NCBI GenBank assembly: GCA_965649825.1
Contig: OZ287699.1
Location: 310,001-374,000, forward strand
Source of the DNA: Penicillus capitatus
Lineage: Eukaryota > Plantae > Chlorophyta
DNA length: 64,000 bases
Direction of reading: 5' to 3'
Shown here: one piece after another, positions 1 through 64,000 of the stretch
How the letters are laid out: the number at the start of each line of letters is the position of its first letter
How positions within the stretch are numbered: position 1 is the first letter of the stretch
Translations under genes and position numbers: made by a program
Notes under the pieces: model-generated
What the model was told of the DNA's origin: nothing
The model's input: only the letters and a program-made list of their open reading frames with translations
The model's database searches: none

Positions 1-985
1 ACCTTGGAGAGCAAAGAAACGTCGTCTCGATGTTGGATGGACGGAGATGGTCTGCCTCCATATATTTAATGGCGAAATCAACGCCAATGGTGGGCTTAGG
101 TATGGCATGAAACCCAGTGCTCGTGAACACACGTGTGAGATTAGATTTCCCGACTCCGGCATCTCCCACAATGATAAGTTTGAATAGGTGATCGTAACTG
201 CAGGGAAACAAAGACATGGATATTGGAGAGGGCATGAGCTTCGGAGAACGCTGCGAGACAGAGAGCATGAAGAGAAAGGAGAGGCATGGGTCGCGTGGTG
301 GACCGTTTCGCGTTCGCTCTCGGTCAGAAGACGTCAAGCGAAGGGCGGCGCCGGCGCGTCACGTACTCTTCTTCAGGTTCGACTCTCATGTCGTCTGAGA
401 ATGAATAGGAAGCTCCTGAAATGGACCTTCAGCGACAAAACAACAGCACCCTGCCACGGCGACGGTTAAAGCTGTTGGGCGTTTTGTGCGGTAGCAGATG
501 ATTTGATCCGTTTGATCCCATTTCGACTTATACGCGCGTGCTGGTCGTTCATCGACACTCGCGTATATCTACGGACGGGAGTGCGTTTACAAGAATAAGA
601 CACGTTTTCATCGGAGCATTTCAAGCTCTGCTCTGCAACTGCAACGACGAATCTGTCATCTTCCAGAGCTGCTATTGGTACGATGTGTCTCTCCCGCGTA
701 CGGGCCCATGCAGTGGCGCCTTGGCGAGAACGTATTGCCCCGGCGGTCACTGCAGGCCGCGCGTCGCCGGTTGCGTTTTGGCGAAAGCGCGAGTTACGCT
801 GTGCATTGCGTTTTGCCTCTTCGCTTTGGCGTTCGGAGACAAAACCGTGTCAGCAAAACGCCTCGTGAATCATTGGCTGTGGGCATGGTCTTACCGTCCG
901 TTGTGTTTTGCACGACGCATCGCTGAGGCCAATTCTGACGCGGACGGAATCGACAAGTGTTGTCTGTCTCTAGACGTGCGCCAAC

Positions 986-2822
986 ATGAAAGGCACAGCG
1001 AACCGCACAACGCGGCTCAAGAAGAAGGAGGGAGAAGAGACAACGGACAATAAAAGCAAGACGTCCATTTCTTTGATGCATCTGATTTTGCTGTGTGTTT
1101 GGACAGCCACAAAACCAAAGACATCCGCCACAAGGTACCCGAGTGCTCCCATACCATCCGCCAATCCTCCGGAATTCGATGCCCAGGTCAACATTGGGAC
1201 GCAGCAAGACGGATGTGGGCACAAAAAAGGGGAAGCCATCGAAAGTGGCTGGGGTTTCGAGCACAGATTACGAGAATTTACCGTCATACATGCGGCCAAC
1301 GCAATCCAGCATACGAAACAAGACCACTGGCAGTTTGTAAGTCGTCTTCGATCAGCAGAGCCACGTGTGATGCGTTTGGGGGATGGTCGGATGTAGAGAG
1401 GCTGATGACAAAGAGAAGGGAAAGAGAAAAACGACGACAAAGATCCCTACAAAGCCGGTGGCTTCTAAGGCGAAACCGGCAAAGAGTCATTTGTCCACGA
1501 CGACAACAACAACGACACGTCACAAGAAACCAAAAGAGGCGCCAAAATCGCCGGAGGTTGATAGAAGCCCAGCGCCTTCTGTCGGAACACCGACGCCGAA
1601 GGAAATCAGTACAGACAAAGGTACGGGGGATAGAAACGTGCGTATCTCGTCCTGACCCGTGGGACATGGTGTGTTCAGGTCCGGATGCTTCGGCGGCTGT
1701 CGGTCTGGCCCCAGCGACGCCACAGACGCCTGGTCAAGATCCAGTGCCACACATTTCAGACAACGATAGCACAGGTGGTCTGATGGAGACTGTTGATGAA
1801 AACCCTAATGATACGTGCAACGTGAAGCAATGGATGTTGTTTTCAGAGGCAACACGGGACACACAAGACTTATCATCGCATCTAAGATCGGACGGAGATG
1901 AAGGAACAGTCGAAATCCACGACGATGAGCAAGTGCGTCGGAGGGCCGGATCGTATCGAGCACGATCGCACCTGTGTTCTTCCAGGGCGACGAGTTTGGT
2001 GAACCTGAAGAGAGTGGGTCCACTGATGCGGAACCCGGGCAATTGATGACAAAGAATGTGGATGCTGCCGTTGCCGAGAAGCTGGTGACAACGGAAACGG
2101 CAGTGGTCGGGGATGACAGTGATGAAGAAGACAGTCGACAGAACAACGTGGAACCACCCGTCGGGGACGAAGGAGCGACGGTCGTATCTTCAAGAGACGC
2201 TCCGAATGCGGAAACGACGACAACGGAATCACGAACGGAGGAGACGACGGAGCATGCGGAAACGGCAGTGAGTGTTCCGCCTGTCAACGATGCTGAACCA
2301 GCAGGAATGGAAACGACTGCGACCGCTGCAGCCAATCAACAAGAAGAGACGACGACGCCTCCGCCTGTCACTCAAGAAACTCTTTCTGAACAGCAGCCAT
2401 CTGCCGAACCCAAAGTGGAAACGACCAATCCAGTCAGTCCGCAGGAATCTGTCACGGCAGAAGCATCGACTGGAGCCACATCCAGCGAACCGCCAAAGGA
2501 GGACGAGGCCAAAACGACAGATCAAGCGTCAGACGAAACGCCGGCGAAGGAGATGACGACGGAAGAGGAAGCGAAACCGGAGGCTTCTGAACAAACAGCA
2601 TCGACGGAACCCGTCACCAATAACCAAGATGAAACAGCTGTCGCTGAGAAAGAGGAAAGCGCCGCAGCTAAGACACAGGTGCGCATTGCCGAATGGTGGC
2701 GCGATGTCGAAAGGCTCTCTGTGTAGGAGGACAATGTTCCCGAGGCGCCCGTCGCATCGACTTCAGAAGGCGCCGCCGATGTCGCCGAAAGCAAAGAGTC
2801 CGATCCCGCACCCGAAGCTTAA
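986..2822 (+). CDS. Multi-exon low-complexity protein: basic K/T/P-rich N-terminus, acidic E/T-rich C-terminus; possibly microtubule-associated
   Basis: Frames of ORFs 986, 1095, 1383, 1093 and 1974 link across short GT-AG gaps (e.g. donors at 1621 and 2679). Last exon EDNVPEAPVAS...PAPEA ends TAA 2820-2822. Contains LPSYMRPTQSS. The 5' exon structure is approximate. Confidence 0.5.
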
Positions 2823-3694
2823 AAATGAATGAGCTCTTGATGCTTGCGGAATTGACATGCGATTTCGAGTTTTCCAAACGACTCTGCGTTTTTGGCTATC
2901 TTATGACTGCGGAACAAAGCTTCTGTCGGGCAGCCTGAAGTCGATTCTTTTTCAGTCAGATGCGGTTTTCGACGTTACGAATGACGGAATCCCTATCTCA
3001 CTCAACCTTTGTCTGTTGTTGGCCTTCATGACTTAATCCCAAGCTCTATCCTGTACTGTACAATGCGCTAAGATGATAATCAATCACATAAACTTCTTCG
3101 CAATAAGAGGGCCTTCTATTTTTGGAACACCTCTGCCGTCATAGAAGAGTATACCCCCCCCAACCACATTGCTATTCGAACCCGATCTCGGGAGTGTCTC
3201 TTGGTATGAAACCGCTGTCAATTATCTGTGTGGGTTCAAAGAGTCTTCTTGATCCTATTGATCACTGTCGAAGATCTATTGGTTATTCAATCGTACTTCA
3301 TTGGATGGAGCCTCTTTTGATCACAAGCAGGTCGAGGCACCCCTTCGCAATTTCCTTGCCTAAGGTTCTCGTCTCTTTCTCCGTATTCTCTGCGTTGTCT
3401 TCACCGGTCGGTCACACCAAAGAGTGCGTCGCGTGCAAAGCTCGTTGTTCTGGTTTTCGGAACAGAACTTCGCAACGTGCCCAACTAGTCTGAAATCTGT
3501 TCCTTTGTATTTAATGAAGAAGTTGGACAATTGACAGATGCTACCGCAGTTCCATGACATCGATGTTATAGACCATGGCATTTTCAGCAACCGTCGGAAG
3601 AGCGCATCAAACGGCGTCGATGCATCCATCCATCTCTCTGAACCCATCGTCTTCAGAACTCAACCGTGCTCTGCACAGTGTTGTCGTCCTCACG

Positions 3695-4582
3695 ATGTCA
3701 AGACACTTGCAAACGGCAAACGGCGAAGTCTCCTTCTCCACAACGTTCTTTCTCTTTGCACTGACGCTCTCTTCGCTATCCACCGTCAATGCCGAGTGGT
3801 TACGTGGCTGGGTGAGTGACCGGCAGAAATCCCTTGGCCTCAAGCAAGTGATGCCTTCAGGGCTTCAGACAGCTGAAAGAAGTCGAGCCGGAGCGGCAGA
3901 ATACGTCTTCTCTGAGTCTCTCCTGTACGTGGTCGGATGTCGATGGCTGCTATCTGGATTACTTCGACCATCTACCGCCTACAGAAATACGTGATTACTA
4001 CAGAATTGATGAAGTTCGCCGCCACCTGGTCACACCTTTGCTGACGGAGATGGTGCAGAACTGTCGACAGGTTACAGATGAACTGCTGTGTCGTAACAAC
4101 ACTGAATGTGCATGGACAAGTCTCATCGGCAGTTCTCTTTTCGGCTGCTATGCCAATATCGATGACGCTGCGGTGAAGAAATGCCGAAACACCAAGCGAC
4201 GCAACGCCGCACGTAGGGTCCCCCATTCAGCACAGCTCTCTTTCGATGCGGGCGCTTCTGACAGAAGGAACACTCTGTCTGTTGTGGAAATACATGGACG
4301 CCTGCAATAAAACGAATCCACCAACGGCTGAGGCGTGCGAGACGCAAAGACGAAGCAATCTCGCGTGCGTATGGGACAGTAAGAACCCCAAGGCAATGAC
4401 GGTGTGGACGGATGGAGTTGGGATCTGCTTTAGGCAACGCCTGCTTTCTGAATCGAACGGAGTTGGTGCGGATGGAGTTTCCAGGTCGGGTCGCGGATGC
4501 AGATCACGTTCTCGATATGCAAGATCGATGTGATACAGCACCGTCGCGCGAGATGTGCGAGCAATACCGCGATCAAAACTGA
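3695..4582 (+). CDS. Putative secreted Cys-rich protein with repeated C-x-W...C units
   Basis: Hydrophobic N-terminus (FSTTFFLFALTLSSLSTVNA), donor GTGAGT at 3812. Later exons read CTWSDVDGC, CAWTSLIGSSLFGC and, after removing intron 4379-4433, CVWDSNAC. Ends RCDTAPSREMCEQYRDQN-TGA. Confidence 0.5.
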
Positions 4583-4841
4583 TCTCCTGAGACAGGCATA
4601 GATTCAGTTAGGCTGCCTTTACACTCCAGATGATACAAGACGGAGATATTGACATATGCGTGGCAGCATAGATGAGTGATCGGCCTGGCGGAATGAACTT
4701 CAACTTCAACTGTAAAGCAGCGTGGAACGTAGCGACGTCTGCGGGAGTCGAGTGGATGGGGCCTCCTCGACGTCACATCATCTGTCACATCGAATGTGTT
4801 GTTGTAAACTTTCGTTGCGTGTGCATCGACGCGTTCTCTCG

Positions 4842-7049
4842 ATGTCATTTTCCTCCAGAAGTCCTTTAGCCTCATCGCTCGGGAGCAGCCTTCTCTCTGG
4901 CGAGATTACGGAGAGTCCAGATGCCGGACCGAGTGAGCTGCGGTCGACCCGACCGGCCGCCTCTTCCGTGAACCTTGACGGATTCGATTGGTTTCTGACG
5001 GTGATGTTGGTGACCGTCGATGCCTTACTCGTCGAACTGCATCGAACGAGCAACACGAAATGGTCGACACTGTTGACATGGGCAACGAATCCGGATTTTG
5101 ACGGAGGTTGGTCCGGAAAGCTGTGTGAGACGCTGTTCTTATTGGCGGTCGCTATCGTCAACGTTATGATTCTCGTCCCGGTCGTGAATATCAACCTTCG
5201 TGCCCCTTCGATAAAATCCTGGCGCTATTGGCTGCTGTCGTCATGGGCCTCTCTCGTTCTGCTGAATGTCATGACAGGGATGCAGCTTGCGGATTCTATT
5301 ATGAAAGCGCAGGACGACGAAGACGTTAAGTACTGGATCTCACACTTTTTCCTCGTCGGCATGATCGTTATCACGACCCTCATGTTGGATTTCCGTTTCG
5401 TGATGCTCTATGGCTTCTGCTCGTGTCTCACGTGCTGCGAAGATGCGACGATTAAGTATTGGGGTGGACTGAGAGCCATTGGTGGGATTCGGGGTAAAGT
5501 GGATCGCGTTCATCTGCGGGATATTCTGAACATTCGGCGCATTGCCGATCGAGCGATGCATACACGAGAGCGTCCCGATTGGAGAAAGAGTCACAGAACG
5601 ACGTTCAAATTTGCAAAGACGGCGCAGCAAGGCGTCCAACGATTTCTCCGGAGACGCCGTCTGCAGAGACTCCGACATCTCATCTCGCGCCGCACCACGG
5701 AGCAGATCACAGATTTACCGTCGGAAGATGTGGCCCACTACCTGAACGAAGTCCTGCAGTCGAATGCCAACTTTGTCTTCAACATCACGCGACAGAAGTT
5801 CCTTTCGTGCTGGGATGCCATTTCCGAAGAGCCCGGATTCTTCGAGTACTCTGCATGGATGAAGGCCGCCGTGAGCTTCACCATTCTGATTGTGACATAC
5901 AACTGCATCAAGGCGATCGAAATCGTCTTCAGATTTCACTCAACGTGGGATGTGGGACACAACGTGGCCATAGATTTGCAGTCTGGACTCAGCAACGTCG
6001 AGCAGATGGCCCGTGAGATGCAGTCGTCGATGGCAGGGATAGGAAGCGCCTCTGGGGAACCCACCACTTACGAAAATCTCACTTCCGAAGTCCAGTCACT
6101 GAACACATCACTGAGCGCCTTTCTCCCGCAGAGCACCGAAGCATCGTCTGACTATCAGCAAGCGGGCGGCATGTTGCATCTCGTCCTCGTTCGGGCATCC
6201 CAGATGATGCAGAGCAGGAACTTCGATGGCGACAAAGTCCTGTCGGCTTTCTTCTATATGGACAGCCTGGTCGGATGGCTAAAGTACGCATGTATTGTGG
6301 GCTATCCCCTGGGAACGCTGGTCGGCTTCATTTCGCTCTACCAAGTCATGAGACAGCATAAAGAAATGAGCATGGGTTTGGCTCGCGAGGAGCAAGTCCG
6401 TTCCAAGACAGTCGTTGGCAAAGTCGGTATCCATCGCATGGGCGTTCGTGATACGCTGATGGGACTGGAGGAGAAGTATCCCATCGGTGGGGCCGTGTAC
6501 TTTATTGGTGTCCTTGCCAGCACCGCCGTCGTTCAGCAGCATATCTTCGGCATCTGCAGTACTTTAATCATTGCTGTGTTTCTCAATATTGCCAAATTTG
6601 ATATCCTGCTTAACTGCGGCGGTTACATCGTTGTTATCTATGTCGCCATCATCGCCTCCAATTTCTTCTGGTCGCATATCATTGGAGATATCCTGTTGAC
6701 GAATAAAGGGTTCAAGATTCGGTATCCTGTGTTATTTTTCATCTTTCTCTTCGTGTTTACAATCATTCACGCCGTTTTGGGATTTTTCTATGCACTGTGG
6801 CGCGCGCTTCTGCTCTTTGTGACTACGGTTTGGGTCGTCAATCGTTTAGACATCAGTCTCTTTCAGACGGGCAAGAGGTTAGACAACGGGCATTACTCCT
6901 TCATGTCCATGCTGGTCCTGACACATGTCATCCGTCTGGAGAACGCAGCACGTGTGAGAGAAGGAGATCCCATCGCTCCACTGCAACACGCATCCCAGTC
7001 GACTGCTGAAGCTTTGCTGTCTCAGAGAACGTTGAATCCCGTTGCATAA
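4842..7049 (+). CDS. STRA6/RBP-receptor-like polytopic membrane protein (~735 aa, apparently intronless)
   Basis: Long uninterrupted ORF with many TM segments. C-terminal stretch LWRALLLFVTTVWVVNRLDISLFQTGKRLDNGHYSFMSML resembles the STRA6 segment [22 protein letters not shown]...DPGYYTYRNFL (recalled from memory). Confidence 0.7.
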   Translation: MSFSSRSPLASSLGSSLLSGEITESPDAGPSELRSTRPAASSVNLDGFDWFLTVMLVTVDALLVELHRTSNTKWSTLLTWATNPDFDGGWSGKLCETLFLLAVAIVNVMILVPVVNINLRAPSIKSWRYWLLSSWASLVLLNVMTGMQLADSIMKAQDDEDVKYWISHFFLVGMIVITTLMLDFRFVMLYGFCSCLTCCEDATIKYWGGLRAIGGIRGKVDRVHLRDILNIRRIADRAMHTRERPDWRKSHRTTFKFAKTAQQGVQRFLRRRRLQRLRHLISRRTTEQITDLPSEDVAHYLNEVLQSNANFVFNITRQKFLSCWDAISEEPGFFEYSAWMKAAVSFTILIVTYNCIKAIEIVFRFHSTWDVGHNVAIDLQSGLSNVEQMAREMQSSMAGIGSASGEPTTYENLTSEVQSLNTSLSAFLPQSTEASSDYQQAGGMLHLVLVRASQMMQSRNFDGDKVLSAFFYMDSLVGWLKYACIVGYPLGTLVGFISLYQVMRQHKEMSMGLAREEQVRSKTVVGKVGIHRMGVRDTLMGLEEKYPIGGAVYFIGVLASTAVVQQHIFGICSTLIIAVFLNIAKFDILLNCGGYIVVIYVAIIASNFFWSHIIGDILLTNKGFKIRYPVLFFIFLFVFTIIHAVLGFFYALWRALLLFVTTVWVVNRLDISLFQTGKRLDNGHYSFMSMLVLTHVIRLENAARVREGDPIAPLQHASQSTAEALLSQRTLNPVA

Positions 7050-7407
7050 AAACTGTTTTGCAAGGGAAGTTAGCTCCGAACTTAGGGAGACGTATGATTC
7101 AAAATTGGCCTCCAAAATGGAAGCCATACCTTGTAGCGACACTTTGACCTATGAACTGTAATAGTTGTCTATGAACAGTCGTACGTCTATTGTGCAGGTC
7201 GTATGCATGCATCGGGTTTCGGAGATGCTCGTCGTGAGGATTTCGCCTCCGCGTCGGAGAAGGACCTCCTGTGGCTCCGGGAGCGTGTCTCTTCGCTCAG
7301 CCGGTATCTTGGTCTACCCGACCAGCGTCGTTTCGGCGTCATTTGGTCCATCCGAAAAAACGATGGAGACGCGTGCGTCGTTGTTCGTGTGTTCATGCGT
7401 TCGTTCT

Positions 7408-7431
7408 TGCGTGCGTGCGTGCGTGCGTGCG
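7408..7431. repeat. (TGCG)6 microsatellite
   Basis: Direct reading of the sequence. Confidence 0.9.
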
Positions 7432-8311
7432 TGTGCTGGGAAACAATCTGCGAAAGTGTAACTCGTCGTCAGTCAGAGGCGCCTTTTTACTCGCCTAAGG
7501 CTCTGCCAAAAAGTCGAACATTCACCGTCGCTGACCACGGAGCAGCACGAGGATGCTCGACCTTCGTGCCGCATCCTTGCGCACACGGACGGTCAAAATT
7601 TCGCAAAGCTGCGTTATAGCAACGCTTTCAACGAGCCTCCCCAAACAGAAGCGAGGCTTTCTGCTGCACGCGATAGTCGCGTTTTACCCTGCGACTTTTC
7701 ACTTTGCATGAAAGCATATGAATGGTTGGGTCGTTCCACCTCGCAACCGACAAGCGTAAAACGAGGCTGAAAAAGAAAACGGGTTGCGCGTGGTTCAGCT
7801 GTGGCTCTTTTCTTCAGCATCCGCGTCCGTGTCGCGATGACGACGCACTTTTCTCAACACGCTCAATACTCTTCGTTTTTGCTCACCCGTTTGACATATG
7901 CCAAACCGTGTGCGTACGGCTATCGAGTTGATCCACAGGAGTCCTCTATTCTGAGCCATTCGCGTTACCCTTTTTGCTATAACAACGAAGCCGTTGTGAA
8001 TTTGCGCTAAGTGAGGTTTTAAATCCGACTGAGCGAACAGTCCTCTGCCATTGTTTTCTGCTTGTCGGTTATCGAAATCCAACGGATTCGGTGATCCGAA
8101 TCCCTAAAATGGGTGGTTAGACCCCGTCACTGTCAGCAACCGTTACTCGTGCAAGGAGAGCCGTTCGAGAAGAAACCGACAGTGCCCGACGACAGTGTCC
8201 GTCATCGCAGAGCTCAAAGATTCGGTAAACCTCGACCACTGGACACCATCCGTCGGAGGTTTATCGGAAACTCGGAAGAAAGACAGCCGGTTACTGCCTG
8301 CCACGGGCGAG

Positions 8312-8318
8312 TATAAAA
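8312..8318 (+). promoter_or_regulatory. Candidate TATA box (TATAAAA) of secreted paralog 1
   Basis: 160 nt upstream of ATG 8472; an equivalent motif lies upstream of paralog 2. Confidence 0.5.
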
Positions 8319-8471
8319 GCCTGAGATTGTCGCTCACTTCAGTCAGTTTCTCAGCTACCACTTTATTCTGAACTGTGTGGAGTTATCTTGTCGTCGACGA
8401 GTCGTAAAAGGTTTTGCCTTTGCAGCGTCGAGCTAGGGTTCAATCGTTGGCCTCTAGGTCTCACTGACAAA

Positions 8472-9464
8472 ATGATGAAGTTAAACGTTGTCCTCGCCCT
8501 TGTGGTGCGTTTCCGTTATCCCCAGCGTTCACTCGATGCAACGGTGCTTCGTGTATAGGCTCTGTTTACCGCACAAGCTCTGTGCTCTGAGAGCCGTGCT
8601 CTGCTGAAAGATGCTTTCGCTGCAACGAAAACGGACTTGAAAGCAAAGGATGCGTACGTTGGCGCAAACGGTCTTGCCGTGTCCAAAGAAGGAAAGGCGA
8701 TTGCCGTCATGAAGGGATTCGCAGTGGTAAGGAAAACGCTGTTCTCTCTATCGACGCTAACCGTTTGGTCTTCATAGGCCGAAGAGAAAGTCTACAACGA
8801 TTTCATCTATTTCTTCAAGGTTGTCTTGGACAAATACTACTTGAAGAAGGTCTGCAAGAAGGATCCTTTCAAGAAAGGGTGCTGCCCATATGCCGCCGCA
8901 TACATCGAGGAAGAACTCAAGCTCAAAGCAGCAGCAATTGCCAAGACGTATTCCGAAGTGACTGTCAAAGTCTATGTCAACGGCAAAGGCCAGGCATGCG
9001 GTGCGGCTGATGCCTACGCAGATGCAAAAGCCGTTGCTTTCTTGAAAGCCTGCGTCAAAGCTGTTGTCGCTGCTAAAGTGGGATACTCCTACGACAAGGC
9101 CTACAGCATCATCATCGGCTACAAGTACTTGGTCGCCAAAGCCTTCTCCAGTGCATGGGCAAAGGCATGCGTTACCGAGGGAGTCGCAGCTACCTATCAA
9201 AAGGCATTCGCTCTCGCAATCGCCAAGGCTTGCGTGAAGATCGTCCTCGATATGGCTGCCTATGAAGGATGCACCTTTGAAGAAACCTACAACGACTCGT
9301 ACGTCAAAGAGAAAGACGCAGAGAAGACGGTTGCCGGCGCCGGTGGTAAAAGTTTCATTGACGGAGATGGTGTTATCGATGCCGGATCCAAGGCAGGCGC
9401 CGGTACCAAAATCTTTGGCGGTTTCAAAGAGAAGCACGAGATCTTCGACAAAGATTTCTACTAA
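8472..9464 (+). CDS. Secreted Ala/Lys/Cys-rich protein, paralog 1 (3 exons)
   Basis: Exons 8472-8504, 8559-8726, 8778-9464 with phase-0 GT-AG introns. Signal peptide MMKLNVVLALVALFTAQALC, then RALLK, a CC motif and an alternating-Ala core. Confidence 0.8.
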
Positions 9465-12400
9465 ACTCCGCGACTATATCTCCTTAATAACAACCTCGTG
9501 GTCCTTTCCTATCGTGCTGAGAACATGCTAACCTGATGTGCCTGAACGGCCTGATTCGTGAAATCCTGATACTAGGGGAAGCATTTTTCAGTTCGCTGTT
9601 ATTTTATTTTTGAGCACTTCCCTTTTGGTGGGGGCAAAGATGGAAGTTATCGTGTCAGGTTTGTCCGATGTGGGACAGAGTTGCGATTTTAAAAACTGCG
9701 TCTGGTAATCTCGACTCCCTCGCGTCGAACGAACGCACAATCTCTATCCAAGCCAGCGGGCCATCCACATTCACTGAACAACGGTATGCATTGAACATCC
9801 GACTGACTGGCCCACGTATGCTTTCGCGGTATTGTTAGCGAACTCTCTTCGCTCTACACCACCAACCCGTCTCAAACGCTCCTTTGACGGTGTATCCTCT
9901 TTTTCGTGTGTGTTCGTGACAGTGGCTTTGCCAGGAAGGTGTATGGTTGGTGTTAGCATTCGTTGGTTTGGATAACGCGTCAAGTACGTTTTGCACGTGC
10001 CGATAGTCTACAGGGTTTTGTATGGGATCTGCGTCGCTCTTGAGTGTTACAGCTTTCGAATGGACGTCGCAAGAAGCGAAGGGTTCGGCAGCAGGATGCC
10101 GCGGCTAATGAAAATTCAGACCGACGGCTTGAGAGGCTGAGAGGAAAGCGAAGTCTGCGCCTATCGCGTCGTTCGATAAAACGCTCGACGGTCGCGTTGA
10201 GGACCTCGGCTTCGATTCGGTGGCCAGTCGAATGCTGCCACGTTCGACGCTTCGGGTCATGAGTCAGGTGACGACGCACACTCGGCAGCGTCGTCGGTCC
10301 GCTCCGTCGCTCTCTTCCAGCCAAAGACGGTCTGTATGGACGGTCCGCGCATAAACCTTCTGTTTTCGCTTGCCGCGTCTCGTTATCGACGGAGCGGTCT
10401 TTGGTCGTGTCTATCCATCTTTTTATAGAGGTAAGTTCTGGTGCGAACGCTGTGAGATATCTTTCTTTGACGACGACCTTTTCTCGCCTAGGGGTCGGTC
10501 CTGTGTTAGAGGGAAGAGATGTGGGTGGCAGATATCAGCTAACCACGACGGTTAGTGTCTATCCTTAGAATCAAACATCCCTGATCATAAAGCTCAGGAC
10601 AGTCAGGTGTTAAAGACATCTGTCTTCGCTCTCTGGATGCATTTCTGTGGTGATGGCGGGGATTGAATACCTCTCAAGCGATAAGAGATTTCGTTCAAAG
10701 CTCTGTTGCACTGAACACTGTGTGGTGGCGGATGGGAGGGGACAGTGGTTGATGGCTCAATCCCGGGATGCCGTTGGCGTTTACTGTTTCTCGTTGAGGA
10801 TACCTCTTCACCGTCTGGGTGGGCGACTTATCTGTCGATTCATCGTCATTGAATGCACATTATCGTTAAATGGGCGTCCGGCAGAGGAAAGAGCAACAGG
10901 AAAAAATTCGACAGACGGACAGCTGCAAAGTCATCGACCGTACGATATATCGAAACCTTCTGCATTGAGCCTTCAGCTCAAGTCACAATGTTTTCGCGAC
11001 AACGTCACTTTACCTGACTTGGAGAGACGACTCGATGACAAACCATGTCCACTGTTGGCAAGATAGACACTGTACATGCCGTAAGCATTGTGTTTAGAAC
11101 ACTGCTTCTTAGCATTTCCATGATCAGGTGAGTGATTCAGACAAGAGCTCGGATGCCGACATGAAAGCAGCAACCAACTTTGCTCCTCGACACGTCACAC
11201 TCTTCACTGAAGCCTCCAGTACTTTAGAGAGAAAGCCGATCCCATAATGGGACGCTAAGAAGCGCATTTTATACAGCGTAGCCGATATATGAACTGGGAT
11301 AGGAATTCCGATGTCTGTGTTGTGCATTGCCGTCAATTCGATGCCCATAGAGTTCAAATCACACATTGCCGTTGATTTGTTGACTCCTGATCTCAGGTCG
11401 CACGTGTAAGACTGAACCGTTTAGGTATTCCTGAGCTGTTGATACGAGAAAGAACATGCGTGCGACTGATCGGGTGACGCAGAGTTCTCTGTGCGACGAC
11501 CAGAACAGTCATCTATTCACTTAAGATGTGTAAACGGTAGCCCTTCGAGTCCTATGCACTTGGCCACACCACCAGAAACTCTGAATTCGTTTGTTATACG
11601 AGTTTTATTGATATGAAGAGCATTTCGCCTAGGCAAGTGTGACTGACGACTTTCATTTACGACATATTGGAACGAGGCGTCGTTGAATTGCCCTTAGACT
11701 TTACGGCGGACGTCACTGAGCAGAACGCGAAATGCACCTCCCAGACAACTCCCCGGAAGCGGAGAATTGTCATTTGAAAAATCGAGGGACAGCAAGCAAG
11801 ACAGCTGAACAAGGAGTAACCGAAATCTCGCACCATGGCATACCGCGAACGACCCTATCGACTTCTATCGACTCAATACTGTACTGAGGATTAACGTGCG
11901 CTCTGAGAGCCTCTTCTTCAAGGCCCCCTCTCTCTTTTCGAAGCCATTGTTTGAGAATTTGTCAGGGAAGGTGCCTCGCTGTTGTTATGTATTCGTTTTT
12001 CAGTTTATCTAGATTATTAGATTATCATTTCGTTCTTATCATTCTTCCATACGCTACGGTTGATGGTCGGACGTCTTGCGCTTGTGTAGAATTCCGAAGC
12101 TGAACGGTTTCTCGTGTCGCGTTTGTGTTCTCCCGACAGCAGTCGAACATCGACGCAGCTCAGGAATGACTTGAATCAACGAGGAGCGATCAGACCTGTA
12201 CGCTAAGCAGCACGCAAGGCAGTCAGTCGACAGCGCTCCTGGGAGTAGATCTTTGTTCTCTCATCTGCGTGTCTTTCAGACGACAGCGCCGTCTTCACAG
12301 AATGGCTCTTTTCTCTGAAGAATGCATCTTCTGCCTAGTGACACTGACGTCTACGGAGGGTCTTCTGTTCTTTAAGACGCTCGCGGTTCGTTTGTTCATG

Positions 12401-12680
12401 AGTGGAGCAACAGAGTCAAAAACCAAACCACTGTCTAGGAAGTGTTTCGATCCGACGAAGGGATCGCGCATAGGCCAACCGAACGCTTGAGCTGTTTGAA
12501 ACGCAAACCGCCGTCGTCTGGAATCTGAGGACAACCAGTCGATCCTGTTGTCTCGTTGCTGGTTTTCTATCTTCTACCTAGGCAACTGAGCTCGCCCACT
12601 TTGCACCTGTCGTTTGAAACGGTTATTCCGAACTGTCTGGGTATACCGAGGCGTTTTCTAACCGTGTCCGTTCCTCAGGG

Positions 12681-12687
12681 TATAAAA
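12681..12687 (+). promoter_or_regulatory. Candidate TATA box (TATAAAA) of secreted paralog 2
   Basis: 178 nt upstream of ATG 12859. Confidence 0.5.
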
Positions 12688-12858
12688 ACCGATAGAATTC
12701 GTCGTTCTAGTCCTTTCTTTGTCTGTCAGACGATTCCTTTCTCGATCGTCCTGTTCTTGTGATTCGAAGACAACGTCCGCTCTAAAGGTATAGTTTTGCT
12801 TAGATTCTGGCGCCATGCTGCAATTTCCTGTTCGTAGTCGTCACCTCCGCGCGGAAAC

Positions 12859-13820
12859 ATGTCGAAGCTAAACATCCTTTTCTTGACGGTAATCACAACG
12901 TCTGTCTTCTCGATGCATGCGCTGACTGTCGAACGGAATGTCTAGGTGCTATGCATGGCAACCGTGGCATTCGGTGCTGGTGGCCGTAGTCTGAAAAGAG
13001 AAGCAACGACCTATGGAGAGTTCGGCGTCGAACAAGAAAACGGAAAGACTTGGTTTGGCGCCAACCTCGAGGCGACGGATGGACACGCAAGTTCAAGTCT
13101 TGCCGTCTCTGCTAAGGTAAGACACCGAACGAACACACATAGAAGCTTCAGTGATTGGTTCAGGCCAAAGCCGTTGCGCGTAGCAAATTGGTAGCGGTTG
13201 TGAAAGAACTCTACAACGACGAGTACCTGAAGTCCTGCAAACATCCAGGCCATAAATGTTGTGAAACTGTCCGCTCTCTCATTAAGGAACGCGTTTGGGC
13301 AAAGGCCGTTGCCTTTGCAAAAGCCCATGTAACTATTGAAGCACAAGTAACCACCAAAGGGAAAGCAAGCGGTTGCACGGGAGCGAAGGCAGAAGCCTTA
13401 GCCCGAGCTACAGCAACCCTGAAGATTTTCGTTGATGCCGTTGCCGGGGTTTACGTTGGTCATGATGTGGAAGAAGCAAGGGCGAAGTTCCAGGCGAGCT
13501 TTAAAGCGATTGCAGAAGCTTTTGCGGCGGCAGCTCTTGGAGTGTGCGCTAGTGGTGACTCGCATGTCAATGCTGGAATCGAGTCCTTTTCTACTGGTTT
13601 TGCAAGCGTGTCTGTTGATCTCCTTGTTTTTCTACATGCTCAGATTGGATGCAAGGGCAGTGGATCGGCCGAACATGTGCAGCTCAAGGATAGCCCGACG
13701 ACAAGCACGAAGAGTACTACAAACTTTTATGGAGACGCAGAGGGAACTGCTTATGCTGCTGGAAATGGATTTGGAAGCGGATTCGCGAAGGCTTTCGAAC
13801 AGTTCGATGGGAAGCGTTGA
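12859..13820 (+). CDS. Secreted Ala/Cys-rich protein, paralog 2 (3 exons)
   Basis: Exons 12859-12888, 12946-13116, 13164-13820. Signal MSKLNILFLTVLCMATVAFG, then GRSLKR. Same intron pattern and Cys pattern as paralogs 1 and 3. Confidence 0.8.
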
Positions 13821-14126
13821 AAAGACGCTCTGCATTAGAAGCTTCGTGATCCCGATGAGACGCGTAACATCTGTTCCTAACGTGATGCTGATCCTGAGTA
13901 ATGACAACAGAAAGCCTCCATTCATGGGGGGTGGTGCCCAGACGCACGAGTATGACTACTTGTGATGTCAGAATTCTCGTTACTTTCATTGTTCCTTTCG
14001 TTTTTGTCTTCGTTTTGTTATTGTCTTTTCGTGTTGTACTGAAGGGATCTGTTTAATAAACAATAAGCAAACAGCGTTGTACACTGTATCGGTTGATCGT
14101 AGAAGTTGAGGGTTTACCTTTGATTA

Positions 14127-14368
14127 TTTAATAAACTTATGGATGTCATGTGTCAAGCGCGAGACACGGACCGATTCCGACATCGATCCGAAAAGACGCG
14201 CCCCCAGGTCGAGATCGAATCGTCGCATATCGACCTATCGTTCAAAGGTAAGAAAGTCGGTGCACTTTAGAAACCAATAGACGAGATCTGACTCCGTCTC
14301 GGCAGAGATGCGAGAAACGATGGCGATTCTGATCGCCCACCTGATGCCCCCATTCGAAAACGAATCGA
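14127..14368. repeat. Conserved non-coding block, copy A
   Basis: Aligns by eye to 17181-17430; both begin TTTAATAAACTTATGGATGTCATGTGTCAAGCGCGAGACACGGACCGAT. Confidence 0.85.
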
Positions 14369-15935
14369 TAGCGAGACGATCGCATTTTTCCGATCAGACG
14401 ACGTCGTCGAATCGCATCGCCGGCTGTCGATGTATCGCGCTTTTTCGTCAGCCCATCAGGTCAGCTCGGCACAGCGACTGAGTCATGCGCTAGAAGACTC
14501 TTCCACAAAACCCGAAGGGCCGAGTGTGAATCGACAGACAATGTCACACGCGTGCGAACCTCTGTTATTCTAAACTGAAAGAAACCAGCGAGCCGAGTAA
14601 CGATCTCTATCTCGCGTGCTGAGAGAGGCAACACGCGAACGGTCGTCACAGATTCCGTCAAAGCCGATTTTACGTCTTCCATCACAATTATGTCACCATA
14701 CCATCTTCGAAACGACGCTGTGTTCACCGTCTTCGAAAGAGGGGGACACGTTTACAAACGAACGCGCATTTTGCACGTAAAAAAAACACTTCCTCATTGC
14801 CGGTGATAAAAAACGATTTTGTTTTTCCTCGTTGACGTCATTCTGCATGTTGACGAGATAGACCGCTAATGGAGTGCGATATCTCTCTCTTTTTCGATGA
14901 CATTCGTCACGGTGTGACCTGATTGTCAAGATAATATACATATACATAGTTCTGACAACGGTTTCATCTATCTATTCACCATCGTTCACAACGGCACAAG
15001 CATGGGCCGGTCGCCTTCTCGAACATTGACAGCGTCGGCATGCTTCATGGATTGAGCTGGGAGTCATTTGTATGGTCAATAGATGGCCTCCTGGTCTTCT
15101 AGCATCTGCTGTCTACATAGCTTAAACGCTATCTTGATTTCCCATTCATACACATTGGATGAAGGTTCATGTCGCCTGTCCATGCCTGTCCATCTGTTTC
15201 TTGATGGTTGCATCATCTTGTGTTCACACTTGTGGATGAACCGCCAATCGCTACAAGGACTTGGCGTTGTGCCTGCATAAGGGTAGGTGTAAGTTAAACA
15301 TGGTATGCAGGTGCTCTTTTCGTGACTCGGACACGTCATACACCATCAGGAAGTTTTTTGTTTCTGCTTAAGTGTAACGAGTTCTCGCGATGTTTCTTTT
15401 TTCTTTGTTTAGATGCGCAACCGGATGCGCTCGGTGAAGAAGGCAGTGTCTATGTGAGCCTACAGATTACCCCTGGGTTGCTCCTAGGACGAGTCTCTCG
15501 CTAAACGGTTGTCGTGTCTTGATTCGGCTAACCGCGGTGTTTGAATGCCACTCAAAAGCAAAACAACTGCAAAGACGCGAGCCTTGATCCTTTTGACATC
15601 TGTCTACGGCTGCCAGCCTGTCTTTCTGCGCGACACATTTGACAGTTCGTTACGGTTGGTCTAACCAGTTCACGCCCTCTCAAGTAGCTCATCCAAAACG
15701 GTTCTTTTCATATTGTTTTGAATTTCATCGAAACGGTTTCCAGTGTTTATCTCGAAGAGTACAAAGCAAAATTTTTCGTCGCTCTAGATAATTTTTGCCG
15801 ACCAGGGTCCGTCTCGCGTCCCGTTGCTTCGTTCTCGTGATTTGAAAACGTCGTTCTGTCTGAGAGTGGGGCTCACCTTAACTGTTACACCGTGACGCAA
15901 TTTTCTGTTCTTAGTAGTTATCTACTTGCGACAGC

Positions 15936-16885
15936 ATGTCAAAGCTAAATATCCTTTTCTTGACGGTAGTCACAACGTCTGTCTTCTCGACGCATGCGCC
16001 GACGTCGAACGTCTAGGTGCTATGCATGGCAACCGTGGCATTCGGCGCCGGCGGGCGCAGTCTTATGCGTGCTAGCGCCGAAGGGAGATTTTCATCGACA
16101 TCAAAGGGAGGATTCGGTTTTGCTGGCGGGAGCGCCGAGTCAACTGATGGAGAAGCAAAAGCTGCCGCCTCAGTCGCGGCTAAGGTACAACACCTAATGA
16201 CGACGCTCCTATGCTCAAGAGTGTGCTGTAGTCCCAACACTTTGCGAAGTCGGACCTTGTGGCCTTCTTTAAACAAGTGGCGAATGCAGAGACCCTGGCT
16301 GAATGCTTCAAACATAACGATGGCGGCTACTGCTGCACCACTGTCAGCTCTCGAATCCGCGAGGATTTCCGGGCCATTGCTATCGCTCATGCAAAAGCCT
16401 TTGCCTCTGCCAAAGCAGATGTGACCGTCAATGGTCAAGGAAAAGCGTGTGCTGGAGGAAAGGCGGCTGCCAGCGCATTCGCCACAGCCTATATCAAAGT
16501 AGTCATCGACGCCATCGTCGAAGTTTACGGGTTTGATTATTACGAAGCAGCAAGGGCGTCTGTGAATTCACAACGTCACCTGATCGCCAAAACTTACGCC
16601 GAAGTGAATCTTGTCGCATGTGCTGGAAACGATTCGCAAGCTACCGCCTACATCAAGGCAGCAGCTGAAGCGTATACATCAGCCATTGTCGAGATATACC
16701 TCCGTTTGAATGCACAGTTCGGATGCCGCGGCACAGGATCATCTGACAATACACAAGTCAAAGAGGCACCAAAGGAAGAAACAGAGAGTCAGGTGCAGTT
16801 TGGAGGACTTATTAAGGGAACTGGCCACATCCTCGGGGACGGAAGCGCAGATGCTTCCACCTTCTTCAGCGACTGGGGACGTTAA
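15936..16885 (+). CDS. Secreted Ala/Cys-rich protein, paralog 3 (3 exons)
   Basis: Exons 15936-15965, 16017-16184, 16232-16885. Signal peptide identical to paralog 2, then GRSLMR. Confidence 0.8.
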
Positions 16886-17180
16886 ACAAGCTTTCCGTCG
16901 TGAAGCCATTTGATTCCAATCGGATGCGCTGCATCTGTTCAGATCTTATTTGTTGTTTGATGTCCATAACCGATACGCAACATAAAGCTTTGTTCACAAT
17001 GGTGTCTAGAAGCTTAATGATGTTCCCCTTGATGCCAGAATCTTAGCGATCTCATCGCTCATGTTCTTCATTTCATTTTGAGTTTGAACGATCGGTTTAG
17101 TAATAAAGATAATGCATTTCGTCAGAGATGTGTTTTCTAATGCCAGACCAGTTGTGACACTCAAAGCAGCTCCATCTTTG

Positions 17181-17430
17181 TTTAATAAACTTATGGATGT
17201 CATGTGTCAAGCGCGAGACACGGACCGATACCGCCATCGATGCGAAAAGATGACCCCGGGTCGAGATCGGATCGTCGCACAACGATCTACCGTTCAAAGT
17301 AAGAAGGTCGGTGCAGTTTAGGAAACCGATAGACGAGATCTGGCTCCGTCTTGCAAGAGATGCGAGAAACGACGGCGATTCCCATCTTCTGTCGCTGTCC
17401 ACTTGATGTCCCCATTCGAAAGCGAATTGA
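17181..17430. repeat. Conserved non-coding block, copy B
   Basis: Direct repeat of 14127-14368, about 300 nt downstream of the paralog stop codon in both cases. Confidence 0.85.
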
Positions 17431-17487
17431 CAGGGAGATGTATGTAAAGGAGCAATCTTGTTTGTGTGTGTCTCCGACACGTAGTCG

Positions 17488-18900
17488 TCAATAGTATCCG
17501 TAGACGACATGGTCCACTATTTCCATACAGACAGGGCAGCGCAGATCCTCCTGTCCCGCTAGCAGTCGTGCGCACGCATCACAGACACATCGATGTGATC
17601 TAGACCAATAACGCTGAGCGCGATCTTCTCAGCGTCACTCATGTAACCGTACGTGTTTCCGTGGACAAAACCCGACGTCTGGGAGTTTGCAAGACAGACG
17701 ACGCATTCCAGTCCTTTGTCGAGCGCGTCCAATGAACGCAGGGGTTGCGGTGTTGGATGCTTGATCGAGATGGTCACGACGATCGTGAACCACTCTCCTT
17801 GCAGAAAACCGAGGTCTGGATCGTCCAGAGCGATGCAATCGAGCAACGCCTCTTGTCCAAAGACTTCCCCAACTTGCGTAAAAGTGTGATCAAAATCTAA
17901 AGCATCTCACACTTCTGCCCTAACAATTCCCAACGGCAACGCACCTTCGAAACAGCTGCTTTGAGAGGCTGTGCGGTGTAAAGCGACGAGAGAGACATGC
18001 GCTTCGACGGAAGTTGCATTGCAGGACTTCAAGAAAACGGACATGTGACGTCCGCGGGCAACTCTTCCATTTGGATAGATCTCCAATATCCTACGCGTAT
18101 CCCTTCACAAGGCAAGCAGGATCTCGGCGATACCATTTGAGACCAGCGGCGAGGAATTCATCGCTGACGACACACCATGGATCCATCCGACGGAGACTCC
18201 GCAGTTGCCACTACATGGACTGCCTCTGACGTCTGCAAAGGCTCGAGGCTCACGGTATAGACTCCAAAAAGGTCGGTATGGCAGAAAGACGATTGCTCGT
18301 TCTCGGAGGAAGGCATTCTCATAACCAATCGTATCACAAACGCGTTCCCAATGAGGTATCCGTTGTGGGGATGATAGATGGAAGCGATGCTTGCAAACCG
18401 ATGCCAACCGAGTCCCCTTCCCGGAGAGAACTGTATTGAAGAGCCTGAGCGGTATTCATTGGGATAAACCGATGTCGAGCCGAAGGCTTACATGTTTGCT
18501 TGTTTTTCTGTGGGTCGTCCTTGTGGACGAGTGTCAAGCTAAATCGCACTTTGTGTGCTTCTTGGCTGCGCAAGATCAGGTAGATCGCAAGATATCCGTT
18601 TTCCGTCTGCTGGAAACTCAGCTCCCTACAACGAACACACGCAACAGGTTGCAAAACGAGAGACGCGATACGGACCAGTCATTGTCCGCTAATCGAAAGA
18701 CCTCTGTGCTAAAGCTCCTTTGCGCAATTCCAAGGAAATCTTTGTGTATATGGATCTGTGCCGAGAGATTGTAAGATGCATGGCAGTGACGTGTTTACTT
18801 CGTAGCTGCCCGTCCATGAGTTCGTTTCGAGACGGTAGGCGTAGGAGATGCGTTGACACACAGCACTTCCCTCTACGGAGAAGCGACTGTCCAGGATTAT
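17488..18900 (-). CDS. Tandem MATH/TRAF + C-terminal C3HC4-type RING protein (5' end approximate)
   Basis: Exons include GSAVCQRISYAYRLETNSWTGSYEV, NGYLIGNAFVIRL, DLGFLQGEWFTIVVTI and CVVCLANSQTSGFVHGNT/HRCVCDACARLLAGQEDLRCPVCME. Stop at 17490-17488. Paralog of 33864-35318. Confidence 0.75.
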
Positions 18901-19049
18901 GTGTTCCGGTGTCCGTTGTATTGCCTTGATAAATGGTGTCTCCTTGTCTGGTAACAAGAGGACGGCATGTGAGGCTGAGTGGATCTACCCTGTTTATCGC
19001 AGCATCGTACTAAATACACAGGCGTGAGAATCTCGAGAGTATGTGGATA

Positions 19050-19301
19050 CTATGTTCTTACATCAGGCGAAAGGCCGCGAGCGATATCGGTGCCCCAACG
19101 GCAAAGGGATCTGTAGGCACGACGAATCACAGGTTGAAGTTCTTTGCACAGTCGGCAGCAGAGCAGAAGGACAAAGACAATCTCTCCGATAACCAGCAAT
19201 GCCATGGCAGCGGGCTGCACGAATGTCTCTGCGAAAGTCGGTGGCGGCGGCGGAGGCGGCGGTGGAGGGGGTGGCGGCGGCGGCTCTCTGAAGAAGAACA
19301 T
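19050..19301 (-). CDS. Small (~83 aa) poly-Pro + single-TM protein
   Basis: MFFFRE-P15-TFAETFVQPAAMALLVIGEIVFVLLLCCRLCK...; encoded by a GGC/GGA/GGT-rich run on the + strand. A poly-Gly reading on the + strand is the alternative. Confidence 0.4.
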   Translation of the reverse strand: MFFFREPPPPPPPPPPPPPPPTFAETFVQPAAMALLVIGEIVFVLLLCCRLCKELQPVIRRAYRSLCRWGTDIARGLSPDVRT

Positions 19302-19608
19302 CTTTCTTGTTTGCCGTAGAGAGGGGTCAAGGGATCGAATGAACTGAAAGCGCGCAAGTAATAGACTCTTTCGTTGTACCTTTGCAAAATCTAACCGTAG
19401 ACGACCTGATCCTCTACCTCCTTCAACTCGACGGCGCTCCCGGCTGTTCTTCCTTTCTTCGGAGTTTCCCTCTTTCCTTGACGGCGTTCGGATTGATGCT
19501 GACGACGCGTGACGCTTTTGGCTCGAGCCAATCTTCACGGACGAGGCAAAAGTGCCACCGTACGTTAAGCGGCATGTAGGACGAGAACGTACAAGTCACG
19601 ACTTGTGT

Positions 19609-21186
19609 TTATCTTCGCCACTGCGGCGAGATCTCGAGGGGAGCATCGTCGCAGGACGAATAATCGACTCTAGACGTTTCCCACATCTTGATCCCACATC
19701 GTTCTAATGCCTCCTCCACGCGTTTCATCTCAGAATCGGCGGGCAGCTGGCCGTCCAGGGTCCCAAGCACAGCGCCTGTATAAGAGATTCCGGCAGCGGC
19801 GGCGGCGCCCGAATAGTAAAACAGTGCCCAGGTGAGCTCATCGTCCGCATCCACAATTTTCCAAAACTCATTCGACGTCACACCATTGTCCAGAACGGAA
19901 AAGTAAAAAGCTCCAGGATCTTTGGCTCGACGCACACGGTAGTGCCTTCTTCTCCAAACCGCTCGGCCATCCACAGTAATGACCTTGAACACGGGGTCAT
20001 ACCACATAGACGCACGGGCCTTGCCTTGGTAAAACAGCTGAAACTGACAGGGAAAGTAATCATAGGCCGGATTCTTTCCCAGCGTCACTTTCCAACTCCA
20101 CGCTTCCGTGCCCAGATTTCCAATAAAGATCTCTTCCGCTGTGTCAAAGGTAAGCGGTGCTCCACGAAAGAATCTCATTGGCTGAACGTCCGGTAACTGA
20201 GGGATGGAGGCTGTGTTGCCCAGACAGTTGTGTTTTTGCAGTATGCACAAAGAGAATTTCTCCAGGAGCTCTGATTCATACGAGACAATGCAACGATAGC
20301 TGCACACTTGATCATTGATTCCGCAGGAATTGATGCAGTCTAACCCCTTGCGGCATTGAGGGTCCAACAAACATCGTATCACTTCTTCTCTACAGTTGCG
20401 ACCGATGCATTTGATTGCCTCGAAGTCCGGATTCAGATCTGCCATTTCGGGCAACGGCGTGATAAACTGATCTGTTGCCAACTGCAAGAGATAGACGATG
20501 TCGTCTGATGTCTGCCGAGACCAAATGGTCGCCATAGCTGCATAGACATCTAGTATCTTCCTCGCAGCGGAACCGGGAATCCGCGACTGGATTCGCTGGA
20601 GCAGATTCGGAGCGGCAGGATTCATGCCACCAAGCGAAATCCAATGCGACAATTCGTCTGCCGTGCTTTCGAAACAGAGCACGACTTTCGGTCGACTTTC
20701 CTGGAGAAAACGTCCGTAGACAGCGGCGTCGATGTCACCCTTGACGATTCCGACAAAGAGAACGAGCTCTGGACGAGGCTTTGACTCTGAGATGGGATCT
20801 GAGGGAGACATGACGTTCGGCAAGAATCCAGGGTAACTCCATTTCAATCGTTGGCTGATGTGTTTCATGACATCGGACCACGACGGTCCAAAGGGACTCC
20901 TTTCGTCCGACGCAACGATCAGGACATTCACGACCTCCATCGTCTCCTCCGACATGTCTCGTTCCTAGAAACGCATTTTCGGTACAGAAGCTGAGCAGAA
21001 GCTGCGGACATGGGCACTGTCGGTCAGCGAATCGCCGATCTGCGTTCTCGTGCGGGACGTCACTTTTCTGATGGGAAGCGTCCGAACAGAAGACGATCGG
21101 TTCGACTGGTGCACCGTCGGGAGTGCCGTCACGTGATTCCTTCCCCACACACATCGTCCATTCAGCCGAAGGCGCAGAGACTGCAT
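19609..21186 (-). CDS. VDR: Violaxanthin de-epoxidase-related protein
   Basis: Cys-rich CLLDPQCRKGLDCINSCGINDQVCSYRCIVSYES and lipocalin-like GKNPAYDYFPCQFQLFY in the 448-aa ORF 19609-20955. A transit-peptide exon from ATG 21186 splices in phase 0 (inferred). Confidence 0.88.
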
Positions 21187-21249
21187 GATGTGACATCTCC
21201 TATCTCGCTTTCTCACTTCTCTTAACGTTTGACCTTCGGGCTGTCTGTC

Positions 21250-22461
21250 ATGGAACGCGTTCCTGCGTCTTCCTTTTCGTTACGTTTCGTAGCGCTCATC
21301 GTGTGTTGGTATCTTTTTACCTTGTGCAGCAACATGAGTGGCAAGGCTTTCGTCAAAAGAACGCTTGACGCCGTCTCACCCACGACGGTATCACTGGGTT
21401 GCGCCGCCGCCGTTTACATCGGACAGGAATTCTTGCGACGCAAAACGGACGACCATCGTATCAACTGGGAACTACACAAATGGGCCCTTGTGGTCGGCTT
21501 CATCCAATTTCTTGCTACGGCTCTGACCTACGCCAGCTTCGCCCTGTCATCCATATCATGGACCTACTGCTTTCGAACTCTGGAGCCCCTCATTTCCGCA
21601 GCCCTGCAGTACGTGGCATTTCGTGAGGTGCTGACAACGAAAGAGATTTCGGCGCTCTCTGCCTTGGCGATGGGCATTGTCATCACCGTTAACGCAACGG
21701 GAGGCGGTCAAGTCTACAGTGCATGGGTAGGTGGACTAGCGGCGACGGCAACGGCGATCTACAGCACGCGCAGTGTCGCAGGAAGTCGCGTCATGCGTCA
21801 ATACCAAGTATCTGGTCGCGATCTCTTCCTTCTGGCATCTGTCTATGGCTTCTTCTTCAGTATCTGGTCGCAGATCTCGATCTGCATTCTCAGATGCGTC
21901 AGTTTGAATGGCCTGCCGTGGCGTGTCTTTGGTCAGTTGACATTCACAGGCGTGTTTCACTGCATCTATAATCTGCTCTCCTTCCAAATCTTGGAGATGT
22001 TGCAGCCAGTTTCCCACGGCGTCTGCAATACGATGAAGCGTGTCTTCATGGTTGTCATTTCGGCTGCACTGTCTGGAAACTGGCTGACGCCTGTACAGCT
22101 TTTGGGCATGGTGATCGCCAACATCGCGGCCGCTGTGTATAGTATCGAAGTGCGGAAGAGACGAGAAGCCAGGCGATCCGAGATTCCTGTCATCCGTTCC
22201 GATGCTTCCGACGATGCTCTATACAATAATGCCACAGACAAGCTTGCGAACGATCCTAGACGCGAGAGCAAGAATCAGGGAGAGTCGAGCAAGTTCATGC
22301 TGTGGATGTTGGTGGTGCTGATGACAGGAGTCATGTACCTCGCTTTCGCTTTCTCGGCGCTCGACAGCTGGAGAATGAGCGGAGAGGAGAAACAGCCATC
22401 CTGGAACGCACAAGAGTTTTTTACGAATTTATTCACTGCACAAAGACCGCTGATTTCATAA
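21250..22461 (+). CDS. Triose-phosphate-translocator/EamA family transporter with an extra C-terminal TM
   Basis: Motifs CWYLFTLCSNMSGK, YCFRTLEP and PVSHGVCNTMKRVFMVV; multiple hydrophobic segments; intronless. Confidence 0.8.
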   Translation: MERVPASSFSLRFVALIVCWYLFTLCSNMSGKAFVKRTLDAVSPTTVSLGCAAAVYIGQEFLRRKTDDHRINWELHKWALVVGFIQFLATALTYASFALSSISWTYCFRTLEPLISAALQYVAFREVLTTKEISALSALAMGIVITVNATGGGQVYSAWVGGLAATATAIYSTRSVAGSRVMRQYQVSGRDLFLLASVYGFFFSIWSQISICILRCVSLNGLPWRVFGQLTFTGVFHCIYNLLSFQILEMLQPVSHGVCNTMKRVFMVVISAALSGNWLTPVQLLGMVIANIAAAVYSIEVRKRREARRSEIPVIRSDASDDALYNNATDKLANDPRRESKNQGESSKFMLWMLVVLMTGVMYLAFAFSALDSWRMSGEEKQPSWNAQEFFTNLFTAQRPLIS

Positions 22462-22702
22462 AAGCTGCTGTTGGCTCTAGCCGTGATTTCTGAGCCTGCT
22501 TATCGTAATCTAAGCGAAAACTGTTTCATCAGTTGCCTGTAGCCAGCCACATTAACGTCGGAGAAATCGCAACGTTACGAAATCAACAAGATTAAAAAAC
22601 ATCGTTGATCTTTGAATGGATAGATACAAACATCGTTTCTCCTCGGCTGATAAAATATATGTCAAGTGCATTCTCTCCGTGCATCGGGCCCAGCGAGCGG
22701 AT

Positions 22703-23777
22703 TCAAGCGTCTTCGTTGTACTCGATGCTCAACGGGGTGTCCGGTTTCGCTGGCTCTTCGATCTGCACCTCATCAGGCTCAACGATGGACACATTTTTCA
22801 CCAAGACGTAGACGCTGCCACGATCTCCGCGTAAGATTCGGGTGTCCGGGTCGAGGAAGGTGGTGAGAAGCCAGGTCTGGGAGCGTTCGCTTGCGATCGG
22901 GATTTTCAAATCAGGCTGCTGCGAGATGAGATTGCCCAACTGCGCGACGGCATCGCGAACGGAACTCTGCAACGGTTTCAATGCCGAGGCAACATTTGAG
23001 GTATCGATCTTCTGCCCCATGATCGTCATCGTCGACGGAATCTCGATATCCTTCAGCAACTCGGGCGTGCGAATGATGCCTTCCTCAAACTTCACTTGGA
23101 GACGGGACGGACTTCGCACTTCGAGCTTAGCCGTGGTGCTGAACGCCGTGCGCGTGAATGGTACCGTGATCTGCACCTAGTACGCCATACCAACCAGCGT
23201 CGGAAAAGATGGCGAGGAAAGAGAAGTGGGTTGGACCTGGTTCTCGGCTGTGAGGCTCAAGCCGTCAATTTTCTGTGTGATGTCGCCGATCGAGATAAAG
23301 GGCAAACGACTGAGGGCCAAAGTCGCAATGAGTTCGGAATTGGATGTGTAGACGAGTTTCCAGTCGCCGCTTAACATCTCCATGGCCTAAGAACGATGTC
23401 AGTCTAGAAAACGACAGAAGGGGATATACGCTGGTCGGTGAGGGCGTCGGGTTCTGTGCTTCCAACTGGGTGATGCATTCGTTGATCCGTGCCTTTGTCT
23501 CACCGCGTGCCGACAGCCCACGGTTCGTTCCGTACAGCGCATCAAGCAATGAGGACTTGAGCGAGGCGACGGAGTTCGGAAGTGGAGTTAAAGGAGTGGG
23601 TTCGACCGATGCGGCCGCGACGACCGCAGTGGGACCACGTCTGGTCATGATAGTCTCACTTTGCTTCGGAGAGGTGCATCCTGGTAGTCTTTCGCGTCGA
23701 AGGCTCGGCGTCGCTCTGAAAACAACACCAGGCGCGAGAGCCGTCGTGAGGCGCGTCGTTGCCGCGTGTCGATTCAT
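22703..23777 (-). CDS. Plastid lipid-associated protein / fibrillin (3 exons)
   Basis: LKSSLLDALYGTNRGLSA...ITQLEAQNPTPSP, LSGDWKLVYTSNSEL and WLLTTFLDPDTRILRGDRGSVYVL are PAP_fibrillin motifs; N-terminal transit-like region. Confidence 0.9.
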
Positions 23778-25047
23778 GTGCACGCAAGAAGTCGATGAAG
23801 TGATGATAACAAAGGGACGAATGTTTGTACGTTCGCAGAAACAGTGTCAATGGGTCTGTCTAAAGCAAGAAGGGTAGAATAGAAATGGTTGGCAACCTGG
23901 TGTCTACGTTTCCCAAGCTGCTGCCGTTTGATTTGTCAAGTTTGCAGATTCATCATTCGACATCCCAATATCGTAACCTCAGCCATCCAGTGTTGACTCG
24001 AAGCTCGTAATAGGACTCTAGCATTGAGCGGTGCGACAAGTCTTGGACTCGCTCAAGCCATCGATCATGACGTGCTGAATGGAAGATGGCTGTACAAAGA
24101 GTGACATGTTCAAGATATTGTTCGGTAGTTGCAAAATAAAGGCTGACAATATCGTCCAGTCGTGTATCTTGAGTCTTTACAGGAGACGACTGGTTGTCAT
24201 GACGTCCCGAATATGATAGAGAGAACTGCCACAATCGTCACTGACAGTGGTGCAGAAGTAATAAGAGTGACACGTTAAATCAGTGCCCCGCAGTTCGCGT
24301 CCCCTGGGAGGTTCGAGCGCGTTAGTCGACCTATAGTGCCTACGGCGACTGCATGGGCACCGCCACCTCAGCTTTCTCCATTAAGCAAATCTTTCTAATG
24401 TTACATTCGCCTGATCGAGAAACAGCCGTACCTCATTTCTCAACCTCATTTGCCGGTCGATGTTTTCCGTGCACGAAAAGTTCGACGACGAATTCGACGA
24501 GGTGAGGCCAAGACGCATTTCTCTGATCAACTAAGCCAATTTCCGTTTGCAGAACGAAGTTTGGAGCAACGACCAGTCGCTGGACCGCGAAGAAATGGCC
24601 GACGGTTCTCTCCCCGACCCGGAGCGTTCTGAAAAACAAAACGGAAAGAAAAACGTATGCGGATTTGATGATAAAGTAAGCGTATCTAACACATCAGTGA
24701 ATGCTGACACGGGCGCGCATTCTCTAGTGTGTCCGTTTAACGGAGGCCGAAGAAGGCACATTCACCAAAGAAGGTCTGAAGAAGTCGTTCGGAGACAAGG
24801 CTCGGATGCCTCGCCAAATCGAAACCCTTGAAAGGAGAAACGTGGCTGGCGGCGAGGCGCGCAATGGCGCCCCCCGACGAGGAAAGGTTAGTAAGAACCG
24901 TGCGCTGTTTAGAGAATCCGAGTCGTGCGTCTTATCAGGGAGGCCGACGCGAGGACGGAAATTCGAGTCCGAGATTCAACGTTTATCAAGCCTCGAAGGT
25001 GATAAGCCCTTTTCCGATGACTTGTATCGCAACAACGTGTTCGACAG

Positions 25048-27432
25048 ATGTGGGCCCCTGTGAGCGTCGTCAACACGTTTCCCTCGCACACTTCTCGTCC
25101 TCGATGCCGCGAAAAGGGCTCTTCGGTTGCCTTCTCCAGAGAATTCGACCGCGGACAAGCTCCGCGCATCAAAGCACGCATGACAAGGGGCACTGCTGCC
25201 AAAAACACGCCCCCGGCCAGCTCGACTTGGCCGCCTCTCCCTCAGACTGAACGTCACAGCTCCCGAGGTTCGACACTCGCTCGCGCAGAGGTGCGGTGTT
25301 CTTTGTCCCGCTCCGGCTTGCAGCTCTCCTCACAGGGAAACCCAAAGGAGATCTGCGAGGTCGAGCTAGAGGGATACGGTCTCGCGCAGATCCTTCAGGT
25401 CCGAGGGAGGTTTGCAGGGAGGATTGTCGAGCGAGCGGGACCGTTCTCGAGGAGGATTACCGTTCCACTCGTCTCCAAGGGTTTCTCCGATCCGGAAGAA
25501 GCGACGCGAGGATTGGCTCGCCTGCCGCCGAGTGCCGTCCGCCGTCGCGTTCACGTCCTTTCCGACAGAGAGAATGGCGTGGGGACGTTCATCTACGTGG
25601 GAGATCTAGGACTTCTCGGAGGTGGAGACAGAGAGCCCCCGGCCGGAGGCGGCGCGCTCGGACGCCAAGCTGCCGCCAGCTCCCGGCCAGAGAAGAAGCA
25701 CTCTCTGGTCTCGCCCGACATCTTTCGCCACTATGCCGGGAGGAAGGAAGAATTCAGCCAACTCTTCGAGGCGTTCACGTCGAGCGGCGAGTCGGTCGTC
25801 GCCAAGGCAATCGCAGGCCCCGCCGGCATAGGAAAGACTCAGCTCGCAATAAAGGTGTTCGAGTGGCTCAAGATGAACGACAGCTACGACCACACCTTCT
25901 GGATCCCTTCGGACTCGAAGGAGAACCTTTATGCCGCCTTCTTGAACATCGCCGAATACCTGGAGATCTCCGCAGACGACGAGATCCCGGTGCTCGTCCG
26001 CCGCGTTCACCAGGAGCTCGGAGGGTCGCGATGCCTCTACGTCTTCGACGACGCCTTTGATCTCGAACTGATCCGCGAGTACCTTCCACCGGAGGTCGGG
26101 CATGCGATTGTCACGACGCGAAACGCTGTAGCAGGGAGCTGGGAGGGCGACACGGTGCAGCTCGGGCCGTTCGACGAGTGCGATGCGTGGTTCCTCGCGC
26201 ACAGCTTCGGATACACCCGGTCGCCGCACTCGGAGGGTCTGGACGATTTGATCGAGTTGCTGCCTCCCTACCCGCTCACTCTGGCGCAGTTCTTCTCGAT
26301 GATGAAGTACGAGGGCGTGCCGAGCCCCGCCGAATGGCTGCATCAGGTGGAACGGTACGCCCCTTCGAGATACGAAGCCGGGGTCATAGAGATGCTCTCC
26401 GAAGAGCACGACGTCAGAGGAGCCAGCGCGATGGTCTACCTGTTTCGCTCGAACGTGCTGAGCATTCTGAGGGAACCCGACGACCTTGGAACGCACTGTC
26501 TCGACACACTCATCAGGCTGTCGCTGCTCGACCCAAATGGAGTGCCCATCAAGTGGGTGTGCGAATGGCACGGACAAGGAGATCGGCAATCCGAAGCAGA
26601 AGCGCAGACATCCGTAAAGGTTCTCGAGCACTACTCGTATGTCTCGTGGAACGAGAAGAACAATCAAATCTACATTCACGCAGAGACACAGCTCCTTGCG
26701 AGACACCTGCTCTTACACAGCAACGAAGCAATTCCCGAATGGAGAGAGAAGCTCGCGAAAAAGGCCGAAGACAGAGCCAGAGATCACATCAAGACCATCG
26801 TCCGTTCGATAAGTAAATACACCAGCGACTGGAGAACGGATCGTTCGAACCGAGAATCGTGGACGTCGCTCGCGCGGAACGGGGTCTCGCTCCTCAAACA
26901 CTGCGAAGAGAGCGACGACATTGGCGTGGAGTTGAAGCTAGTCGAACACATGGCAAGGGCCTACTCCGAGATGTGCATGTTTCGCGAGTCGCTCTCCCAC
27001 CTTCAAAGAGCCCTCGACGTGTGCGAGCGCCTCAACGGCGATGCGGACCATCCGGACCTCGTCCAATGCATCCAGAGCTACGCCATCGGACTCTCGCGAG
27101 TCGGAAGAGACAGCGAAGCACTGCCGTTCCGCAAAAGAGCCCTCGACATGTGCGAGCGCCTCAACGGCGACGCGGACCATCCCGACCTCGTCCAATGCAT
27201 CCGGAACTACGCCGTCGGACTCGAGCGAGTCGGAAGAGACAGCGAAGCACTGCCGTTCCGCAAGAGAGCCCTCGACATGTGCGAGCGCCTCAACGGCGAC
27301 GCGGACCATCCGGACCTCGTCCAATGCATCCAGAGCTACGCCATCGGACTCTCGCGAGTCGGAAGAGACAGCGAAGCACTGCCGTTCCGCAAGAGAGCAG
27401 AAGAAATGCATAAGCGGCTTGGAAATCAATAA
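25048..27432 (+). CDS. NB-ARC (STAND NTPase)-TPR NLR-like protein, 3-repeat copy
   Basis: Walker A GPAGIGKT, Walker B CLYVFDDA, IVTTRN, PYPLTL (GLPL-like) and IYIHAETQ (MHD-like), followed by 3 HPDLV-type 43-aa repeats. True start and a possible 45-nt intron (25291-25335) are uncertain. Confidence 0.9.
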   Translation: MWAPVSVVNTFPSHTSRPRCREKGSSVAFSREFDRGQAPRIKARMTRGTAAKNTPPASSTWPPLPQTERHSSRGSTLARAEVRCSLSRSGLQLSSQGNPKEICEVELEGYGLAQILQVRGRFAGRIVERAGPFSRRITVPLVSKGFSDPEEATRGLARLPPSAVRRRVHVLSDRENGVGTFIYVGDLGLLGGGDREPPAGGGALGRQAAASSRPEKKHSLVSPDIFRHYAGRKEEFSQLFEAFTSSGESVVAKAIAGPAGIGKTQLAIKVFEWLKMNDSYDHTFWIPSDSKENLYAAFLNIAEYLEISADDEIPVLVRRVHQELGGSRCLYVFDDAFDLELIREYLPPEVGHAIVTTRNAVAGSWEGDTVQLGPFDECDAWFLAHSFGYTRSPHSEGLDDLIELLPPYPLTLAQFFSMMKYEGVPSPAEWLHQVERYAPSRYEAGVIEMLSEEHDVRGASAMVYLFRSNVLSILREPDDLGTHCLDTLIRLSLLDPNGVPIKWVCEWHGQGDRQSEAEAQTSVKVLEHYSYVSWNEKNNQIYIHAETQLLARHLLLHSNEAIPEWREKLAKKAEDRARDHIKTIVRSISKYTSDWRTDRSNRESWTSLARNGVSLLKHCEESDDIGVELKLVEHMARAYSEMCMFRESLSHLQRALDVCERLNGDADHPDLVQCIQSYAIGLSRVGRDSEALPFRKRALDMCERLNGDADHPDLVQCIRNYAVGLERVGRDSEALPFRKRALDMCERLNGDADHPDLVQCIQSYAIGLSRVGRDSEALPFRKRAEEMHKRLGNQ
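27049..27400 (+). repeat. 129-bp coding tandem repeat x3 (last copy truncated)
   Basis: Unit HPDLVQCIxxYAxGLxRVGRDSEALPFRKRALDMCERLNGDAD. Confidence 0.95.
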
Positions 27433-28081
27433 AATCTCCATCTTGATCGGCTAACGTATTTTCATCTTGTGAGTTCCATTTGAAGGTTTCTACACATGTT
27501 TGTTTTTGCATATCGTGGCCACGTCGCTAGGACTCCGGAAACGCGAACGACGACGAAGGCTTGTTGCATCACAAGGATTGTAAACACCTTTGTGGTGCGG
27601 ATTAAATGGACTCGGAACGAACTAACGCGTTAAGCCGAATGCACGATCACGTCGAATGCATCTCTCCTCGGTAAGTTGCGCGAAGCCGAGTCTGATGCCA
27701 ATACGACAAAATCCGATATGTTGGCAATTGCGTTGATTGTTACGCTTCTACTATCGTACAAACTGCAGCATGGCTACCGGTTCTGAGTAGGGTGTAAGTG
27801 TTTCTCGTTGACGAATTTGCAATTGCTTATGATGTCGTCTTCTCATTCGATGTCACTAGCGTTTTGCGATTTTGCCACTCCATGCTGCTAGATTAGAGTG
27901 AGAAAACGGAGTTATCTGCTCTTCCTTTCCGGAGCTAGTGGTAAATGCTTTTCGTCTAGGTAGCTTTTTGCAATTTTCTTGCCGTTGGAGCGTCGATTGT
28001 AGAGAAGCGTAAAGTTGTGATATCGATATCGTTGCACTGCTTTCATCGACGGATCCCGATAACGTCGACTGAACAAAGGGG

Positions 28082-28570
28082 TGTTGCCAAGATTTGACGT
28101 GGCAATGTGACTACCTCGTTTCCGATGGGTTCACGTCTTGGGGGGCGCAGGTAGAGTCATCTGAGGCGTCGCTCTCTGGCCATGGACGAGGGATGACTCA
28201 CCTGTTCAGCGGGTCACATCGTTTTGGGCGTAGAAATGCGTAGGAGAGGAGACCCTGAGACTCTCTGTTCTTGTAAGCTTTTGGACTCTGAGCGTGCCTT
28301 CGGCGTAAAACGTGTGTGAGCAACGCTCACCCTGGCTGACGACGAGGCGCTAGCACCCTCGCGTGCCGTTGTTCCTTATCCACCGTTGTACCAGCATACT
28401 CCGTACTTATCGGCGCTAGACTTCTTCAGACAAGCGGAACGAGGAAATTCCGACGCTCGCCAAGACGACACCCTAGCCGAGGACCAACCGCCCAGTCCGG
28501 GGGAGGACGGACCCACCGACGCAGAAGTTGACGAGGAAAGACCTCAACGGGAGTCAGAGCAAGGGCGACA
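28082..28570. mobile_element. Solo LTR (489 bp) with 5-bp TSD AGGGG
   Basis: Begins TGTTGCC and ends GGCGACA (imperfect inverted termini, TG..CA). AGGGG at 28077-28081 and 28571-28575. Absent from the paralogous site near 60700-60720. Confidence 0.85.
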
Positions 28571-30549
28571 AGGGGCGCGACAATAGTAGCATTTGATTCT
28601 ATCAGGCACGTGGTTCTTCTAGTAGGCGTCGTCTTACGTGCAGCATCACTTGCTGCAAACGCGTTCTCAGGTACAGATGCTTCATGTTTCGTGATTGTGT
28701 GTTTTCTTTGCGCCGACCGTTATAAGATCTAAACTTTAATCTTGTTTTTCGTCGTTCGTATTTCGTTCGACTATGTCGTTTGGTTTGTTCTTAGCAGTCC
28801 GTCAGTTAAAGCAGAGCTTTTTGTTGTAACACTCAACTGCTTTCACTCCTCAACTGCGTGAATTCCTCAGCTATCTTTAATTAACCGTTTAGTCTTACGT
28901 TAGTTTGTTGTCTTAGTTTTTGTAACTACTTGTATGTATGTCTTTTTTCTACGGACTGACTAACACTCACTTGTTGATCTTGTTTTCAAGAAGTCTCCTT
29001 TTTTAGTGTTTGTTGTCGCGCAATGTCTTTTGGCTTTAAAGGTCGTCCGATTGCTAACTTCTTCTCGAGACACAATACCATATCACAAAGAGCCTTGCTT
29101 GCCAACGCGAAGGAGAATGACGAATAATGGATGAAAAACAGCATAAGAAAGCCATAGTGTGAACATTTGTTTTGATTTTTTGTAAAATACGAAACGATCT
29201 TACAGTAAGATCTCACTAGGTCGCCATCCTCCGATGTCGTTCTCACTCTTTGATACGCGCCGATCTTGTCTTGTGCTTTATCTCCGTTTGTCTGATTTGG
29301 CTTCTCGGCTGGATTAAGCACCCTTCCTATCTTTTAGTGAAATCTCTTGTGCGTTTCCTTTCCGGGGACCTCCCTAATTATTTGCTTGTTTTCAGTTTTC
29401 ATTGGCAGGTTCTCATTTCTTGTCATTTCTACTTTTTAACCCGTGAGACCCGTAACGATGTTTCCATTGGGCGGATTTTCAATCCTTTCGTTTTGCTCGA
29501 CTCCTCATCATCATCATCATTTAAAGGGATTATAGTGGCAGTGCATAACGCATATCAGCCACTTTGCTCGACTCCTCACGATCGCACATTTTCTTCTTTG
29601 TACTCATGGATATTAACAACACATCCGTTCGACTTCCTTTACTCTCAAGCCTCCAAGTTCCTGAAATAGGCTCCGGTACTGTAGATCTTTGACTCCTCGT
29701 CTCTATTCTAAAAAATCGTCAATTTTTAACATGTCTAGCTGCTTTTTAGTTAACAACGTGCAATGCGCATGAATCTGTCACTAAAAAAATTAGTGCGTAC
29801 GCAAGGAAGGCAGGGATATGAATAGACATTCAATTAGTTTCGTTTGCCGAAGACAGTCTTCCATGCAATCGGGAATGTGAACAAGAATGGTTTGTTTCCT
29901 ATTCATGCCTTTGATGTGACGATTACGACGTCTTCGTCGACGCGGTAGGCCTAGACAACTTGGTAAGCAGAACAGATCGTACCAAAAGCCGACGCGACTC
30001 GTGTCGTCGTCGTAACAACTGAGCTCTCATACTAGCTCTGTCATGGACAGCTGTCCACCTTCGTGCAGCTGCCACGGAATAGTATAAATTCTGAACTGAT
30101 AATGCTACAGGCAGTCTTTGTAAGCGATATGCCTTCGTCGTCGTTCCCGTTTCTGCGCGTCTGAACGACACGGCCGCGACAAGTTCTATGCGACACAGTT
30201 CCTCCGTCTCTCTTTCAGAGCAGATAGGGGCCGATTTGTTATTCAACGGCCCGTGTAAATCCCACAAACTTCTCTCTCTCTATTGGAGAGCAGATAGCAT
30301 CGCTTCAGGCACTCATCGAACATCCTTCTTGGCACGTGCACCTCGAGTGCCGAATGAAGAGTGCATTCGAGGCCTCGGTCTGAGGAAAGCAGAAGATTTT
30401 TTTTGCTTTCATGGAAGAACAGTCTGGCGTGACTGGAAACAATTCGCTCTATTCGGAGAGATTTCGGGGATGTGTATCTCCTGTATGTGGCCTTAATGTG
30501 GGGTGCGAACAATCGGACCGTCACGTTTTTTTTTCAATGCCAGTGGCGC

Positions 30550-31390
30550 CGCTGCCTTTCGCCCTGTGTTTGTAAAATCAGTGCTTTCCATCCAGCTTCT
30601 CTTGACTACTTTCCAGCGCACAAAGGGAACGCGACAGGAAGCAAAGCAGTTTGGCGGCAAAACAAGAGTCCTCGATACACCACAGCTCCAGGCCCTGAAA
30701 AAGGCAGTGATATGGAAATCTGTTTCTCTGAGGTGGTCTTCTCGGGAAGTGGGCCTCGAGAAGACGAGTAGCGCGTTCTTTCACACCACCGGCATATTAC
30801 TTACAACTACGACGACCTCTGCTGCATCCTTGATCCACACGACAGTTTTCGCTCCTGCTCTTCGCTCGTGCACATAAGGAGATCCCACCGCAGATGAATC
30901 GCAGGCATCAGGCAGGGACTACAGTTGTTGTGCGAAAAGGGCATTGGCGATGTCGTCGATCTCGATGGCGTCCTTCTGGACCTGCTGAGCGATTTGCTGT
31001 AGGACATGGATCGGATCTCGCCGCCCGCCATAGTTCAGGGCCATCGTGAGAACAGACCACCATTGTTGTGCTTTTTCTTGCTCGATGGTGTGGATCGATC
31101 AGATCATTCTTGACGAAAGCCGTTCAAAATCGTCCAAAAACTACACGCGGAGATTCCAAGATGTTCAGCAAAGCCAGGCCTGTGTGATCTTCCAGTCCAA
31201 AAGCAACAAGAGATCTGGAACCCGAGCGGGTTCTCCTTTCCAGTTCTGGCTGGAAGACACGAAGAGGTCATAGATATTGCGTCGATCCTCAAGTACTGGC
31301 ACGACGCGACGACCGACTCTAGCCTTGCGGGTAAGCAGCTTGAGAGGGAGACCAATCTGGACAGTCCATCGGCGATTTCCATCCATGCGT
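30550..31390 (-). pseudogene. Degraded cis-prenyltransferase (UPP/dehydrodolichyl-PP synthase family)
   Basis: MDGNRRW (ATG 31386), SSQNW, MALNYGGR and DLLMCTSEEQERKLS occur in family order but in shifting frames with stops. Confidence 0.7.
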
Positions 31391-31536
31391 CTCGCAGTGC
31401 GTCGAGGCAGTGGCGGCGAAATCTTCACGCTCTTCTAGAAACGCGCTCCCTTCGACGCACAGAGCTTCGGTGCAGTGTAACCTTAAAGACGCGCACTCAG
31501 ACACGCGACGCCATTCCCGTCATCTTCATTTTTGCG

Positions 31537-33419
31537 ATGGCCGTACGATGTCTTTCGTCTGGCACGCTCGTTCGCGCGGCGCCTCGATGGCCTTCGCGAC
31601 GATTGATTGCTTGGACGAAACAGCGACGGATCCGCAGAATAGGCGAACGCGTTCGCGGCTTCACCGTTATCCATTGCACCGCATCGGACAGACACAAGAA
31701 CCTCAGCGTCACACAGACGGCCACGAGAGTGTCGGAGCTTCTCGAGCCTCTCGACTTGGGAGAAGAGCGAACAAAGATGCAGTCCTATCTCGAATCCTGG
31801 GAAGACCTGCCATCGCGCTTCAAACTCCTCATCACGGCCTTCCTCTCTTACGTCATCTGCAACATGGTGATCTTGACCTGAGCGAAGAATCCGATGGACG
31901 ATCCCGTGTCGTCGTCTGCAGGATAAAGTCAACATGAGTGTGGCGATCATTCCTATGGCGCATCAGTTTGGATGGAATGCCACCGTTTCTGGCTTGGTCC
32001 AGTCAGCGTTCTTCTACGGCTACATGTTCTGCCAGCTGCCGGGCGGCTACCTCAGTACGCGGTTTTCGGGATCGCGGATGCTGCCTATCGGTGTTGGACT
32101 GTGGTCCGTTGCGACATTTGGCCTCCCGGCTGTAGGAGGGAGCGTCCCTGGACTCTGCGCCTCCCGTTCGCTGGTGGGATTGGGCGAGGCATTGGCGCCG
32201 GCAGCCGTGGCAGATATCGTAGCGAAGACCATTCCCCCTGAAGAGCGATCCAGGGCTGTCAGCTTTGTCAATGCTGGGCTGTACGTCGGGACGATTCTTG
32301 GTAAGATGGGACGTTTTTGGGCAGAAGAGGGCAGCAGTGCGTTCATCTTCTAGGACTGTTGACGTCGCCGATGCTGATCAATGCCTTTGGCTGGCCAGCG
32401 GTGTTCTACGTCTTTGGAGGGACTGGACTCGTCTGGGTCGTGGCTTGGGAAATGCTGGTCGAAGGATTGAAGCGCTCCGACACAGAAACGTACAAAAAAG
32501 TCAAAAGTGTGAGATTCTCACACATTCCTGAATTTGATCCACGTGTTTTTTAGAACTGACTGGACCGTCAGCCTCTGTCGGCCAAGAAGACATTCCATGG
32601 CGAGCCATGTTACGATGCCGGCCAGTTCGTGCTCTGATGTTCACACATTTCTGCTCTGGATGGTGCCGTTTCTCACATGTCTTTGCCAAAAGAGTGAGAT
32701 GTGTGATGCAGGTTTCATTTTACCATTTTATCCTGGCTGCCTTCTTACTTCACCAGCACACTGGGTCTGGAACTGGGCGATGCAGCACGCATCTCCCTCA
32801 TGCCACCCGTCGCTGGTTAACCCCTCCTCCCTCACCGTCGACACCAACGCTGTCGTCCTTATTCTGTAGGAATTGTGATTTCGAGCATTGCAGGGCCAAC
32901 AGCCGATGCTCTTATCGCAAGGGGATGGGAAACAGGGATCGTTCGAAAACTCTCTCAGTGCATCGCATTCGTCGGTCCTTCGCTCTGTCTCATCGGCGCC
33001 TCCATCTCCGATTCCAACGAGACCCGCGTCGCATTGCTGACGGCGTCGATTGGCCTGGGAAGCTTCTGCCTTCCTGGTTTCTACTCCAACTCTCAAGACC
33101 TCACCCCAAAATACGCCGGATTTCTCCTCAGCATGACGTCGACGCTTGGCGCTTTGCCCGGAATCATAGGTACCGTCCGATCAGGGAGGGTTTCTGGAGG
33201 CCGACAGAGATTCTTGTAGGCGTGTCGGTCACGGGGGCTATTCTGGATGCCACGAATTCGTGGTCAATAGCTTTGTTCGTCCCTTCTATTATCTTCATGC
33301 TATTAGGTGCCGTTGTCTTCGGTCTCTACGGCAGAGGACACGAAATTCACTTTACAGACAACACACCGTTCGCTTTCGAGAAACACATTCCGTGGAAGAC
33401 CTTGCCAAAACGCGAGTGA
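31537..33419 (+). CDS. PHT4: Plastid PHT4/ANTR-type MFS phosphate/anion transporter (multi-exon)
   Basis: Transit-like N-terminus; FLSYVICNM|DKVNMSVAIIPMAHQFGWNATVSGLVQSAFFYGY; SLVGLGEALA; QDLTPKYAG. Confidence 0.88.
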
Positions 33420-33863
33420 TGTCCTTTTCTTCACCTCACTCCTACTGTCTGCTATTTCGTTCACAATATATGATCCATTCTTGTTGCTATTTTTGAGTGC
33501 AACAAGTAAAGGGAGAAAACATGTTCTCAGAGAGTCGATTTGAAGTCATCCAAGAACGAAGCCGAGATCTTCCCGCGACGACGCGAAAAACGCAAACGCC
33601 CGAAGCTGCGCACGTCCTTCAGCAAAGCCGCCTCAGATTTCTCTTGTCGAGATGCGCGCCGGGTCCAGCAACGTGTCCATGTTGAGTTTTTGACATATCA
33701 TTGCTGCGCAGGCGCTTCGCATCGATTGACATGGAATGACACACGCCCTCATACGAACACTCACTTTTCGACTATTTTCTACAAATACACAAACAAACAG
33801 TTTTGTCCAACAGACTCCACCGTGATATCAACGCATCCACCGACTCGGCCAACGCAAAACAGC

Positions 33864-35318
33864 ATGTCCGTTGAGAGTACGTTCTATCGCTATTCGGCTG
33901 CGCTCAAGAAGCACCGGTGTTGAAGGCGGCACAGGGAGCAACGCCGGCGTCTCGTTCTCGTACAAGATTCTCAAGCACGCGTGGTTCTCCTCGTATGAAG
34001 TGAGCGATGGTCCTCGTCGGGTAAGGTCTTCGAGATAACCTCTTGCTGCAGTGCCGCGTGCATCGCTACTTGATCGACAACAGCGAGCTCGAGTTCGAAA
34101 CGAAGCCTTTCGAAGTGAACGGTCACAAGTGGTGCGTTCGTCGACGTTCAGGGGCGATGTGCGAGTATGATGGTACAGGCGCATCAGTATCAAGCATCAC
34201 GACGACGGTCACCTCGGCATTCGTCTTCGTTCTTTGGAAGAGAGATGCGTCGGCGTGCATTTTGGCATGACGCTTGTCAACTTTAGCGACGAAACGAAGT
34301 CGGTGTACTCTGGTACGACCGCATGCTGCATCGGCGATCGGGGTTCTGGATTTCGCTGTGATGACAGGTGGACGGGTGTGCTTCTCTGAGACGGCGCGTG
34401 GATGGGGAAGGGAAGATCTCGTCGCCATTGATGTCATGGAGAGTCCGGCGTCCGGTTTCTGGCTGGGCGATTCCTTCGTCATCCGAACAGACATTCGCAT
34501 CATCACCCCCGAAAACGAATCGCAGATGATCTCCGTCGACGGAAACACGCTAACGTGCACCGTAAGCCCTGTGCCATACACAACGGATCAGCTCACCGGC
34601 GTTGTGTCCCCAGTGGCGTCTCGGAAGAGTGATGGGGAGGAGTCCTTTCAAACTGGAGTCCAAAGAATTTGCATTGCGCGACACGAAATGGTGAGCACTG
34701 TACTCGAGAGGCGATGACTGGCGTGGTTTCGACAGGATGCTGTTCGTCGGTCTGTGCGATCCGAAGACCTCCAGCAATTTGTCCTTTCACGTTTACAACT
34801 CCGGCGAACAAGACTCTCGTATTCGCTTCGAACTCCGAGCGCTGCACGTCGACGCCGCATCCGACCGTTTCAAGAGTTGTGCACCTGAGCGGCGTGCATT
34901 GTTAAGGGATGGCGCGTAGGCTTTACGGAGACAATTCTTCCGAAGCGTGTTTCTGGATGGAAGCGCTTTTTGAGTGGGGAGGAAGTGTCGGATGCGTCGC
35001 TAGGATTTCTCGAGGGAGAGTGGATTACCTTCGTCTCTGTGATCACGCTCGTGGAGGACGAGCTGCATCCGAATTCCAACTTAGCGGAAACTGCAGAATG
35101 CGTGATCTGTCGAGTCAGCCCCCAAGTGGCTGGGGTGCTCCATGGAAACACGTTGAATGTGCTTCTAATCGCAAGGCTAAGCTCAGCTGTGCTGTCTGTT
35201 TAGGGTACACAAGTGTTTTTGTTTGGAGTGCGCCAGGCGCTTTGCGCAGCAGAACGAGGATCTCAGGTGTCCCTTGTGCCGCAAAGAAGTGGATCGCATC
35301 ATCGAGAGGTTCTATTGA
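33864..35318 (+). CDS. Tandem MATH/TRAF + C-terminal RING protein (multi-exon)
   Basis: CRVHRYLIDNSELEFETKPFEVNGHKW, WGREDLVAIDVMESPASGFWLGDSFVIRTDI, SLGFLEGEWITF and CVICRVSPQVAGVLHGNT/HKCFCLECARRFAQQNEDLRCPLCRKEV. TGA at 35316-35318. Confidence 0.8.
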
Positions 35319-36385
35319 ACAGTGCAGCAGAAACGCACGCATCGCGACGGCATTAGTGATTGAACGCTCTTTCGTATTATAGCAGGATCCATGATTTGCC
35401 AACATTTTTGTGAGAGAGCAACGCTCTCTTTGTCAACACCTGTCAGCTCGAAGGGTATCTGTTAACTACGTCTCTGGTATTTCCCATCTTTGTACACTAT
35501 TAGGTCTGCTATGTTTAAATGCTTCTGCTATTCATGTGGGCATCTTTTTGTGACAAACGATCAACTATGTGTTTCTAGGGCATTTAGACTTATGTTCAAT
35601 CCGTGCCGTGTTGCTTTTGTATTTGCGTTGAGTGTGTGGTCCCGTTTCGTTTTATGAGCTGTCCGGGAGGATTCTTTTTTTCGGTACAGTTGTGATGCTT
35701 GATGGAATCTCGATCACTCTTCCTGTCCTTTGTCTATCGGCCCCTGCGCAGTGGAGGGGGACAGTTACAAAAAAGCCATGGGTACTTGAATCGCAGCTGT
35801 CTTATTTCGTGCAGATTTTCGTCATGGTGTAGTTCTCAGCCGTGTGGATCGTTCTTTAAAAAACAAATGAAAACATGCTTTCCACATCAGTCTGGCCTCC
35901 AACCGTAGAATCTTTTGATCAACGGAAAGAAGTTCCTCATCGATAGAGTTGGAGAAGGATCGTTAGGCACCCGTCTGTTGCTTGAGGGAAAATGTGCAAT
36001 TGAGTATGAGCGTCCTGGATTCGCACGGAATTCGCTAACACACGGCGGGTAGGGTCAACATTTAGATGTCTTTGTACACCTGCGGCGATGGAACGAGCAG
36101 CAGTGCCTGTGATGTACCTGCCAGTTCGATGCTGCCCAGAACACATGCATTATTTCGAGCTACTTCACACAGCCTAGTTCGTTCTCCATTCAAACGCATG
36201 TAGATTTTAAAGAGGGTGCCATAATAGTAATGAAAATGTTAGAGCAAAGCAATAGAATTCATCAAGAGATGGGGGATCCTATGATTGTACGCAGGAGAGG
36301 TAGGTATGATGAGAGAACACAACATTTTCGACAGGGGATGTAAGTGCGAGACCGCGGCACAGTCTTGCAACTTCGGCAGCCGCCT

Positions 36386-36510
36386 TAGTCACCACCATCT
36401 CCACCATCTCCACCATCGCCACCATCGCCACCGCCACCGCAAACATCACTACCGCTATCATCTTTCATATCCCTGTTACCGCTATCATCTTTCATATCCC
36501 TGTCTTCTTT
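36386..36510. repeat. 9-bp CCACCATCT/G repeats plus a 27-bp tandem duplication (36450-36503)
   Basis: Direct reading. The minus strand encodes (RDMKDDSG)x2 and GDGGDGGD-stop; the plus strand encodes PPSPPSPPS. Confidence 0.8.
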
Positions 36511-37937
36511 ACTGGGCGTTCCCCCGTCGTCTTCACTTCTGCCGCGTTGTTCACAACCGTCGACGTCTTCGTTTTCGCCTGGAAAGTTGTTTAAACTCTC
36601 TGTTGCGAGAACTTGGTACTGCTTTGCTAAGTGGGTGCGTTGGATTCGCGGTTCGTTACGTTTGGCCTACCTCGGCGGTTCTCGGCCTCTTCCCAGCTGG
36701 AGCCCGTACACATAGCGGACGAATTCGCGGTAAGGTACATCCAATTTTAGCCCTTTGTTGTCTTTTTGTAGTCTTATCTGCTTAGAAACGCAACAAGCGA
36801 AAAGCAACAAATGCCAAAACGCCGCCGGCGTTCAACAGAATTTCACACATCACAGGTTTACATAGATGAACGCATGCGAAATCTTCATCCGGATTATTTC
36901 TGCGTCGTACTGACCACGATTGTCCCTCAACGCATCTCGCAGTGATACCATTCAAGCCTCATCTCATTGCGCACTCTCCTAGTCTTCGGCGTCGGTTCGT
37001 CTCTCGGAAACGGACGCAGAGAGAACGACGTGTCTTTGAACTCTACACGTCCTATCATTCTCGCCCATGTTATTAGCGTGCGGAGAATTCGACGTCCTCG
37101 GCGACGCAGAACTGCTGTTCGATCCTGTATCCAACATCTGAGATGCATGATGGATGGGAACGTGCGAAAGGGAAGAAGTTCCGATGCGCAATCCAGTACA
37201 CTGACCAATGCTTGCTTACATCGATCTCTTCGTCAGATGACAGACCTCCAATCAATCACACATTGGTCACACTTCCCATCTGAAACGATCCAGCACTTCG
37301 GAATGGCTGGATCTCCATCTCCGAACGCAATCCAAGCACCAGCGGAATGAAGCAAGGTCTTTGCTCGATATTCTTTCAAAGCAAAAGAGTGTGAACATGT
37401 GTGACAGATGCTTGATAGCACAGACGACGTCGACGACTGCCTGTCGCATCGTGCATGAAAACGATAGCACTAAAGCAGAACACCATGACATAGAAAAGGC
37501 CTCCCAAATCTTGCTGCAGCACCACAGCTGTCATGCGGCCTAAACGGACAACCATCAAAGGTAAGCGGAAGAGTGAGATGGCATTCCTAGGACCCAAATA
37601 GGAGAATGGGATGAGAACATACCTCCCAACAGCATAGCGATCTCAGATCAAACCGTCGGTTGCCTTCTCCGTCTCTGGATGACGTGTCTATGCTCTGGCT
37701 GCATCGCACGTGGACGGTTCGCAGTATGGCTGTCATATAATGCCTTCATCCGACCATTTCGACGAAACGACGACAACACCCCTTTACGCAACGTTTGTCT
37801 TAACAGGCCATCGACTTTACGTTTCTATTCCGACTCTCCGAACCGCGCGCTCCACGTATCTTCTCAACAAATCTTTGTTGACAGACCATACCCGCAGTCG
37901 AGCCATTCATCGCGGTCCTCTTTCGAAACCACGACAC

Positions 37938-38211
37938 ATGATGTCTTTCAAGTTCCTCTGCTCTCTGACACTGCTCTGCATTCTCTGCTTTGCCGTTGTC
38001 TACACGGAAGCCAAGTTGCGTGAGCCCTGCAAACAAAAAGTACGTTCTGACCGCGTCATCTCTTTCACCGCGCATCGACGGTGTGTTTGTGCAGGGAGCC
38101 ATTTGTCGAGGAGAAAAACCTTGCTGCGATGACATAAATTGCGACTACCAGAGCAATCCCCTTCATGGCTGGGGATACTGTGGAGGACATTCCGCCTATG
38201 TCGTCACTTAG
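37938..38211 (+). CDS. Secreted 6-Cys knottin (inhibitor cystine knot)-pattern peptide, 72 aa, 2 exons
   Basis: Exons 37938-38039 and 38095-38211 around a 55-nt GTACGT..GCAG phase-0 intron. Signal MMSFKFLCSLTLLCILCFAVVYTEA; mature C-X6-C-X5-CC-X4-C-X12-C. Confidence 0.75.
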
Positions 38212-38484
38212 AGGACACTTGAGATGCATGCCTGGCAATCCCATGTCTCCATCGACAACGAAGAGATTTGTTTAAATTTAAGCCATCTATTCCATCGACA
38301 CGTCTGTCCCATCATCGCGTCAACCGAACATGACTAAGGAAAACCGCATACTGACACAATCCGAGCGTCATCGAATCCGGGTACTACTTAGGACGAAGCA
38401 GCCTGGCCTCGTTGTTGATTTGCTTCCACAAACGGTGTTCATAGCGTTCTCTCGTCGACGCATCGCAAACACGCGTTTCTAGTC

Positions 38485-40751
38485 ATGCCATCATATCCAC
38501 AGTCAAAAGACGCCGACCACGGCTCCGTCGACGGAGTGACGCGCGAGCAACGAAGTGAAGGGAGCATTTCGAGTGCTGCACAGCAGAAGCAGGATGAAGA
38601 CTCGACCATCGTGCATCTGGATCTCTTAGCGCCGATTCCCGAACAGAAGCGCGTCTGTGTAGCGTGGGCGAACATCTCGGCCTTCGTGCCCGGGTTCACG
38701 ATTCCGACCAACTCGATCCTCAAGGCTTCCAAGATGCTTCAACGCGCTATAACATTTTCGAAGCCGATCAAGCAGAAATCGGCACCGCCAAAGAAACAGG
38801 TACGTACACGCATCTCTAAAGACAACACGAGGAACGCACGCGTGTCAGATTCTCTTCGGTATTGGCGGTTATGTACACCCCGGAGAAGTGGCCGCCCTCA
38901 TGGGGCCGTCAGGATCTGGAAAGACAACGCTTATCTCCATTCTGGGAGGACGAGCACCCAAGTACGTATCCCTTACATAACGCTTAGATCGTCAAGGTGA
39001 TGATCTAGGATGATAACGACCGAAGGCAGCTATACATTCAACGGGCATCCAATGAGCAAAGCAATCCGACGTTCTATTGGCTATGTTTCTCAAGATGATC
39101 TTCTGTATGAAAACCTCACTGTCTACGAGACGCTTTACTACGCAGCCCTTCTGCGCTTACCGAAAACCATGACACGGGAACAGAAGCTGAGCCGAGTCGA
39201 AGCTGTCATCCAAGCGTTGGGACTGGACAAGTGCCGCGACACTCTTATTGGTCAGCAGATCGCGTCACTGGGTCCCCGATCGAGTGGATTGGCTTTGTAG
39301 GGGGACCACTTCGCAGAGGGGTGTCTGGTGGAGAGAGGAAGCGTGTGTCTGTGGGACACGAACTGTTAATCAATCCGTCCGTGTTGGTGCTCGACGAACC
39401 GACCAGTGGACTGGACTCCACGACTGCCACGCATCTGATCAGTACTCTCAAATCCCTCGCTGCAGGGGGCAGAGCCATTATCACGACGATCCATCAACCG
39501 TCGAGTCGGATTTACAGGGATCTGGATACCGTCATGCTTTTGAGCGAAGGCCGTATCCTGTACTACGGTGCATCGACGTTGACAGTGGACTGGTTTCACG
39601 ATCAACGATTCGACATGCCTTATGGCGTAAATATCGCCGAGTACATACTGGACATTGCAAACGGCGACATCGAAGGGCAAGGTATGAGCGGGGAGGAATC
39701 CAGGGCGCACCTGGTCGACGCCATGACGCATTTCCTCGCCTCCAATCCAAGAGGCTTCATCAGATCGCAAAACGACGAACAGCACAGGAGAGCCTCCAAA
39801 GAGCTCCACGATTCTGTCCCGTTCGTTCAAACGGGACCGGAGAGCCAAAAGAATCTGCTGACGGGTGCAAAGAAATCTGACAGATGGGGAGCAACATTCC
39901 CACAACAATGCTTGATTCTCTTCTCCCGTGCGATGCATAACCGTCGCTTCAGCTCCATGAGTTCCCAGACATTCTTCCAGACCATTGGTTGTACTGTCAT
40001 CGTCGCCATTCTCTATTGGATGACTGGAGACGATAATACCCTTCTATCTGCAACAGATGTGAGCTCAGTTATCTTCTTTGTGTTGATCTATGTCGCATTT
40101 ACTCAGCTATTCAAAGCAATCCACACCTTTCCCAATGTATTCAATCTGATGGTGAAGGAGAGGACGAGCGGGATGTATCGTCTTTCTGCCTTCTATCTGT
40201 CCGAGACATTGTGTGATCTGCCGATGGACTACTCGATCCCGCTGATCTTTATCATTTCTGTTTACTGGGCTGGACACCTACGCCGATCCGTTGTGGCATT
40301 CCTCAGCCATGTGGTCATTCAGCTGTTCTCCGCTCTGACCGTCCAGACGATCGGATTGGTCCTGGGAGCAATGGTTCGCAATTCCCAGACGGCTATTTCC
40401 TTTTCCACGGTGTTGATGATCGCTTTGATGCTGGTGACAGGATTCTGGGTCCGTGAGATTCCGAGCTGGATTGAATGGGTGCAATACATTGCGCCGCCTT
40501 ACTGGGGTTACCGTGTCCTGATGCAAATTGAGTTCGGGAACAGGGAATTCGTCAACTGTGGCGGCGTCAACGAAGACCAGCTTCCCAGAGAGGAGTGCAC
40601 ACCAATCGAAGATCTGGCTGACGAAATGAACATGCCGTTCGATCTCGACGGATCCAAGTGGCCAGGAGTGGCTGTCATCTTCGCGATGCTGATCAGCTTA
40701 AGGATTTTGACCTACTACGTGCTGAGAGTCAAAACGCGGTTCACCGTTTGA
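38485..40751 (+). CDS. ABCG half-transporter (White/WBC type)
   Basis: Walker [10 protein letters not shown], signature [11 protein letters not shown], Walker [13 protein letters not shown]; NBD followed by 6-TM ABC2 domain; short introns in the 5' half. Confidence 0.93.
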
Positions 40752-41019
40752 ACTGTGCCGCGGAATGCTGTTTTGTCCTTTTTTCGCGTCAATGGTCGAT
40801 GTGCTGATACTCAAAACTTACCGAGATCAGGACGACCCGTACACTCAACGTTTCGTTATCCAATTGTTTCTCTTTGCCCCAGAATTCTCTGGGGGCAGTC
40901 ATGTTGACGACCAAAGAGGATTTTTTGACCGGGATGGGAATTTCTTATGCACATTGCTTTAGTTTCTCCACATTGGATATGACAATAGTGGTTTGAACCA
41001 GGCGTGGTGATGGAAAGGG

Positions 41020-41648
41020 TTATGTTACGGTTAACATGTCCCCGTACTGAAAAGGGAAGAGGGCATGAGCACATGCATTGCAAGCAGCGTTTACCAAAAA
41101 GAGCCACGCAAGCAAACGAACCTCGCCGATCTCGCAACGCTCTTCGTCGACAGCTCGGTCAATGAGATGACCTGCGACGCCTCGGACCGGATACCCCAGC
41201 TGCACGATGGCCACATTGCCATAAACGCCCAACATTCCGACACAGACAACGACCTATCGCTCATCTCGCCTCAGAGATTCACCAGAAGGGAAATTGCCTT
41301 AGACAAAAACAGCAGTCGCATCATCGTCTTGCACTGGTAGATATCTCGCATCGCTGCGCCGAGGTCTTGGACATGTTTCTCCTTTTGAGAGATGAGGCGG
41401 TTTGCCTTGGCGTAGCGGACGAATGTCTCGGGGGTATTCAGCTCCGAGGCTTCCTGACGCAAGGTCTTGATATCGCACGTCAGGCGGCGCACCTCACTCG
41501 CGAATCCACGAAACTGTCCACGCTCCATCGGCTATCTCATGGCCGTGGTGGGGCATACTCGTAGCCAGCGGTAGACGTGTGCTGGGATGGTGAGAACGAA
41601 CACGATGCCGAGCAAGAGCACTGCGACGTCATCCGTCAGTTGTGCCAT
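41020..41648 (-). CDS. GET1/WRB-like ER membrane insertase subunit (multi-exon)
   Basis: N-terminal TM (VAVLLLGIVFVLTIP), coiled coil LRQEASELNTPETFVRYAKANRLISQKEKHVQDL, and two C-terminal hydrophobic segments. 3' end approximate. Confidence 0.55.
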
Positions 41649-41667
41649 ACGAGCGTCAAACGGAAGG

Positions 41668-42218
41668 ATGTCACTGTCTTGCCCTGCTTCATTCGCAGTC
41701 CGCTCTCTGCGCGGCGATTGGAAGGTAACGGCATCGAACGCCGACACCTGCCATCATGTCCGTCCCGTCCGTCAAGCACGCGCATCCCTATCCCTGAAGA
41801 AATCACGCACGGCGCTGCTTCGCCTCGGCGACAACGCATTCGCCAGGTCTGTTTCTTAGCGGTGGTGCCGCTGGTGGGTCTATCGTTTCGTCAGATTCCG
41901 CGCGGCGGATCTCGATCGTTGCGATTTTGCCCGTCCGTTGACACGGATAAAGGCGAGAGAGGAAGAAGAAAGCGATGTCGACGAGGAGTTGCCCAGTCGC
42001 GTCGGTGGCTACGACATCGATGAAGAGACCCTTCTGGAAAGCCCCTTGTTTGCCAATGCGCTCACCGTAAGCCATCGAGGGTCATCCTATGGTCAAGATC
42101 ACTCCTGCTTCAGATCACCGCCGCGGTGGTCGTACTCGGTACATTATGGGTCTTCTTCCAACTGGCAAAGCCCATCATTGACAATACCATACGCGTTTTC
42201 CCTGGAGATGGCCTTTGA
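41668..42218 (+). CDS. Small putative plastid single-TM protein
   Basis: Transit-like MSLSCPASFAVRSLR..., acidic REEEESDVDEELP...NALT, spliced to ITAAVVVLGTLWVFFQLAKPIIDNTIRVFPGDGL-TGA. Middle exons uncertain. Confidence 0.45.
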
Positions 42219-44096
42219 GATACTCACAGGGCGTCATGTCTTAAATCCACGCCTGATGTCTATTCATTTAAAGGCATTGATTGGTTGGTCTGAAGCGCTT
42301 TTCGCGTCTCTCGGATACTCACCGTGTTCATAGCGACGCCATGTCGGCCACGTTTTTCCTCTACAGAACCGAATGCTGTCTTTTCATTCTTCAGAACCGG
42401 GATTCGCAGCGTTCTAATCCACCGCAACACCCCTGTCAGAGTACGACCGTATGCAAATGTGACTTTTTGCAGAGTTAAGTGCAGTTGACAAACGCCCTAC
42501 AAGGATGTGTCCTATATTGAAAACATCTTCAATAGAGTTGTTTCCGTCGCCCTTTACTATATTCCACACGAACTCTTCTTCGTTAAGCTCTGCTTATTGC
42601 GGTCAATGTTTAGCAGCCTCGCTTGCAGGTTTTTTCTTGGATTTAAGTAAACGCTCCTTTCGAGCTCGTCCGCGGCCAGAAAACCAGTATTGTGGACAAC
42701 TTGCATTGTCCTCGATAAATCAAGTCAAGTACGACAAGACGGCAAATCTTTGAGTTCGTTAACTGTCCGGATGTTGTAAGCACTCTCTAGTTATTGTGTA
42801 AAGTCAGTCGGCTGCCGTCCGAAAAATGTACCGCACTCTTTGTCGACGTGGGACAATCTCCTTGCTCTGAACCTCCGCCTCTAGTGGATCTGCCTGGACC
42901 GGTTCACTGTCGCCTCGCTCTTCGTCCTCAGGGCTCCTTCCAAAGATGCCAAAGTTGTGAATGACACGCTCTGCTCCCCGGTAAGAGATGTCGGTGGCTT
43001 CAGGGGGCACTCGCTTTGCATCCCTGAAGCGTTTGAACTCTGCGTGTATATTGGGATTGTTCTGAATGAGAGGGTATCGTATAGTCGCATGAAAAATTCG
43101 TCGCTCGTGTTCGTTGTCCAGGATAAAAGAGAGAGAACCGAATGTTCACGAACACAACAGAACAGGAGCATCGCCAAGATTTCCTTGTCGATGTGACTGT
43201 CTTGTTGTACAAGGGGCATATGCTCAGCGGGCTTTGGCTGTCTTGTCAAACAAGGTCCAAGTGTGTCTAGGGACGCTATTCTATGGTCCTGACAGTGGGG
43301 CGGACACACCTGACACTGAAGTCGCGTCATCACGCGAGTATATAAGGGGCGATCTGAACCGTTCTAGGCCTTGCTCCGAAGACTTGTAAAGACTTCCGCT
43401 GCTGATCGTTTTCGCTGCGCGGCCGACCGGCGACAAGGAAATCACCCTGGCCGCTTTTTCTTTTAACGTGATGTGACTCGATTGGCGTAGAGCGTTCCTT
43501 GTTTCCCGTCCTCATGTCGACATGTCGACAGACCTGTCCCGTCAAGTCTCTTCACACGTCGTTTAATCCATCTCGTCGGCATTCTTTTTCGTCTTTCAGA
43601 TAAAAGAAACCCCAAGGATAATCAACACTCACTCGAAGACAAAATAACGAATCGTCTGATCTTGTTTGTCTAGCGTCATGTGAGTTCTCTGCCGTATTCT
43701 TTTTTGTCCTCGCGTCAGCAGAAGGGTTCCAAAGCTGTCGACACCATTCTCAGGATACTGTTCGATGATTGTTGAGAAATCTGCGTCGTTCATTCTTTCG
43801 GAGGAGAAGACAACTGAGAGAGAGAGAGTTCAAGATCAGCATAAGCAATCAGTTACATCGTTTTGATGGCATTTTCACGCCGTCATTATTTGTCCATTCA
43901 ACGCGTATAACGCTAAGTTCGCGCGCGAGACCTCGAGCGCATAGATCGAAGGTGTATCGCTACAATGGACGAACGACGAGTCGAAGCGTTCGGGGTAGGA
44001 CAACTGGAACAACGTGTTGAAGAGTTCGCGATAGAACAACTGGTTCAGCTCTAACTATACACGCACCTTCACTTATTTTTCGTTTTGTAGAGTCGC

Positions 44097-45237
44097 ATGA
44101 CTCCTGAACAGGTACACGAAGATGACTTCCTCTCAAAGTCTCTTCAGACGGTGTTGTTGTGGTCGACAGTTGGCACAGATGAAGAATTATATGGACGACG
44201 CTTCTCCGGAGGGTATGGAGCGCATTGAACAGAGAGTACAACAACGCCTGTCGACGATGTCTCCTGCCGATATCCACCTACTTGAAAGGACGATGCAGAA
44301 CGCGAATCCATCCAGCTCCTTCTTCGTCGTCTCCGCTTTCCACGCTAATCAAGCCTACACCTACGACGTTTGCATCATCACACGCGCCTTTCCTCATACT
44401 CACGCCGTTTTATAAACAGGCAGCTCTGTCGTTGAGAAATGAGGGGAACACACTGTTCGCAAATGGAAAGTATATGGCTGCCGTTGCATACTATGACCGA
44501 GCCCTGTATAACGTCTGGTATTGCGCGGACAAGCGTAGCGGCAAAATGATCGTCAATTGTCTGCTCCACATAGCCATGTGTTATCTGAGACTGGAACGCT
44601 GCTCTGAATGCATCAGATGTTGTACCATGGCGCTAACACGTAAGGGACGACGTTCTGGATCGAGAGATCCATCTCGATGCGTTCGTTCTGTCCTGATCAG
44701 ATAATCCGAAGAACTTGAAGGCACTGTATCGTCGGGGACAGGCCTATGTGCACCAGGAGAGGTATTTGGAAGCGCTTGCAGATCTCCGACGGGCGCAACT
44801 CAGTAGAAGATATGTCGCCTGTCTTCTTCTCTATGCAGACAACATCGATCTTGTTTCGGACATGTTTCAAGTAAGACTGCTCTTTGTCTGGTCTCCATGA
44901 CTCAAGGATGGTGCAGTCCATGGATGACAAGACCATCGTCCAGGCGCTCCGCAGTTCAAGAATGTGCGCCGACAAAAAACGGGCGAGACACTGCTGACGC
45001 ATTCTCGTGGATTCTCACAGGAATGTGCGTCAGGCCCGAGAAATCGTGAGACAGTTGAGATGCATGAGCCTTTATCACATGGAGATCCTTGCGAGGGCAG
45101 CAGCAGGCTCTACACAGAGAATCTATGAGGTGACCAAGAACATCGAACAAAGGCCCCCAAGTCAAGGCATCGGCTGCATCTTCGCGCTCTGTATTATCGT
45201 GTTCGGTATCATTCTCCTTGTTTATAAAATGATATAA
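44097..45237 (+). CDS. Tail-anchored TPR-clamp protein (OEP61/TPR7-like)
   Basis: Met-rich helical N-terminus; TPRs LRNEGNTLFANGKYMAAVAYYDRAL and KALYRRGQAY; C-terminal TM IGCIFALCIIVFGIILLVYKMI-stop. Confidence 0.6.
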
Positions 45238-45519
45238 CGATTCGCTGATGTCCGCAAAAAGAGGCCCGGTTTATCGACTGCTTTGTCCCATGTCGCGCTA
45301 AAATGGAAACAGAAACACAACGTTTGCTGCTGTCGAGTTCGTGATGTGACAGTTGAGGTCTTAGGAATGTATGTGGACGAATGGAATCCGTCGAACGAAC
45401 CACATCTTTCTTCAAGCTAGCTTCTCAGCAGCTCCCCCAAAGGCAACGCAATTTGCAAGGAGTACCTGCAGGGAGCGATAAGGCATCTGCTGGTCTCTGG
45501 CAGAGAACGTGAATGAGGG

Positions 45520-46110
45520 TAAGGGGAGTTAGGCCTGGAGGTCACATCGAAGAAGCCGCTCGTCGGTTTTAACTCCCGACGCGTCCCACAGAAAGGCGTC
45601 AACATAATCCGGCGCGGCGGGTATCGCACATGAATTTGGCGGTGTCGATTCGTGTTACCGAGAACATGCCACGCCGTTGGAGATTTTCGTTCCATGGCGG
45701 AAAACGCCTTCAAAGACGATCCCAATGGCCGGCTCCTGATCCTCTACAGCGATGCCTTGGCCCATTTGATCTACGCTGCGTCAGATATCGCATTTGTGCC
45801 GTCTCTCTTCGAACGTGCGTCCTGGCACGGATGGTCGCAATGTTACGGTGCCTTGCCTGTTGTGCGTCTCACTGGAGGACTGGCTGACACCGTCCACGAA
45901 ATCGACCTGTATGGCGGCGGCGGTTTATCTCACTCTCTCACTCTATTAGAGATATTGAGATCGTTTATGACGTGGATTTGGGTCTATGGATGTGGAAGAT
46001 GTTAAGCCCTAGAGATCTTCCAGAAAGAACCTAATAAGTGGACGGAAGTCTCTAACAAGAATGTGGGACTTGGCTTTTCGTGGGAACAATCTGTCTATCT
46101 TATTTCGATC
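45520..46110 (+). pseudogene. Starch synthase (SSIII/IV-like) C-terminal fragment, disrupted
   Basis: [51 protein letters not shown] and FSWEQS. In-frame stop, compensating frameshifts at the EPCGL motif (45811-45845), no N-terminal domain seen. Confidence 0.75.
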
Positions 46111-46674
46111 TGTACATCTCCATTGCTTCATTCAGAATAGACGAAATGCAAGGCGCCGAAATCTGCTTACGATAAAAAATCGCAGACAAGGCTATTTCCA
46201 ACGTTGCGATTTCAATGGCTTTCCCGGAAGCTGGAAGAAAATACCAAATGTGTTCGAGCGCACGCTGAGTGATAAAAAATCGGCAACAGTACCACGTGAC
46301 CTTCTTTCGATCCATGAATACACAATCGACGCTTTTTTTTCTCTGATGTCGATACTGCCAGACGCAGCGAACAGCATCGAGCAACGATGTCTGGGACAAA
46401 ACGTCTGGATCTTAATCAAACCTCTCGGCGAGACAAAGGTTAGAATCGAGTCACATGCTGCCGACTGACGGATTGCTCGAAAGCGAGAGCAGACGTGAAG
46501 TGCTGCTGACGCGACAGCAAACGCAGGGACGCGATCTCGCGAACGACGTCTTTCTTTCTCGGTCCTTTCGTGATTCTTTTTTGTCAAAAAGGGATTCATT
46601 TCTTCATAAGAGAGCTGCGTCAGTACAGCGACAAAAAGAGATATGGTTCGCTGCTGACGCTGGAGATGTCTGCC

Positions 46675-49462
46675 TCATGCAACTGATGGAGACAAGAGAT
46701 CTTTGAGAGCTTGACATGTTTCGCTGGGACAGCTGCTGCATTGCTGGCAAACAACGTCAACCGCAGTATGTCCATCCTTGTCTTGGATGGTTTTCGATGC
46801 TCCCTCAGACAGGAGGATCTGAAGCAAACCGTCGGAATCAGAAAGGTGAATATACTCTTACCTTCGCTGTGTCCAGTTTTCCATACATCGACGCAGAGAA
46901 CAATGCTGTCCTTTCGTTATACCCCTGCAGGTCAACACTAGCACCGGCTTCCAAGAGCGCCTGTATATGGATCCGTGATCCGGCGGACATCAGAAAGTAA
47001 TCTGAATGTTACCTTCAAGATCTCGACATGTTCCATTTGAGCTGCAACGGAAAGTAATGTGCTTCCAAAATTGTCGGCTACATCCGTGTCGGCACCGTAA
47101 TTCAAAAGAATCTGTGGCATAAATCGTGAAACGAACAAGCAATGATGTGTTTTAGATGCGACCTTTACGATATCGGGATACGGGCCAACCAGCGCACGAT
47201 AAAGCGCGGTGTATCCGTAAGAACTGGTGGCGTTCACGTTGGCATTGTTTTCTAAGAGGGCCTATTCAGCAACTTGTTAAGCATCTGACATCAGAACTGG
47301 AATTTGAGAATACCTTTACGACGTCAGTGTGGCCTTCATCTGCCGCAGTAATGAGTGGGGTATATTTGTTCATGTCTAAAACCTCCACGTTCGCATTGTG
47401 CTTCAGGAAAACCTATTGAGTGAACCGTGAGACACAGGAAAAGAACTGCTCTGGAAGTCACCTTCACGACATCGAGGTACCCGAATCTAGATGCAAAGTG
47501 GAGTGCCGCCATTCCTATTGAGTCGACGGCATCGGCGTCGCTGCCACCCTCCAACAACACCTGCGCAGAGAATCCATTCCTCATCGCTTCGCGGAGGACT
47601 TGATGCACTGCGTCTAACCAGACAACAGAAGAGAGCAGCCTTACCTCTGCGCATTTCGAAGAATTAAAGTGGGCGGCCCAGTGAAGAAGCCTTGAGCCCT
47701 CGGGAATGTCAAGCTCGCCGTCGCTTCTCTCTGTATTCGGATCTAATCCTGCTTGAATAAGAGCACTGGCCGTTTTCTTGTCGTCGATCTTGATAGCCTC
47801 GATCATCCTCTGAGGAAGTCGATGCATACATCAAAGGGCATCAGGAGTGAGAACGCGGCAGGCTCACATCGATCTGCTGTTCTTCGGCGAGGCTTTTGGA
47901 GTCGCTGATCAGCTGTGCATCTCCAGCCTCGCTCTTTGCCTCCGGGGCGGGAGATACGATTACTGGTTCGCCTCCTTCTTCTGGGGCGGGAGACACAGCC
48001 ACTGGTTCGCCTTCTGCTTCTGAGGTGGGAGATAAGGCTACGGCCTCGCTTTCTATTTGTACCGACTTCGGGGGCTCGCTTTCCTTTACGATCGACTTCG
48101 GGTACTCGCTTGTCCCTTCGCTGACCTGCATTGCATTACAGAATGATTCGCGAGATAGACATGAGAAGGATGAATGATCGAAGCAAACGGCTGTCGACTG
48201 AGGAAGTGAGGCATATTAGGTGGATGACGCCAGACAGCGATGGATCCTTTACCTGTGGAGGAGATGTCGGTTCGGGTTCCTGGCTAGCTGGTTGATGCTC
48301 TTTCTTCGGCTCGGCCTTCGGCACGAACATGCAGCGACTCGGTTTCGTTTTGCCTCCAATCGTTTTAATGATCCAGGTCCTGAAGAAGGAAACACTGGTG
48401 TACACAGCACAAGTCTTGCCCCCTGAATCGGAAGTGCTGAAGGACATGAAACCGACCAGCAGATCCTCGCTGGGATTTCCTTTCACCAGCTTACCATTTG
48501 GTCGATCGGCCAGCAAAATAGGACTTCCCTTTTCCCCTAAGAAGCGCAGGTGTCGAAGCCTGAACAGAAGAAGCGACCTTCAGCTTCACAGTACCTGTCC
48601 AGTTATCGGTTTCTCCGCCGTCGATGCACAGCCAGCTTCTCTTGGATACGATCTGGGGGTACTTCTGACAGGCGTCGTTGTTGCGGTTCTTGACCTCGCA
48701 GCTGCAGCAGCCACACTTGCGCGAAGATTTGCCCTCGGCGACCCAGCGAGACAGCGGAACGTCCATGGACGCATCTTCATACATCCACTCCCGGAAGAGC
48801 CGCGGAATGGGGTAGTTCGCGTTCCGGTCCAGCTTCAACATGGCGACGTTGGACCCGTAAGAAGCGTCGCCGAACCAATCCTCATGCAGGTAAGCATCGA
48901 CGACGTGGAAAACCTGCACGATCGGTCGGATCTTTGTGTGCGAGGTCGGATTAGGAGGAAACGGCTCACCTGCTCCTCGACCGGCGCGTTGGCGACAGGA
49001 CTACTGCAGTAGATGAGGGGGTAGCATCCAGCGGAATCGTCGCTGTTAGGGTCGACGCAGTGCGCCGTCGTCACGAGCCATTTACGGTGGACAAGGGTGG
49101 CCGTGCAGAGATGCTTTCGTGTTCCCGCCTTCCGGACGCTGCATACGTACGGGAACCTACTCTCGCCTGCGCGCTTGCCCTGAGGGCGACAGTGACGGTT
49201 CGTCGCGTTGGTCTCGAGACCTTGAGGGCACAGGGATGCGACGTTCTGTTCAGCGACGCGTGTCAACGGCGAGTTCAGGTCGCTATAGTCTGCAGCACGA
49301 CGATCATTTGCCGTCGGACGGGTTTTCGGTGTCGTCTATACCTGAGCTGCCGTGTGAAGGATTCGGTGCGAACAGCAACAGCGCCAGCCACAGCCTTGTC
49401 AGCAGTGACTCCACTTTTCCCGAAGGAGGCGGACGTCTGGTCGATGAAGAATGATCGGACAT
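46675..49462 (-). CDS. Signal peptide + inactive trypsin-like domain + P/E linker + ankyrin repeats + Cys tail (single spliced gene, inferred)
   Basis: TTAHC retained, SNVAML for DIALL, GEKGSP for GDSGGP. Phase-consistent introns 49341-49290, 48594-48537, 48252-48126 and 47867-47810 join it to the ANK exons. Ends VCQQCSSC...SVA-TGA at 46677-46675. Confidence 0.75.
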
Positions 49463-50617
49463 GGCTCGCCACGTGAAAATGAACTTCTGAGAAAACCGCG
49501 AATATGTGGACCCTGCGCCTTCTCCTAATTCTAGATTGTCTTCATTTGATCGATCCAGTACTGCCACCCTAGACATACCAGAGGGCTCCGTCTTAGTTTC
49601 TAAACTCTTCATCGACGCCTGTCCGTGTCACTCAGGCACTCTCATTCGACGCAAGGAAGAAATGACCTGCTCTGTACTACAGAAAGGTCTGGCTGCTGAC
49701 AATATGTTTCTGCCTTTCATCTGAGGTGTGCGGTGCCGCCGACGGACGTCTGACGAGATACTGATCGGAGAGAGATTTCGTTTCGGCCGCTTCGTCACTC
49801 TACGTGCTTCATCTCTGTTCGAATGCTCGATCGAGAAGTGTTCGTTAAATCGAAGGGGACAATCTCGCCGCAGTCTGAAGGCAGATAGATGTACCAGTAA
49901 TTCACTGACAGCACGTGAGGCAAGGAGTTTGTAGAGAGTATTGATTGATCTTCCAGACGGTAACACTGTACACTCTCCGTGGCGCGTCCGGAGCAAAGGG
50001 ATCCATCCGCAATGGTACACAGATGTACATCTGACAGATCTACTGTCTTGCTTTGCGGTGGCGGCCTGAGTGTCGACGAGACGTATCCGCATCGCCCTCG
50101 CTGCCACGACCAAACGCCGATCCTTTTCAGCCAGCGTCGTAACTTCTTCACGTCACCGTCTTCCAAACAGCTGAATGGAGAGGAAACACAAGCATCACCT
50201 TTTTCAGCAGAAGTCCGCCCTAAACTCAGCAGAGGGCAGTTAGTTCTTACTTCCGCGGATACTCTGGTACGGCGGAGTTGATCACTTTGTCTGAGCCATC
50301 CATCGTTACTGGACCCTTGATCTGCAAATCCAGAATTCATAACTTCACACATGCATCCGCATTTCCAATTCCTTGAAAAGATGATAGAGAGAAAGTAGAT
50401 CCACTCATGATACGGATAGCATGTTCAGACGACCAGCAAGGAGAATGTATGGGCGTCGAGTGAAGTTCGCGGGATGCACATGTCGTCTGTTGGCTGACTA
50501 TGTCGCGGATAAACGAACGGCACCCGACGCCGAGGAGCCTATGTCTCGTTCATCGCTCCTCAGCGACCTGAAATCTCGGCAGCCCTAGGCAGAAGATCAC
50601 CATGCGCAAACACATCG

Positions 50618-50663
50618 CTGCCATTCATGAGAGACATCTGCTGCCATTCATGAGAGACATCTG
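50618..50663. repeat. Perfect 23-bp tandem duplication
   Basis: CTGCCATTCATGAGAGACATCTG x2. Confidence 0.9.
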
Positions 50664-51751
50664 CTGTCACATCATCACGTTCTGTGCCGTCGTGACGGTT
50701 TGGTAGCGCCTTTACGCAACAGAAACTGAAAGTACTACAAGCGAAATTGAATGTACACAGAGCGCATTTTCGTTCGAGCGTCGCCAGAGCGTTTGTTCGT
50801 CGACAACAGGGTACACAGAACACTGCGGTCGGAAATTTGTGAGAGTCCCTTGGCTCTTTTGTCGACGCCTGACTTCGATACGACTACTCCTCTATGGCAT
50901 CGACCCCAACAACAGACGCAACCTGCGGCAATCGGTAGAGAACGTTCATTCTTTTAACGCGACGGGCCCGTACTTCATATTACCAGGAAGCGATTATCGA
51001 GGACGTAAGGTCGGAGTGGGTAGGATCCTCTTTCGAGTCCTCACCTGAATAGCTTTTGAATCCTCCACCTAGAGATGTCAGCACACCTTGTCTGTCTCTG
51101 CATTCTTTCTTTCCATTGACTGCAGTTCTGTGATGATTGCCTCGGAAAAAAGGTCTCGATCCAACATGGTTAAAGCTTGAGATCTTAAGCGCGAACTTTA
51201 GAAGAACTGGTGATCAGGAAAAGGCAAAAAGGACACAACGACAATGTCTGGTTTTAAAACGCGTGTAACGATAATGACATGGTTCTGGGACATACGCCTG
51301 TGATGTTTGGATTTCGCGATGAACGCGAACTCGCTGTCGCATCGACTCGAGGACCTAGTTTCTTACTCGAGTCTGTCGAATAGACGTCTTGCCTGACATG
51401 AAGGACAGAGCTGATCAGATGGGATCTCTCACATAGGAACTCCTCGTCAAAACGACTGTAATATGCTTATCATGAGTGTCTCTACGCAATCAAGAATGCG
51501 AACTTTAAAGAGAGGGTAAACAATCAATGCAATAATAGCATGTCAGTAAGAATGCATGATGGAATTCACAGTGACATTGCCGAATAGGCATCGACGTCTT
51601 CAGTGCTGTTTCTTACAACAATCAACACGTGTTTGTTTGTGCGAATCAAAAACCCGCGTATACAGAAAGACAGCGGGCAAACGGAGAGACTCGGGTCATT
51701 CCACCACAAAGTCTCACAAATCTATTTGATGCTGGAACGAAGGAACACTTC

Positions 51752-53100
51752 TCAATAGAGTGGCTCGTACTCCCCGAAATCGCAATGCGCTTCTGGATGA
51801 GACATTTGCGGATAGGCTTTTGCTTGCTCAGGTTTCCTGTTGTTCTTCATGGTTTGGTCACCGATCAGGATGTAAATGGTAAAGGTGAGCCATCCGTCTA
51901 CGTTGAATCCAAACGCAGGATCATGGAGTTCTTTTATCTTGACGAAATTCGTCCAGCACCAGTTGCTGGATCCCGCAGCAAACGTATGCTTCAGCTCTTT
52001 AACATCATGTACTCTGTTTGAAAAATGCAGAGCGAGAAGCAACATGCCTTGTGATTTGTTGTTTCTGCCTTCATGATGGTTGACCAAAGTGAATCGCAAC
52101 TTGGCGTGGATCGCGCGTTCGGACTTGGAAATCACATAGGCGCTGTATTTGTCTTCTTCACTCGAAAGTTTCTTCTGCTCAGGGAATAGTTTTAAAGACC
52201 TACACAGATTGCAGCACCGTTCTCCGACTGTCTATTTCTTGCGTTGAAGTGAGCGTACAATTCAGCATCTGGTATCAAAGCTGTGTTGGAAATCAGTGTG
52301 ACATTGGCCATCTCATCCAGATGACGCAGTTGCCACTACAGAAAACCTCTCGGCTGGATCACTGACAACGTACAGCGTGACCGTCATGACAAGCGGTTTC
52401 CCTTGTTGAGTGGCGATAAGAGTTTCATTCTCTTCGCGAATGATTCCGATCGTCACCACAATAGAGAAGCAACCTTCGTGAATAAAGCCGACGTCTGGAA
52501 TGACGACATTGGATGTCGGCACAAGGTTACTGCGACCCCATACCGATCCTGCATCGAACAATTTGCGCTTACCTAGCAAGCCATACGCTTAAGGACAGTA
52601 CAAAACCATAATAAGAACGACTGAAGACTTTGCTATTCGACGGATTCGAATGGTTCATGAGCTCAAGGGTGAAGCAAACGTCGACGCTTTCTTTATTGCT
52701 CGACTTCAAATGCATGCCAACATGACCGTCGGCGCTGTCAACTTTGAGCTGTCTAGTCGACAAGCATTCCGAGGTTGAAGGAGAGCTGTGGAGAAAGCGA
52801 GTTCACCATTGACTTCCGGCGATGGTGAATGGCTCCGTCAGGACGTTGTCAACACCAGAATCTATGAAGTATCTGTGGACGCGGCACTTTGGCCGAGAAT
52901 GTCGTAAGGATGCTCTCCGACTCTTCTGTAGCTCACTTTGTATTGACCAGAGAGGCGGTTGGTTTGCAGATCGAAAGAGTAGTTCACGCCATTGTTCGAG
53001 CCGCTTCCGCCTAGAAATCCCAAACACTGTAGAGCGCTTCGTTCACCAGTCAGATCACATTTGTCAATTTCGTCTCGTCCATTCAAGCCGACAAATCGAA
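51752..53100 (-). CDS. Tandem MATH/TRAF protein lacking RING (5' end approximate)
   Basis: GSNNGVNYSF...|CRVHRYFIDSGVDNVLTEPFTIAGSQW, WGRSNLV...GFIHEGCFSIVVTI and NWCWTNFVKIKELHDPAFGFNVDGWLTFTIYI. Shares the pre-CRVHRY intron position with 33864-35318. Confidence 0.8.
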
Positions 53101-53505
53101 GGACTGCGATTTCAGAGAAAGCGCCTAAACAGAGGAGAACGCAGATGCTGACGTTGACCTGATGAAAAATGATGGGACGTGATCGAGGACGTGAGAATGG
53201 AAGACGCAAACTGAGAGCTTTCGACAAATCGACGAGGAGGGTTGAACACATCAATTCTGGGTTTGGGAGACCGTCTGTCGTCAGACTAACAGAGAGGAGT
53301 TCCAGTACGATCACAGTGGTCACTTCATTAGGCGCGGGCAATTCATAAACGCGTGTGTGAGCTCCCTTTGTAGGTTAAACACAGCAGTCTATCTCATTGA
53401 TGTCTTGGAGCACATCGTCTCATCTGTCGTACGAAGCGTCACGTGAGGCGACGTCAGCGAGGTTGAGTCAGAACGACTTTGGTATTTACCTGTTTTGAAC
53501 CCTTC

Positions 53506-54590
53506 ATGTTTGGCAGCTGTTTCGGCAGAGCGCCGATTGTTTTCGCTTCAAGTTATCCGCCGGGACAGTCTAATGCGGGCCAAAATCCCAACAGCGACTA
53601 CGAAGACCGGAGGTCTGTGCGGATAGGAGAATACGACGCCGCACCCAACGGACTGTTCGGCGGCCTCCTCGGGGCTCGAATTGGGTCTAGGCAAAACGGA
53701 TGCAGACCTACAGCGAACTCGACGTTCCTTCTACAGCACCTGTAGTCGGAACGGTAGCGACGTTTCCTTCGACGGAAGAGACGGACAGGTGTGACCTGCA
53801 GAAATCGTCGTGCAGCACTTGAAGCCTTGTCGCGCAGATCAAGCTCTGGGACCTGGCATCGAATCAGGTGCAGCAAGTGGTCCAGCGCGAACAGGGAGTC
53901 AGAGTGTGCGTTTATCAACAAGCGCAACTACCTGCTGACGGGGTCCTGGACCAAACGTCTTTCTATTGGGATTACCGTTCGTCCAGTCCCGTCTACTGCT
54001 GTACGCTCTTCGATCGCAGCAGATCGATGGACGTTCGGGGACAGTTGTTGGTTGTCGACGCAGCCTAGCTTACATACAGGTTCGCGATCGAACGAATTCT
54101 GCTGATGGTCGAATGCCATCACTCTGTGTGTCTTAGATCTGCGACCTGCGAAATCCTCGGACACTACAGATGCCATCAGAGTGTATTCAACTTACATACG
54201 GCGCCTTCATTGCTTGCGGTGAGTGACCCAGCAGCAGAAGGACAGCTGTTGTCTGCTTCGCATGATGACAAGATAGCTTCACGATCTCACCTGATGACCA
54301 AATCTTGCAATTCTGATGGAAACATTCTGGTTGTGACGGAAGGGATTCGAGACCGAATGGATGATGAGATCTGTGGCACTGTAGGTTCCGACGATGTGCT
54401 GTGCTTTTTGGATACCGAGCACAGGCGCCGATGGAAGGCCATGCGGCGTTGCAATGACTCCATCTCCTGTGAAGCTTTCAGCAGAGATGGATCTCTTGCT
54501 GCCTATGCCGTGAGATACGATTGGCGTTTTGGCGTGGAAGGCCTCAATCCTGACACCGTGCGCAGTCACATCTTTCTCCGCCAAGTGTAA
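53506..54590 (+). pseudogene. RAE1/Gle2-like WD40 gene, probably pseudogenised
   Basis: QNPNSDYE N-terminus; LLTGSW/DQTSFYWDYR split by a frameshift near 53949; TAG 54066-54068; RAE1-like C-terminus TVGSDDVLCFLD...AYAVRYDWRFG. Confidence 0.7.
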
Positions 54591-56128
54591 GAAGATGAAG
54601 TCCGGCCTGGACCCGATGTTTCTTCCCAGAGAAAGAAATAGCACGAGGAACTGGACGCATGCATAAAAAAGTGAAAGGGACAGAATCTGGTGTGGTGTCA
54701 ATCAAAGAGTTCAATCTCTTTATCAATGGACTGACGTCGTAAGGAGGAACTTCTGTCGTCTGTGGATCCAATGCCATGCGAATCTGTCCTCGAGGACACA
54801 TCATTCGCATCGGATTGATCGCACCGATCACACCATTCTTCGAATTGATGGAGAGGGAGAGCATTTCCGAAACGCCCGTAACCGCTCGTTAGAACTGGAT
54901 CTCCTCACAAAGGCCCGTTTCCTTGTGCTTTGAGAGAATAGATATCTCTTGGCAACCCATACATCCATCAGACGATCTCAAGGAGTGAAGCTGGATATGC
55001 TGGTTCGATTCATGAAGGCATTTGAACATCTGTTCCGTTGTGCAATCGCCAAGACACGCTGGTATCGTCACTCCTCTGGCAGCTTCCTGCAAAGTCTTGA
55101 CAAAACTAAGGATTTGATGACACCTGAGTTTGCTCATGGTCAGGTGCTGCGATTCAACACTGTTGAGTGATGGATGTATCGACAATGAGAGTGAGCCATT
55201 TACCGCAGGGAATCTATACTCGGACAGCCAAAGAGTGGAACACCGACGATGAGGTATGCTTGCTGAATCTCGTCTCTATTCCGCTTACGGCCATACTTTG
55301 GTCCAATCGGTTAACGGCGAGATCAAAGTGTTTTAAGTCATGACGTTCGTTTTGGGACGTAAATGGTAAACGAGAGTGTGTCAGCAAAATATGGCGTGAT
55401 GGAACATCTGCCTGCCGTATTTCAAGGCCGTCGTTCGTCGTTTCGTATCTTCACCGGCGTCGTACTCGGCCCATTTCATCAAGCAGATTTCCACTTCTGC
55501 GATCCATCTGATCTCCACTTGCCTGACGTAATTTGTTTATCCATGCATCGAGTTCGCAAAACTACCCGCGACGCATTTAACGCGGTAAAAAACCTGTTCT
55601 GAAAAACGCTCGTGTGAGTTGCCGTTCGCAGAACCAAGTTTGGAGCAACGACCAGTCGCTGGACCGCGAAGAAATGGCCGACGGTTCTCTCTCCGACCCG
55701 GAGCGTTCTGAAAGACAAAACGGAAAGAAAAGCGTACGTGGATTTGATGATAAAGTAAGCGTATCGAACACATCCGTGAATGCTGACACGGGCGCGCATT
55801 CTCTAGTGTGTCCCTTTAACGGAGGCCGAAGAAGGCACATTCACCAAAGAAGGTCTGAAGAAGTCGTTCGGAGACAAGGCTCGGATGCCTCGCCAAATCG
55901 AAACCCTCGGAAGGAGAAACGTGGCTGGCGGCGAGGCGCGCAATGGCGCGCTCCGACGAGGAAAGGTTAGTAAGAGCCGTGCGTTGTTTAGAAAATCCGA
56001 GTCCTGCGTCTTTCATCAGGGGAGCCGACACAAAGACAGCACATCGAGTCCGAGACTCAACGTTTATCAGGCTTCGAAGGTGATAAGCCCCTTTCCGATG
56101 ACTTGTATCGCAACAACGTGTTCGACAG

Positions 56129-59100
56129 ATGTGGGACCCTGTGAGCGTCGTCAACACGTTTCCCTCGCACACTTCTCTTCCTCGATGCCGCGAAAAGGGC
56201 TCTTCGGTTCTCTTCTCCAGAGAATTCGACGGCGGACAAGCTCCGCGCATCGAAGCACGCACGACAAGGGGCACTGCTGCCAAAAACACGCCCCCGGCCA
56301 GCTCGACTTGGCCGCCTCTCCCTCAGACTGAACGTCACAGCTCCCGAGGTTCGACACTCGCTCGCGCAGAGGTGCGGTGTTCTTTGTCCCGCTCCGGCTT
56401 GCAGCTCTCCTCACAGGGAAACCCAAAGGAGATCTGCGAGGTCGAGCTAGAGGGATACGGTCTCGTGCAGATCCTTCAGGTCCGAGGGAGGTTTGCAGGG
56501 AGGATTGTCGAGCGAGCGGGACCGTTCTCGAGGAGGATTACCGTTCCACTCGTCTTCAAGGGTTTCTCCGATCCGGAAGAAGCGACGCGAGGATTGGCTC
56601 GCCTGCCGCCGAGTGCCGTCTGCCGTCGCGTTCACGTCCTTTCCGACAGAGAGAATGGCGTGGGGACGTTCATCTACGTGGGAGATCTAGGACTTCTCGG
56701 AGGCGGGGACAGAGAGCCCCCGGCCGGAGGCGGCGCGCTCGGACGCCAAACTGCCGCCAGCTCCCGGCCAGAGAAGAAGCACACTCTGATCTCGCCCGAC
56801 ATCTTTCGCCACTATGCCGGGAGGAAGGAAGAATTCAGCCAACTCTTTGAGGCGTTTACGTCGAGCGGCGAGTCGGTCGTCGTCAAGGCAATCGCAGGCC
56901 CCGCCGGCATAGGAAAGACGCAGCTCGCAATAAAGGTGTTCGAGTGGCTCAAGATGAAGGGCAGCTACGACCACACATTCTGGATCCCCTCGGACTCGAA
57001 GGAGAACCTTTCCGCCGCCTTCCTGAACATCGCCGAATACCTGGAGATCTCCACAGACGACGAGATCCCGGTGCTCGTCAGCCGCGTTCACCAGGAGCTC
57101 GGAGAGTCGCGATGCCTATACGTCTTCGACGACGCCTTTGACCTCGAACTGATCCGCGAGTACCTTCCACCGGAGGTCGGGCATGCGATTGTCACGACGC
57201 GAAACGCTGGAGCAGGGAGCTGGGAGGCCGACACGGTGGAGCTCGGGCCGTTCGACGAGTGCGATGCGTGGTTCCTCGCGCACAGCTTCGGATACACCCG
57301 GTCGCCGCACTCGGAGGGTCTGGACGATTTGATCGAGTTGCTGCCTCCCTACCCGCTCACTCTGGCGCAGTTCTTCTCGATGATGAAGTACGAGGGCGTG
57401 GCGAGCCCCGCCGAGTGGCTGCATCAGGTGGAACGGTATGCCCCTTCGAGATACGAAGCCGGGGTCATAGAGATGCTCTCCGAAGAGCACGACGTCAGAG
57501 GAGCCAGCGCGATGGTCTACCTGTTTCGCTCGAACGTGCTGAGCATTCTGAGGGAACCCGACGACCTTGGAACGCACTGTCTCGACACACTCATCAGGCT
57601 GGCGCTGCTCGACCCGAATGGAGTGCCCATCAAGTGGGTGTGCGAATGGCACGGACAAGGAGATCGGCAATCCGAAGCAGAAGCGCAGGCATCCGTAAAG
57701 CTTCTCGAGCACTACTCGTATGTCTCGTGGAACGAGAAGAACAATCAAATCTACATTCACGCCGATACACAGCTCCTAGCGAGACACCTGCTCTTACACA
57801 GCAACGAAGCAATTCCCGAATGGAGAGAGAAGCTCGCGAAAAAGGCCGAAGACAGAGCCAGAGATCACATCAAGACCATCGTCCACTCAATAAGCAAATA
57901 CACCAGCGGCTGGAGAACGGATCGTTCGAACCGAGAATCGTGGACGTCGCTCGCGCGGAACGAGGTCTCGCTCCTCAAACACTGCGAAGAGAGCGACGAC
58001 ATTGGCGTGGAGTTGAAGCTAGTCGAAAACATTGCATGGGCTTACTATAAGTTGTGCATGTTTCGCGAGTGGCTCTCCCACGGTCAAAGAGCGCTCGACG
58101 TGTGCGAGCGCCTCCACGGCGATTCGGACCATCCGGACCTCGTCCGATGCATCCAGAACTACTCCGCCGGACTCTCGCAAGCGGGAAGAGACGGCGAAGC
58201 ACTGCCGTTCCTCAAGAGAGCCCTCGACATGTACGAGCGCCTCAACGGCGACGCGGACCATCCGGACCTCGTCCGATGCATCCGGAGCTACGCCGCCGGA
58301 CTCTCGCGAGCGGGAAGAGACACCGAAGCACTGCCGTTCGACAAGAGAGCCCTCGAGATGTGCGAGCGCCTCAACGGCGACGCGGACCATCCGGACCTCG
58401 TCCGATGCATCCGGAACTACGCCGTCGGACTCGAACGAGTGGGAAGAGACACCGAAGCACTGCCGTTCCGCAAGAGAGCGCTCGACATGTGCGAGCGCCT
58501 CAACGGCGACGCGGACCATCCGGACCTCGTCCAATGCATCCAGAGCTACGCCGTCGGACTCGAGCAAGTCGGAAGAGACACCGAAGCACTGCCGTTCTAC
58601 AAGAGAGCGCTCGACATGTGCGAGCGCCTCAACGGCGACGCTGACCATCCGGACCTCGTCCTATGCATCCGGAACTACGCCGCCGGACTCTCGCCAGCGG
58701 GAAGAGACAGCGAAGCACTGCCGTTCCTCAAGAGAGCGCTCGACATGTGCGAGCGCCTCAACGGCGACGCGGACCATCCGGACCTCGTCCGATGCATCCA
58801 GAGCTACGTCGTCGGACTCTCGCAAGCGGGAAGAGACGGCGAAGCACTGCCGTTCCTCAAGAGAGCGCTCGACATGTGCGAGCGCCTCAACGGCGACGCT
58901 GACCATCCGGACCTCGTCCTATGCATCCGGAACTACGCCGCCGGACTCGAGCAAGTCGGAAGGAACAGCGAAGCACTGCCGCTCTACAAGAGAGCGCTCG
59001 ACATGTGCGAGCGCCTCAAAGGCGACGCGGACCATCCGGACCTCGTCCGATGCATCCGGAACTACGCCGTCGGACTCGAGCAAGTCGGAAGAAACAGCGA

Positions 59101-60061
59101 AGCACTGCCGTTCCTCAAGAGAGCGCTCGACATGTGCGAGCGCCTCAACGGCGACGCGGACCATCCGGACCTCGTCCAATGCAACCAGAGCTACGCCGTC
59201 GGACTCTCGCGAGCGGGAAGAGACAGCGAAGCACTGCCGTTCCGCAAGAGAGCGCTCGACATGTGCGAGCGCCTCAACGGCAACGCGGACCATCCGGACC
59301 TCGTCCGATGCATCCGGAGCTACGCCGTCGGACTCGAGCAAGTCGGAAGGAACAGCGAAGCACTGCCGCTCTACAAGAGAGCGCTCGACATGTGCGAGCG
59401 CCTCAACGGCGACGCGGACCATCCGGACCTCGTCCTATGCATCCGGAACTACGCCGTCGGACTCTCGCAAGCGGGAAGAGACGGCGAAGCACTGCCGTTC
59501 CTCAAGAGAGCGCTCGACATGTGCGAGCGCCTCAACGGCGACGCTGACCATCCGGACCTCGTCCAATGCAACCAGAGCTACGCCTTCGTACACTCGCGAG
59601 TCGGAAGGAACAGCGAAACACTGCCGTTCCTCAAGAGAGCGCTCGACATGTGCGAGCGCCTCAACGGCGACGCTGACCATCCGGACCTCGTCCAATGCAA
59701 CCAGAGCTACGCCGTCGGACTCTCGCGAGTGGGAAGAGACAGCGAAGCACTGCCGTTCGGCAAGAGAGCGCTCGACATGTGCGAGCGCCTCAACGGCAAC
59801 GCGGACCATCCGGACCTCGTCCGATGCATCCGGAGCTACGCCGTCGGACTCTCGCGAATCGGAAGAGACAGCGAAGCACTGCCGTTTTACAAGAGATCGC
59901 TCGACATGTGCGAGCGCCTCAACGGCGACGCGGACCATCCGGACCTCGTCCAATGCAACCAGAGCTACGCCGCCGGACTCTCGCGAGTGGGAAGAGACAG
60001 CGAAGCACTGCCGTTCCGCAAGAGAGCAGAGGAAATGCGTAAGCGGCTTGGCAGTCAATAA
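56129..60061 (+). CDS. NB-ARC-TPR NLR-like protein, 15-repeat copy (1310 aa)
   Basis: Same NTPase motifs as copy 1. The length difference 1310-794=516 aa equals 12 x 43 aa. Confidence 0.92.
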   Translation: MWDPVSVVNTFPSHTSLPRCREKGSSVLFSREFDGGQAPRIEARTTRGTAAKNTPPASSTWPPLPQTERHSSRGSTLARAEVRCSLSRSGLQLSSQGNPKEICEVELEGYGLVQILQVRGRFAGRIVERAGPFSRRITVPLVFKGFSDPEEATRGLARLPPSAVCRRVHVLSDRENGVGTFIYVGDLGLLGGGDREPPAGGGALGRQTAASSRPEKKHTLISPDIFRHYAGRKEEFSQLFEAFTSSGESVVVKAIAGPAGIGKTQLAIKVFEWLKMKGSYDHTFWIPSDSKENLSAAFLNIAEYLEISTDDEIPVLVSRVHQELGESRCLYVFDDAFDLELIREYLPPEVGHAIVTTRNAGAGSWEADTVELGPFDECDAWFLAHSFGYTRSPHSEGLDDLIELLPPYPLTLAQFFSMMKYEGVASPAEWLHQVERYAPSRYEAGVIEMLSEEHDVRGASAMVYLFRSNVLSILREPDDLGTHCLDTLIRLALLDPNGVPIKWVCEWHGQGDRQSEAEAQASVKLLEHYSYVSWNEKNNQIYIHADTQLLARHLLLHSNEAIPEWREKLAKKAEDRARDHIKTIVHSISKYTSGWRTDRSNRESWTSLARNEVSLLKHCEESDDIGVELKLVENIAWAYYKLCMFREWLSHGQRALDVCERLHGDSDHPDLVRCIQNYSAGLSQAGRDGEALPFLKRALDMYERLNGDADHPDLVRCIRSYAAGLSRAGRDTEALPFDKRALEMCERLNGDADHPDLVRCIRNYAVGLERVGRDTEALPFRKRALDMCERLNGDADHPDLVQCIQSYAVGLEQVGRDTEALPFYKRALDMCERLNGDADHPDLVLCIRNYAAGLSPAGRDSEALPFLKRALDMCERLNGDADHPDLVRCIQSYVVGLSQAGRDGEALPFLKRALDMCERLNGDADHPDLVLCIRNYAAGLEQVGRNSEALPLYKRALDMCERLKGDADHPDLVRCIRNYAVGLEQVGRNSEALPFLKRALDMCERLNGDADHPDLVQCNQSYAVGLSRAGRDSEALPFRKRALDMCERLNGNADHPDLVRCIRSYAVGLEQVGRNSEALPLYKRALDMCERLNGDADHPDLVLCIRNYAVGLSQAGRDGEALPFLKRALDMCERLNGDADHPDLVQCNQSYAFVHSRVGRNSETLPFLKRALDMCERLNGDADHPDLVQCNQSYAVGLSRVGRDSEALPFGKRALDMCERLNGNADHPDLVRCIRSYAVGLSRIGRDSEALPFYKRSLDMCERLNGDADHPDLVQCNQSYAAGLSRVGRDSEALPFRKRAEEMRKRLGSQ
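58130..60030 (+). repeat. 129-bp coding tandem repeat x15 (last copy truncated)
   Basis: 15 HPDLV units counted in the translation. Confidence 0.95.
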
Positions 60062-62774
60062 AATCTCCATCTTGATCGGCTAACGTATTTTTATCTTATG
60101 AGTTCCATTTGAAGGTTTCTACACATGTTTGTTTTTGCATATCGTGGCCACGTCGCTAGGACTCTGGAAACGCGAACGACGACGAAGGCTTGTTGCATCA
60201 CAATGATTGTAAACACCTTTGTGGTGCGGACTAAATGGACTCGGAACGAACTAATGCGTTAAGCCGATTGCACGATCACGTCGAATGCATCTCTCCTCGG
60301 TAAGTTGCGCGAAGCCGAGTCTGATGCCAATACGACAAAATCCGATATGCTGGCAATTGCGTTGATTGTTACGCTTCTACTATCGTACAAATTGTAGCAT
60401 GGCTGTCGGTTGTGAGTTGGGTGTGATCGTTTCTCGATGACAAGTTTGCAGTCCTTGCTCTTAATGTCGTCTTCTCATCCGATGCAACTAGCGTTGTGCG
60501 ATTGGGCCAATCTAATCTAGCAGAATAGAGCGAGAGAACGGATTGTTTTTTCTCTTTTTCCGAATCCAGTGGTACATGCTTTCTGTCTAGAACACTCTCC
60601 ACAATCTCCTTGCCGTTGGAGCGTCGATTGTAGAGAAGCGTAAGGTTGTGATATCGATATCGTTGCACTGCTTTTATCGACGGATCCCGATAACGTCGAC
60701 TGAACGAACGGGCGCGACAATAGTAGCTTTTGATTTAATCAAGCAAGTGGTTCTTTTATTAGGCGTCGTCTTATGAGCAGCATCATGTGTCGCAAACGCG
60801 TTTTTTCAATAGTTTGTAACGCGTTCTTAAGTACAGACGCCTCTGATCTCGTGCTTGGGTATTCTCTATTTGTTAACTATTGTAACATTCAAACTCTTAT
60901 CTTGTTCTTTTTTTTTCGTTTCCACGTCGTTCACTGTGTCGTCCGAACTGTTCATTGCGGCTAGTTGTACCAAGTTCTTTGTTGCAGCACTCGATTCGCC
61001 ATGTGGCCTGACAGAAGTCCGCAGAGAGATGGGAAGTGATTTCTGCTGAAGGATTTACACATATTTTTACCGTGCCATCTTGAATTGATAGAAATCGGTT
61101 GTTTTGAGCGGGCCGGGTGTATCTGATGAATATCAGTCAGTTTTACCGATAGCCCTGGCGAAGAGGGTAGCCTCAGAGAGCTGCATCTTCGGGCTCGATT
61201 CGTCGTCACAGTGCAGCGAACCAAGTTTGATCTTCTGCAGCCTTTCTCATTCTTCCCGCAACATAGAACCGTCCTACTCATTTTCTACGAGGAACAGCAT
61301 TAAGGGATAGGTTTCAGCAGGCGAGGTGTACGATAAGAAAATACGGAACACCTGCAAGGCAGGTCTTCTTAAGCAATCTACGACGAGTGATTTCTGCATC
61401 CGGTGGCCTTAGGCTCGCTAATGCGAGGATCGCAGTTGTGGACGTTGTGCGGAAGGCTCCTCTAATGAGTAGTGCTGCAGATCGGATAACCGAGGTCTGA
61501 GATTTTTTTTCTCTGGGCGAGGGCCCTACCGTCAGCTGACTAGATTTGTGCACCGTGGAAGAGAACACAAGGGCGATGGTGCAAGCTTGAAAAAGAGTTC
61601 GTGCAACACCAGGTGTTGCACCCTAAAGACTGTTACCGATGCGTTTGATATACCGTAGTCACCAAAGCTACGTACGACAGTCGTGAAAATCCGCCGCGAG
61701 GGGAGCAATAATTTTATTCTATCCTATTGTGATTCCATAGCGGCAAAGTTCAGTAAACGAGACTGCTCTCTTAAAAAAGCGTCTATGCACAAGAATACAA
61801 GGTATATATATTTGCTGTCCTCTCATTCGTTGTCATTCGCAGGTAGGGTCACATCAGTCGTCTTCTGGCAACTACACTATCCTATCCTATTCAATGTTAT
61901 GGACCTCCAAGAAACGACTGCTGCCCAGATGAAGACGATTCTTCAGGATAGAACCGGCGGTCAACGCAGAATAAAACCCAAATCCTTTCTTGCTGGCTGT
62001 CTGGTCAATAGAACTACATTTAGATAAGAAACGATCCGATCTCGCTTAAAAAGGAGATCAAAACATCGAGTAAACGAAGAACCAAAGAAAAAGCCGCGAA
62101 CGTCTTCTCTGGCAAACAGGCAGGAGCCTTCAAACTTCGATCAAACTTTTATCGAGGTTTCACTAACGCAAGATTACTGATCACATCGATGCTCGATGCC
62201 AACAAACATACTCTTAAGTTAGGGGAAGGCCACTGTCTGGCCGAAGCATCCGATATCTGCAAAAGTGCCACATAAAAGACATGCATCTCAGTGGCAGTTT
62301 GATTTGCAGAAAAGCGAAACAAACATAGTATTGTGGAAGCTCGTGTATCCGCAAAGACAAAATGATTAAAAACACATCGAGAAACGAAAGGGTCGATCTG
62401 CGAAAGAGTGCACCTACTCTCCATGCGGGTGTAGCGCTTCGAAGGCATCATTATCCGTCCCTATAAGAGAGAGACTAACGAGATCATCTTCTATTGTCGC
62501 CTTTGAACGATCGCTCGGCGAGTGCGGCGAGCGACAATCGTTGTGAAGAGTATTTACATCATTGTCTTCTACGCCGCGAAATCGGCCGATCGACATCACG
62601 CAACGATCAGCTGTCGCGTCACGTCACATCGCTAGCTCTAGCGATCTTGTCTGAACAAGTCTGACGGCGGTAGGGCGGGCTAAAGGACGAAAACGAAAAC
62701 ATCGGCACGCTGGCCGGCGTGACAGCATTGCTCTCTGGCACAACGGAATATTCCATTCTGTCCTCACTCCTCTA

Positions 62775-63782
62775 TACCTTTTCCATCCCAATTTCAATAA
62801 AAGTAAGAACGTATTCAAAACGAAAAAACCAAACTCAATATGCGTATTATCAATTTGAAAAACTAAATTTCAGCTCCGAATCCAATGAATTCATTTTCAA
62901 ATACTCCATGTCCGAATTCAAATCAAATGATTTCATTTTAGAAGAACGTCATCTTTTTTCAAGAGCGAACCGTTCATTTTGAAAATCTGTCGACAAATTA
63001 CATCAACTGTTACTTCAATTTAATTTGCTGTCAACCCTTTTTCAATTACTGCCAAAGCGATTTGAAATCGGTCTCAAGATGTCAAGAGTGACATCACACC
63101 TATGAGACTGACTCCAAAAAAAAGCAAAAACAATTCAAAACAACTCTTTGCCACCCATCCTCTTGCAGTTGAATATGGAATGCCATTCTTGGAAGCCATG
63201 TCCTTCCAGTCCCTACCTTGCCTCGCTTCTTCTACCACCTGAGGCGAGCTGAACGTCGAGTCTTTTTGTAAACTCCACGTTTTGATCCTGGCTTAGTCCC
63301 TCTTCTTCGAGGCTGTGGAATTGTTTCTTCATTCATGCCTAAAACAAAGTAAAGAAACACCAAGGGACAAACGCCACTCACTTGTTGCCGAAATACTCGT
63401 GTCGAGAACGCTCCAAAGGGGGCGAAGAATCTCTTGTCCAATTGGAACGTCTGCAAGCTCCATTGACGGGACACAGAATTGAGATTATATTTATAATTGC
63501 TTTAATCTTTTTTGAAGATGAGATAATGTTCATTGAAAATGAATGGATATCTTTTGTAAACCAACGACATATTTTTTAAATGAATTGACTTGTTTTGAAA
63601 TGAGAAATTATTGTTTCAATTTGATGTTACCGGATGGGAAATCGTTGTCATAGAGATTGAAAATGGAGTCGTCATTTGTGAAAGTAAAATATTGGGTTTC
63701 AAAATGATTCTGTACTTTTTGAAAACCATTTTTCTGTTTTGAATACGTTCTTACTTTTATTGAAATTGGGATGGAAAAGGTA
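62775..63782. mobile_element. Non-autonomous IS630/Tc1/mariner-like DNA transposon (~1.0 kb) with TA TSD and HTH remnant
   Basis: 62772-62821 is the exact reverse complement of 63736-63785 (50 nt including the TA flanks). AT-rich interior. Minus-strand remnant QVVEEARQGRDWKDMASKNGIPYSTARGWV; no DDE domain seen. Confidence 0.85.
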
Positions 63783-64000
63783 TAGACACACCTTTGGTAC
63801 CCTCTTGGCTAGAAAAGAGCGATCTCATCGTGTTGTTCGTCGTCGAAGCGGACGGAGCTAGTGTTTCTGACAACGAGGAGTCCATTCACGATGAAGCGCG
63901 ACCGTCTTATTCCGTTTTCTCGAGAGCCTCTGAACCTCGACGAGCGCTTCACTCAGATCGATTTCATTTTCACATCGAGTGCTTCCTGTCCAGGCGATTG

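Follow-up and report, generated by a model that had tools for sequence, protein, structure and literature searches.

The 64,000-nucleotide stretch of Penicillus capitatus DNA analysed here (contig OZ287699.1; below called the window) harbors two unrelated local gene families, a pair of NB-ARC-TPR genes and a trio of MATH genes, and at least nine housekeeping genes lie among them. Our preferred reading, to which we give a probability of roughly 55%, is that the co-location of these families is incidental and that they do not form a functional cassette. The NB-ARC-TPR genes appear to represent a real and interesting NLR-like family, and the 'immune neighbourhood' of about 45 kb that an initial annotation had drawn around them is mostly incidental. 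The following features were delimited in the window:

17488-19205, minus strand: MATH-A, 442 aa, 7 introns; N-terminal hydrophobic anchor, two MATH domains, C-terminal RING, aromatic tail
19609-20955, minus strand: VDE-like gene, housekeeping
21229-22461, plus strand: TPT transporter, housekeeping
22706-23846, minus strand: PAP-fibrillin, housekeeping
24540-28665, plus strand: duplicated block 1 (self-BLAST), NLR1 plus flanks of about 0.5 kb (upstream) and about 1.2 kb (downstream)
25048-27432, plus strand: NLR1, intronless ORF, 794 aa; Pfam NB-ARC 38.4 bits, TPR_12 71 bits
30922-31098, minus strand: cis-prenyltransferase exon, housekeeping
about 31114-33419, plus strand: MFS transporter, housekeeping
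33826-35318, plus strand: MATH-B, at least 391 aa (start codon not found), 6 introns; two MATH domains, C-terminal RING
37938-38211, plus strand: knottin-pattern gene, 72-aa precursor, one 55-nt intron (38040-38094)
38.5-40.75 kb (group 38485-46002), plus strand: ABCG transporter, housekeeping
41274-41531, minus strand: CHD5/GET1-like exon (weak match), housekeeping
about 44.2-44.9 kb, plus strand: TPR protein, housekeeping
45634-46002, plus strand: starch-synthase-4-like (SS4-like) exon, housekeeping
46675-49462, minus strand: trypsin-ankyrin fusion (Tryp-Ank), 701 aa, 11 GT-AG introns
51752-53251, minus strand: MATH-C, 400 aa, 4 introns; hydrophobic N-terminal segment, two MATH domains, no RING
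55619-60802, plus strand: duplicated block 2 (self-BLAST), the derived copy, with NLR2
56129-60061, plus strand: NLR2, intronless ORF, 1310 aa; Pfam NB-ARC 38.3 bits, TPR_12 329 bits in 13 stretches

The window comes from an ulvophycean green alga, probably a relative of the Bryopsidales, and is an ordinary part of its chromosome, densely packed with genes. Its green-algal origin, which had been proposed before, is supported by the VDE-like gene, whose best named match is from Ostreobium quekettii (51%), and by the PAP-fibrillin, TPT and SS4-like genes; PsbP is encoded on a sister-species contig. The housekeeping genes are scattered among the candidate immune genes, as the initial annotation had stated, and the VDE-like, TPT and PAP-fibrillin proteins share 89-97% amino acid identity with those of the sister species. 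The transposable element (TE) insertions and pseudogenes formerly taken as marks of high turnover were not recovered: Pfam scans in all six frames, covering the unassigned stretches from about 17 to 64 kb, yielded no TE protein domain, no pseudogene was demonstrated inside the window, and the only broken NLR copy seen is an NLR1 allele of another assembly. In a self-BLAST of the window, the NLR duplication is the sole large internal repeat.

Both NLR genes lie above the Pfam cut-off for NB-ARC (23.5 bits) and have the same architecture, in which an N-terminal domain (about aa 95-192 in NLR1) is followed by the NB-ARC domain (about aa 231-445), a helical linker, and TPR_10/12 repeats of the kinesin-light-chain type. 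In an alignment of 12 family members the NB-ARC motifs are kept, namely the P-loop GPAGIGKT, the Walker B motif LYVFDDA, TTR, the GLPL-like motif PYPLTLAQ, and the MHD-like motif IHA. The nearest solved NODs are those of ZAR1 (E 2.6e-6) and NRC4. Tandem Repeats Finder detected a 129-nt unit in 3.1 copies in NLR1 and 15.1 copies in NLR2, with matches of 90-94% between units over 3 and 15 units. These correspond to 3 and 15 near-identical TPR units of 43 aa, the latter at 58084-60027, and the previous description of two NLR-like genes with variable repeats is thereby confirmed. Variation among the units is concentrated at about 11 positions (20, 22-24, 27, 30-32, 35, 36, and 42). Among the codon cells unlike the consensus in the 18 TPR units, which are non-independent, 98 are nonsynonymous and 20 synonymous; at the 11 variable positions the raw counts are 81 and 3, again for non-independent units. 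The GC3 of the NLR genes is 0.72 compared to 0.59-0.63 in their neighbors, and family members with intact ORFs are present in several copies across two species. Evolution in the manner of immune receptors, with candidate signatures of non-self receptors, is supported for these genes by the near-identical repeats with hypervariable positions, the repeat-number polymorphism, the recent duplication, the frameshifted allele, and the positional turnover.

No Pfam family was found in aa 1-230 of the NLRs. A beta-rich fold is confidently predicted for the N-terminal domain, and a Foldseek search with this model retrieved neither a matching fold nor a TIR structure from the PDB. The domain also occurs in STAND proteins of Bacteroidota, including Candidatus Amoebophilus, and in bacterial NACHT-HEAT proteins, and in one further protein (P0011) it is fused to a beta-lactamase-like domain. 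Collinearity over the full length, comprising N-terminal domain, NB-ARC and TPR, was found with the protein MEN0016374.1 from a Bacteroidota MAG (26% over 755 aa, E 2e-70). The NCBIfam model FxSxx_TPR (NF040586) is matched with 153.8 bits (E 7e-45), below its curated cut-off of 300 bits, and no PADLOC defence family was matched at E <=0.01. In contrast to bacterial NB-ARC/NACHT-TPR/HEAT STAND proteins of the FxsT type and the Avs type, the algal NLRs are encoded on eukaryotic contigs between intron-containing genes.

Compared to plant NLRs (NBS-LRR), the NB-ARC domain is shared, but the algal proteins match TPR_10/TPR_12 only and no LRR family, and they lack an N-terminal TIR, CC or RPW8 domain as far as Pfam (aa 1-230) and the PDB search with the predicted fold are concerned. 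They resemble the fungal NB-ARC-TPR NLR-like proteins (Dyrka et al. 2014; PMC4986451), which combine NB-ARC with TPR_10/12-type repeats of roughly 42 aa. Features of the fungal conserved-repeat NLRs, i.e., units more than 85% identical, allelic repeat-number polymorphism, few variable positions, and variable N-terminal modules, are shared as well (PMC4986451), the algal units with their 90-94% matches lying above the threshold of 85% identity over a length of 100 aa or more. Differences are the algal host, the unit of 43 aa, and an N-terminal domain that is none of HET, HeLo, Goodbye, sesA/B or PNP_UDP; moreover, the algal family is not known to have an incompatibility phenotype. In plant TNPs (Johanndrees et al. 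2023; PMC9806590), to which reports of TPR-containing NLR-like proteins in the green lineage have been confined, NB-ARC is likewise followed by C-terminal TPRs and TTR occurs in RNBS-B; their NOD, like the algal one, has relatives among actinobacterial and fungal NB-TPR proteins. TNPs are conserved and of low copy number (PMC9806590), whereas the algal family is lineage-restricted, duplicated and repeat-variable. Furthermore, TNPs carry a TIR domain at the N-terminus, where the algal NLRs have the beta-rich domain without a TIR match. A brown-algal NB-ARC-TPR family has reportedly been studied by Zambounis et al. in 2012. According to work of 2023 cited in PMC11378527, this family likewise diversifies its TPR arrays and duplicates in tandem or proximally, with one TPR per exon and diversity arising by exon shuffling and splicing; in the algal NLRs described here, in contrast, a single ORF without introns spans the entire gene, and its diversity arises by gain and loss of units.

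The two NLR genes are part of duplicated blocks: 24540-27398 matches 55619-58479 with 95.4% identity over 2.86 kb including the promoter, and 28570-28665 matches 60707-60802. Since the flanks specific to NLR1, but not those of NLR2 beyond the block, match the ortholog locus in the sister species, block 2 is the derived copy, and NLR2 is, judged from these matches, a copy made after the split from the sister species. The NLR1 allele of the second haplotype, represented by another assembly (L001), has about 13 units, i.e., about 10 units or about 1.3 kb more than the 3 of the window, and carries deletions of 10, 3 and 7 bp, with frameshifts. A sister-species locus (L008) is collinear with positions 6568-37057 of the window except for 23861-30857, the NLR1 block, where an unrelated 2.1 kb is found; the interval between PAP-fibrillin and the prenyltransferase, which holds NLR1 in the window, is devoid of an NLR there. 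The flanks of the NLR1 block instead match the ortholog NLR block of the sister species (L006), which lies at another place on the same contig, about 30 kb away, in another context beside a Ty3/gypsy element. The 10-kb upstream flank of this ortholog is occupied by an 8.6-kb retrotransposon, and this flank could hide a MATH neighbor. The NLR genes thus appear to be mobile on an evolutionary scale and to have reached their present neighbors after the two species separated. Because their arrival beside the MATH/RING genes is recent, the 45-kb neighborhood is not a demonstrated immune gene cluster.

The MATH genes become apparent only when GT-AG introns of 43-77 nt are spliced out. Pfam MATH_2 is matched by MATH-A (59 bits), MATH-B (40.1 bits) and MATH-C (40.6 bits; cut-off 32), and MATH-B additionally matches MATH (26.5 bits). 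A zf-C3HC4_3 RING is found only in MATH-A (27.8 bits) and MATH-B (29.9 bits; cut-off 27), the closest PDB structures to that of MATH-A being the MDM2/MUL1 RINGs, and no zf-TRAF was found by Pfam in any of the three. The combination of a MATH fold with a RING E3 module is shared with TRAF2/6, TRIM37, SIAH and MATH-RING ligases, and the C3HC4_3 RING, placed at the very end of the protein and followed by an aromatic tail, resembles those of MDM2, MUL1 and IAP-type proteins. In TRAF proteins, an N-terminal RING precedes zinc fingers, a coiled coil, and a C-terminal MATH domain, whereas the order in MATH-A and MATH-B is anchor, MATH, MATH, RING. With the order reversed and TRAF zinc fingers and coiled coil missing, 'TRAF' is a misnomer and 'MATH-RING ligase' is accurate. 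Of the former assignment as three TRAF/MATH proteins including two RING E3s, the MATH domains and both RINGs stand, but the TRAF architecture does not.

A word-seeded search of 5.8 billion proteins yielded no homolog of the MATH sequences. The three paralogs can be aligned with each other only distantly, and two of them, MATH-A and MATH-B, have syntenic orthologs in the sister species, without an NLR between them. MATH-A shares about 70% amino acid identity with its ortholog and MATH-B, which is highly diverged, about 42-50%; both have thus diverged between species much faster than the housekeeping neighbors. This fits genes in a biotic arms race. An excess of polymorphism, however, was not observed: between the window and L001, MATH-B has 7.4 substitutions per kb compared to 15.6 for the MFS gene, and MATH-A has 0.6 per kb, in a region in which every gene is close to zero. 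MATH-C and NLR2 are arranged head-to-head, 2.8 kb apart. At the seven paralogous NLR loci, the surrounding +/-10 kb are free of MATH homologs. Taken together, the sister-species interval without an NLR, the post-speciation origin of NLR2, the seven paralogous loci, and the low substitution density of MATH-B do not support a linkage of the MATH/RING genes with the NLRs as one system.

The hydrophobic N-terminus of Tryp-Ank resembles a signal peptide; the protein further contains a trypsin domain (Pfam, 64.9 bits), a linker rich in acidic residues and proline with a 39-nt repeat (TRF array 47937-48032), and six ankyrin repeats. Alignment with factor D and matriptase shows that His57 is kept, and Asp102 and Ser195 are replaced by Asn and Lys, respectively. 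Owing to these two replacements the domain is predicted to be catalytically dead, so that the pseudo-protease-ankyrin fusion reported initially holds; in a paralog (L010), the active site is intact. A full-length trypsin fold with replaced Asp102 and Ser195 is also found in inactive S1 protease homologs; what sets Tryp-Ank apart is its fusion to six ankyrin repeats at the C-terminus, downstream of a signal-like segment. We know of no described equivalent of this fusion. Trypsin-like genes are located within 10 kb of three of nine NLR loci, as a raw count. Tryp-Ank lies 6.6 kb from NLR2; at P0009 (same species), a trypsin gene with intact GDSGGP and many ankyrin exons ends about 4.2 kb upstream of the NLR; and at P0004 (sister species), a stand-alone trypsin-like ORF with His57Ser and Ser195Ala lies 5.3 kb downstream. 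This adjacency is suggestive, and as NLR2 is a recent arrival, the three cases would not be copies of one block.

The 72-aa precursor encoded by the knottin-pattern gene has a predicted signal peptide and six cysteines in the arrangement C-x6-C-x5-CC-x4-C-x12-C. Signal peptide, short mature peptide, and cysteine spacing are like those of inhibitor-cystine-knot (ICK) peptides, which agrees with the proposed knottin-type peptide, the cysteine pattern being the sole basis of this putative identity. The precursor has no significant match in PDB or Pfam, spider ICK peptides in the PDB being matched at an E of about 1 only; it differs from knottin families in lacking significant sequence similarity, and its disulfide topology is putative.

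According to the preferred reading, the NLRs would be a pair of STAND NTPases that arose when a recent duplication copied a block of 4-5 kb to a proximal site; their diversity would come from TPR units of 43 aa being added or lost and from substitutions at about 11 positions in each unit. Most likely, as in other NLR-like proteins, binding of a ligand (non-self or modified self) to the TPR array would release the NB-ARC switch, and oligomerization would bring the N-terminal domains together for signaling. The MATH trio would represent old, syntenically conserved, membrane-anchored MATH-MATH(-RING) ubiquitin-ligase paralogs, and the co-location of NLRs with MATH/RING and knottin-pattern genes would be incidental, because the NLRs reached this place after the species split. 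It is quite unlikely that the NB-ARC-TPR genes are instead horizontally acquired bacterial-type STAND regulators without an immune role, acting as stress or signal switches or drifting, with repeat variation produced by slippage and gene conversion. Their end-to-end similarity to the Bacteroidota protein, the bacterial distribution of the N-terminal domain, the FxSxx_TPR match, the intronless genes with elevated GC3, and the frameshifted allele would fit such an origin. However, slippage alone would not predict variation at few positions with very few synonymous changes, intact ORFs have been kept in several copies in both species, and proteins of the same build serve as non-self sensors in fungi and bacteria (PMC4986451, PMC9806590).

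The linked non-self-recognition neighborhood of about 45 kb, in which NLR receptors, MATH/RING signaling or turnover components, and secreted effectors cooperate, is very unlikely, although all listed gene types are present, the NLRs, MATH-A and MATH-B evolve faster than their housekeeping neighbors, and MATH-C and NLR2 are adjacent and divergently oriented. MATH/TRAF proteins are also known to regulate NLR turnover in Arabidopsis (MUSE13/14). The recent NLR positions, the sister-species MATH pair without an intervening NLR, the 0/7 paralogous loci, the at least nine housekeeping genes between the members, the missing excess of MATH polymorphism, and the lack of TE or pseudogene turnover markers in the window argue against it. 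For the MATH genes, the limited tests made here already point toward the outcome that the initial annotation had named as refuting; what stands of the proposed recognition system are the receptor signatures of the NLRs, not the linkage of the MATH/RING genes. Not all co-location need be incidental, given the trypsin-like genes at three of nine NLR loci, and Tryp-Ank may or may not be connected with the NLRs. A two-gene module is nevertheless rather unlikely. In such a module, NB-ARC-TPR receptors would guard trypsin-like (pseudo)proteases serving as decoys or guardees, with Tryp-Ank as bait for microbial protease inhibitors or effectors watched by the neighboring NLR and the MATH and knottin genes as bystanders. 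Decoys are often catalytically dead, as are two of the three adjacent trypsins, and the adjacencies would not stem from the copying of one block; but six other NLR loci have no trypsin gene within 10 kb, the ancestral copy NLR1 has no trypsin neighbor, orientation and spacing differ among the three cases, and a secreted bait would be separated from a cytosolic receptor, provided that the hydrophobic N-terminus indeed acts as a signal peptide. Improbable as well is the more far-reaching view that a small and mobile receptor family of NLR type exists in siphonous-type green algae, which diversifies as fungal allorecognition NLRs do and is recurrently paired with trypsin-fold (pseudo)proteases as guard and decoy. 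In this view, the entire architecture, with the new-fold N-terminal domain acting in signaling, NB-ARC and hypervariable TPRs, would be shared with STAND proteins of intracellular Bacteroidota such as Amoebophilus relatives, which would imply gene exchange between the alga and endosymbiont-type bacteria. If true, TNPs and the brown-algal family would be joined by a further, independent NB-ARC-TPR immune lineage, the third in photosynthetic eukaryotes.

The lack of support for a link between the MATH/RING neighbors and the NLRs keeps an 'immune supergene' based on co-location out of the annotation. Innate immunity in chlorophyte algae is almost undescribed, and the lineage-restricted, repeat-hypervariable NB-ARC-TPR family from a coenocytic-type alga would offer an entry point to the role of the new N-terminal domain, to the question whether NLR-like receptors have been exchanged with intracellular bacteria, and to how giant single-celled algae tell self from non-self.

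The window is eukaryotic, with about 50% G+C and many genes per kb. Its assignment to a green alga is supported by a VDE-like protein whose top named match is from Ostreobium quekettii (51%; above it stands an unnamed EukProt protein with 63%), by PAP-fibrillin, TPT, and starch-synthase-4-like genes in the window, and by PsbP on the contig of a sister species found in ENA assembly ERZ26696514. An affinity of the host to the Bryopsidales is plausible. All 30 introns placed in spliced genes between 17.5 and 53.3 kb are of the GT-AG type and have lengths of 43-127 nt, most of them 43-58 nt, which is unusually small for a green alga. VDE, TPT, and both NLR-like genes have no introns. Rfam and tRNA scans over the window gave no matches, and an exact look-up of the NLR2 and VDE ORFs matched no record. 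A contig from the ENA metagenome assembly ERZ25074695 (L001) has 99.5% identity to the window left of NLR1 and 97.3% right of it; the two sequences are different haplotypes or assemblies. The following candidate genes are considered here, with at least nine housekeeping genes interspersed between them, as the initial annotation had noted.

17488-19205, minus strand: MATH-A
25048-27432, plus strand: NLR1, an NB-ARC-TPR gene
33826-35318, plus strand: MATH-B
37938-38211: knottin-type gene, a signal-peptide exon and a Cys-rich exon with the pattern C-x6-C-x5-CC-x4-C-x12-C
46675-49462, minus strand: Tryp-Ank, a dead-trypsin-ankyrin gene
51752-53251, minus strand: MATH-C
56129-60061, plus strand: NLR2, an NB-ARC-TPR gene

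The description of NLR1 and NLR2 as two NLR-like sensors with variable repeats is confirmed. Each consists of one ORF with an NB-ARC domain over the Pfam cut-off, followed by TPRs of the kinesin-light-chain type, and the NB-ARC motifs are intact in the 12 family members aligned. The TPR arrays are built from 43-aa units, 3 in NLR1 and 15 in NLR2, and array length also differs between alleles, as the NLR1 allele in L001 has about 1.3 kb of extra repeats; the frame of this allele is broken by 10-, 3-, and 7-bp deletions. Among the 18 TPR units, variability is concentrated at positions 20, 22-24, 27, 30-32, 35, 36, and 42. At these 11 positions, 81 nonsynonymous and 3 synonymous codon cells are off consensus, compared with 98 and 20, respectively, for the whole unit (99 nonsynonymous and 30 synonymous sites). 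In the high identity of its internal repeats, its polymorphic array length, and the focusing of variability on few positions, the algal pair matches descriptions of fungal NB-ARC-TPR NLRs (PMC4986451). Alternative frames and the antisense strand of the arrays are open, which explains the long overlapping ORFs on both strands at 57-60 kb. Likewise, the 1078-aa database 'protein' P0001 (L001 10001-13237) is a frameshifted read-through in another frame of the TPR array.

Over 2.86 kb, of which about 0.5 kb lie upstream of the genes, NLR1 and NLR2 have 95.4% nucleotide identity. Since this far exceeds the 75-82% nucleotide identity between the window and the sister species, the duplication postdates the species split. 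In the sister species, the syntenic locus (L008) follows window 6568-37057 collinearly, MATH-A and MATH-B orthologs included, but an unrelated 2.1 kb stands in place of the 7.0 kb at 23861-30857 that include NLR1. The NLR ortholog (P0005, locus L006) is located about 30 kb from there on this sister-species contig (ctg303740), on which 13 kb separate L006 from L008. Window 23972-24316 and 28658-29309 match the flanks of this ortholog; a Ty3/gypsy element precedes it, and the genes that follow downstream are unrelated. Thus, an NLR block of about 5.3 kb has moved; no terminal repeats were found at its flanks. NLR2 is a copy that arose even later.

The N-terminal domain of the NLRs (about 95 aa) has no Pfam match. 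A query with this domain and the NB-ARC part retrieved only 13 matching proteins among 5.8 billion, with all close ones originating from the two ENA samples, and a scan of JGI metagenomes returned distant relatives of the NB-ARC part alone and no further family members. A profile search with the N-terminal domain among 1.84 billion representatives yielded 37 proteins, the close ones being algal paralogs. In one algal protein (P0011, on a 337-kb ENA contig) the domain is fused to a beta-lactamase-like domain. The domain is modular: its distant relatives are found at the N-terminus of NB-ARC-TPR, NACHT-HEAT, and GTPase proteins, and on a bacterial-looking contig (L009 6001-19239) it occurs on NACHT-HEAT, TPR, and GTPase proteins in tandem. 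Among the 37 proteins, a source is named only for two proteins from Bacteroidota MAGs and for Candidatus Amoebophilus sp. 36-38. One of the Bacteroidota proteins can be aligned with NLR1 over its whole length (26% over 755 aa, E 2e-70). With FxSxx_TPR, a bacterial model, NLR1 scores 153.8 bits, short of the cut-off of 300; a PADLOC search gave no defence-system match.

Structure prediction with AlphaFold gave a pLDDT of 36 for the N-terminal domain with 9 close sequences as input and a confident model with a deeper alignment (pLDDT 82.8, pTM 0.73). In the predicted fold, two short helices come after four long strands and precede two further strands; a Foldseek search with it found nothing in PDB or BFVD. 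A ubiquitin-like identity, considered on account of the 'MQIF...' start in some paralogs and the 'LGLRGGG' end, was rejected, as the topology differs and Foldseek returned no ubiquitin-like match.

The intronless NLR ORFs have a G+C content of 0.59-0.63 and a GC3 of 0.72; for neighbouring ORFs, G+C is 0.52 and GC3 0.59-0.63. Their raised GC is compatible with a foreign origin or with GC-biased gene conversion. Horizontal exchange of NLRs with bacteria is a reasonable hypothesis, but the MAG proteins come from short contigs and composition names no donor.

The three MATH genes were recovered only after manual splicing, as their MATH domains escaped Pfam searches of concatenated unspliced ORFs; a filter on codon usage, trained with six ORFs, lacked the power to find short exons. 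Each gene encodes a short conserved pre-domain and two MATH domains, with a hydrophobic N-terminal segment seen in MATH-A and MATH-C. MATH-A and MATH-B end in a C3HC4_3 RING, for which the nearest solved structures are MDM2, MDM4, and MUL1. MATH-A had no match in a word-seeded homology search. The initial annotation had listed three TRAF/MATH proteins, two of them RING E3s; the MATH and RING assignments stand, while the term TRAF does not apply in its strict sense. MATH and RING are common to TRAFs and MATH-A/B, but the domain order is reversed and the TRAF zinc fingers are missing; these two are MATH-RING ligases. MATH-RING proteins are probably membrane-anchored dimeric E3 ligases, in which the MATH domains would choose the substrates.

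Comparison of the window with L001 revealed 0-1 substitutions per kb at 14.9-26.3 kb and 5-75 per kb right of NLR1. The jump in divergence at about 26.3 kb falls exactly inside NLR1, where it marks either a breakpoint of recombination or a place at which the assembler changed haplotypes in the repeat; structural variation is restricted to NLR1. For the MATH genes, excess polymorphism relative to housekeeping genes, as expected in an immune neighbourhood, is not seen between these two sequences: MATH-B has 7.4 substitutions per kb, fewer than MFS (15.6) and intergenic DNA, and MATH-A lies in the near-identical stretch, where the comparison is uninformative. Between species, amino acid identity is 97% for TPT, 93% for PAP-fibrillin, 92% for ORF777, and 89% each for VDE and MFS, compared with about 70% for MATH-A, about 60% for the NLR, and about 42-50% for MATH-B, a figure lowered by alignment running through introns. 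Given this fast evolution, the MATH genes may have a role in biotic interactions.

Two further regions lie left of the candidate genes. A 775-aa ORF (4722-7049, plus strand) encodes a conserved hypothetical protein. It has no convincing Pfam family, with a weak RBP_receptor match of 19 bits, and shows 92% conservation in the 161-aa overlap with the sister-species locus. Three paralogous ORFs of about 210-230 aa follow in tandem on the plus strand (8778-9461, 13155-13817, and 16232-16882). Each has a conserved CC-containing N-terminal motif and no convincing Pfam match, and with 32-68% amino acid identity between species they diverge fast. Their duplications are marked by short DNA repeats at the flanks (12820-12992/15897-16063 and 14124-14329/17178-17381).

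Although the gene content had been largely correctly observed, the proposal that MATH/RING genes and NLRs form one recognition system is not supported, as nothing links the two. The sister-species locus keeps MATH-A and MATH-B without an NLR, and no MATH homolog occurs within 10 kb on either side of the seven other NLR genes (loci L002-L007 and L010), whose neighbours are varied housekeeping genes.

Tryp-Ank has a clean single frame of 701 aa with eleven canonical introns, and a full-length alignment of its trypsin domain shows that His57 is retained, while Asp102 is replaced by Asn and Ser195 by Lys. At sequence level, the designation as a pseudo-protease-ankyrin fusion is therefore right; for the claimed secretion, a hydrophobic N-terminal stretch is the only indication. 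The protein probably binds and is not an enzyme. Trypsin-fold genes are found within 10 kb of three of nine NLR loci (NLR2, P0009, and P0004). In L010, from the species of the window, a trypsin with intact GDSGGP followed by many ankyrin exons (1-5757) ends about 4.2 kb upstream of P0009, and in the sister-species locus L005 a trypsin-like ORF (18427-19215) that stands alone and carries His57Ser and Ser195Ala lies 5.3 kb downstream of P0004. These adjacencies are not copies of one block. Their recurrence could reflect a guard-decoy pairing, the chance expectation depending on how many S1-protease genes the genome has. It could equally arise because both families are housed in plastic genome compartments. 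Ty3/gypsy-type ORFs (RVT_1, rve, aspartic protease) adjoin two other NLR paralogs, both in the sister species (L004 18132-20777 and L006 757-6905). Another extracellular-type binding protein, with VWA and C-type-lectin domains, is encoded 2.8 kb upstream of P0002 (L002 5526-7220, minus strand).

Ty3/gypsy-type ORFs are absent from the window itself, and protein-domain and internal-repeat searches for transposable elements were negative; neither the TE insertions nor the pseudogenes described before could be confirmed. The sole TE-like hint is a weak match to HTH_28, a transposase-type helix-turn-helix (19.2 bits, cut-off 25), on the minus strand of the low-GC stretch beyond NLR2 (60-64 kb). 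The knottin-type peptide gene is present as proposed; it is missed by cysteine density in single ORFs and becomes visible once its two exons are joined, and a homology search gave no significant match.

The analysis establishes the architecture of the NLRs with its intact NTPase motifs, the way in which their repeats diversify, and their recent duplication and relocation. On the model of STAND receptors from plants, fungi, and bacteria, the TPR array would capture a ligand, the proteins would oligomerise in a nucleotide-dependent manner, and the clustered N-terminal domains would act as putative signalling modules. The locus is of value chiefly for its NB-ARC-TPR NLR-like receptors, a new green-algal variant whose N-terminal fold is common to STAND proteins of Bacteroidota and which may be associated with trypsin-fold genes.

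What the first reader, a model, noticed from the sequence alone, without database searches (positions are those of the whole stretch)
25048..60061. Duplicated NLR-like genes with 3 versus 15 near-identical 129-bp TPR units
Seen: two intact NB-ARC-TPR ORFs, almost identical through the N-terminus and NTPase, differing by exactly 12 repeat units. A cluster of amino-acid changes sits in the helix just before the array (HMARAYSEM vs NIAWAYYKL). Known: fungal NLRs with highly conserved internal WD/TPR/ANK repeats and Ectocarpus NB-ARC-TPR genes diversify recognition by repeat shuffling. Inference: a green-algal receptor system that changes specificity by unequal crossover within an intronless array; I am not aware of this being characterised in chlorophytes.
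Basis: partly seen in the sequence, partly recalled or inferred. Interest (0 to 1): 0.9.

Follow-up and report, generated by a model that had tools for sequence, protein, structure and literature searches.

The report
Green-algal NLR-like genes with hypervariable TPR arrays
Two duplicated genes in a siphonous green alga encode NLR-type switch proteins whose tandem 43-residue TPR repeats vary in number and at a fixed set of exposed positions, as in the fast-evolving non-self receptors of fungi; their closest outside relatives are in Bacteroidota bacteria.

Summary
ORF A (25048-27432, 794 aa) and ORF B (56129-60061, 1310 aa) are intact. They are 94% identical over residues 1-654 and differ by exactly 12 in-frame 129-bp units (3 versus 15).

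Both encode a beta-rich N-terminal domain with no Pfam match, an NB-ARC NTPase and kinesin-light-chain-type TPRs. VDE homology places the host in or near the green-algal order Bryopsidales.

The genes belong to a family of at least 30 members. Unit variation is mostly non-synonymous and falls at about 11 positions, mainly in TPR helix A. Nineteen paralogues show the same positions, and so does the cluster of changes just before the array.

An independent assembly of the same locus has 41 units of different composition at copy B, and more than 3 at copy A, where its consensus is scrambled. So the arrays are real and unstable, but the counts 3 and 15 apply to one assembly or haplotype, and collapse in the window is not excluded.

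New here: full-length collinear homologues (26% identity, N-domain included) occur in Bacteroidota, including Candidatus Amoebophilus. That raises horizontal transfer.

This is a new lineage for a known kind, the fungal-type NLR with highly conserved repeats. Function and expression are untested.

The parts
24540..28081 (+). Duplicated block, copy A: about 0.5 kb upstream, the gene, and about 0.65 kb downstream
   Evidence: Self-BLAST gives 95.4% identity to 55619-58479, and 27003-28081 matches 59631-60712. Sliding identity is patchy, 89-99.5%.
55619..60712 (+). Duplicated block, copy B
25048..27432 (+). Gene A: intact 794-aa ORF (N-domain, NB-ARC, 3-unit TPR array)
   Evidence: The AlphaFold2 model has mean pLDDT 75. 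Best Foldseek matches are 6MFV (STAND-TPR), Apaf-1, CED-4, ZAR1 and NRCs.
56129..60061 (+). Gene B: intact 1310-aa ORF (N-domain, NB-ARC, 15-unit TPR array)
25048..25335 (+). Codons 1-96 of A (B: 56129-56416). Either a disordered leader or not translated; the true start is uncertain.
   Evidence: 7 non-synonymous and 0 synonymous differences between A and B. pLDDT is below 30. Paralogues conserve it poorly, apart from the ATG context.
25336..25626 (+). Beta-rich N-terminal domain with no Pfam family, residues 97-193 (B: 56417-56707). Candidate signalling or effector module.
   Evidence: It is conserved in all paralogues. It has no Pfam hit at E up to 10. In the full-length model it forms six strands and two short helices at pLDDT 60-82. 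A profile search finds it at the N-termini of other STAND proteins and fused to a beta-lactamase-family domain.
25738..26691 (+). NB-ARC NTPase and ARC/winged-helix region, residues 231-548 (B: 56819-57772). Motifs: Walker A GPAGIGKT 25816-25839, Walker B LYVFDDA 26035-26055, TTR 26107-26124, GLPL-like PPYPLTLAQ 26263-26289, MHD-position IYIHA(E/D)TQ 26668-26691.
   Evidence: Pfam NB-ARC. The alignment to ZAR1 and NRC4 runs from the P-loop to TTR. K263, D334 and H544 are invariant in 40 sequences, including the bacterial ones. pN/pS between A and B is 0.30.
26920..27009 (+). Degenerate cap TPR ('unit 0'), residues 625-654 (B: 58001-58090). It carries the cluster of A/B substitutions.
   Evidence: Helices 625-641 and 645-663. 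Eight of the 38 A/B differences lie here, and 6 of those 8 fall on the units' hypervariable positions (hypergeometric P = 0.034).
27010..27396 (+). Array A: 3 x 129 bp (43-aa TPR units)
58091..60025 (+). Array B: 15 x 129 bp (43-aa TPR units)
27397..27432 (+). C-terminal cap AEEM(H/R)KRLG(N/S)Q plus stop codon (B: 60026-60061), conserved in paralogues
24440..24800 (+). Upstream non-coding block conserved among paralogues; candidate promoter or 5' UTR
   Evidence: tblastx and blastn hits to L002 and L006 appear in all frames, which indicates DNA-level conservation.

Best explanation
These are two paralogous, apparently functional genes for NLR-like STAND NTPases of a siphonous (Bryopsidales-type) green alga. 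They belong to a lineage-specific family of at least 30 genes.

Protein layout (shown). Each protein has a beta-rich N-terminal module of unknown activity, an NB-ARC nucleotide switch, and a solenoid of 43-residue TPRs of the kinesin-light-chain type.

Evolution of the array. The units are kept about 91% identical at the DNA level by unequal crossing-over and gene conversion, within an array and between loci. These events add, delete and reshuffle units. This is inferred from differences in unit number and composition between assemblies and between near-identical family members.

Selection. Substitutions are kept at about 11 positions: helix A positions 19, 21-23, 26, 29, 30; the turn and the start of helix B, positions 31, 34, 35; and helix B position 41. 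The pattern is shown; the inference is that these positions form the ligand-binding face.

Biochemical cycle (inferred from the family, not tested here). The TPR solenoid holds the NB-ARC in an ADP-bound off state. Binding of a non-self or altered-self ligand releases it. Nucleotide exchange drives oligomerisation, which clusters the N-terminal domains so that they signal or execute a response.

Origin (open). The architecture was possibly acquired from, or shared with, Bacteroidota symbionts.
For: Architecture. Pfam finds NB-ARC plus TPR_12/TPR_10. PDB sequence hits are the KLC TPR and the ZAR1/NRC4 NB-ARC. The AlphaFold2 model has pLDDT 75, and its best Foldseek hits are 6MFV (STAND with TPR sensor), Apaf-1, CED-4, ZAR1 and NRCs. 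Walker A K263, Walker B D334 and H544 are invariant across 40 homologues.

Both copies are constrained. pN/pS is 0.30 over the NB-ARC and 0.28 over residues 441-600.

Repeat dynamics.
- Among the 18 units there are 34 non-synonymous but only 9 synonymous distinct variants.
- pN/pS is 3.65 at the hypervariable codons and 0.34 elsewhere.
- With hypervariable positions defined independently from 19 other paralogues, pN/pS is 2.93 versus 0.40. Ten of the 11 positions are shared.
- The cap TPR differs between A and B at the same positions.

Instability.
- The independent assembly ERZ25074695 is collinear with the window. Its copy B has 41 units. It is dominated by a unit type absent from window B that carries the YAIGL motif, which in the window occurs only in copy A.
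- Its copy A has about 1.2 kb of extra units.
- The partly syntenic copy in a related genome (P0001, L002) has 7-8 units.
- Family members in the same 90%-identity cluster have 13/20/10, 8/14 and 6/16 units.

Host and context. The genes lie between VDE, TPT and fibrillin genes on one side and an ABC transporter gene on the other, on a 1.58-Mb contig.

Precedent. Fungal NB-ARC-TPR NLRs have highly conserved 42-aa repeats, repeat-number polymorphism and positively selected concave-face residues (PMC4986451).
Against: - There are no expression data, and the true 5' end is unknown.
- No ligand, oligomer or cell-death activity has been shown.
- The N-domain has no recognisable fold match. The stand-alone model had pLDDT 40.
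- Pairwise pN/pS among recombining repeats is not a formal test. The whole-unit ratio is 1.21, with a bootstrap interval of 0.59-3.3.
- The helical moment of variability on helix A is not significant (0.36, P = 0.09).
- The second assembly is noisy, with 1-2-bp indels and a scrambled stretch at copy A. Both of its arrays are longer than in the window, which would also fit systematic collapse in the window's assembly.
- Mean amino-acid identity among the B units (81%) is below the 85% threshold used for fungal 'highly internally conserved' repeats.
Confidence: 0.6

Rival explanations
1. The 3-versus-15 difference is wholly or partly an assembly artefact. The arrays are real, but one or both were collapsed (or, in the other assembly, expanded), so the '12-unit difference between paralogues' is not biological.
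For: The independent assembly has more units at both loci: 41 versus 15, and about 9-13 versus 3. A1 and A3 are 98% identical, which makes collapse easy. Sequence divergence from the other assembly switches from 0.14% to 2.3% mismatches exactly at array A, as it would at an assembler's phase switch or join.
Against: Both window arrays have a perfect 129-bp register and leave long intact ORFs. The 41-unit array is not a longer version of the window's 15 units. Its dominant unit type is absent from window B, and units B5-B15 have no counterpart above 95%. The two arrays therefore differ in content as well as length. Unit number also varies among many other family members. The other assembly is the noisier one.
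Confidence: 0.25
2. The genes act in allorecognition, as the fungal het genes do, rather than in pathogen sensing. They would police the mixing of cytoplasm or nuclei between genetically different coenocytic thalli or regenerating protoplasts.
For: The same features (STAND NTPase, highly conserved repeats, repeat-number polymorphism, hypervariable surface positions) mark the fungal HET-E/D/R-type NLRs of syncytial fungi (PMC4986451). The host is a siphonous, multinucleate alga. These features are.
Against: There is no evidence for a partner locus or for balanced allele classes. Nothing here separates allorecognition from pathogen or virus recognition.
Confidence: 0.12
3. The genes are neutral or selfish descendants of a bacterial (Bacteroidota symbiont) STAND gene acquired by horizontal transfer. 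They would be multiplying in the genome without a host receptor function, and the repeat variability would be simple tandem-repeat instability.
For: Full-length collinear homology to a Bacteroidota MAG protein: 26% identity over 760 columns, E 1e-68, including the N-domain and the IYIHA.TQL motif. The N-domain plus NB-ARC plus TPR layout occurs in Candidatus Amoebophilus sp. 36-38 in a genuinely bacterial gene neighbourhood. No homologue turned up in the Caulerpa, Ostreobium or plant proteomes held in the database. GC and GC3 are well above those of neighbouring genes.
Against: The NB-ARC is under purifying selection in both copies. Non-synonymous excess is confined to the same exposed positions in 19 paralogues, which neutral instability does not predict. 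The bacterial contigs have 35-49% GC, not the 59-64% of these genes. A transfer origin is compatible with a host receptor function. The database search was word-limited, so absence from other green algae is weak evidence.
Confidence: 0.1
4. The proteins are housekeeping STAND/TPR scaffolds or regulators, for example of organelle or cytoskeletal processes, with no role in non-self recognition.
For: TPR_12 repeats of the kinesin-light-chain and NPHP3 type also occur in non-immune scaffolds. Codons 1-96 are rich in Ser, Arg and Thr, like an organelle presequence (this is my reading only).
Against: The family is large and lineage-specific, repeat number is unstable, and hypervariable sites have pN/pS of about 3. 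None of this is expected for a conserved housekeeping scaffold.
Confidence: 0.05

Closest known systems
Fungal NLR-like STAND proteins with highly internally conserved repeats (Podospora NWD/HNWD family; sesB-like/NB-ARC/TPR genes such as Pa_2_10340; Dyrka et al. 2014, PMC4986451)
   Same: They share the NB-ARC plus TPR_10-type repeats of about 42 aa encoded as an uninterrupted tandem array. Units are highly similar, repeat number is polymorphic, evolution is concerted within and between paralogues, and the variable or selected positions lie in the helices of a KLC-like TPR fold. N-terminal modules are diverse.
   Different: The host is a green alga. Units are 43 aa, not 42. The N-terminal domain is not one of the fungal effector domains (no Pfam hit). 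Mean unit amino-acid identity in array B (81%) is below the fungal 85% cut-off, although A and several paralogues reach 87-98%. Sequence affinity is to bacterial rather than fungal proteins in the searches I could run.
Ectocarpus (brown alga) NB-ARC-TPR candidate receptors (Zambounis et al. 2012, PMC3341825)
   Same: Both are algal NB-ARC proteins with 42-aa-class TPR repeats, both form clustered multigene families, and in both repeat shuffling is proposed as the way specificity is diversified.
   Different: In Ectocarpus each 126-nt TPR is a separate exon and shuffling acts on exons. Here the whole array is one intron-free ORF, so the mechanism must be unequal crossover or gene conversion in coding DNA. 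The two lineages are unrelated (stramenopile versus Chlorophyta).
Bacteroidota STAND proteins with the same N-domain, NB-ARC and TPR layout (MAG GCA_039820225.1 MEO1300999.1; Candidatus Amoebophilus sp. 36-38 OJW71216.1), and bacterial NB-ARC/TPR antiviral STAND proteins in general
   Same: Homology is collinear from the N-domain through NB-ARC, the IYIHA.TQL motif and the TPRs (26% identity, E 1e-68). The same unannotated N-domain sits at the N-terminus of NB-ARC-TPR, NACHT-HEAT and TPR-NACHT proteins.
   Different: The bacterial TPR units are diverged from one another and are not near-identical tandem copies. The bacterial genes sit in bacterial operon-like contexts at 35-49% GC. No function is known for them either.
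Land-plant TIR-NBARC-TPR proteins (TNP/XTNX; Johanndrees et al. 2023, PMC9806590) and the single Ulva NB-ARC-TPR gene UM014_0006.1 (PMC8891106)
   Same: They are Viridiplantae proteins that combine an NB-ARC with C-terminal TPRs instead of LRRs.
   Different: TNPs carry a TIR domain, are low-copy and conserved, and are not reported to have near-identical repeats. The family here has no TIR, is expanded, and is hypervariable. I did not compare sequences with TNPs or with the Ulva gene.

Membership tests
NB-ARC (AP-ATPase) STAND NTPases / NLR-like proteins | P-loop NTPase domain matching NB-ARC, with Walker A GxxxxGK[TS] and Walker B hhhhDD | tested here: met
   Pfam PF00931 scores 38 bits against a cut-off of 23.5. 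GPAGIGKT and LYVFDDA are present. G257, G262, K263 and D334 are invariant in 40 homologues.
NB-ARC (AP-ATPase) STAND NTPases / NLR-like proteins | RNBS-B/sensor-1 TTR motif and GLPL-type motif in ARC1 | tested here: met
   IVTTRN aligns with the ZAR1 VTTR motif. PPYPLTLAQ has P409 and L410 nearly invariant. The GLPL equivalence rests on position and conservation only.
NB-ARC (AP-ATPase) STAND NTPases / NLR-like proteins | MHD-type histidine at the end of the winged-helix (ARC2) domain | tested here: inconclusive
   H544 in IYIHA(E/D)TQ is invariant in all 40 sequences. It lies 281 residues after the P-loop lysine and directly after a predicted beta-hairpin. Sequence alignments to ZAR1 and NRC4 stop before it, and Foldseek gave no residue-level alignment.
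NB-ARC (AP-ATPase) STAND NTPases / NLR-like proteins | Overall fold: NBD, helical domain and winged helix followed by a repeat sensor | tested here: met
   Foldseek hits are 6MFV (STAND with TPR sensor, E 6e-12), Apaf-1, CED-4, ZAR1, NRC and Sr35.
NB-ARC (AP-ATPase) STAND NTPases / NLR-like proteins | Ligand-induced nucleotide exchange and oligomerisation that activates an N-terminal effector | not testable with these tools
   This needs biochemistry or cell assays.
NLRs with highly internally conserved (HIC) repeats, as defined for fungi | Repeats more than 85% identical over at least 100 aa | tested here: inconclusive
   Array A units are 93-98% identical at the DNA level. Array B averages 81% amino-acid and 91% DNA identity. 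Paralogues P0001, P0167, P0170 and P0172 reach 87-91% amino-acid identity.
NLRs with highly internally conserved (HIC) repeats, as defined for fungi | Repeat-number polymorphism between alleles or strains | tested here: inconclusive
   Counts are 15 versus 41 units (B) and 3 versus about 9-13 (A) between two assemblies that are 96-99.5% identical in the flanks. Counts within 90%-identity clusters are 13/20/10, 8/14 and 6/16. No reads were available, so assembly error cannot be separated from polymorphism.
NLRs with highly internally conserved (HIC) repeats, as defined for fungi | Diversifying selection at a few positions on the repeat's binding surface | tested here: inconclusive
   pN/pS is 2.9-3.7 at 11 positions and 0.34-0.40 elsewhere. 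The same positions recur in 19 paralogues and in the cap TPR. Seven of the 11 lie in helix A. No recombination-aware likelihood test was run, and no coordinates were available to confirm the concave face.
Ectocarpus-type exon-shuffled NB-ARC-TPR genes | Each TPR unit encoded by its own exon | tested here: not met
   The arrays are continuous ORFs of 387 and 1935 bp with no interruption.
Land-plant TNP (TIR-NBARC-TPR) | N-terminal TIR domain | tested here: not met
   No TIR hit was found in Pfam, even at E up to 10 on the N-terminal region.

The most novel reading that the evidence does not exclude
A coenocytic green alga acquired a Bacteroidota-symbiont STAND gene (novel beta-rich N-domain, NB-ARC, TPR) by horizontal transfer and expanded it into a hypervariable receptor repertoire. 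Mitotic unequal crossover among the thousands of nuclei of one thallus would then generate within-individual receptor diversity. That would be a somatically diversifying innate receptor system, convergent with fungal HIC-repeat NLRs. The scrambled consensus at copy A in the second assembly would be its footprint.
Probability: 0.08. Interest if true: 0.9.

Novelty: new member of a known kind. Interest (0 to 1): 0.62.

Why it matters
Intracellular immunity in green algae is almost uncharted. In the green lineage, NLR-like proteins with TPR sensors were known only as the conserved, low-copy TNPs, and the Ulva proteome survey noted a single NB-ARC-TPR gene.

An expanded family whose TPR arrays behave like the hypervariable repeats of fungal NLRs would show that this way of generating recognition diversity arose, or was transferred, a third time. 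It would have done so in another syncytial organism.

The work also defines an unannotated N-terminal module shared with STAND proteins of intracellular Bacteroidota. That gives a concrete, testable case of NLR-like genes shared between a bacterium and a eukaryote, and a candidate new signalling or effector domain.

Tried and rejected
- A stand-alone AlphaFold2 model of the N-domain with 14 paralogues gave pLDDT 40. That is too poor for a fold search, so the domain's fold stays unidentified.
- Pfam on the N-domain and on the ~560-aa insert of long-type paralogues, at E up to 10, gave nothing meaningful.
- I looked for a 3-unit higher-order repeat in window array B. TRF reports a 387-bp period in the other assembly. 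Lag-3 identity in the window (92.1%) is barely above lag 1 (91.0%), so I rejected it.
- The helical-moment test of variability on helix A was not significant (0.36, P = 0.09). Variable residues cover the exposed half of the helix rather than a single stripe.
- I looked for a conserved upstream coding exon. Conservation at 24370-25340 appears in all frames, so it is at the DNA level, and no exon could be called.
- I tried to name the species.
- Copy A in the second assembly (L001 11900-12560) is a scrambled consensus, so its unit number can only be bracketed at about 9-13.
- Contamination was rejected. The genes lie between algal genes on a contig of more than 1.5 Mb in an independent assembly.
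- The long alternative-frame ORFs inside the arrays (for example 58032-60083) were rejected as by-products of stop-free repeats.

Full report
OBSERVATION

The window holds two long ORFs on the + strand: 25048-27432 (794 aa) and 56129-60061 (1310 aa). Tandem Repeats Finder reports a 129-bp period with 3.1 copies at 27005-27398 and 15.1 copies at 58084-60027, without indels. At the protein level the HPDL anchor recurs every 43 residues, 3 and 15 times. The length difference of 516 aa is exactly 12 units.

The two genes lie inside a dispersed segmental duplication, 24540-28081 versus 55619-60712, at 95.4% identity. Identity along the block is patchy, from 89% to 99.5%. Outside the array the proteins differ at 38 of 654 residues.

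Two qualifications apply. First, the units average 91% DNA and 82% amino-acid identity, so 'near-identical' is generous. Second, the first 96 codons are doubtful as coding sequence. They show 7 non-synonymous and 0 synonymous differences between the copies, pLDDT below 30, and poor conservation in paralogues. The ATG context, however, is conserved.

WHAT THE PROTEINS ARE

Pfam gives NB-ARC plus TPR_12/TPR_10. PDB sequence searches hit the kinesin-light-chain TPRs and the NB-ARC domains of ZAR1 and NRC4, with alignments running from the P-loop to the TTR motif.

A full-length AlphaFold2 model built on a 40-sequence alignment has mean pLDDT 75. It shows:
- a disordered leader (residues 1-96);
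- a beta-rich domain (about residues 100-185, pLDDT 60-82);
- a linker;
- an alpha/beta NTPase followed by helical and winged-helix parts;
- a regular helix-turn-helix solenoid from residue 599 to the C-terminus.

Its best Foldseek matches are 6MFV (a STAND protein with a TPR sensor), Apaf-1, CED-4, ZAR1, NRCs and Sr35. Walker A (GPAGIGKT), Walker B (LYVFDDA), TTR and a GLPL-like PPYPL motif are present. So is an invariant histidine in IYIHA(E/D)TQ at the position expected for the MHD motif. That last equivalence rests on position and invariance only.

The N-terminal domain has no Pfam match even at E = 10. A stand-alone model of it was too poor to search with.

HOST AND FAMILY

The genes sit between a violaxanthin de-epoxidase gene (19609-20955, -), a triose-phosphate-translocator-family gene (21229-22461, +) and two fibrillin ORFs on one side, and an ABC transporter gene on the other. 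The VDE protein is closest to Caulerpa lentillifera (63%) and Ostreobium quekettii (51%). The genome is therefore that of a green alga in or near the order Bryopsidales. The species could not be named.

Database searches recover at least 30 family members at 53-67% identity, all from a few unnamed ENA assemblies. Most are a 'long type' with an extra helical region of about 560 aa between the N-domain and the NB-ARC. The window's genes are the short type.

REPEAT ANATOMY AND SELECTION

Among the 18 units, 34 distinct non-synonymous variants stand against 9 synonymous ones. Variation concentrates at unit positions 19, 21, 22, 23, 26, 29, 30, 31, 34, 35 and 41.

By the model's secondary structure, positions 15-30 form helix A and positions 31-33 form the turn. 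Positions 34-43 plus positions 1-9 of the next unit form helix B. Seven hypervariable positions therefore lie in helix A. The invariant C20, Y24, G27, L28 and G32 follow the spacing of a packing face.

Nei-Gojobori pN/pS values are:

| Region | pN/pS |
|---|---|
| Hypervariable codons of the units | 3.65 |
| Other 32 codons of the units | 0.34 |
| NB-ARC, copy A versus copy B | 0.30 |
| Hypervariable set defined from 19 other paralogues | 2.93 |
| Remaining codons under that definition | 0.40 |

Choosing sites by their variability is circular. I therefore re-defined the site set from the within-array entropy of 19 other paralogues. Ten of the 11 positions coincide, and the ratios in the last two rows use that independent set.

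Six of its eight A/B differences fall on the same hypervariable positions (P = 0.034). These are point substitutions, so the pattern does not depend on repeat shuffling.

These are descriptive statistics on recombining, non-independent repeats, not a formal test. The whole-unit ratio is 1.21, with a wide bootstrap interval of 0.59-3.3.

IS THE REPEAT NUMBER REAL AND VARIABLE?

A protein look-up led to an independent assembly of the same locus (ENA ERZ25074695, contig ctg340523_41x, 1.58 Mb). I walked along it in four steps. It is collinear with window 14863-61728.

Copy B. The other assembly has 41 units (L005 12728-18002). They are not the window's 15 units plus extras. At least 16 in-frame units are of a type (LVLCIQSYAIGLKQVGRDSEALPFYK) that window B lacks. 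That type carries the YAIGL motif, which in the window occurs only in copy A. Window units B5-B15 have no close counterpart. This points to turnover of content and to exchange between the two loci, not merely to a difference in length.

Copy A. The other assembly has about 1.2 kb of additional unit sequence, but its beginning is a scrambled consensus. I can only say about 9-13 units.

Other family members. The partly syntenic copy in a related genome (P0001 in L002, 75% DNA identity, flanks partly shared) has 7-8 units. Family members within single 90%-identity clusters have 13/20/10, 8/14 and 6/16 units.

Taken together, the arrays are real and unit number is labile across the family. The other assembly is noisy, however, and both of its arrays are longer. 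Collapse in the window's assembly therefore cannot be excluded without reads.

RELATIVES OUTSIDE THE ALGA

Beyond the family, the best hits are bacterial NB-ARC/TPR proteins. A profile of the N-domain, searched against 1.8 billion representative proteins, found 82 hits. They include:
- a fusion to a beta-lactamase-family domain, from an unnamed ENA assembly like those that hold the family (P0018);
- NB-ARC-TPR, NACHT-HEAT and TPR-NACHT proteins.

Named members come from a Bacteroidota MAG and from Candidatus Amoebophilus sp. 36-38, where the gene lies among ordinary bacterial genes.

Gene A aligns with the MAG protein over 760 columns at 26% identity (E 1e-68). The alignment runs from the N-domain through the NB-ARC and the IYIHA.TQL motif into the TPRs. 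The whole architecture is therefore shared with Bacteroidota, which makes horizontal transfer a serious possibility. The direction of transfer is open.

No homologue appeared among the Caulerpa, Ostreobium or land-plant proteins in the database, but that search is limited by shared words. The NLR genes are richer in GC (59-64%; GC3 73-78%) than their neighbours (52%; GC3 59-63%). The bacterial contigs have 35-49% GC. This fits GC-biased gene conversion in a recombining family at least as well as it fits foreign origin.

MECHANISM

Shown:
- the domain architecture;
- constraint on the NTPase;
- unit-level hypervariability at fixed positions;
- differences in unit number and content between assemblies.

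Inferred from what is established for NB-ARC STAND proteins:
- the TPR solenoid is the sensor and keeps the NTPase off;
- ligand binding allows nucleotide exchange and oligomerisation;
- the clustered N-domains then signal.

Inferred from the fungal precedent (PMC4986451):
- unequal crossover and gene conversion within and between paralogous arrays generate new solenoids;
- selection keeps changes on the binding face.

The ligand class (pathogen, virus, symbiont or allogeneic self) is unknown.

COMPARISON WITH WHAT IS KNOWN

The closest analogue is the fungal NB-ARC-TPR NLR with highly internally conserved repeats. The features are the same, in a different kingdom and with a different N-domain.

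Ectocarpus NB-ARC-TPR genes differ in that each TPR is a separate exon (PMC3341825). That defining feature is not met here.

In plants, TNPs are described as the only TPR-containing NLR-like class (PMC9806590), and they carry a TIR domain, which is absent here. A single NB-ARC-TPR gene was noted in Ulva without analysis (PMC8891106).

Six literature searches found nothing on such a family in Bryopsidales or other green algae.

VERDICT

The thing is a new member, in a new lineage, of a known kind, with two additions: an unannotated N-terminal module and a Bacteroidota connection. Interest is moderate to high.

Noticed in passing
window 14863-26921 versus 27007-36944 (L001): Divergence from the independent assembly jumps from 0.14% mismatches upstream of array A to 2.3% downstream. 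The switch falls exactly at the array, which suggests a recombination breakpoint or an assembler's haplotype switch.
   Followed up: partly
L001 11900-12560: The start of the copy-A array in the second assembly is a scrambled consensus that mixes pre-array and unit sequence. The cause could be read heterogeneity (length heterozygosity or mosaicism) or poor polishing.
   Followed up: partly
L006 3001-7908 (ERZ25074695 ctg340592_344x) versus L001 (ctg340523_41x): The same ENA sample holds family members on contigs with 344x and 41x coverage. The sample may contain two related genomes or very unequal haplotypes.
   Followed up: no
P0018 (598 aa, ENA contig of 337 kb): The same N-terminal domain (residues 20-123) is fused to a beta-lactamase-family (PF00144) domain instead of NB-ARC-TPR. 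The module is therefore shuffled between architectures.
   Followed up: partly
P0003, P0007, P0011, P0013-P0015, P0167-P0182: Most family members are a 'long type' with a helical region of about 560 aa and no Pfam match, inserted between the N-domain and the NB-ARC. The Amoebophilus homologue also has a long spacer.
   Followed up: partly
window 25336-27396 and 56417-60025: The NLR genes have GC 59-64% and GC3 73-78%, against 52% and 59-63% for the neighbouring VDE, TPT and ABC genes and the 4722-7049 ORF.
   Followed up: partly
window 24440-24800: A non-coding block upstream of the genes is conserved at the DNA level with paralogues that are only about 55-67% identical in protein. It is a candidate shared promoter or 5' UTR. 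The ATG context QMW(A/D)P(V/L)SV is also conserved.
   Followed up: partly
window 13155-13820 and 16259-16885: Two tandem paralogous ORFs (38% amino-acid identity, about 3.07 kb apart, flanked by 84-88% identical DNA patches at 12820/15897 and 14124/17178) have no Pfam domain.
   Followed up: partly
window 19609-23776: VDE (-), a TPT-family transporter (+) and two PAP_fibrillin ORFs (-) lie directly upstream of gene A. VDE and TPT are single uninterrupted ORFs, so this genome seems intron-poor, at least here.
   Followed up: no
L002 757-6905: An LTR retrotransposon (gag-aspartic protease, RT, RNase H, integrase) lies upstream of the partly syntenic NLR gene P0001 in the related genome, between flanks that match window 23972-24316 and 24383 onward.
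   Followed up: no
window 4722-7049: A 775-aa ORF has no significant Pfam domain. The only hit is a sub-threshold one to RBP_receptor.
   Followed up: no
window 58032-60083, 57259-58050, 59435-60070 (-) and others: Long ORFs in other frames and on the opposite strand of the arrays are by-products of stop-free repeats. A prokaryotic-style gene caller picked such frames in the ENA record (L005 14397-18032).
   Followed up: yes

Follow-up and report, generated by a model that had tools for sequence, protein, structure and literature searches.

Near-identical TPR units with variation concentrated at predicted ligand-contact positions in an NLR-like gene of the green alga Penicillus capitatus

In a 64,000-nt stretch of the Penicillus capitatus genome (hereafter the window; assembly GCA_965649825.1, contig OZ287699.1, positions 310,001 to 374,000 of the forward strand) we identified a gene, gene 1, that encodes an NB-ARC domain followed by an array of near-identical TPR units. 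Variation among the units is concentrated at a few codons, and these largely coincide with positions used for ligand contact in TPR proteins. The explanation that we consider best, with a probability of about 0.65, is that gene 1 encodes an NLR-like STAND sensor whose units are homogenised while the groove residues are retained and reassorted. A preliminary description of the array had proposed a mix-and-match groove code arising by recombination under positive selection; all three parts of this reading came through tests that they could have failed. The features of gene 1 (positions in the window) are as follows.

56129..60061, + strand: gene 1, uninterrupted ORF, 1310 aa, NB-ARC + TPR (NLR-like/STAND); from the ORF list, Pfam and paralogs
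56432..56707, + strand: small N-terminal region (ICEVELEG...GDLGLLGGG), ~95 aa, conserved in the paralogs P0001, P0003, P0004 and P0012
56840..57436, + strand: NB-ARC nucleotide-binding domain, aa 238-436 (Pfam coordinates)
56897-56920, + strand: P-loop GPAGIGKT (located by script)
57116-57136, + strand: Walker B LYVFDDA (located by script)
57191-57205, + strand: VTTRN motif (located by script)
57752-57772, + strand: YIHAD (MHD-like) motif downstream of the NB-ARC domain (located by script)
57926..57994, + strand: helix 11-33 in the AF2 model of aa 590-968 (mean pLDDT 87.3)
58001..58129, + strand: degenerate TPR unit 0, aa 625-667 (AF2 helices 36-52 and 56-74)
58130..59935, + strand: 14 complete TPR units of 129 nt / 43 aa with high internal conservation
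59936..60058, + strand: unit 15, C-terminal cap unit with a normal helix A and a divergent end, KRAEEMRKRLGSQ

Pfam assigned to the gene 1 protein an NB-ARC domain (38.3 bits; cut-off 23.5) as well as TPR_12 (329.2 bits; cut-off 30.1) and TPR_10 (297.9 bits; cut-off 27.5), the latter two in 13 stretches each. The array, 16 TPR units in all, directly follows the NB-ARC/linker region. Top matches of the predicted model in a Foldseek search of PDB were the TPR domains of LGN/Pins and of KLC1/KLC2 (probability 1.00). We interpret the array as the sensor of an NLR-like STAND protein, built as a KLC-like TPR solenoid. The small N-terminal region was not matched by Pfam, and AF2 gave an unusable model of it (pLDDT 41); neither Pfam nor AF2 recognised an effector domain at the N-terminus. 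Long-form paralogs have an additional helical region of ~480 aa, likewise without a Pfam match.

The window also contains a recent duplicate of gene 1.

25048..27432, + strand: gene 2, 794 aa; arose by recent duplication of gene 1 and has just 3 TPR units
27005-27398: 129-nt array of gene 2, 3.1 copies (TRF)
55619..60712, + strand: duplicated segment with gene 1; partner 24540-28081; excluding the extra repeats, the two are 95.4% identical in nt (blastn self-comparison of the window)

The two copies, identical at ~95% of positions, thus differ in repeat number, 3 versus 15 units. Repeat number was scored between orthologs as well as between duplicates; the positional orthologs P0012 and P0003 have 6 and 19 in-register units, respectively. 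Two related ENA assemblies yielded at least 32 paralogs with 53-69% identity.

The size and behaviour of this family bear on an alternative in which the groove code is real and the protein is not immune but an ATP-regulated scaffold or adaptor, each patch binding a different endogenous partner. KLC and LGN, whose folds are the closest among solved structures, do function as cargo and polarity adaptors, and the search with Pfam and AF2 found no death-type or other effector domain. However, the family is large, lineage-restricted and fast-evolving: in a positional ortholog pair the NB-ARC region is 55% identical, versus 89% for a VDE-like gene located 35 kb upstream in the same window. Moreover, some paralogs reside on the same contigs as one another and repeat number is unstable. 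Such features are the signature of NLR-type receptors and not of housekeeping adaptors (PMC4986451, PMC13449251), and we regard the scaffold alternative as unlikely.

The array begins where the preliminary description had placed it, at the first HPDLV, whose H codon is at 58130; the motif returns every 43 aa (129 nt) with zero indels over 58130-60058. The count of 18 units given there has to be revised: the array is made of 15 HPDLV units with exact 129-nt spacing, preceded by a capping helix and the degenerate unit 0, with which the TPR solenoid totals 16 units. Unit 0 differs between gene 1 and gene 2 at unit positions 10, 11, 13, 16, 17, 18, 24, 28, 39 and 42. Unit 15, the divergent C-terminal cap, ends at the stop codon (60059-60061); its C-terminal end is also present in gene 2 and P0012. 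Mean pairwise identity of the units is 91.4% at the nucleotide and 81.5% at the amino acid level, and compared with the consensus the units are 87% identical. All units differ from one another, the most similar two by 2 nt.

Each unit is a helix pair of 16 + 19 residues in the AF2 model of aa 590-968 (pLDDT 87.3, pTM 0.79), with predicted helix A at unit positions 2-17, a turn at 18-20 and helix B at 21-39. Small residues occupy the equivalents of canonical TPR positions 8, 20 and 27: unit position 12 has A, with S or V as rare alternatives, and unit positions 24 and 31 have A. The unit length is exactly 43 residues in the gene 1 array and in all ~30 paralogs, compared with 42 in the typical KLC-like TPR class, of which the 43-residue unit is a length variant.

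Eleven positions, counted from the H of HPDLV, had been listed as variable, and all were confirmed with their residue sets: 6 (R/Q/L), 8 (I/N), 9 (Q/R), 10 (N/S), 13 (A/V/F), 16 (S/E), 17 (Q/R/P), 18 (A/V/I), 21 (D/N), 22 (G/T/S) and 28 (L/D/R/Y/G). They make up 26% of the unit, yet account for 77% of pairwise amino acid differences. Lesser variation occurs at positions 12, 14, 15, 24, 27, 31, 33, 35, 39 and 41. The segment CERLNGDADHPDLV is nearly fixed, as had been claimed, with the exceptions of one Y35, one K39 and two N41. The sub-blocks described earlier recur as well: RCIRN (units 3 and 8), LCIRN (units 5, 7 and 11), QCNQS (units 9, 12, 13 and 15), GLEQVGRNS (units 7, 8 and 10) and GLSQAGRDG (units 1, 6 and 11). 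In a comparison of 18 arrays, variability was highest at positions 28, 6, 17, 13, 16, 9, 22, 10, 18 and 21, and the variability pattern is a property of the family. Asn8 was seen only in four units of the gene 1 array, while across the family 207 of 237 units have Ile8.

A helical-wheel projection of helix A (unit positions 2-17) showed the diversity to be concentrated towards one face, with a resultant of 0.48 that was reached in 1127 of 50,000 permutations (p = 0.023). The proposal that variation is confined to one helix face holds for positions 6, 9, 10, 13, 16 and 17, all within ±62 degrees of the mean wheel direction; it does not hold for position 8, on the opposite face, or for position 18 (turn) and positions 21, 22 and 28 (helix B), which are outside helix A.

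We mapped the variable sites onto the TPR surface by homology and helical geometry, with unit position equal to canonical TPR position plus 4 (an offset taken from Pfam TPR_1 and TPR_2 match coordinates). Positions 6, 9, 10, 13, 16 and 17 correspond to canonical positions 2, 5, 6, 9, 12 and 13, through which HOP TPR1 and TPR2A contact their ligands on the concave face (PMC1261162); all six would lie among 11 variable positions of 43 with a chance probability of 7.6e-5. In KLC1, the closest solved relative, the residues that touch JIP1 and TorsinA are located in the concave groove (PMC6214655) and translate to unit positions 6, 9, 10, 13, 14, 16, 17, 21 and 35; seven of the 11 variable positions are thus contact positions in experimental use there. 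Positions 18 and 22 are adjacent to the contact positions 17 and 21. The expected location on the concave surface is therefore borne out, by homology, for the six HOP and seven KLC1 contact positions, but not for positions 8 and 28, which are the canonical core positions 4 (W4) and 24 (F24). This coincidence supports the binding-groove part of the earlier reading; by analogy with HOP and KLC1, the variable positions would form a ligand-binding groove.

For whole units within the array, dS is 0.064 and dN is 0.100; the ratio of 1.56 is not significant alone (codon bootstrap p = 0.15), and dN/dS between recombining repeats of a single gene is an imperfect estimator. At the 11 codons listed above omega is 4.6, versus 0.44 at the other 32. 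For the six groove codons chosen from the literature, pN is 0.296 whereas pS across the unit is 0.061, a ratio of ~4.8 (event-count binomial p = 0.008); this nonsynonymous excess depends on a small number of synonymous events (six) in one array. Random six-codon sets reached this pN in 91 of 200,000 draws. The same ratio in other young paralog arrays is 4.6 (P0012), 12.6 (P0004) and 4.1 (P0006), and we consider positive selection on the groove codons, as originally suggested, to be supported. Older arrays (dS 0.17-0.66) have omega of 0.25-0.59 and groove-codon pN/pS of 0.5-1.9, low ratios that are compatible with site saturation and also with weaker selection. For the NB-ARC domain dN/dS is 0.30 between gene 1 and its in-window duplicate.

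A neutral account would combine recent amplification with drift at unconstrained surface sites and gene conversion that homogenises the rest, with no diversifying selection. The whole-unit ratio that does not significantly exceed 1, omega below 1 in the older arrays and the observation that groove positions are generally the least constrained in TPRs (PMC1261162) are all in its favour. Such an account predicts pN close to pS, whereas pN at the groove codons is 4-13 times as high as pS in each of four independent young arrays. Charged helix B positions expected to be solvent-exposed (23, 29, 30, 33, 36 and 37) are nearly invariant, and exposure alone is therefore insufficient to produce the pattern. 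In addition, identical small residue sets reappear at each position across arrays. Taken together, these data make neutral drift an improbable explanation of the array.

Recombination between units, the remaining part of the earlier reading, was detected by the PHI test both at the nucleotide level (p ≤ 0.0004 for k = 3 and k = 5, 0.007 for k = 8) and at the codon level (p = 0.0001-0.002). Units 5 and 6 combine exactly into the chimeric unit 11, and near-exact two-parent mosaics were also found. In units 7 and 10 the synonymous marker AGG at R20 travels with a common 3′ block. The codon 16 alternative TCG/GAG (Ser/Glu), a three-nucleotide difference, is common to four arrays, including one with dS of only 0.008. 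Exchange within the array and exchange between paralogs cannot be separated by these data. The units undergo concerted evolution: dS between the array and its positional-ortholog array is 0.71, against 0.064 within the array, and the majority codon differs array-wide from the ortholog array at codons 1 and 38 (synonymous) and 39 (N versus H).

Recurrent point mutation at hot spots such as CpG could mimic combinations of blocks with no recombination, and CpG does occur in the variable codons CGA/CAA (6 and 17), CGG/CAG (9) and GCG/GTG (18). Nevertheless, synonymous CpG third positions in CCG (P2 and P26) are constant in 15 units, and TCG (S16) and GCG (A18) have no synonymous variant at their CpG third positions. 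Recurrent mutation does not predict the decrease of PHI compatibility with distance, and the Ser/Glu alternative with both forms in the array with dS 0.008, the exact two-unit chimera and the marker shared with a 3′ block also speak against it; we consider hot spots a very improbable source of the mosaics. Mis-assembly or consensus polishing is also a highly unlikely source of the unit order, number or chimerism: tandem arrays of ~91% identity are difficult to assemble, but no indel interrupts the exact period, the reading frame stays intact across 1.9 kb, every unit is distinct, and the same architecture and variable positions appear in ~30 paralogs from independent long-read assemblies with Mb-scale contigs.

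Returning to the NLR-like sensor with reassorted groove residues, we propose that the 129-nt units stay near-identical because the array was amplified recently and unequal exchange or gene conversion is ongoing. About ten codons per unit would escape homogenisation: 6, 9, 10, 13, 16 and 17 on the groove face of helix A, 18, 21 and 22 in the A-B turn and at the start of helix B, and 28 in helix B. A small residue alphabet would be kept at these codons and reassorted among units, and each unit would therefore offer a distinct patch along a continuous inner groove. By analogy with other STAND/NLR proteins, a groove-bound ligand may release the NB-ARC domain from its inactive state, and release would lead to nucleotide exchange, oligomerisation and signalling. 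Such an NLR-type switch could serve in non-self recognition.

The host is siphonous, one giant cell with many nuclei, and arrays could in principle diversify somatically among the nuclei of one thallus. If so, each cell would contain a population of receptor variants, an anticipatory and not purely germline repertoire. We regard this as extremely unlikely; frequent recombination of the arrays is evident on evolutionary time scales only.

Gene 1 may serve as an example from the green lineage, probably from a bryopsidalean alga, of NLR-like receptors in which cassette shuffling diversifies a binding surface encoded by repeats; general knowledge of the mechanism is unchanged by it. The window offers built-in controls, namely the 95%-identical duplicate with 3 versus 15 units and the NB-ARC domain, on which purifying selection acted during the same period; the syntenic ortholog with an old, diverged array is a further one. 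With at least 32 members, a 43-residue unit and about ten readable variable positions, the family is convenient for relating groove residues to ligand specificity in TPRs, and for asking whether NLR-type immunity exists in siphonous algae. A literature search did not link NB-ARC proteins to any bryopsidalean genus among the matches listed, and the named relatives of the gene 1 NB-ARC domain are all distant.

The pattern itself is the ‘high internal conservation’ (HIC) regime of NLR repeats already known from fungi, and the idea is not new. HIC repeats are defined by Psim of at least 0.7 or about 80-100% identity; judged by percent identity, the gene 1 array lies in this range, and it shares with them repeat-number variation, concerted evolution, hypervariable codons and, by homology, the concave location. 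The nearest counterparts are the fungal HIC TPR NLRs, such as Pa_2_10340, PaPnt1 and Pa_7_3550 of Podospora anserina (Dyrka et al. 2014, PMC4986451; GBE 2026, PMC13449251). Like gene 1, they combine NB-ARC with a KLC-like array of near-identical TPRs, in which a few hypervariable codons under positive selection lie on the concave side (modelled on KLC2 in the fungal case), repeat number varies, and repeats evolve in concert and are exchanged between genes (for gene 1, within the array or between paralogs). Gene 1 differs in its 43-residue unit (42 in the fungal repeats), which is longer by one residue in the B-to-A loop, in its green algal host, in that RIP is not involved, and in having no recognisable N-terminal effector.

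Candidate immune receptors of the brown alga Ectocarpus (Zambounis et al. 2012, PMC3341825) have the same NB-ARC-TPR architecture, also in an alga; fast gene birth and death, reshuffling of TPR modules and a role in pathogen recognition were described or proposed for them (PMC3341825). In Ectocarpus each TPR is encoded by one exon, and shuffling proceeds via exons and alternative splicing. In contrast, the gene 1 array has exact 129-nt units in a single intronless ORF, continuous over 3.9 kb, and does not have the exon-per-TPR organisation of the brown-algal type.

Among solved structures the KLC TPR domain (PDB 3NF1, 5OJ8, 6FUZ and 3EDT) is the best sequence match to gene 1 (E ~1e-15). The helices of KLC1 and of the array align gap-free, with the loop NGDADHPD in the array and LG-KDHPD in KLC. 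KLC differs from gene 1 in several ways: its six repeats, of 42 residues each, share little identity with one another, it lacks an NB-ARC domain, and it has conserved cargo motifs in place of a diversifying groove. Finally, the WD40 HIC repeats of Podospora HNWD proteins (HET-E, HET-D and HET-R) resemble the gene 1 array in being near-identical, with few hypervariable codons on the ligand surface and a regime of unequal crossing-over and repeat shuffling; they differ in their beta-propeller fold, in having NACHT and not NB-ARC, and in their demonstrated function in allorecognition.

Gene 1 encodes a protein with an NB-ARC domain and a TPR array; a shorter duplicate of it in the window is called gene 2. 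The features discussed here, one of which lies in L003, a locus of a related ENA assembly, are as follows.

56129-60061, plus strand: gene 1, an uninterrupted ORF of 1310 aa (ORF list)
58001-58129, plus strand: unit 0, a degenerate unit preceding the array (AF2 model)
24540-28081: duplicated segment matching 55619-60712 at 95.4% nucleotide identity (recent)
25048-27432: gene 2, 794 aa, three units versus 15 in gene 1, co-linear with gene 1
19612-20955, minus strand: gene for a VDE-lipocalin (violaxanthin de-epoxidase-like) protein
10243-11712 of L003: extra N-terminal region (aa 82-562) of the paralog P0003, also present in the paralogs P0004 and P0001

The NB-ARC domain of gene 1 was located by Pfam at aa 238-436 (38.3 bits, cut-off 23.5), and the TPR matches were very strong (329 bits for TPR_12, 298 bits for TPR_10). 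The protein has a P-loop GPAGIGKT, a Walker B motif LYVFDDA, the motif VTTRN and a YIHAD sequence resembling MHD; its N-terminal domain has no Pfam match and was modeled by AF2 at a pLDDT of 41. TRF detected a single array at 58084-60027 (period 129, 15.1 copies, 90% matches, 0% indels). The motif HPDLV, whose H is position 1 of the unit, occurs 15 times at a spacing of exactly 43 aa; its first occurrence is at 58130, where the preliminary description had placed the start of the array, while the 18 units counted there are reduced to 15. The last of these, divergent in sequence, forms the C-terminal cap. Modeling of aa 590-968 by AF2 (pLDDT 87.3, pTM 0.79) added a capping helix and unit 0 and gave the layout of the unit: helix A at positions 2-17 and helix B at 21-39, joined by a turn at 18-20. 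No two units of the array are identical, and the mean pairwise identity is 91.4% at the nucleotide level versus only 81.5% at the amino acid level.

A higher-order period of the array was unsupported (lag-3 similarity, p=0.087). The array of the paralog P0001 (locus L002) is unlike it in this respect, being built of two alternating unit types, HPDVLRCVNNYALGH... and HPDLVLSIGNIAEVL..., that make an 86-residue super-repeat. Long ORFs in other frames or on the opposite strand over the array (window 58019-60083), such as 58032-60083 (683 aa) and, on the minus strand, 58019-58648, are not genes; a repeated unit rich in GC and poor in stop codons gives rise to them as by-products.

Eleven positions of the unit (6, 8, 9, 10, 13, 16, 17, 18, 21, 22 and 28) vary with exactly the residue sets first described, and they hold 77% of the pairwise amino acid differences in the array. 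All had been assigned to one helix face. On the helix A wheel diversity is indeed clustered on one face (p=0.023), with positions 6, 9, 10, 13, 16 and 17 no more than 62 degrees to either side of the mean direction; position 8, however, is on the opposite face, and four positions are outside helix A: 18 in the A-B turn, 21 and 22 where helix B begins, and 28 midway along helix B.

We mapped the variable positions to the groove of the TPR solenoid by homology to the peptide-contact positions of HOP and KLC1, combined with helical-wheel geometry. Gap-free alignments to the 34-residue Pfam models (TPR_2 profile 5-31 to aa 934-960; TPR_1 profile 12-30 to aa 1070-1088) both give a unit position equal to the canonical position plus 4, so the six helix A positions correspond to canonical 2, 5, 6, 9, 12 and 13. 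These are the positions by which TPR1 and TPR2A of HOP touch peptides on the concave face, and it is also here that TPRs in general vary most (Magliery and Regan, PMC1261162). The chance of finding all six HOP contact positions among 11 of 43 unit positions is 7.6e-5.

Kinesin light chains (KLC) are the nearest solved relatives by sequence (E about 1e-15), and LGN/Pins and KLC1/2 are the top matches by structure. The helices of gene 1 units align with KLC without gaps, residue 43 being inserted in the inter-repeat loop. In KLC1, peptides of JIP1 and TorsinA are held in the concave groove (PMC6214655); the contacting KLC1 residues all share one numbering offset in the alignment and fall at unit positions 6, 9, 10, 13, 14, 16, 17, 21 and 35. 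Seven of the 11 variable positions are thus contact positions used by KLC1, while positions 18 and 22 flank contacts 17 and 21. Position 28 belongs to the i/i+7 stripe that carries contacts 21 and 35 along helix B; it also corresponds to the canonical core position F24, and since Y, R, F, L and D are all found there across the family, it is not a simple buried hydrophobic site. The proposed groove location has an exception in position 8; this canonical core position, W4, carries Ile in 207 of 237 family units. Asn8 was found only in the window array, in the four QCNQS units 9, 12, 13 and 15 (codons at 59183, 59570, 59699 and 59957), always linked to Q6, Q9 and S10.

The family comprises about 32 paralogs of gene 1 with 53-69% identity, located on Mb-scale contigs of two ENA assemblies; every one has the 43-residue period. 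Among 18 arrays of at least seven units each, within-array entropy was highest at positions 28, 6, 17, 13, 16, 9, 22, 10, 18 and 21. The charged helix B positions 23, 29, 30, 33, 36 and 37, expected to be solvent-exposed, are near-invariant; therefore, the variation is not a general property of exposed residues.

The dN/dS ratio was determined by the Nei-Gojobori method across the 14 complete units. For whole units dS was 0.064 and dN 0.100; the resulting omega of 1.56 (bootstrap p=0.15) was rejected as proof of selection by itself. Omega was 4.6 at the 11 codons described initially versus 0.44 at the other 32. Because these codons had been picked post hoc from the data, we used a set defined by the literature, the six HOP contact positions. 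At these codons pN was 0.296, compared with a pS of 0.061 across the unit; of 200000 random sets of six codons, just 91 reached this pN, and the binomial test on event counts gave p=0.008.

The nonsynonymous excess at groove codons replicates in the three other young arrays (dS ≤ 0.07), those of the paralogs P0012, P0004 and P0006, with groove-codon pN/pS of 4.6, 12.6 and 4.1 and whole-unit omega of 1.0, 4.5 and 1.4, respectively. Arrays with dS of 0.17-0.66 have omega of 0.25-0.59, with groove pN at 0.20-0.37 in every one. This difference between young and older arrays fits rapid early diversification followed by saturation. The comparison of gene 1 with gene 2 provides an internal control: omega was 0.30 in the NB-ARC region (dS 0.070), and at this synonymous distance the cap together with unit 0 gave 1.19. 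Unit 0 of gene 1 and that of gene 2 (26920-27048) differ at 10 of 43 residues (10, 11, 13, 16, 17, 18, 24, 28, 39 and 42), six of which (10, 13, 16, 17, 18 and 28) are hypervariable positions of regular units. CpG or base-specific mutagenesis was rejected as the source of variation, as all four bases are substituted and synonymous CpG third positions in CCG codons (P2, P26) are invariant.

Recombination, the other process proposed at the outset, is evident as well. Among informative codon columns, 68 of 120 pairs are incompatible with one tree, and compatibility is higher between neighboring columns; the PHI test was significant at the codon level (p 0.0001-0.002) and at the nucleotide level (p ≤ 0.0004 for k=3 and 5, 0.007 for k=8). 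Unit 11 can be assembled without mismatch from unit 5 (nt 1 to about 36) followed by unit 6, an exact chimera. Units 7 and 10, chimeric with one mismatch, have in common the synonymous marker AGG at R20 together with a shared 3′ block. The sub-blocks named in the preliminary description do recur in varied combinations. Codon 16 is either TCG (Ser) or GAG (Glu), three nucleotide changes apart, and both variants are common to the window array, gene 2, P0012 and P0004, even though array-wide dS in P0004 is only 0.008; several arrays likewise have in common the alternatives TAC/CGC/CTC (codon 28) and CGG/CAG (codon 9). Such variants are copied and reassorted; they have not arisen afresh in each array. 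The exchange occurred either within the array or between paralogs, two routes that are inseparable here.

The two duplicate copies differ mostly in repeat number, with 40 differences in the first 667 residues. Window 6568-35693 is syntenic with contig ctg303740 of a related ENA genome (loci L004 and L005; 72-82% nucleotide identity), where P0003 takes the place of gene 1 and P0012 that of gene 2. In type, both window genes match P0012, having a short N-terminus and the same C-terminal end; a copy of gene 2 has therefore probably replaced the former gene at locus 1, and the array expanded afterwards. Units of the gene 1 array differ among themselves by dS of 0.064 versus 0.71 against P0003 units, and at codons 1, 38 and 39 the majority codon differs array-wide between gene 1 and P0003.

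The 5′ part of the ORF (56129-56761, aa 1-211, versus 25048-25680 in gene 2) has dS of 0.012, compared with 0.070 in the NB-ARC region, and 11 nonsynonymous plus two synonymous differences; it was either homogenized later or is partly non-coding. The first ATG is ~100 codons upstream of the first region conserved among paralogs. Most family members have an extra, mostly helical N-terminal region of ~480 aa without a Pfam match, between a small conserved N-terminal region and NB-ARC; both window genes lack it. In the related genome, the points corresponding to window 23861 and 23972 are separated by about 20 kb of additional sequence, part of which is a retrotransposon (L005 757-6905) encoding protease, RT, RNase H and integrase domains. 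Gene 1 has its counterpart in that genome about 170 kb away on the opposite strand, indicating a rearrangement.

Other genes in the window are the VDE-lipocalin, a triose-phosphate-transporter and an ABC-2 gene; a tRNA scan of the window found no tRNA genes. Among named proteins, those of Caulerpa lentillifera (63%, EukProt EP00210) and Ostreobium quekettii (51%) are closest to the VDE-like protein. On the strength of this one gene, the host is probably a siphonous green alga belonging to the Bryopsidales. This order is reported to have no working xanthophyll cycle (PMC13309506).

The variation pattern is real, and its initial interpretation as a mix-and-match code was largely correct. Most likely, the gene 1 product is an NLR-like STAND receptor whose TPR solenoid would offer a continuous inner groove, each 43-residue unit contributing about ten specificity positions with a small residue alphabet. 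Unequal exchange and gene conversion among near-identical 129-nt units would keep the scaffold uniform, alter unit number and reassort sub-blocks, while selection would maintain groove diversity. By likeness to other STAND proteins, a ligand may bind in the groove and release the NB-ARC switch, and the function may be in immunity or non-self recognition.

A word-indexed homology search with the NB-ARC region gave only 3 matches; an exhaustive HMMER search gave 5472 at E ≤ 1e-3, only 35 of them at E ≤ 1e-30. The nearest named relatives of the domain outside the family, P0184, P0189 and P0201 (second tier, 31-37% identity), are labelled Bacteroidota MAG; they come from short, uninformative contigs (3-4 kb) and may be either eukaryotic fragments binned wrongly or real bacterial STAND proteins.

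Among the papers listed by the literature searches, none ties NB-ARC to any bryopsidalean genus, and a paper on Ulva NB-ARC (PMC8891106) does not mention TPR. Brown algae also have NB-ARC-TPR candidate receptors, with one exon per TPR (PMC3341825), a structure absent from gene 1. The gene 1 array has the repeat regime of high internal conservation (HIC) described for fungal NLRs; recent work has shown that this regime includes the exchange of repeats between genes and that it is found in NLR-like proteins across domains of life, plants included (PMC13449251). Only modest differences set gene 1 apart from fungal HIC NLRs, namely its 43-residue unit, its green-algal host and its N-terminal region without a Pfam match.
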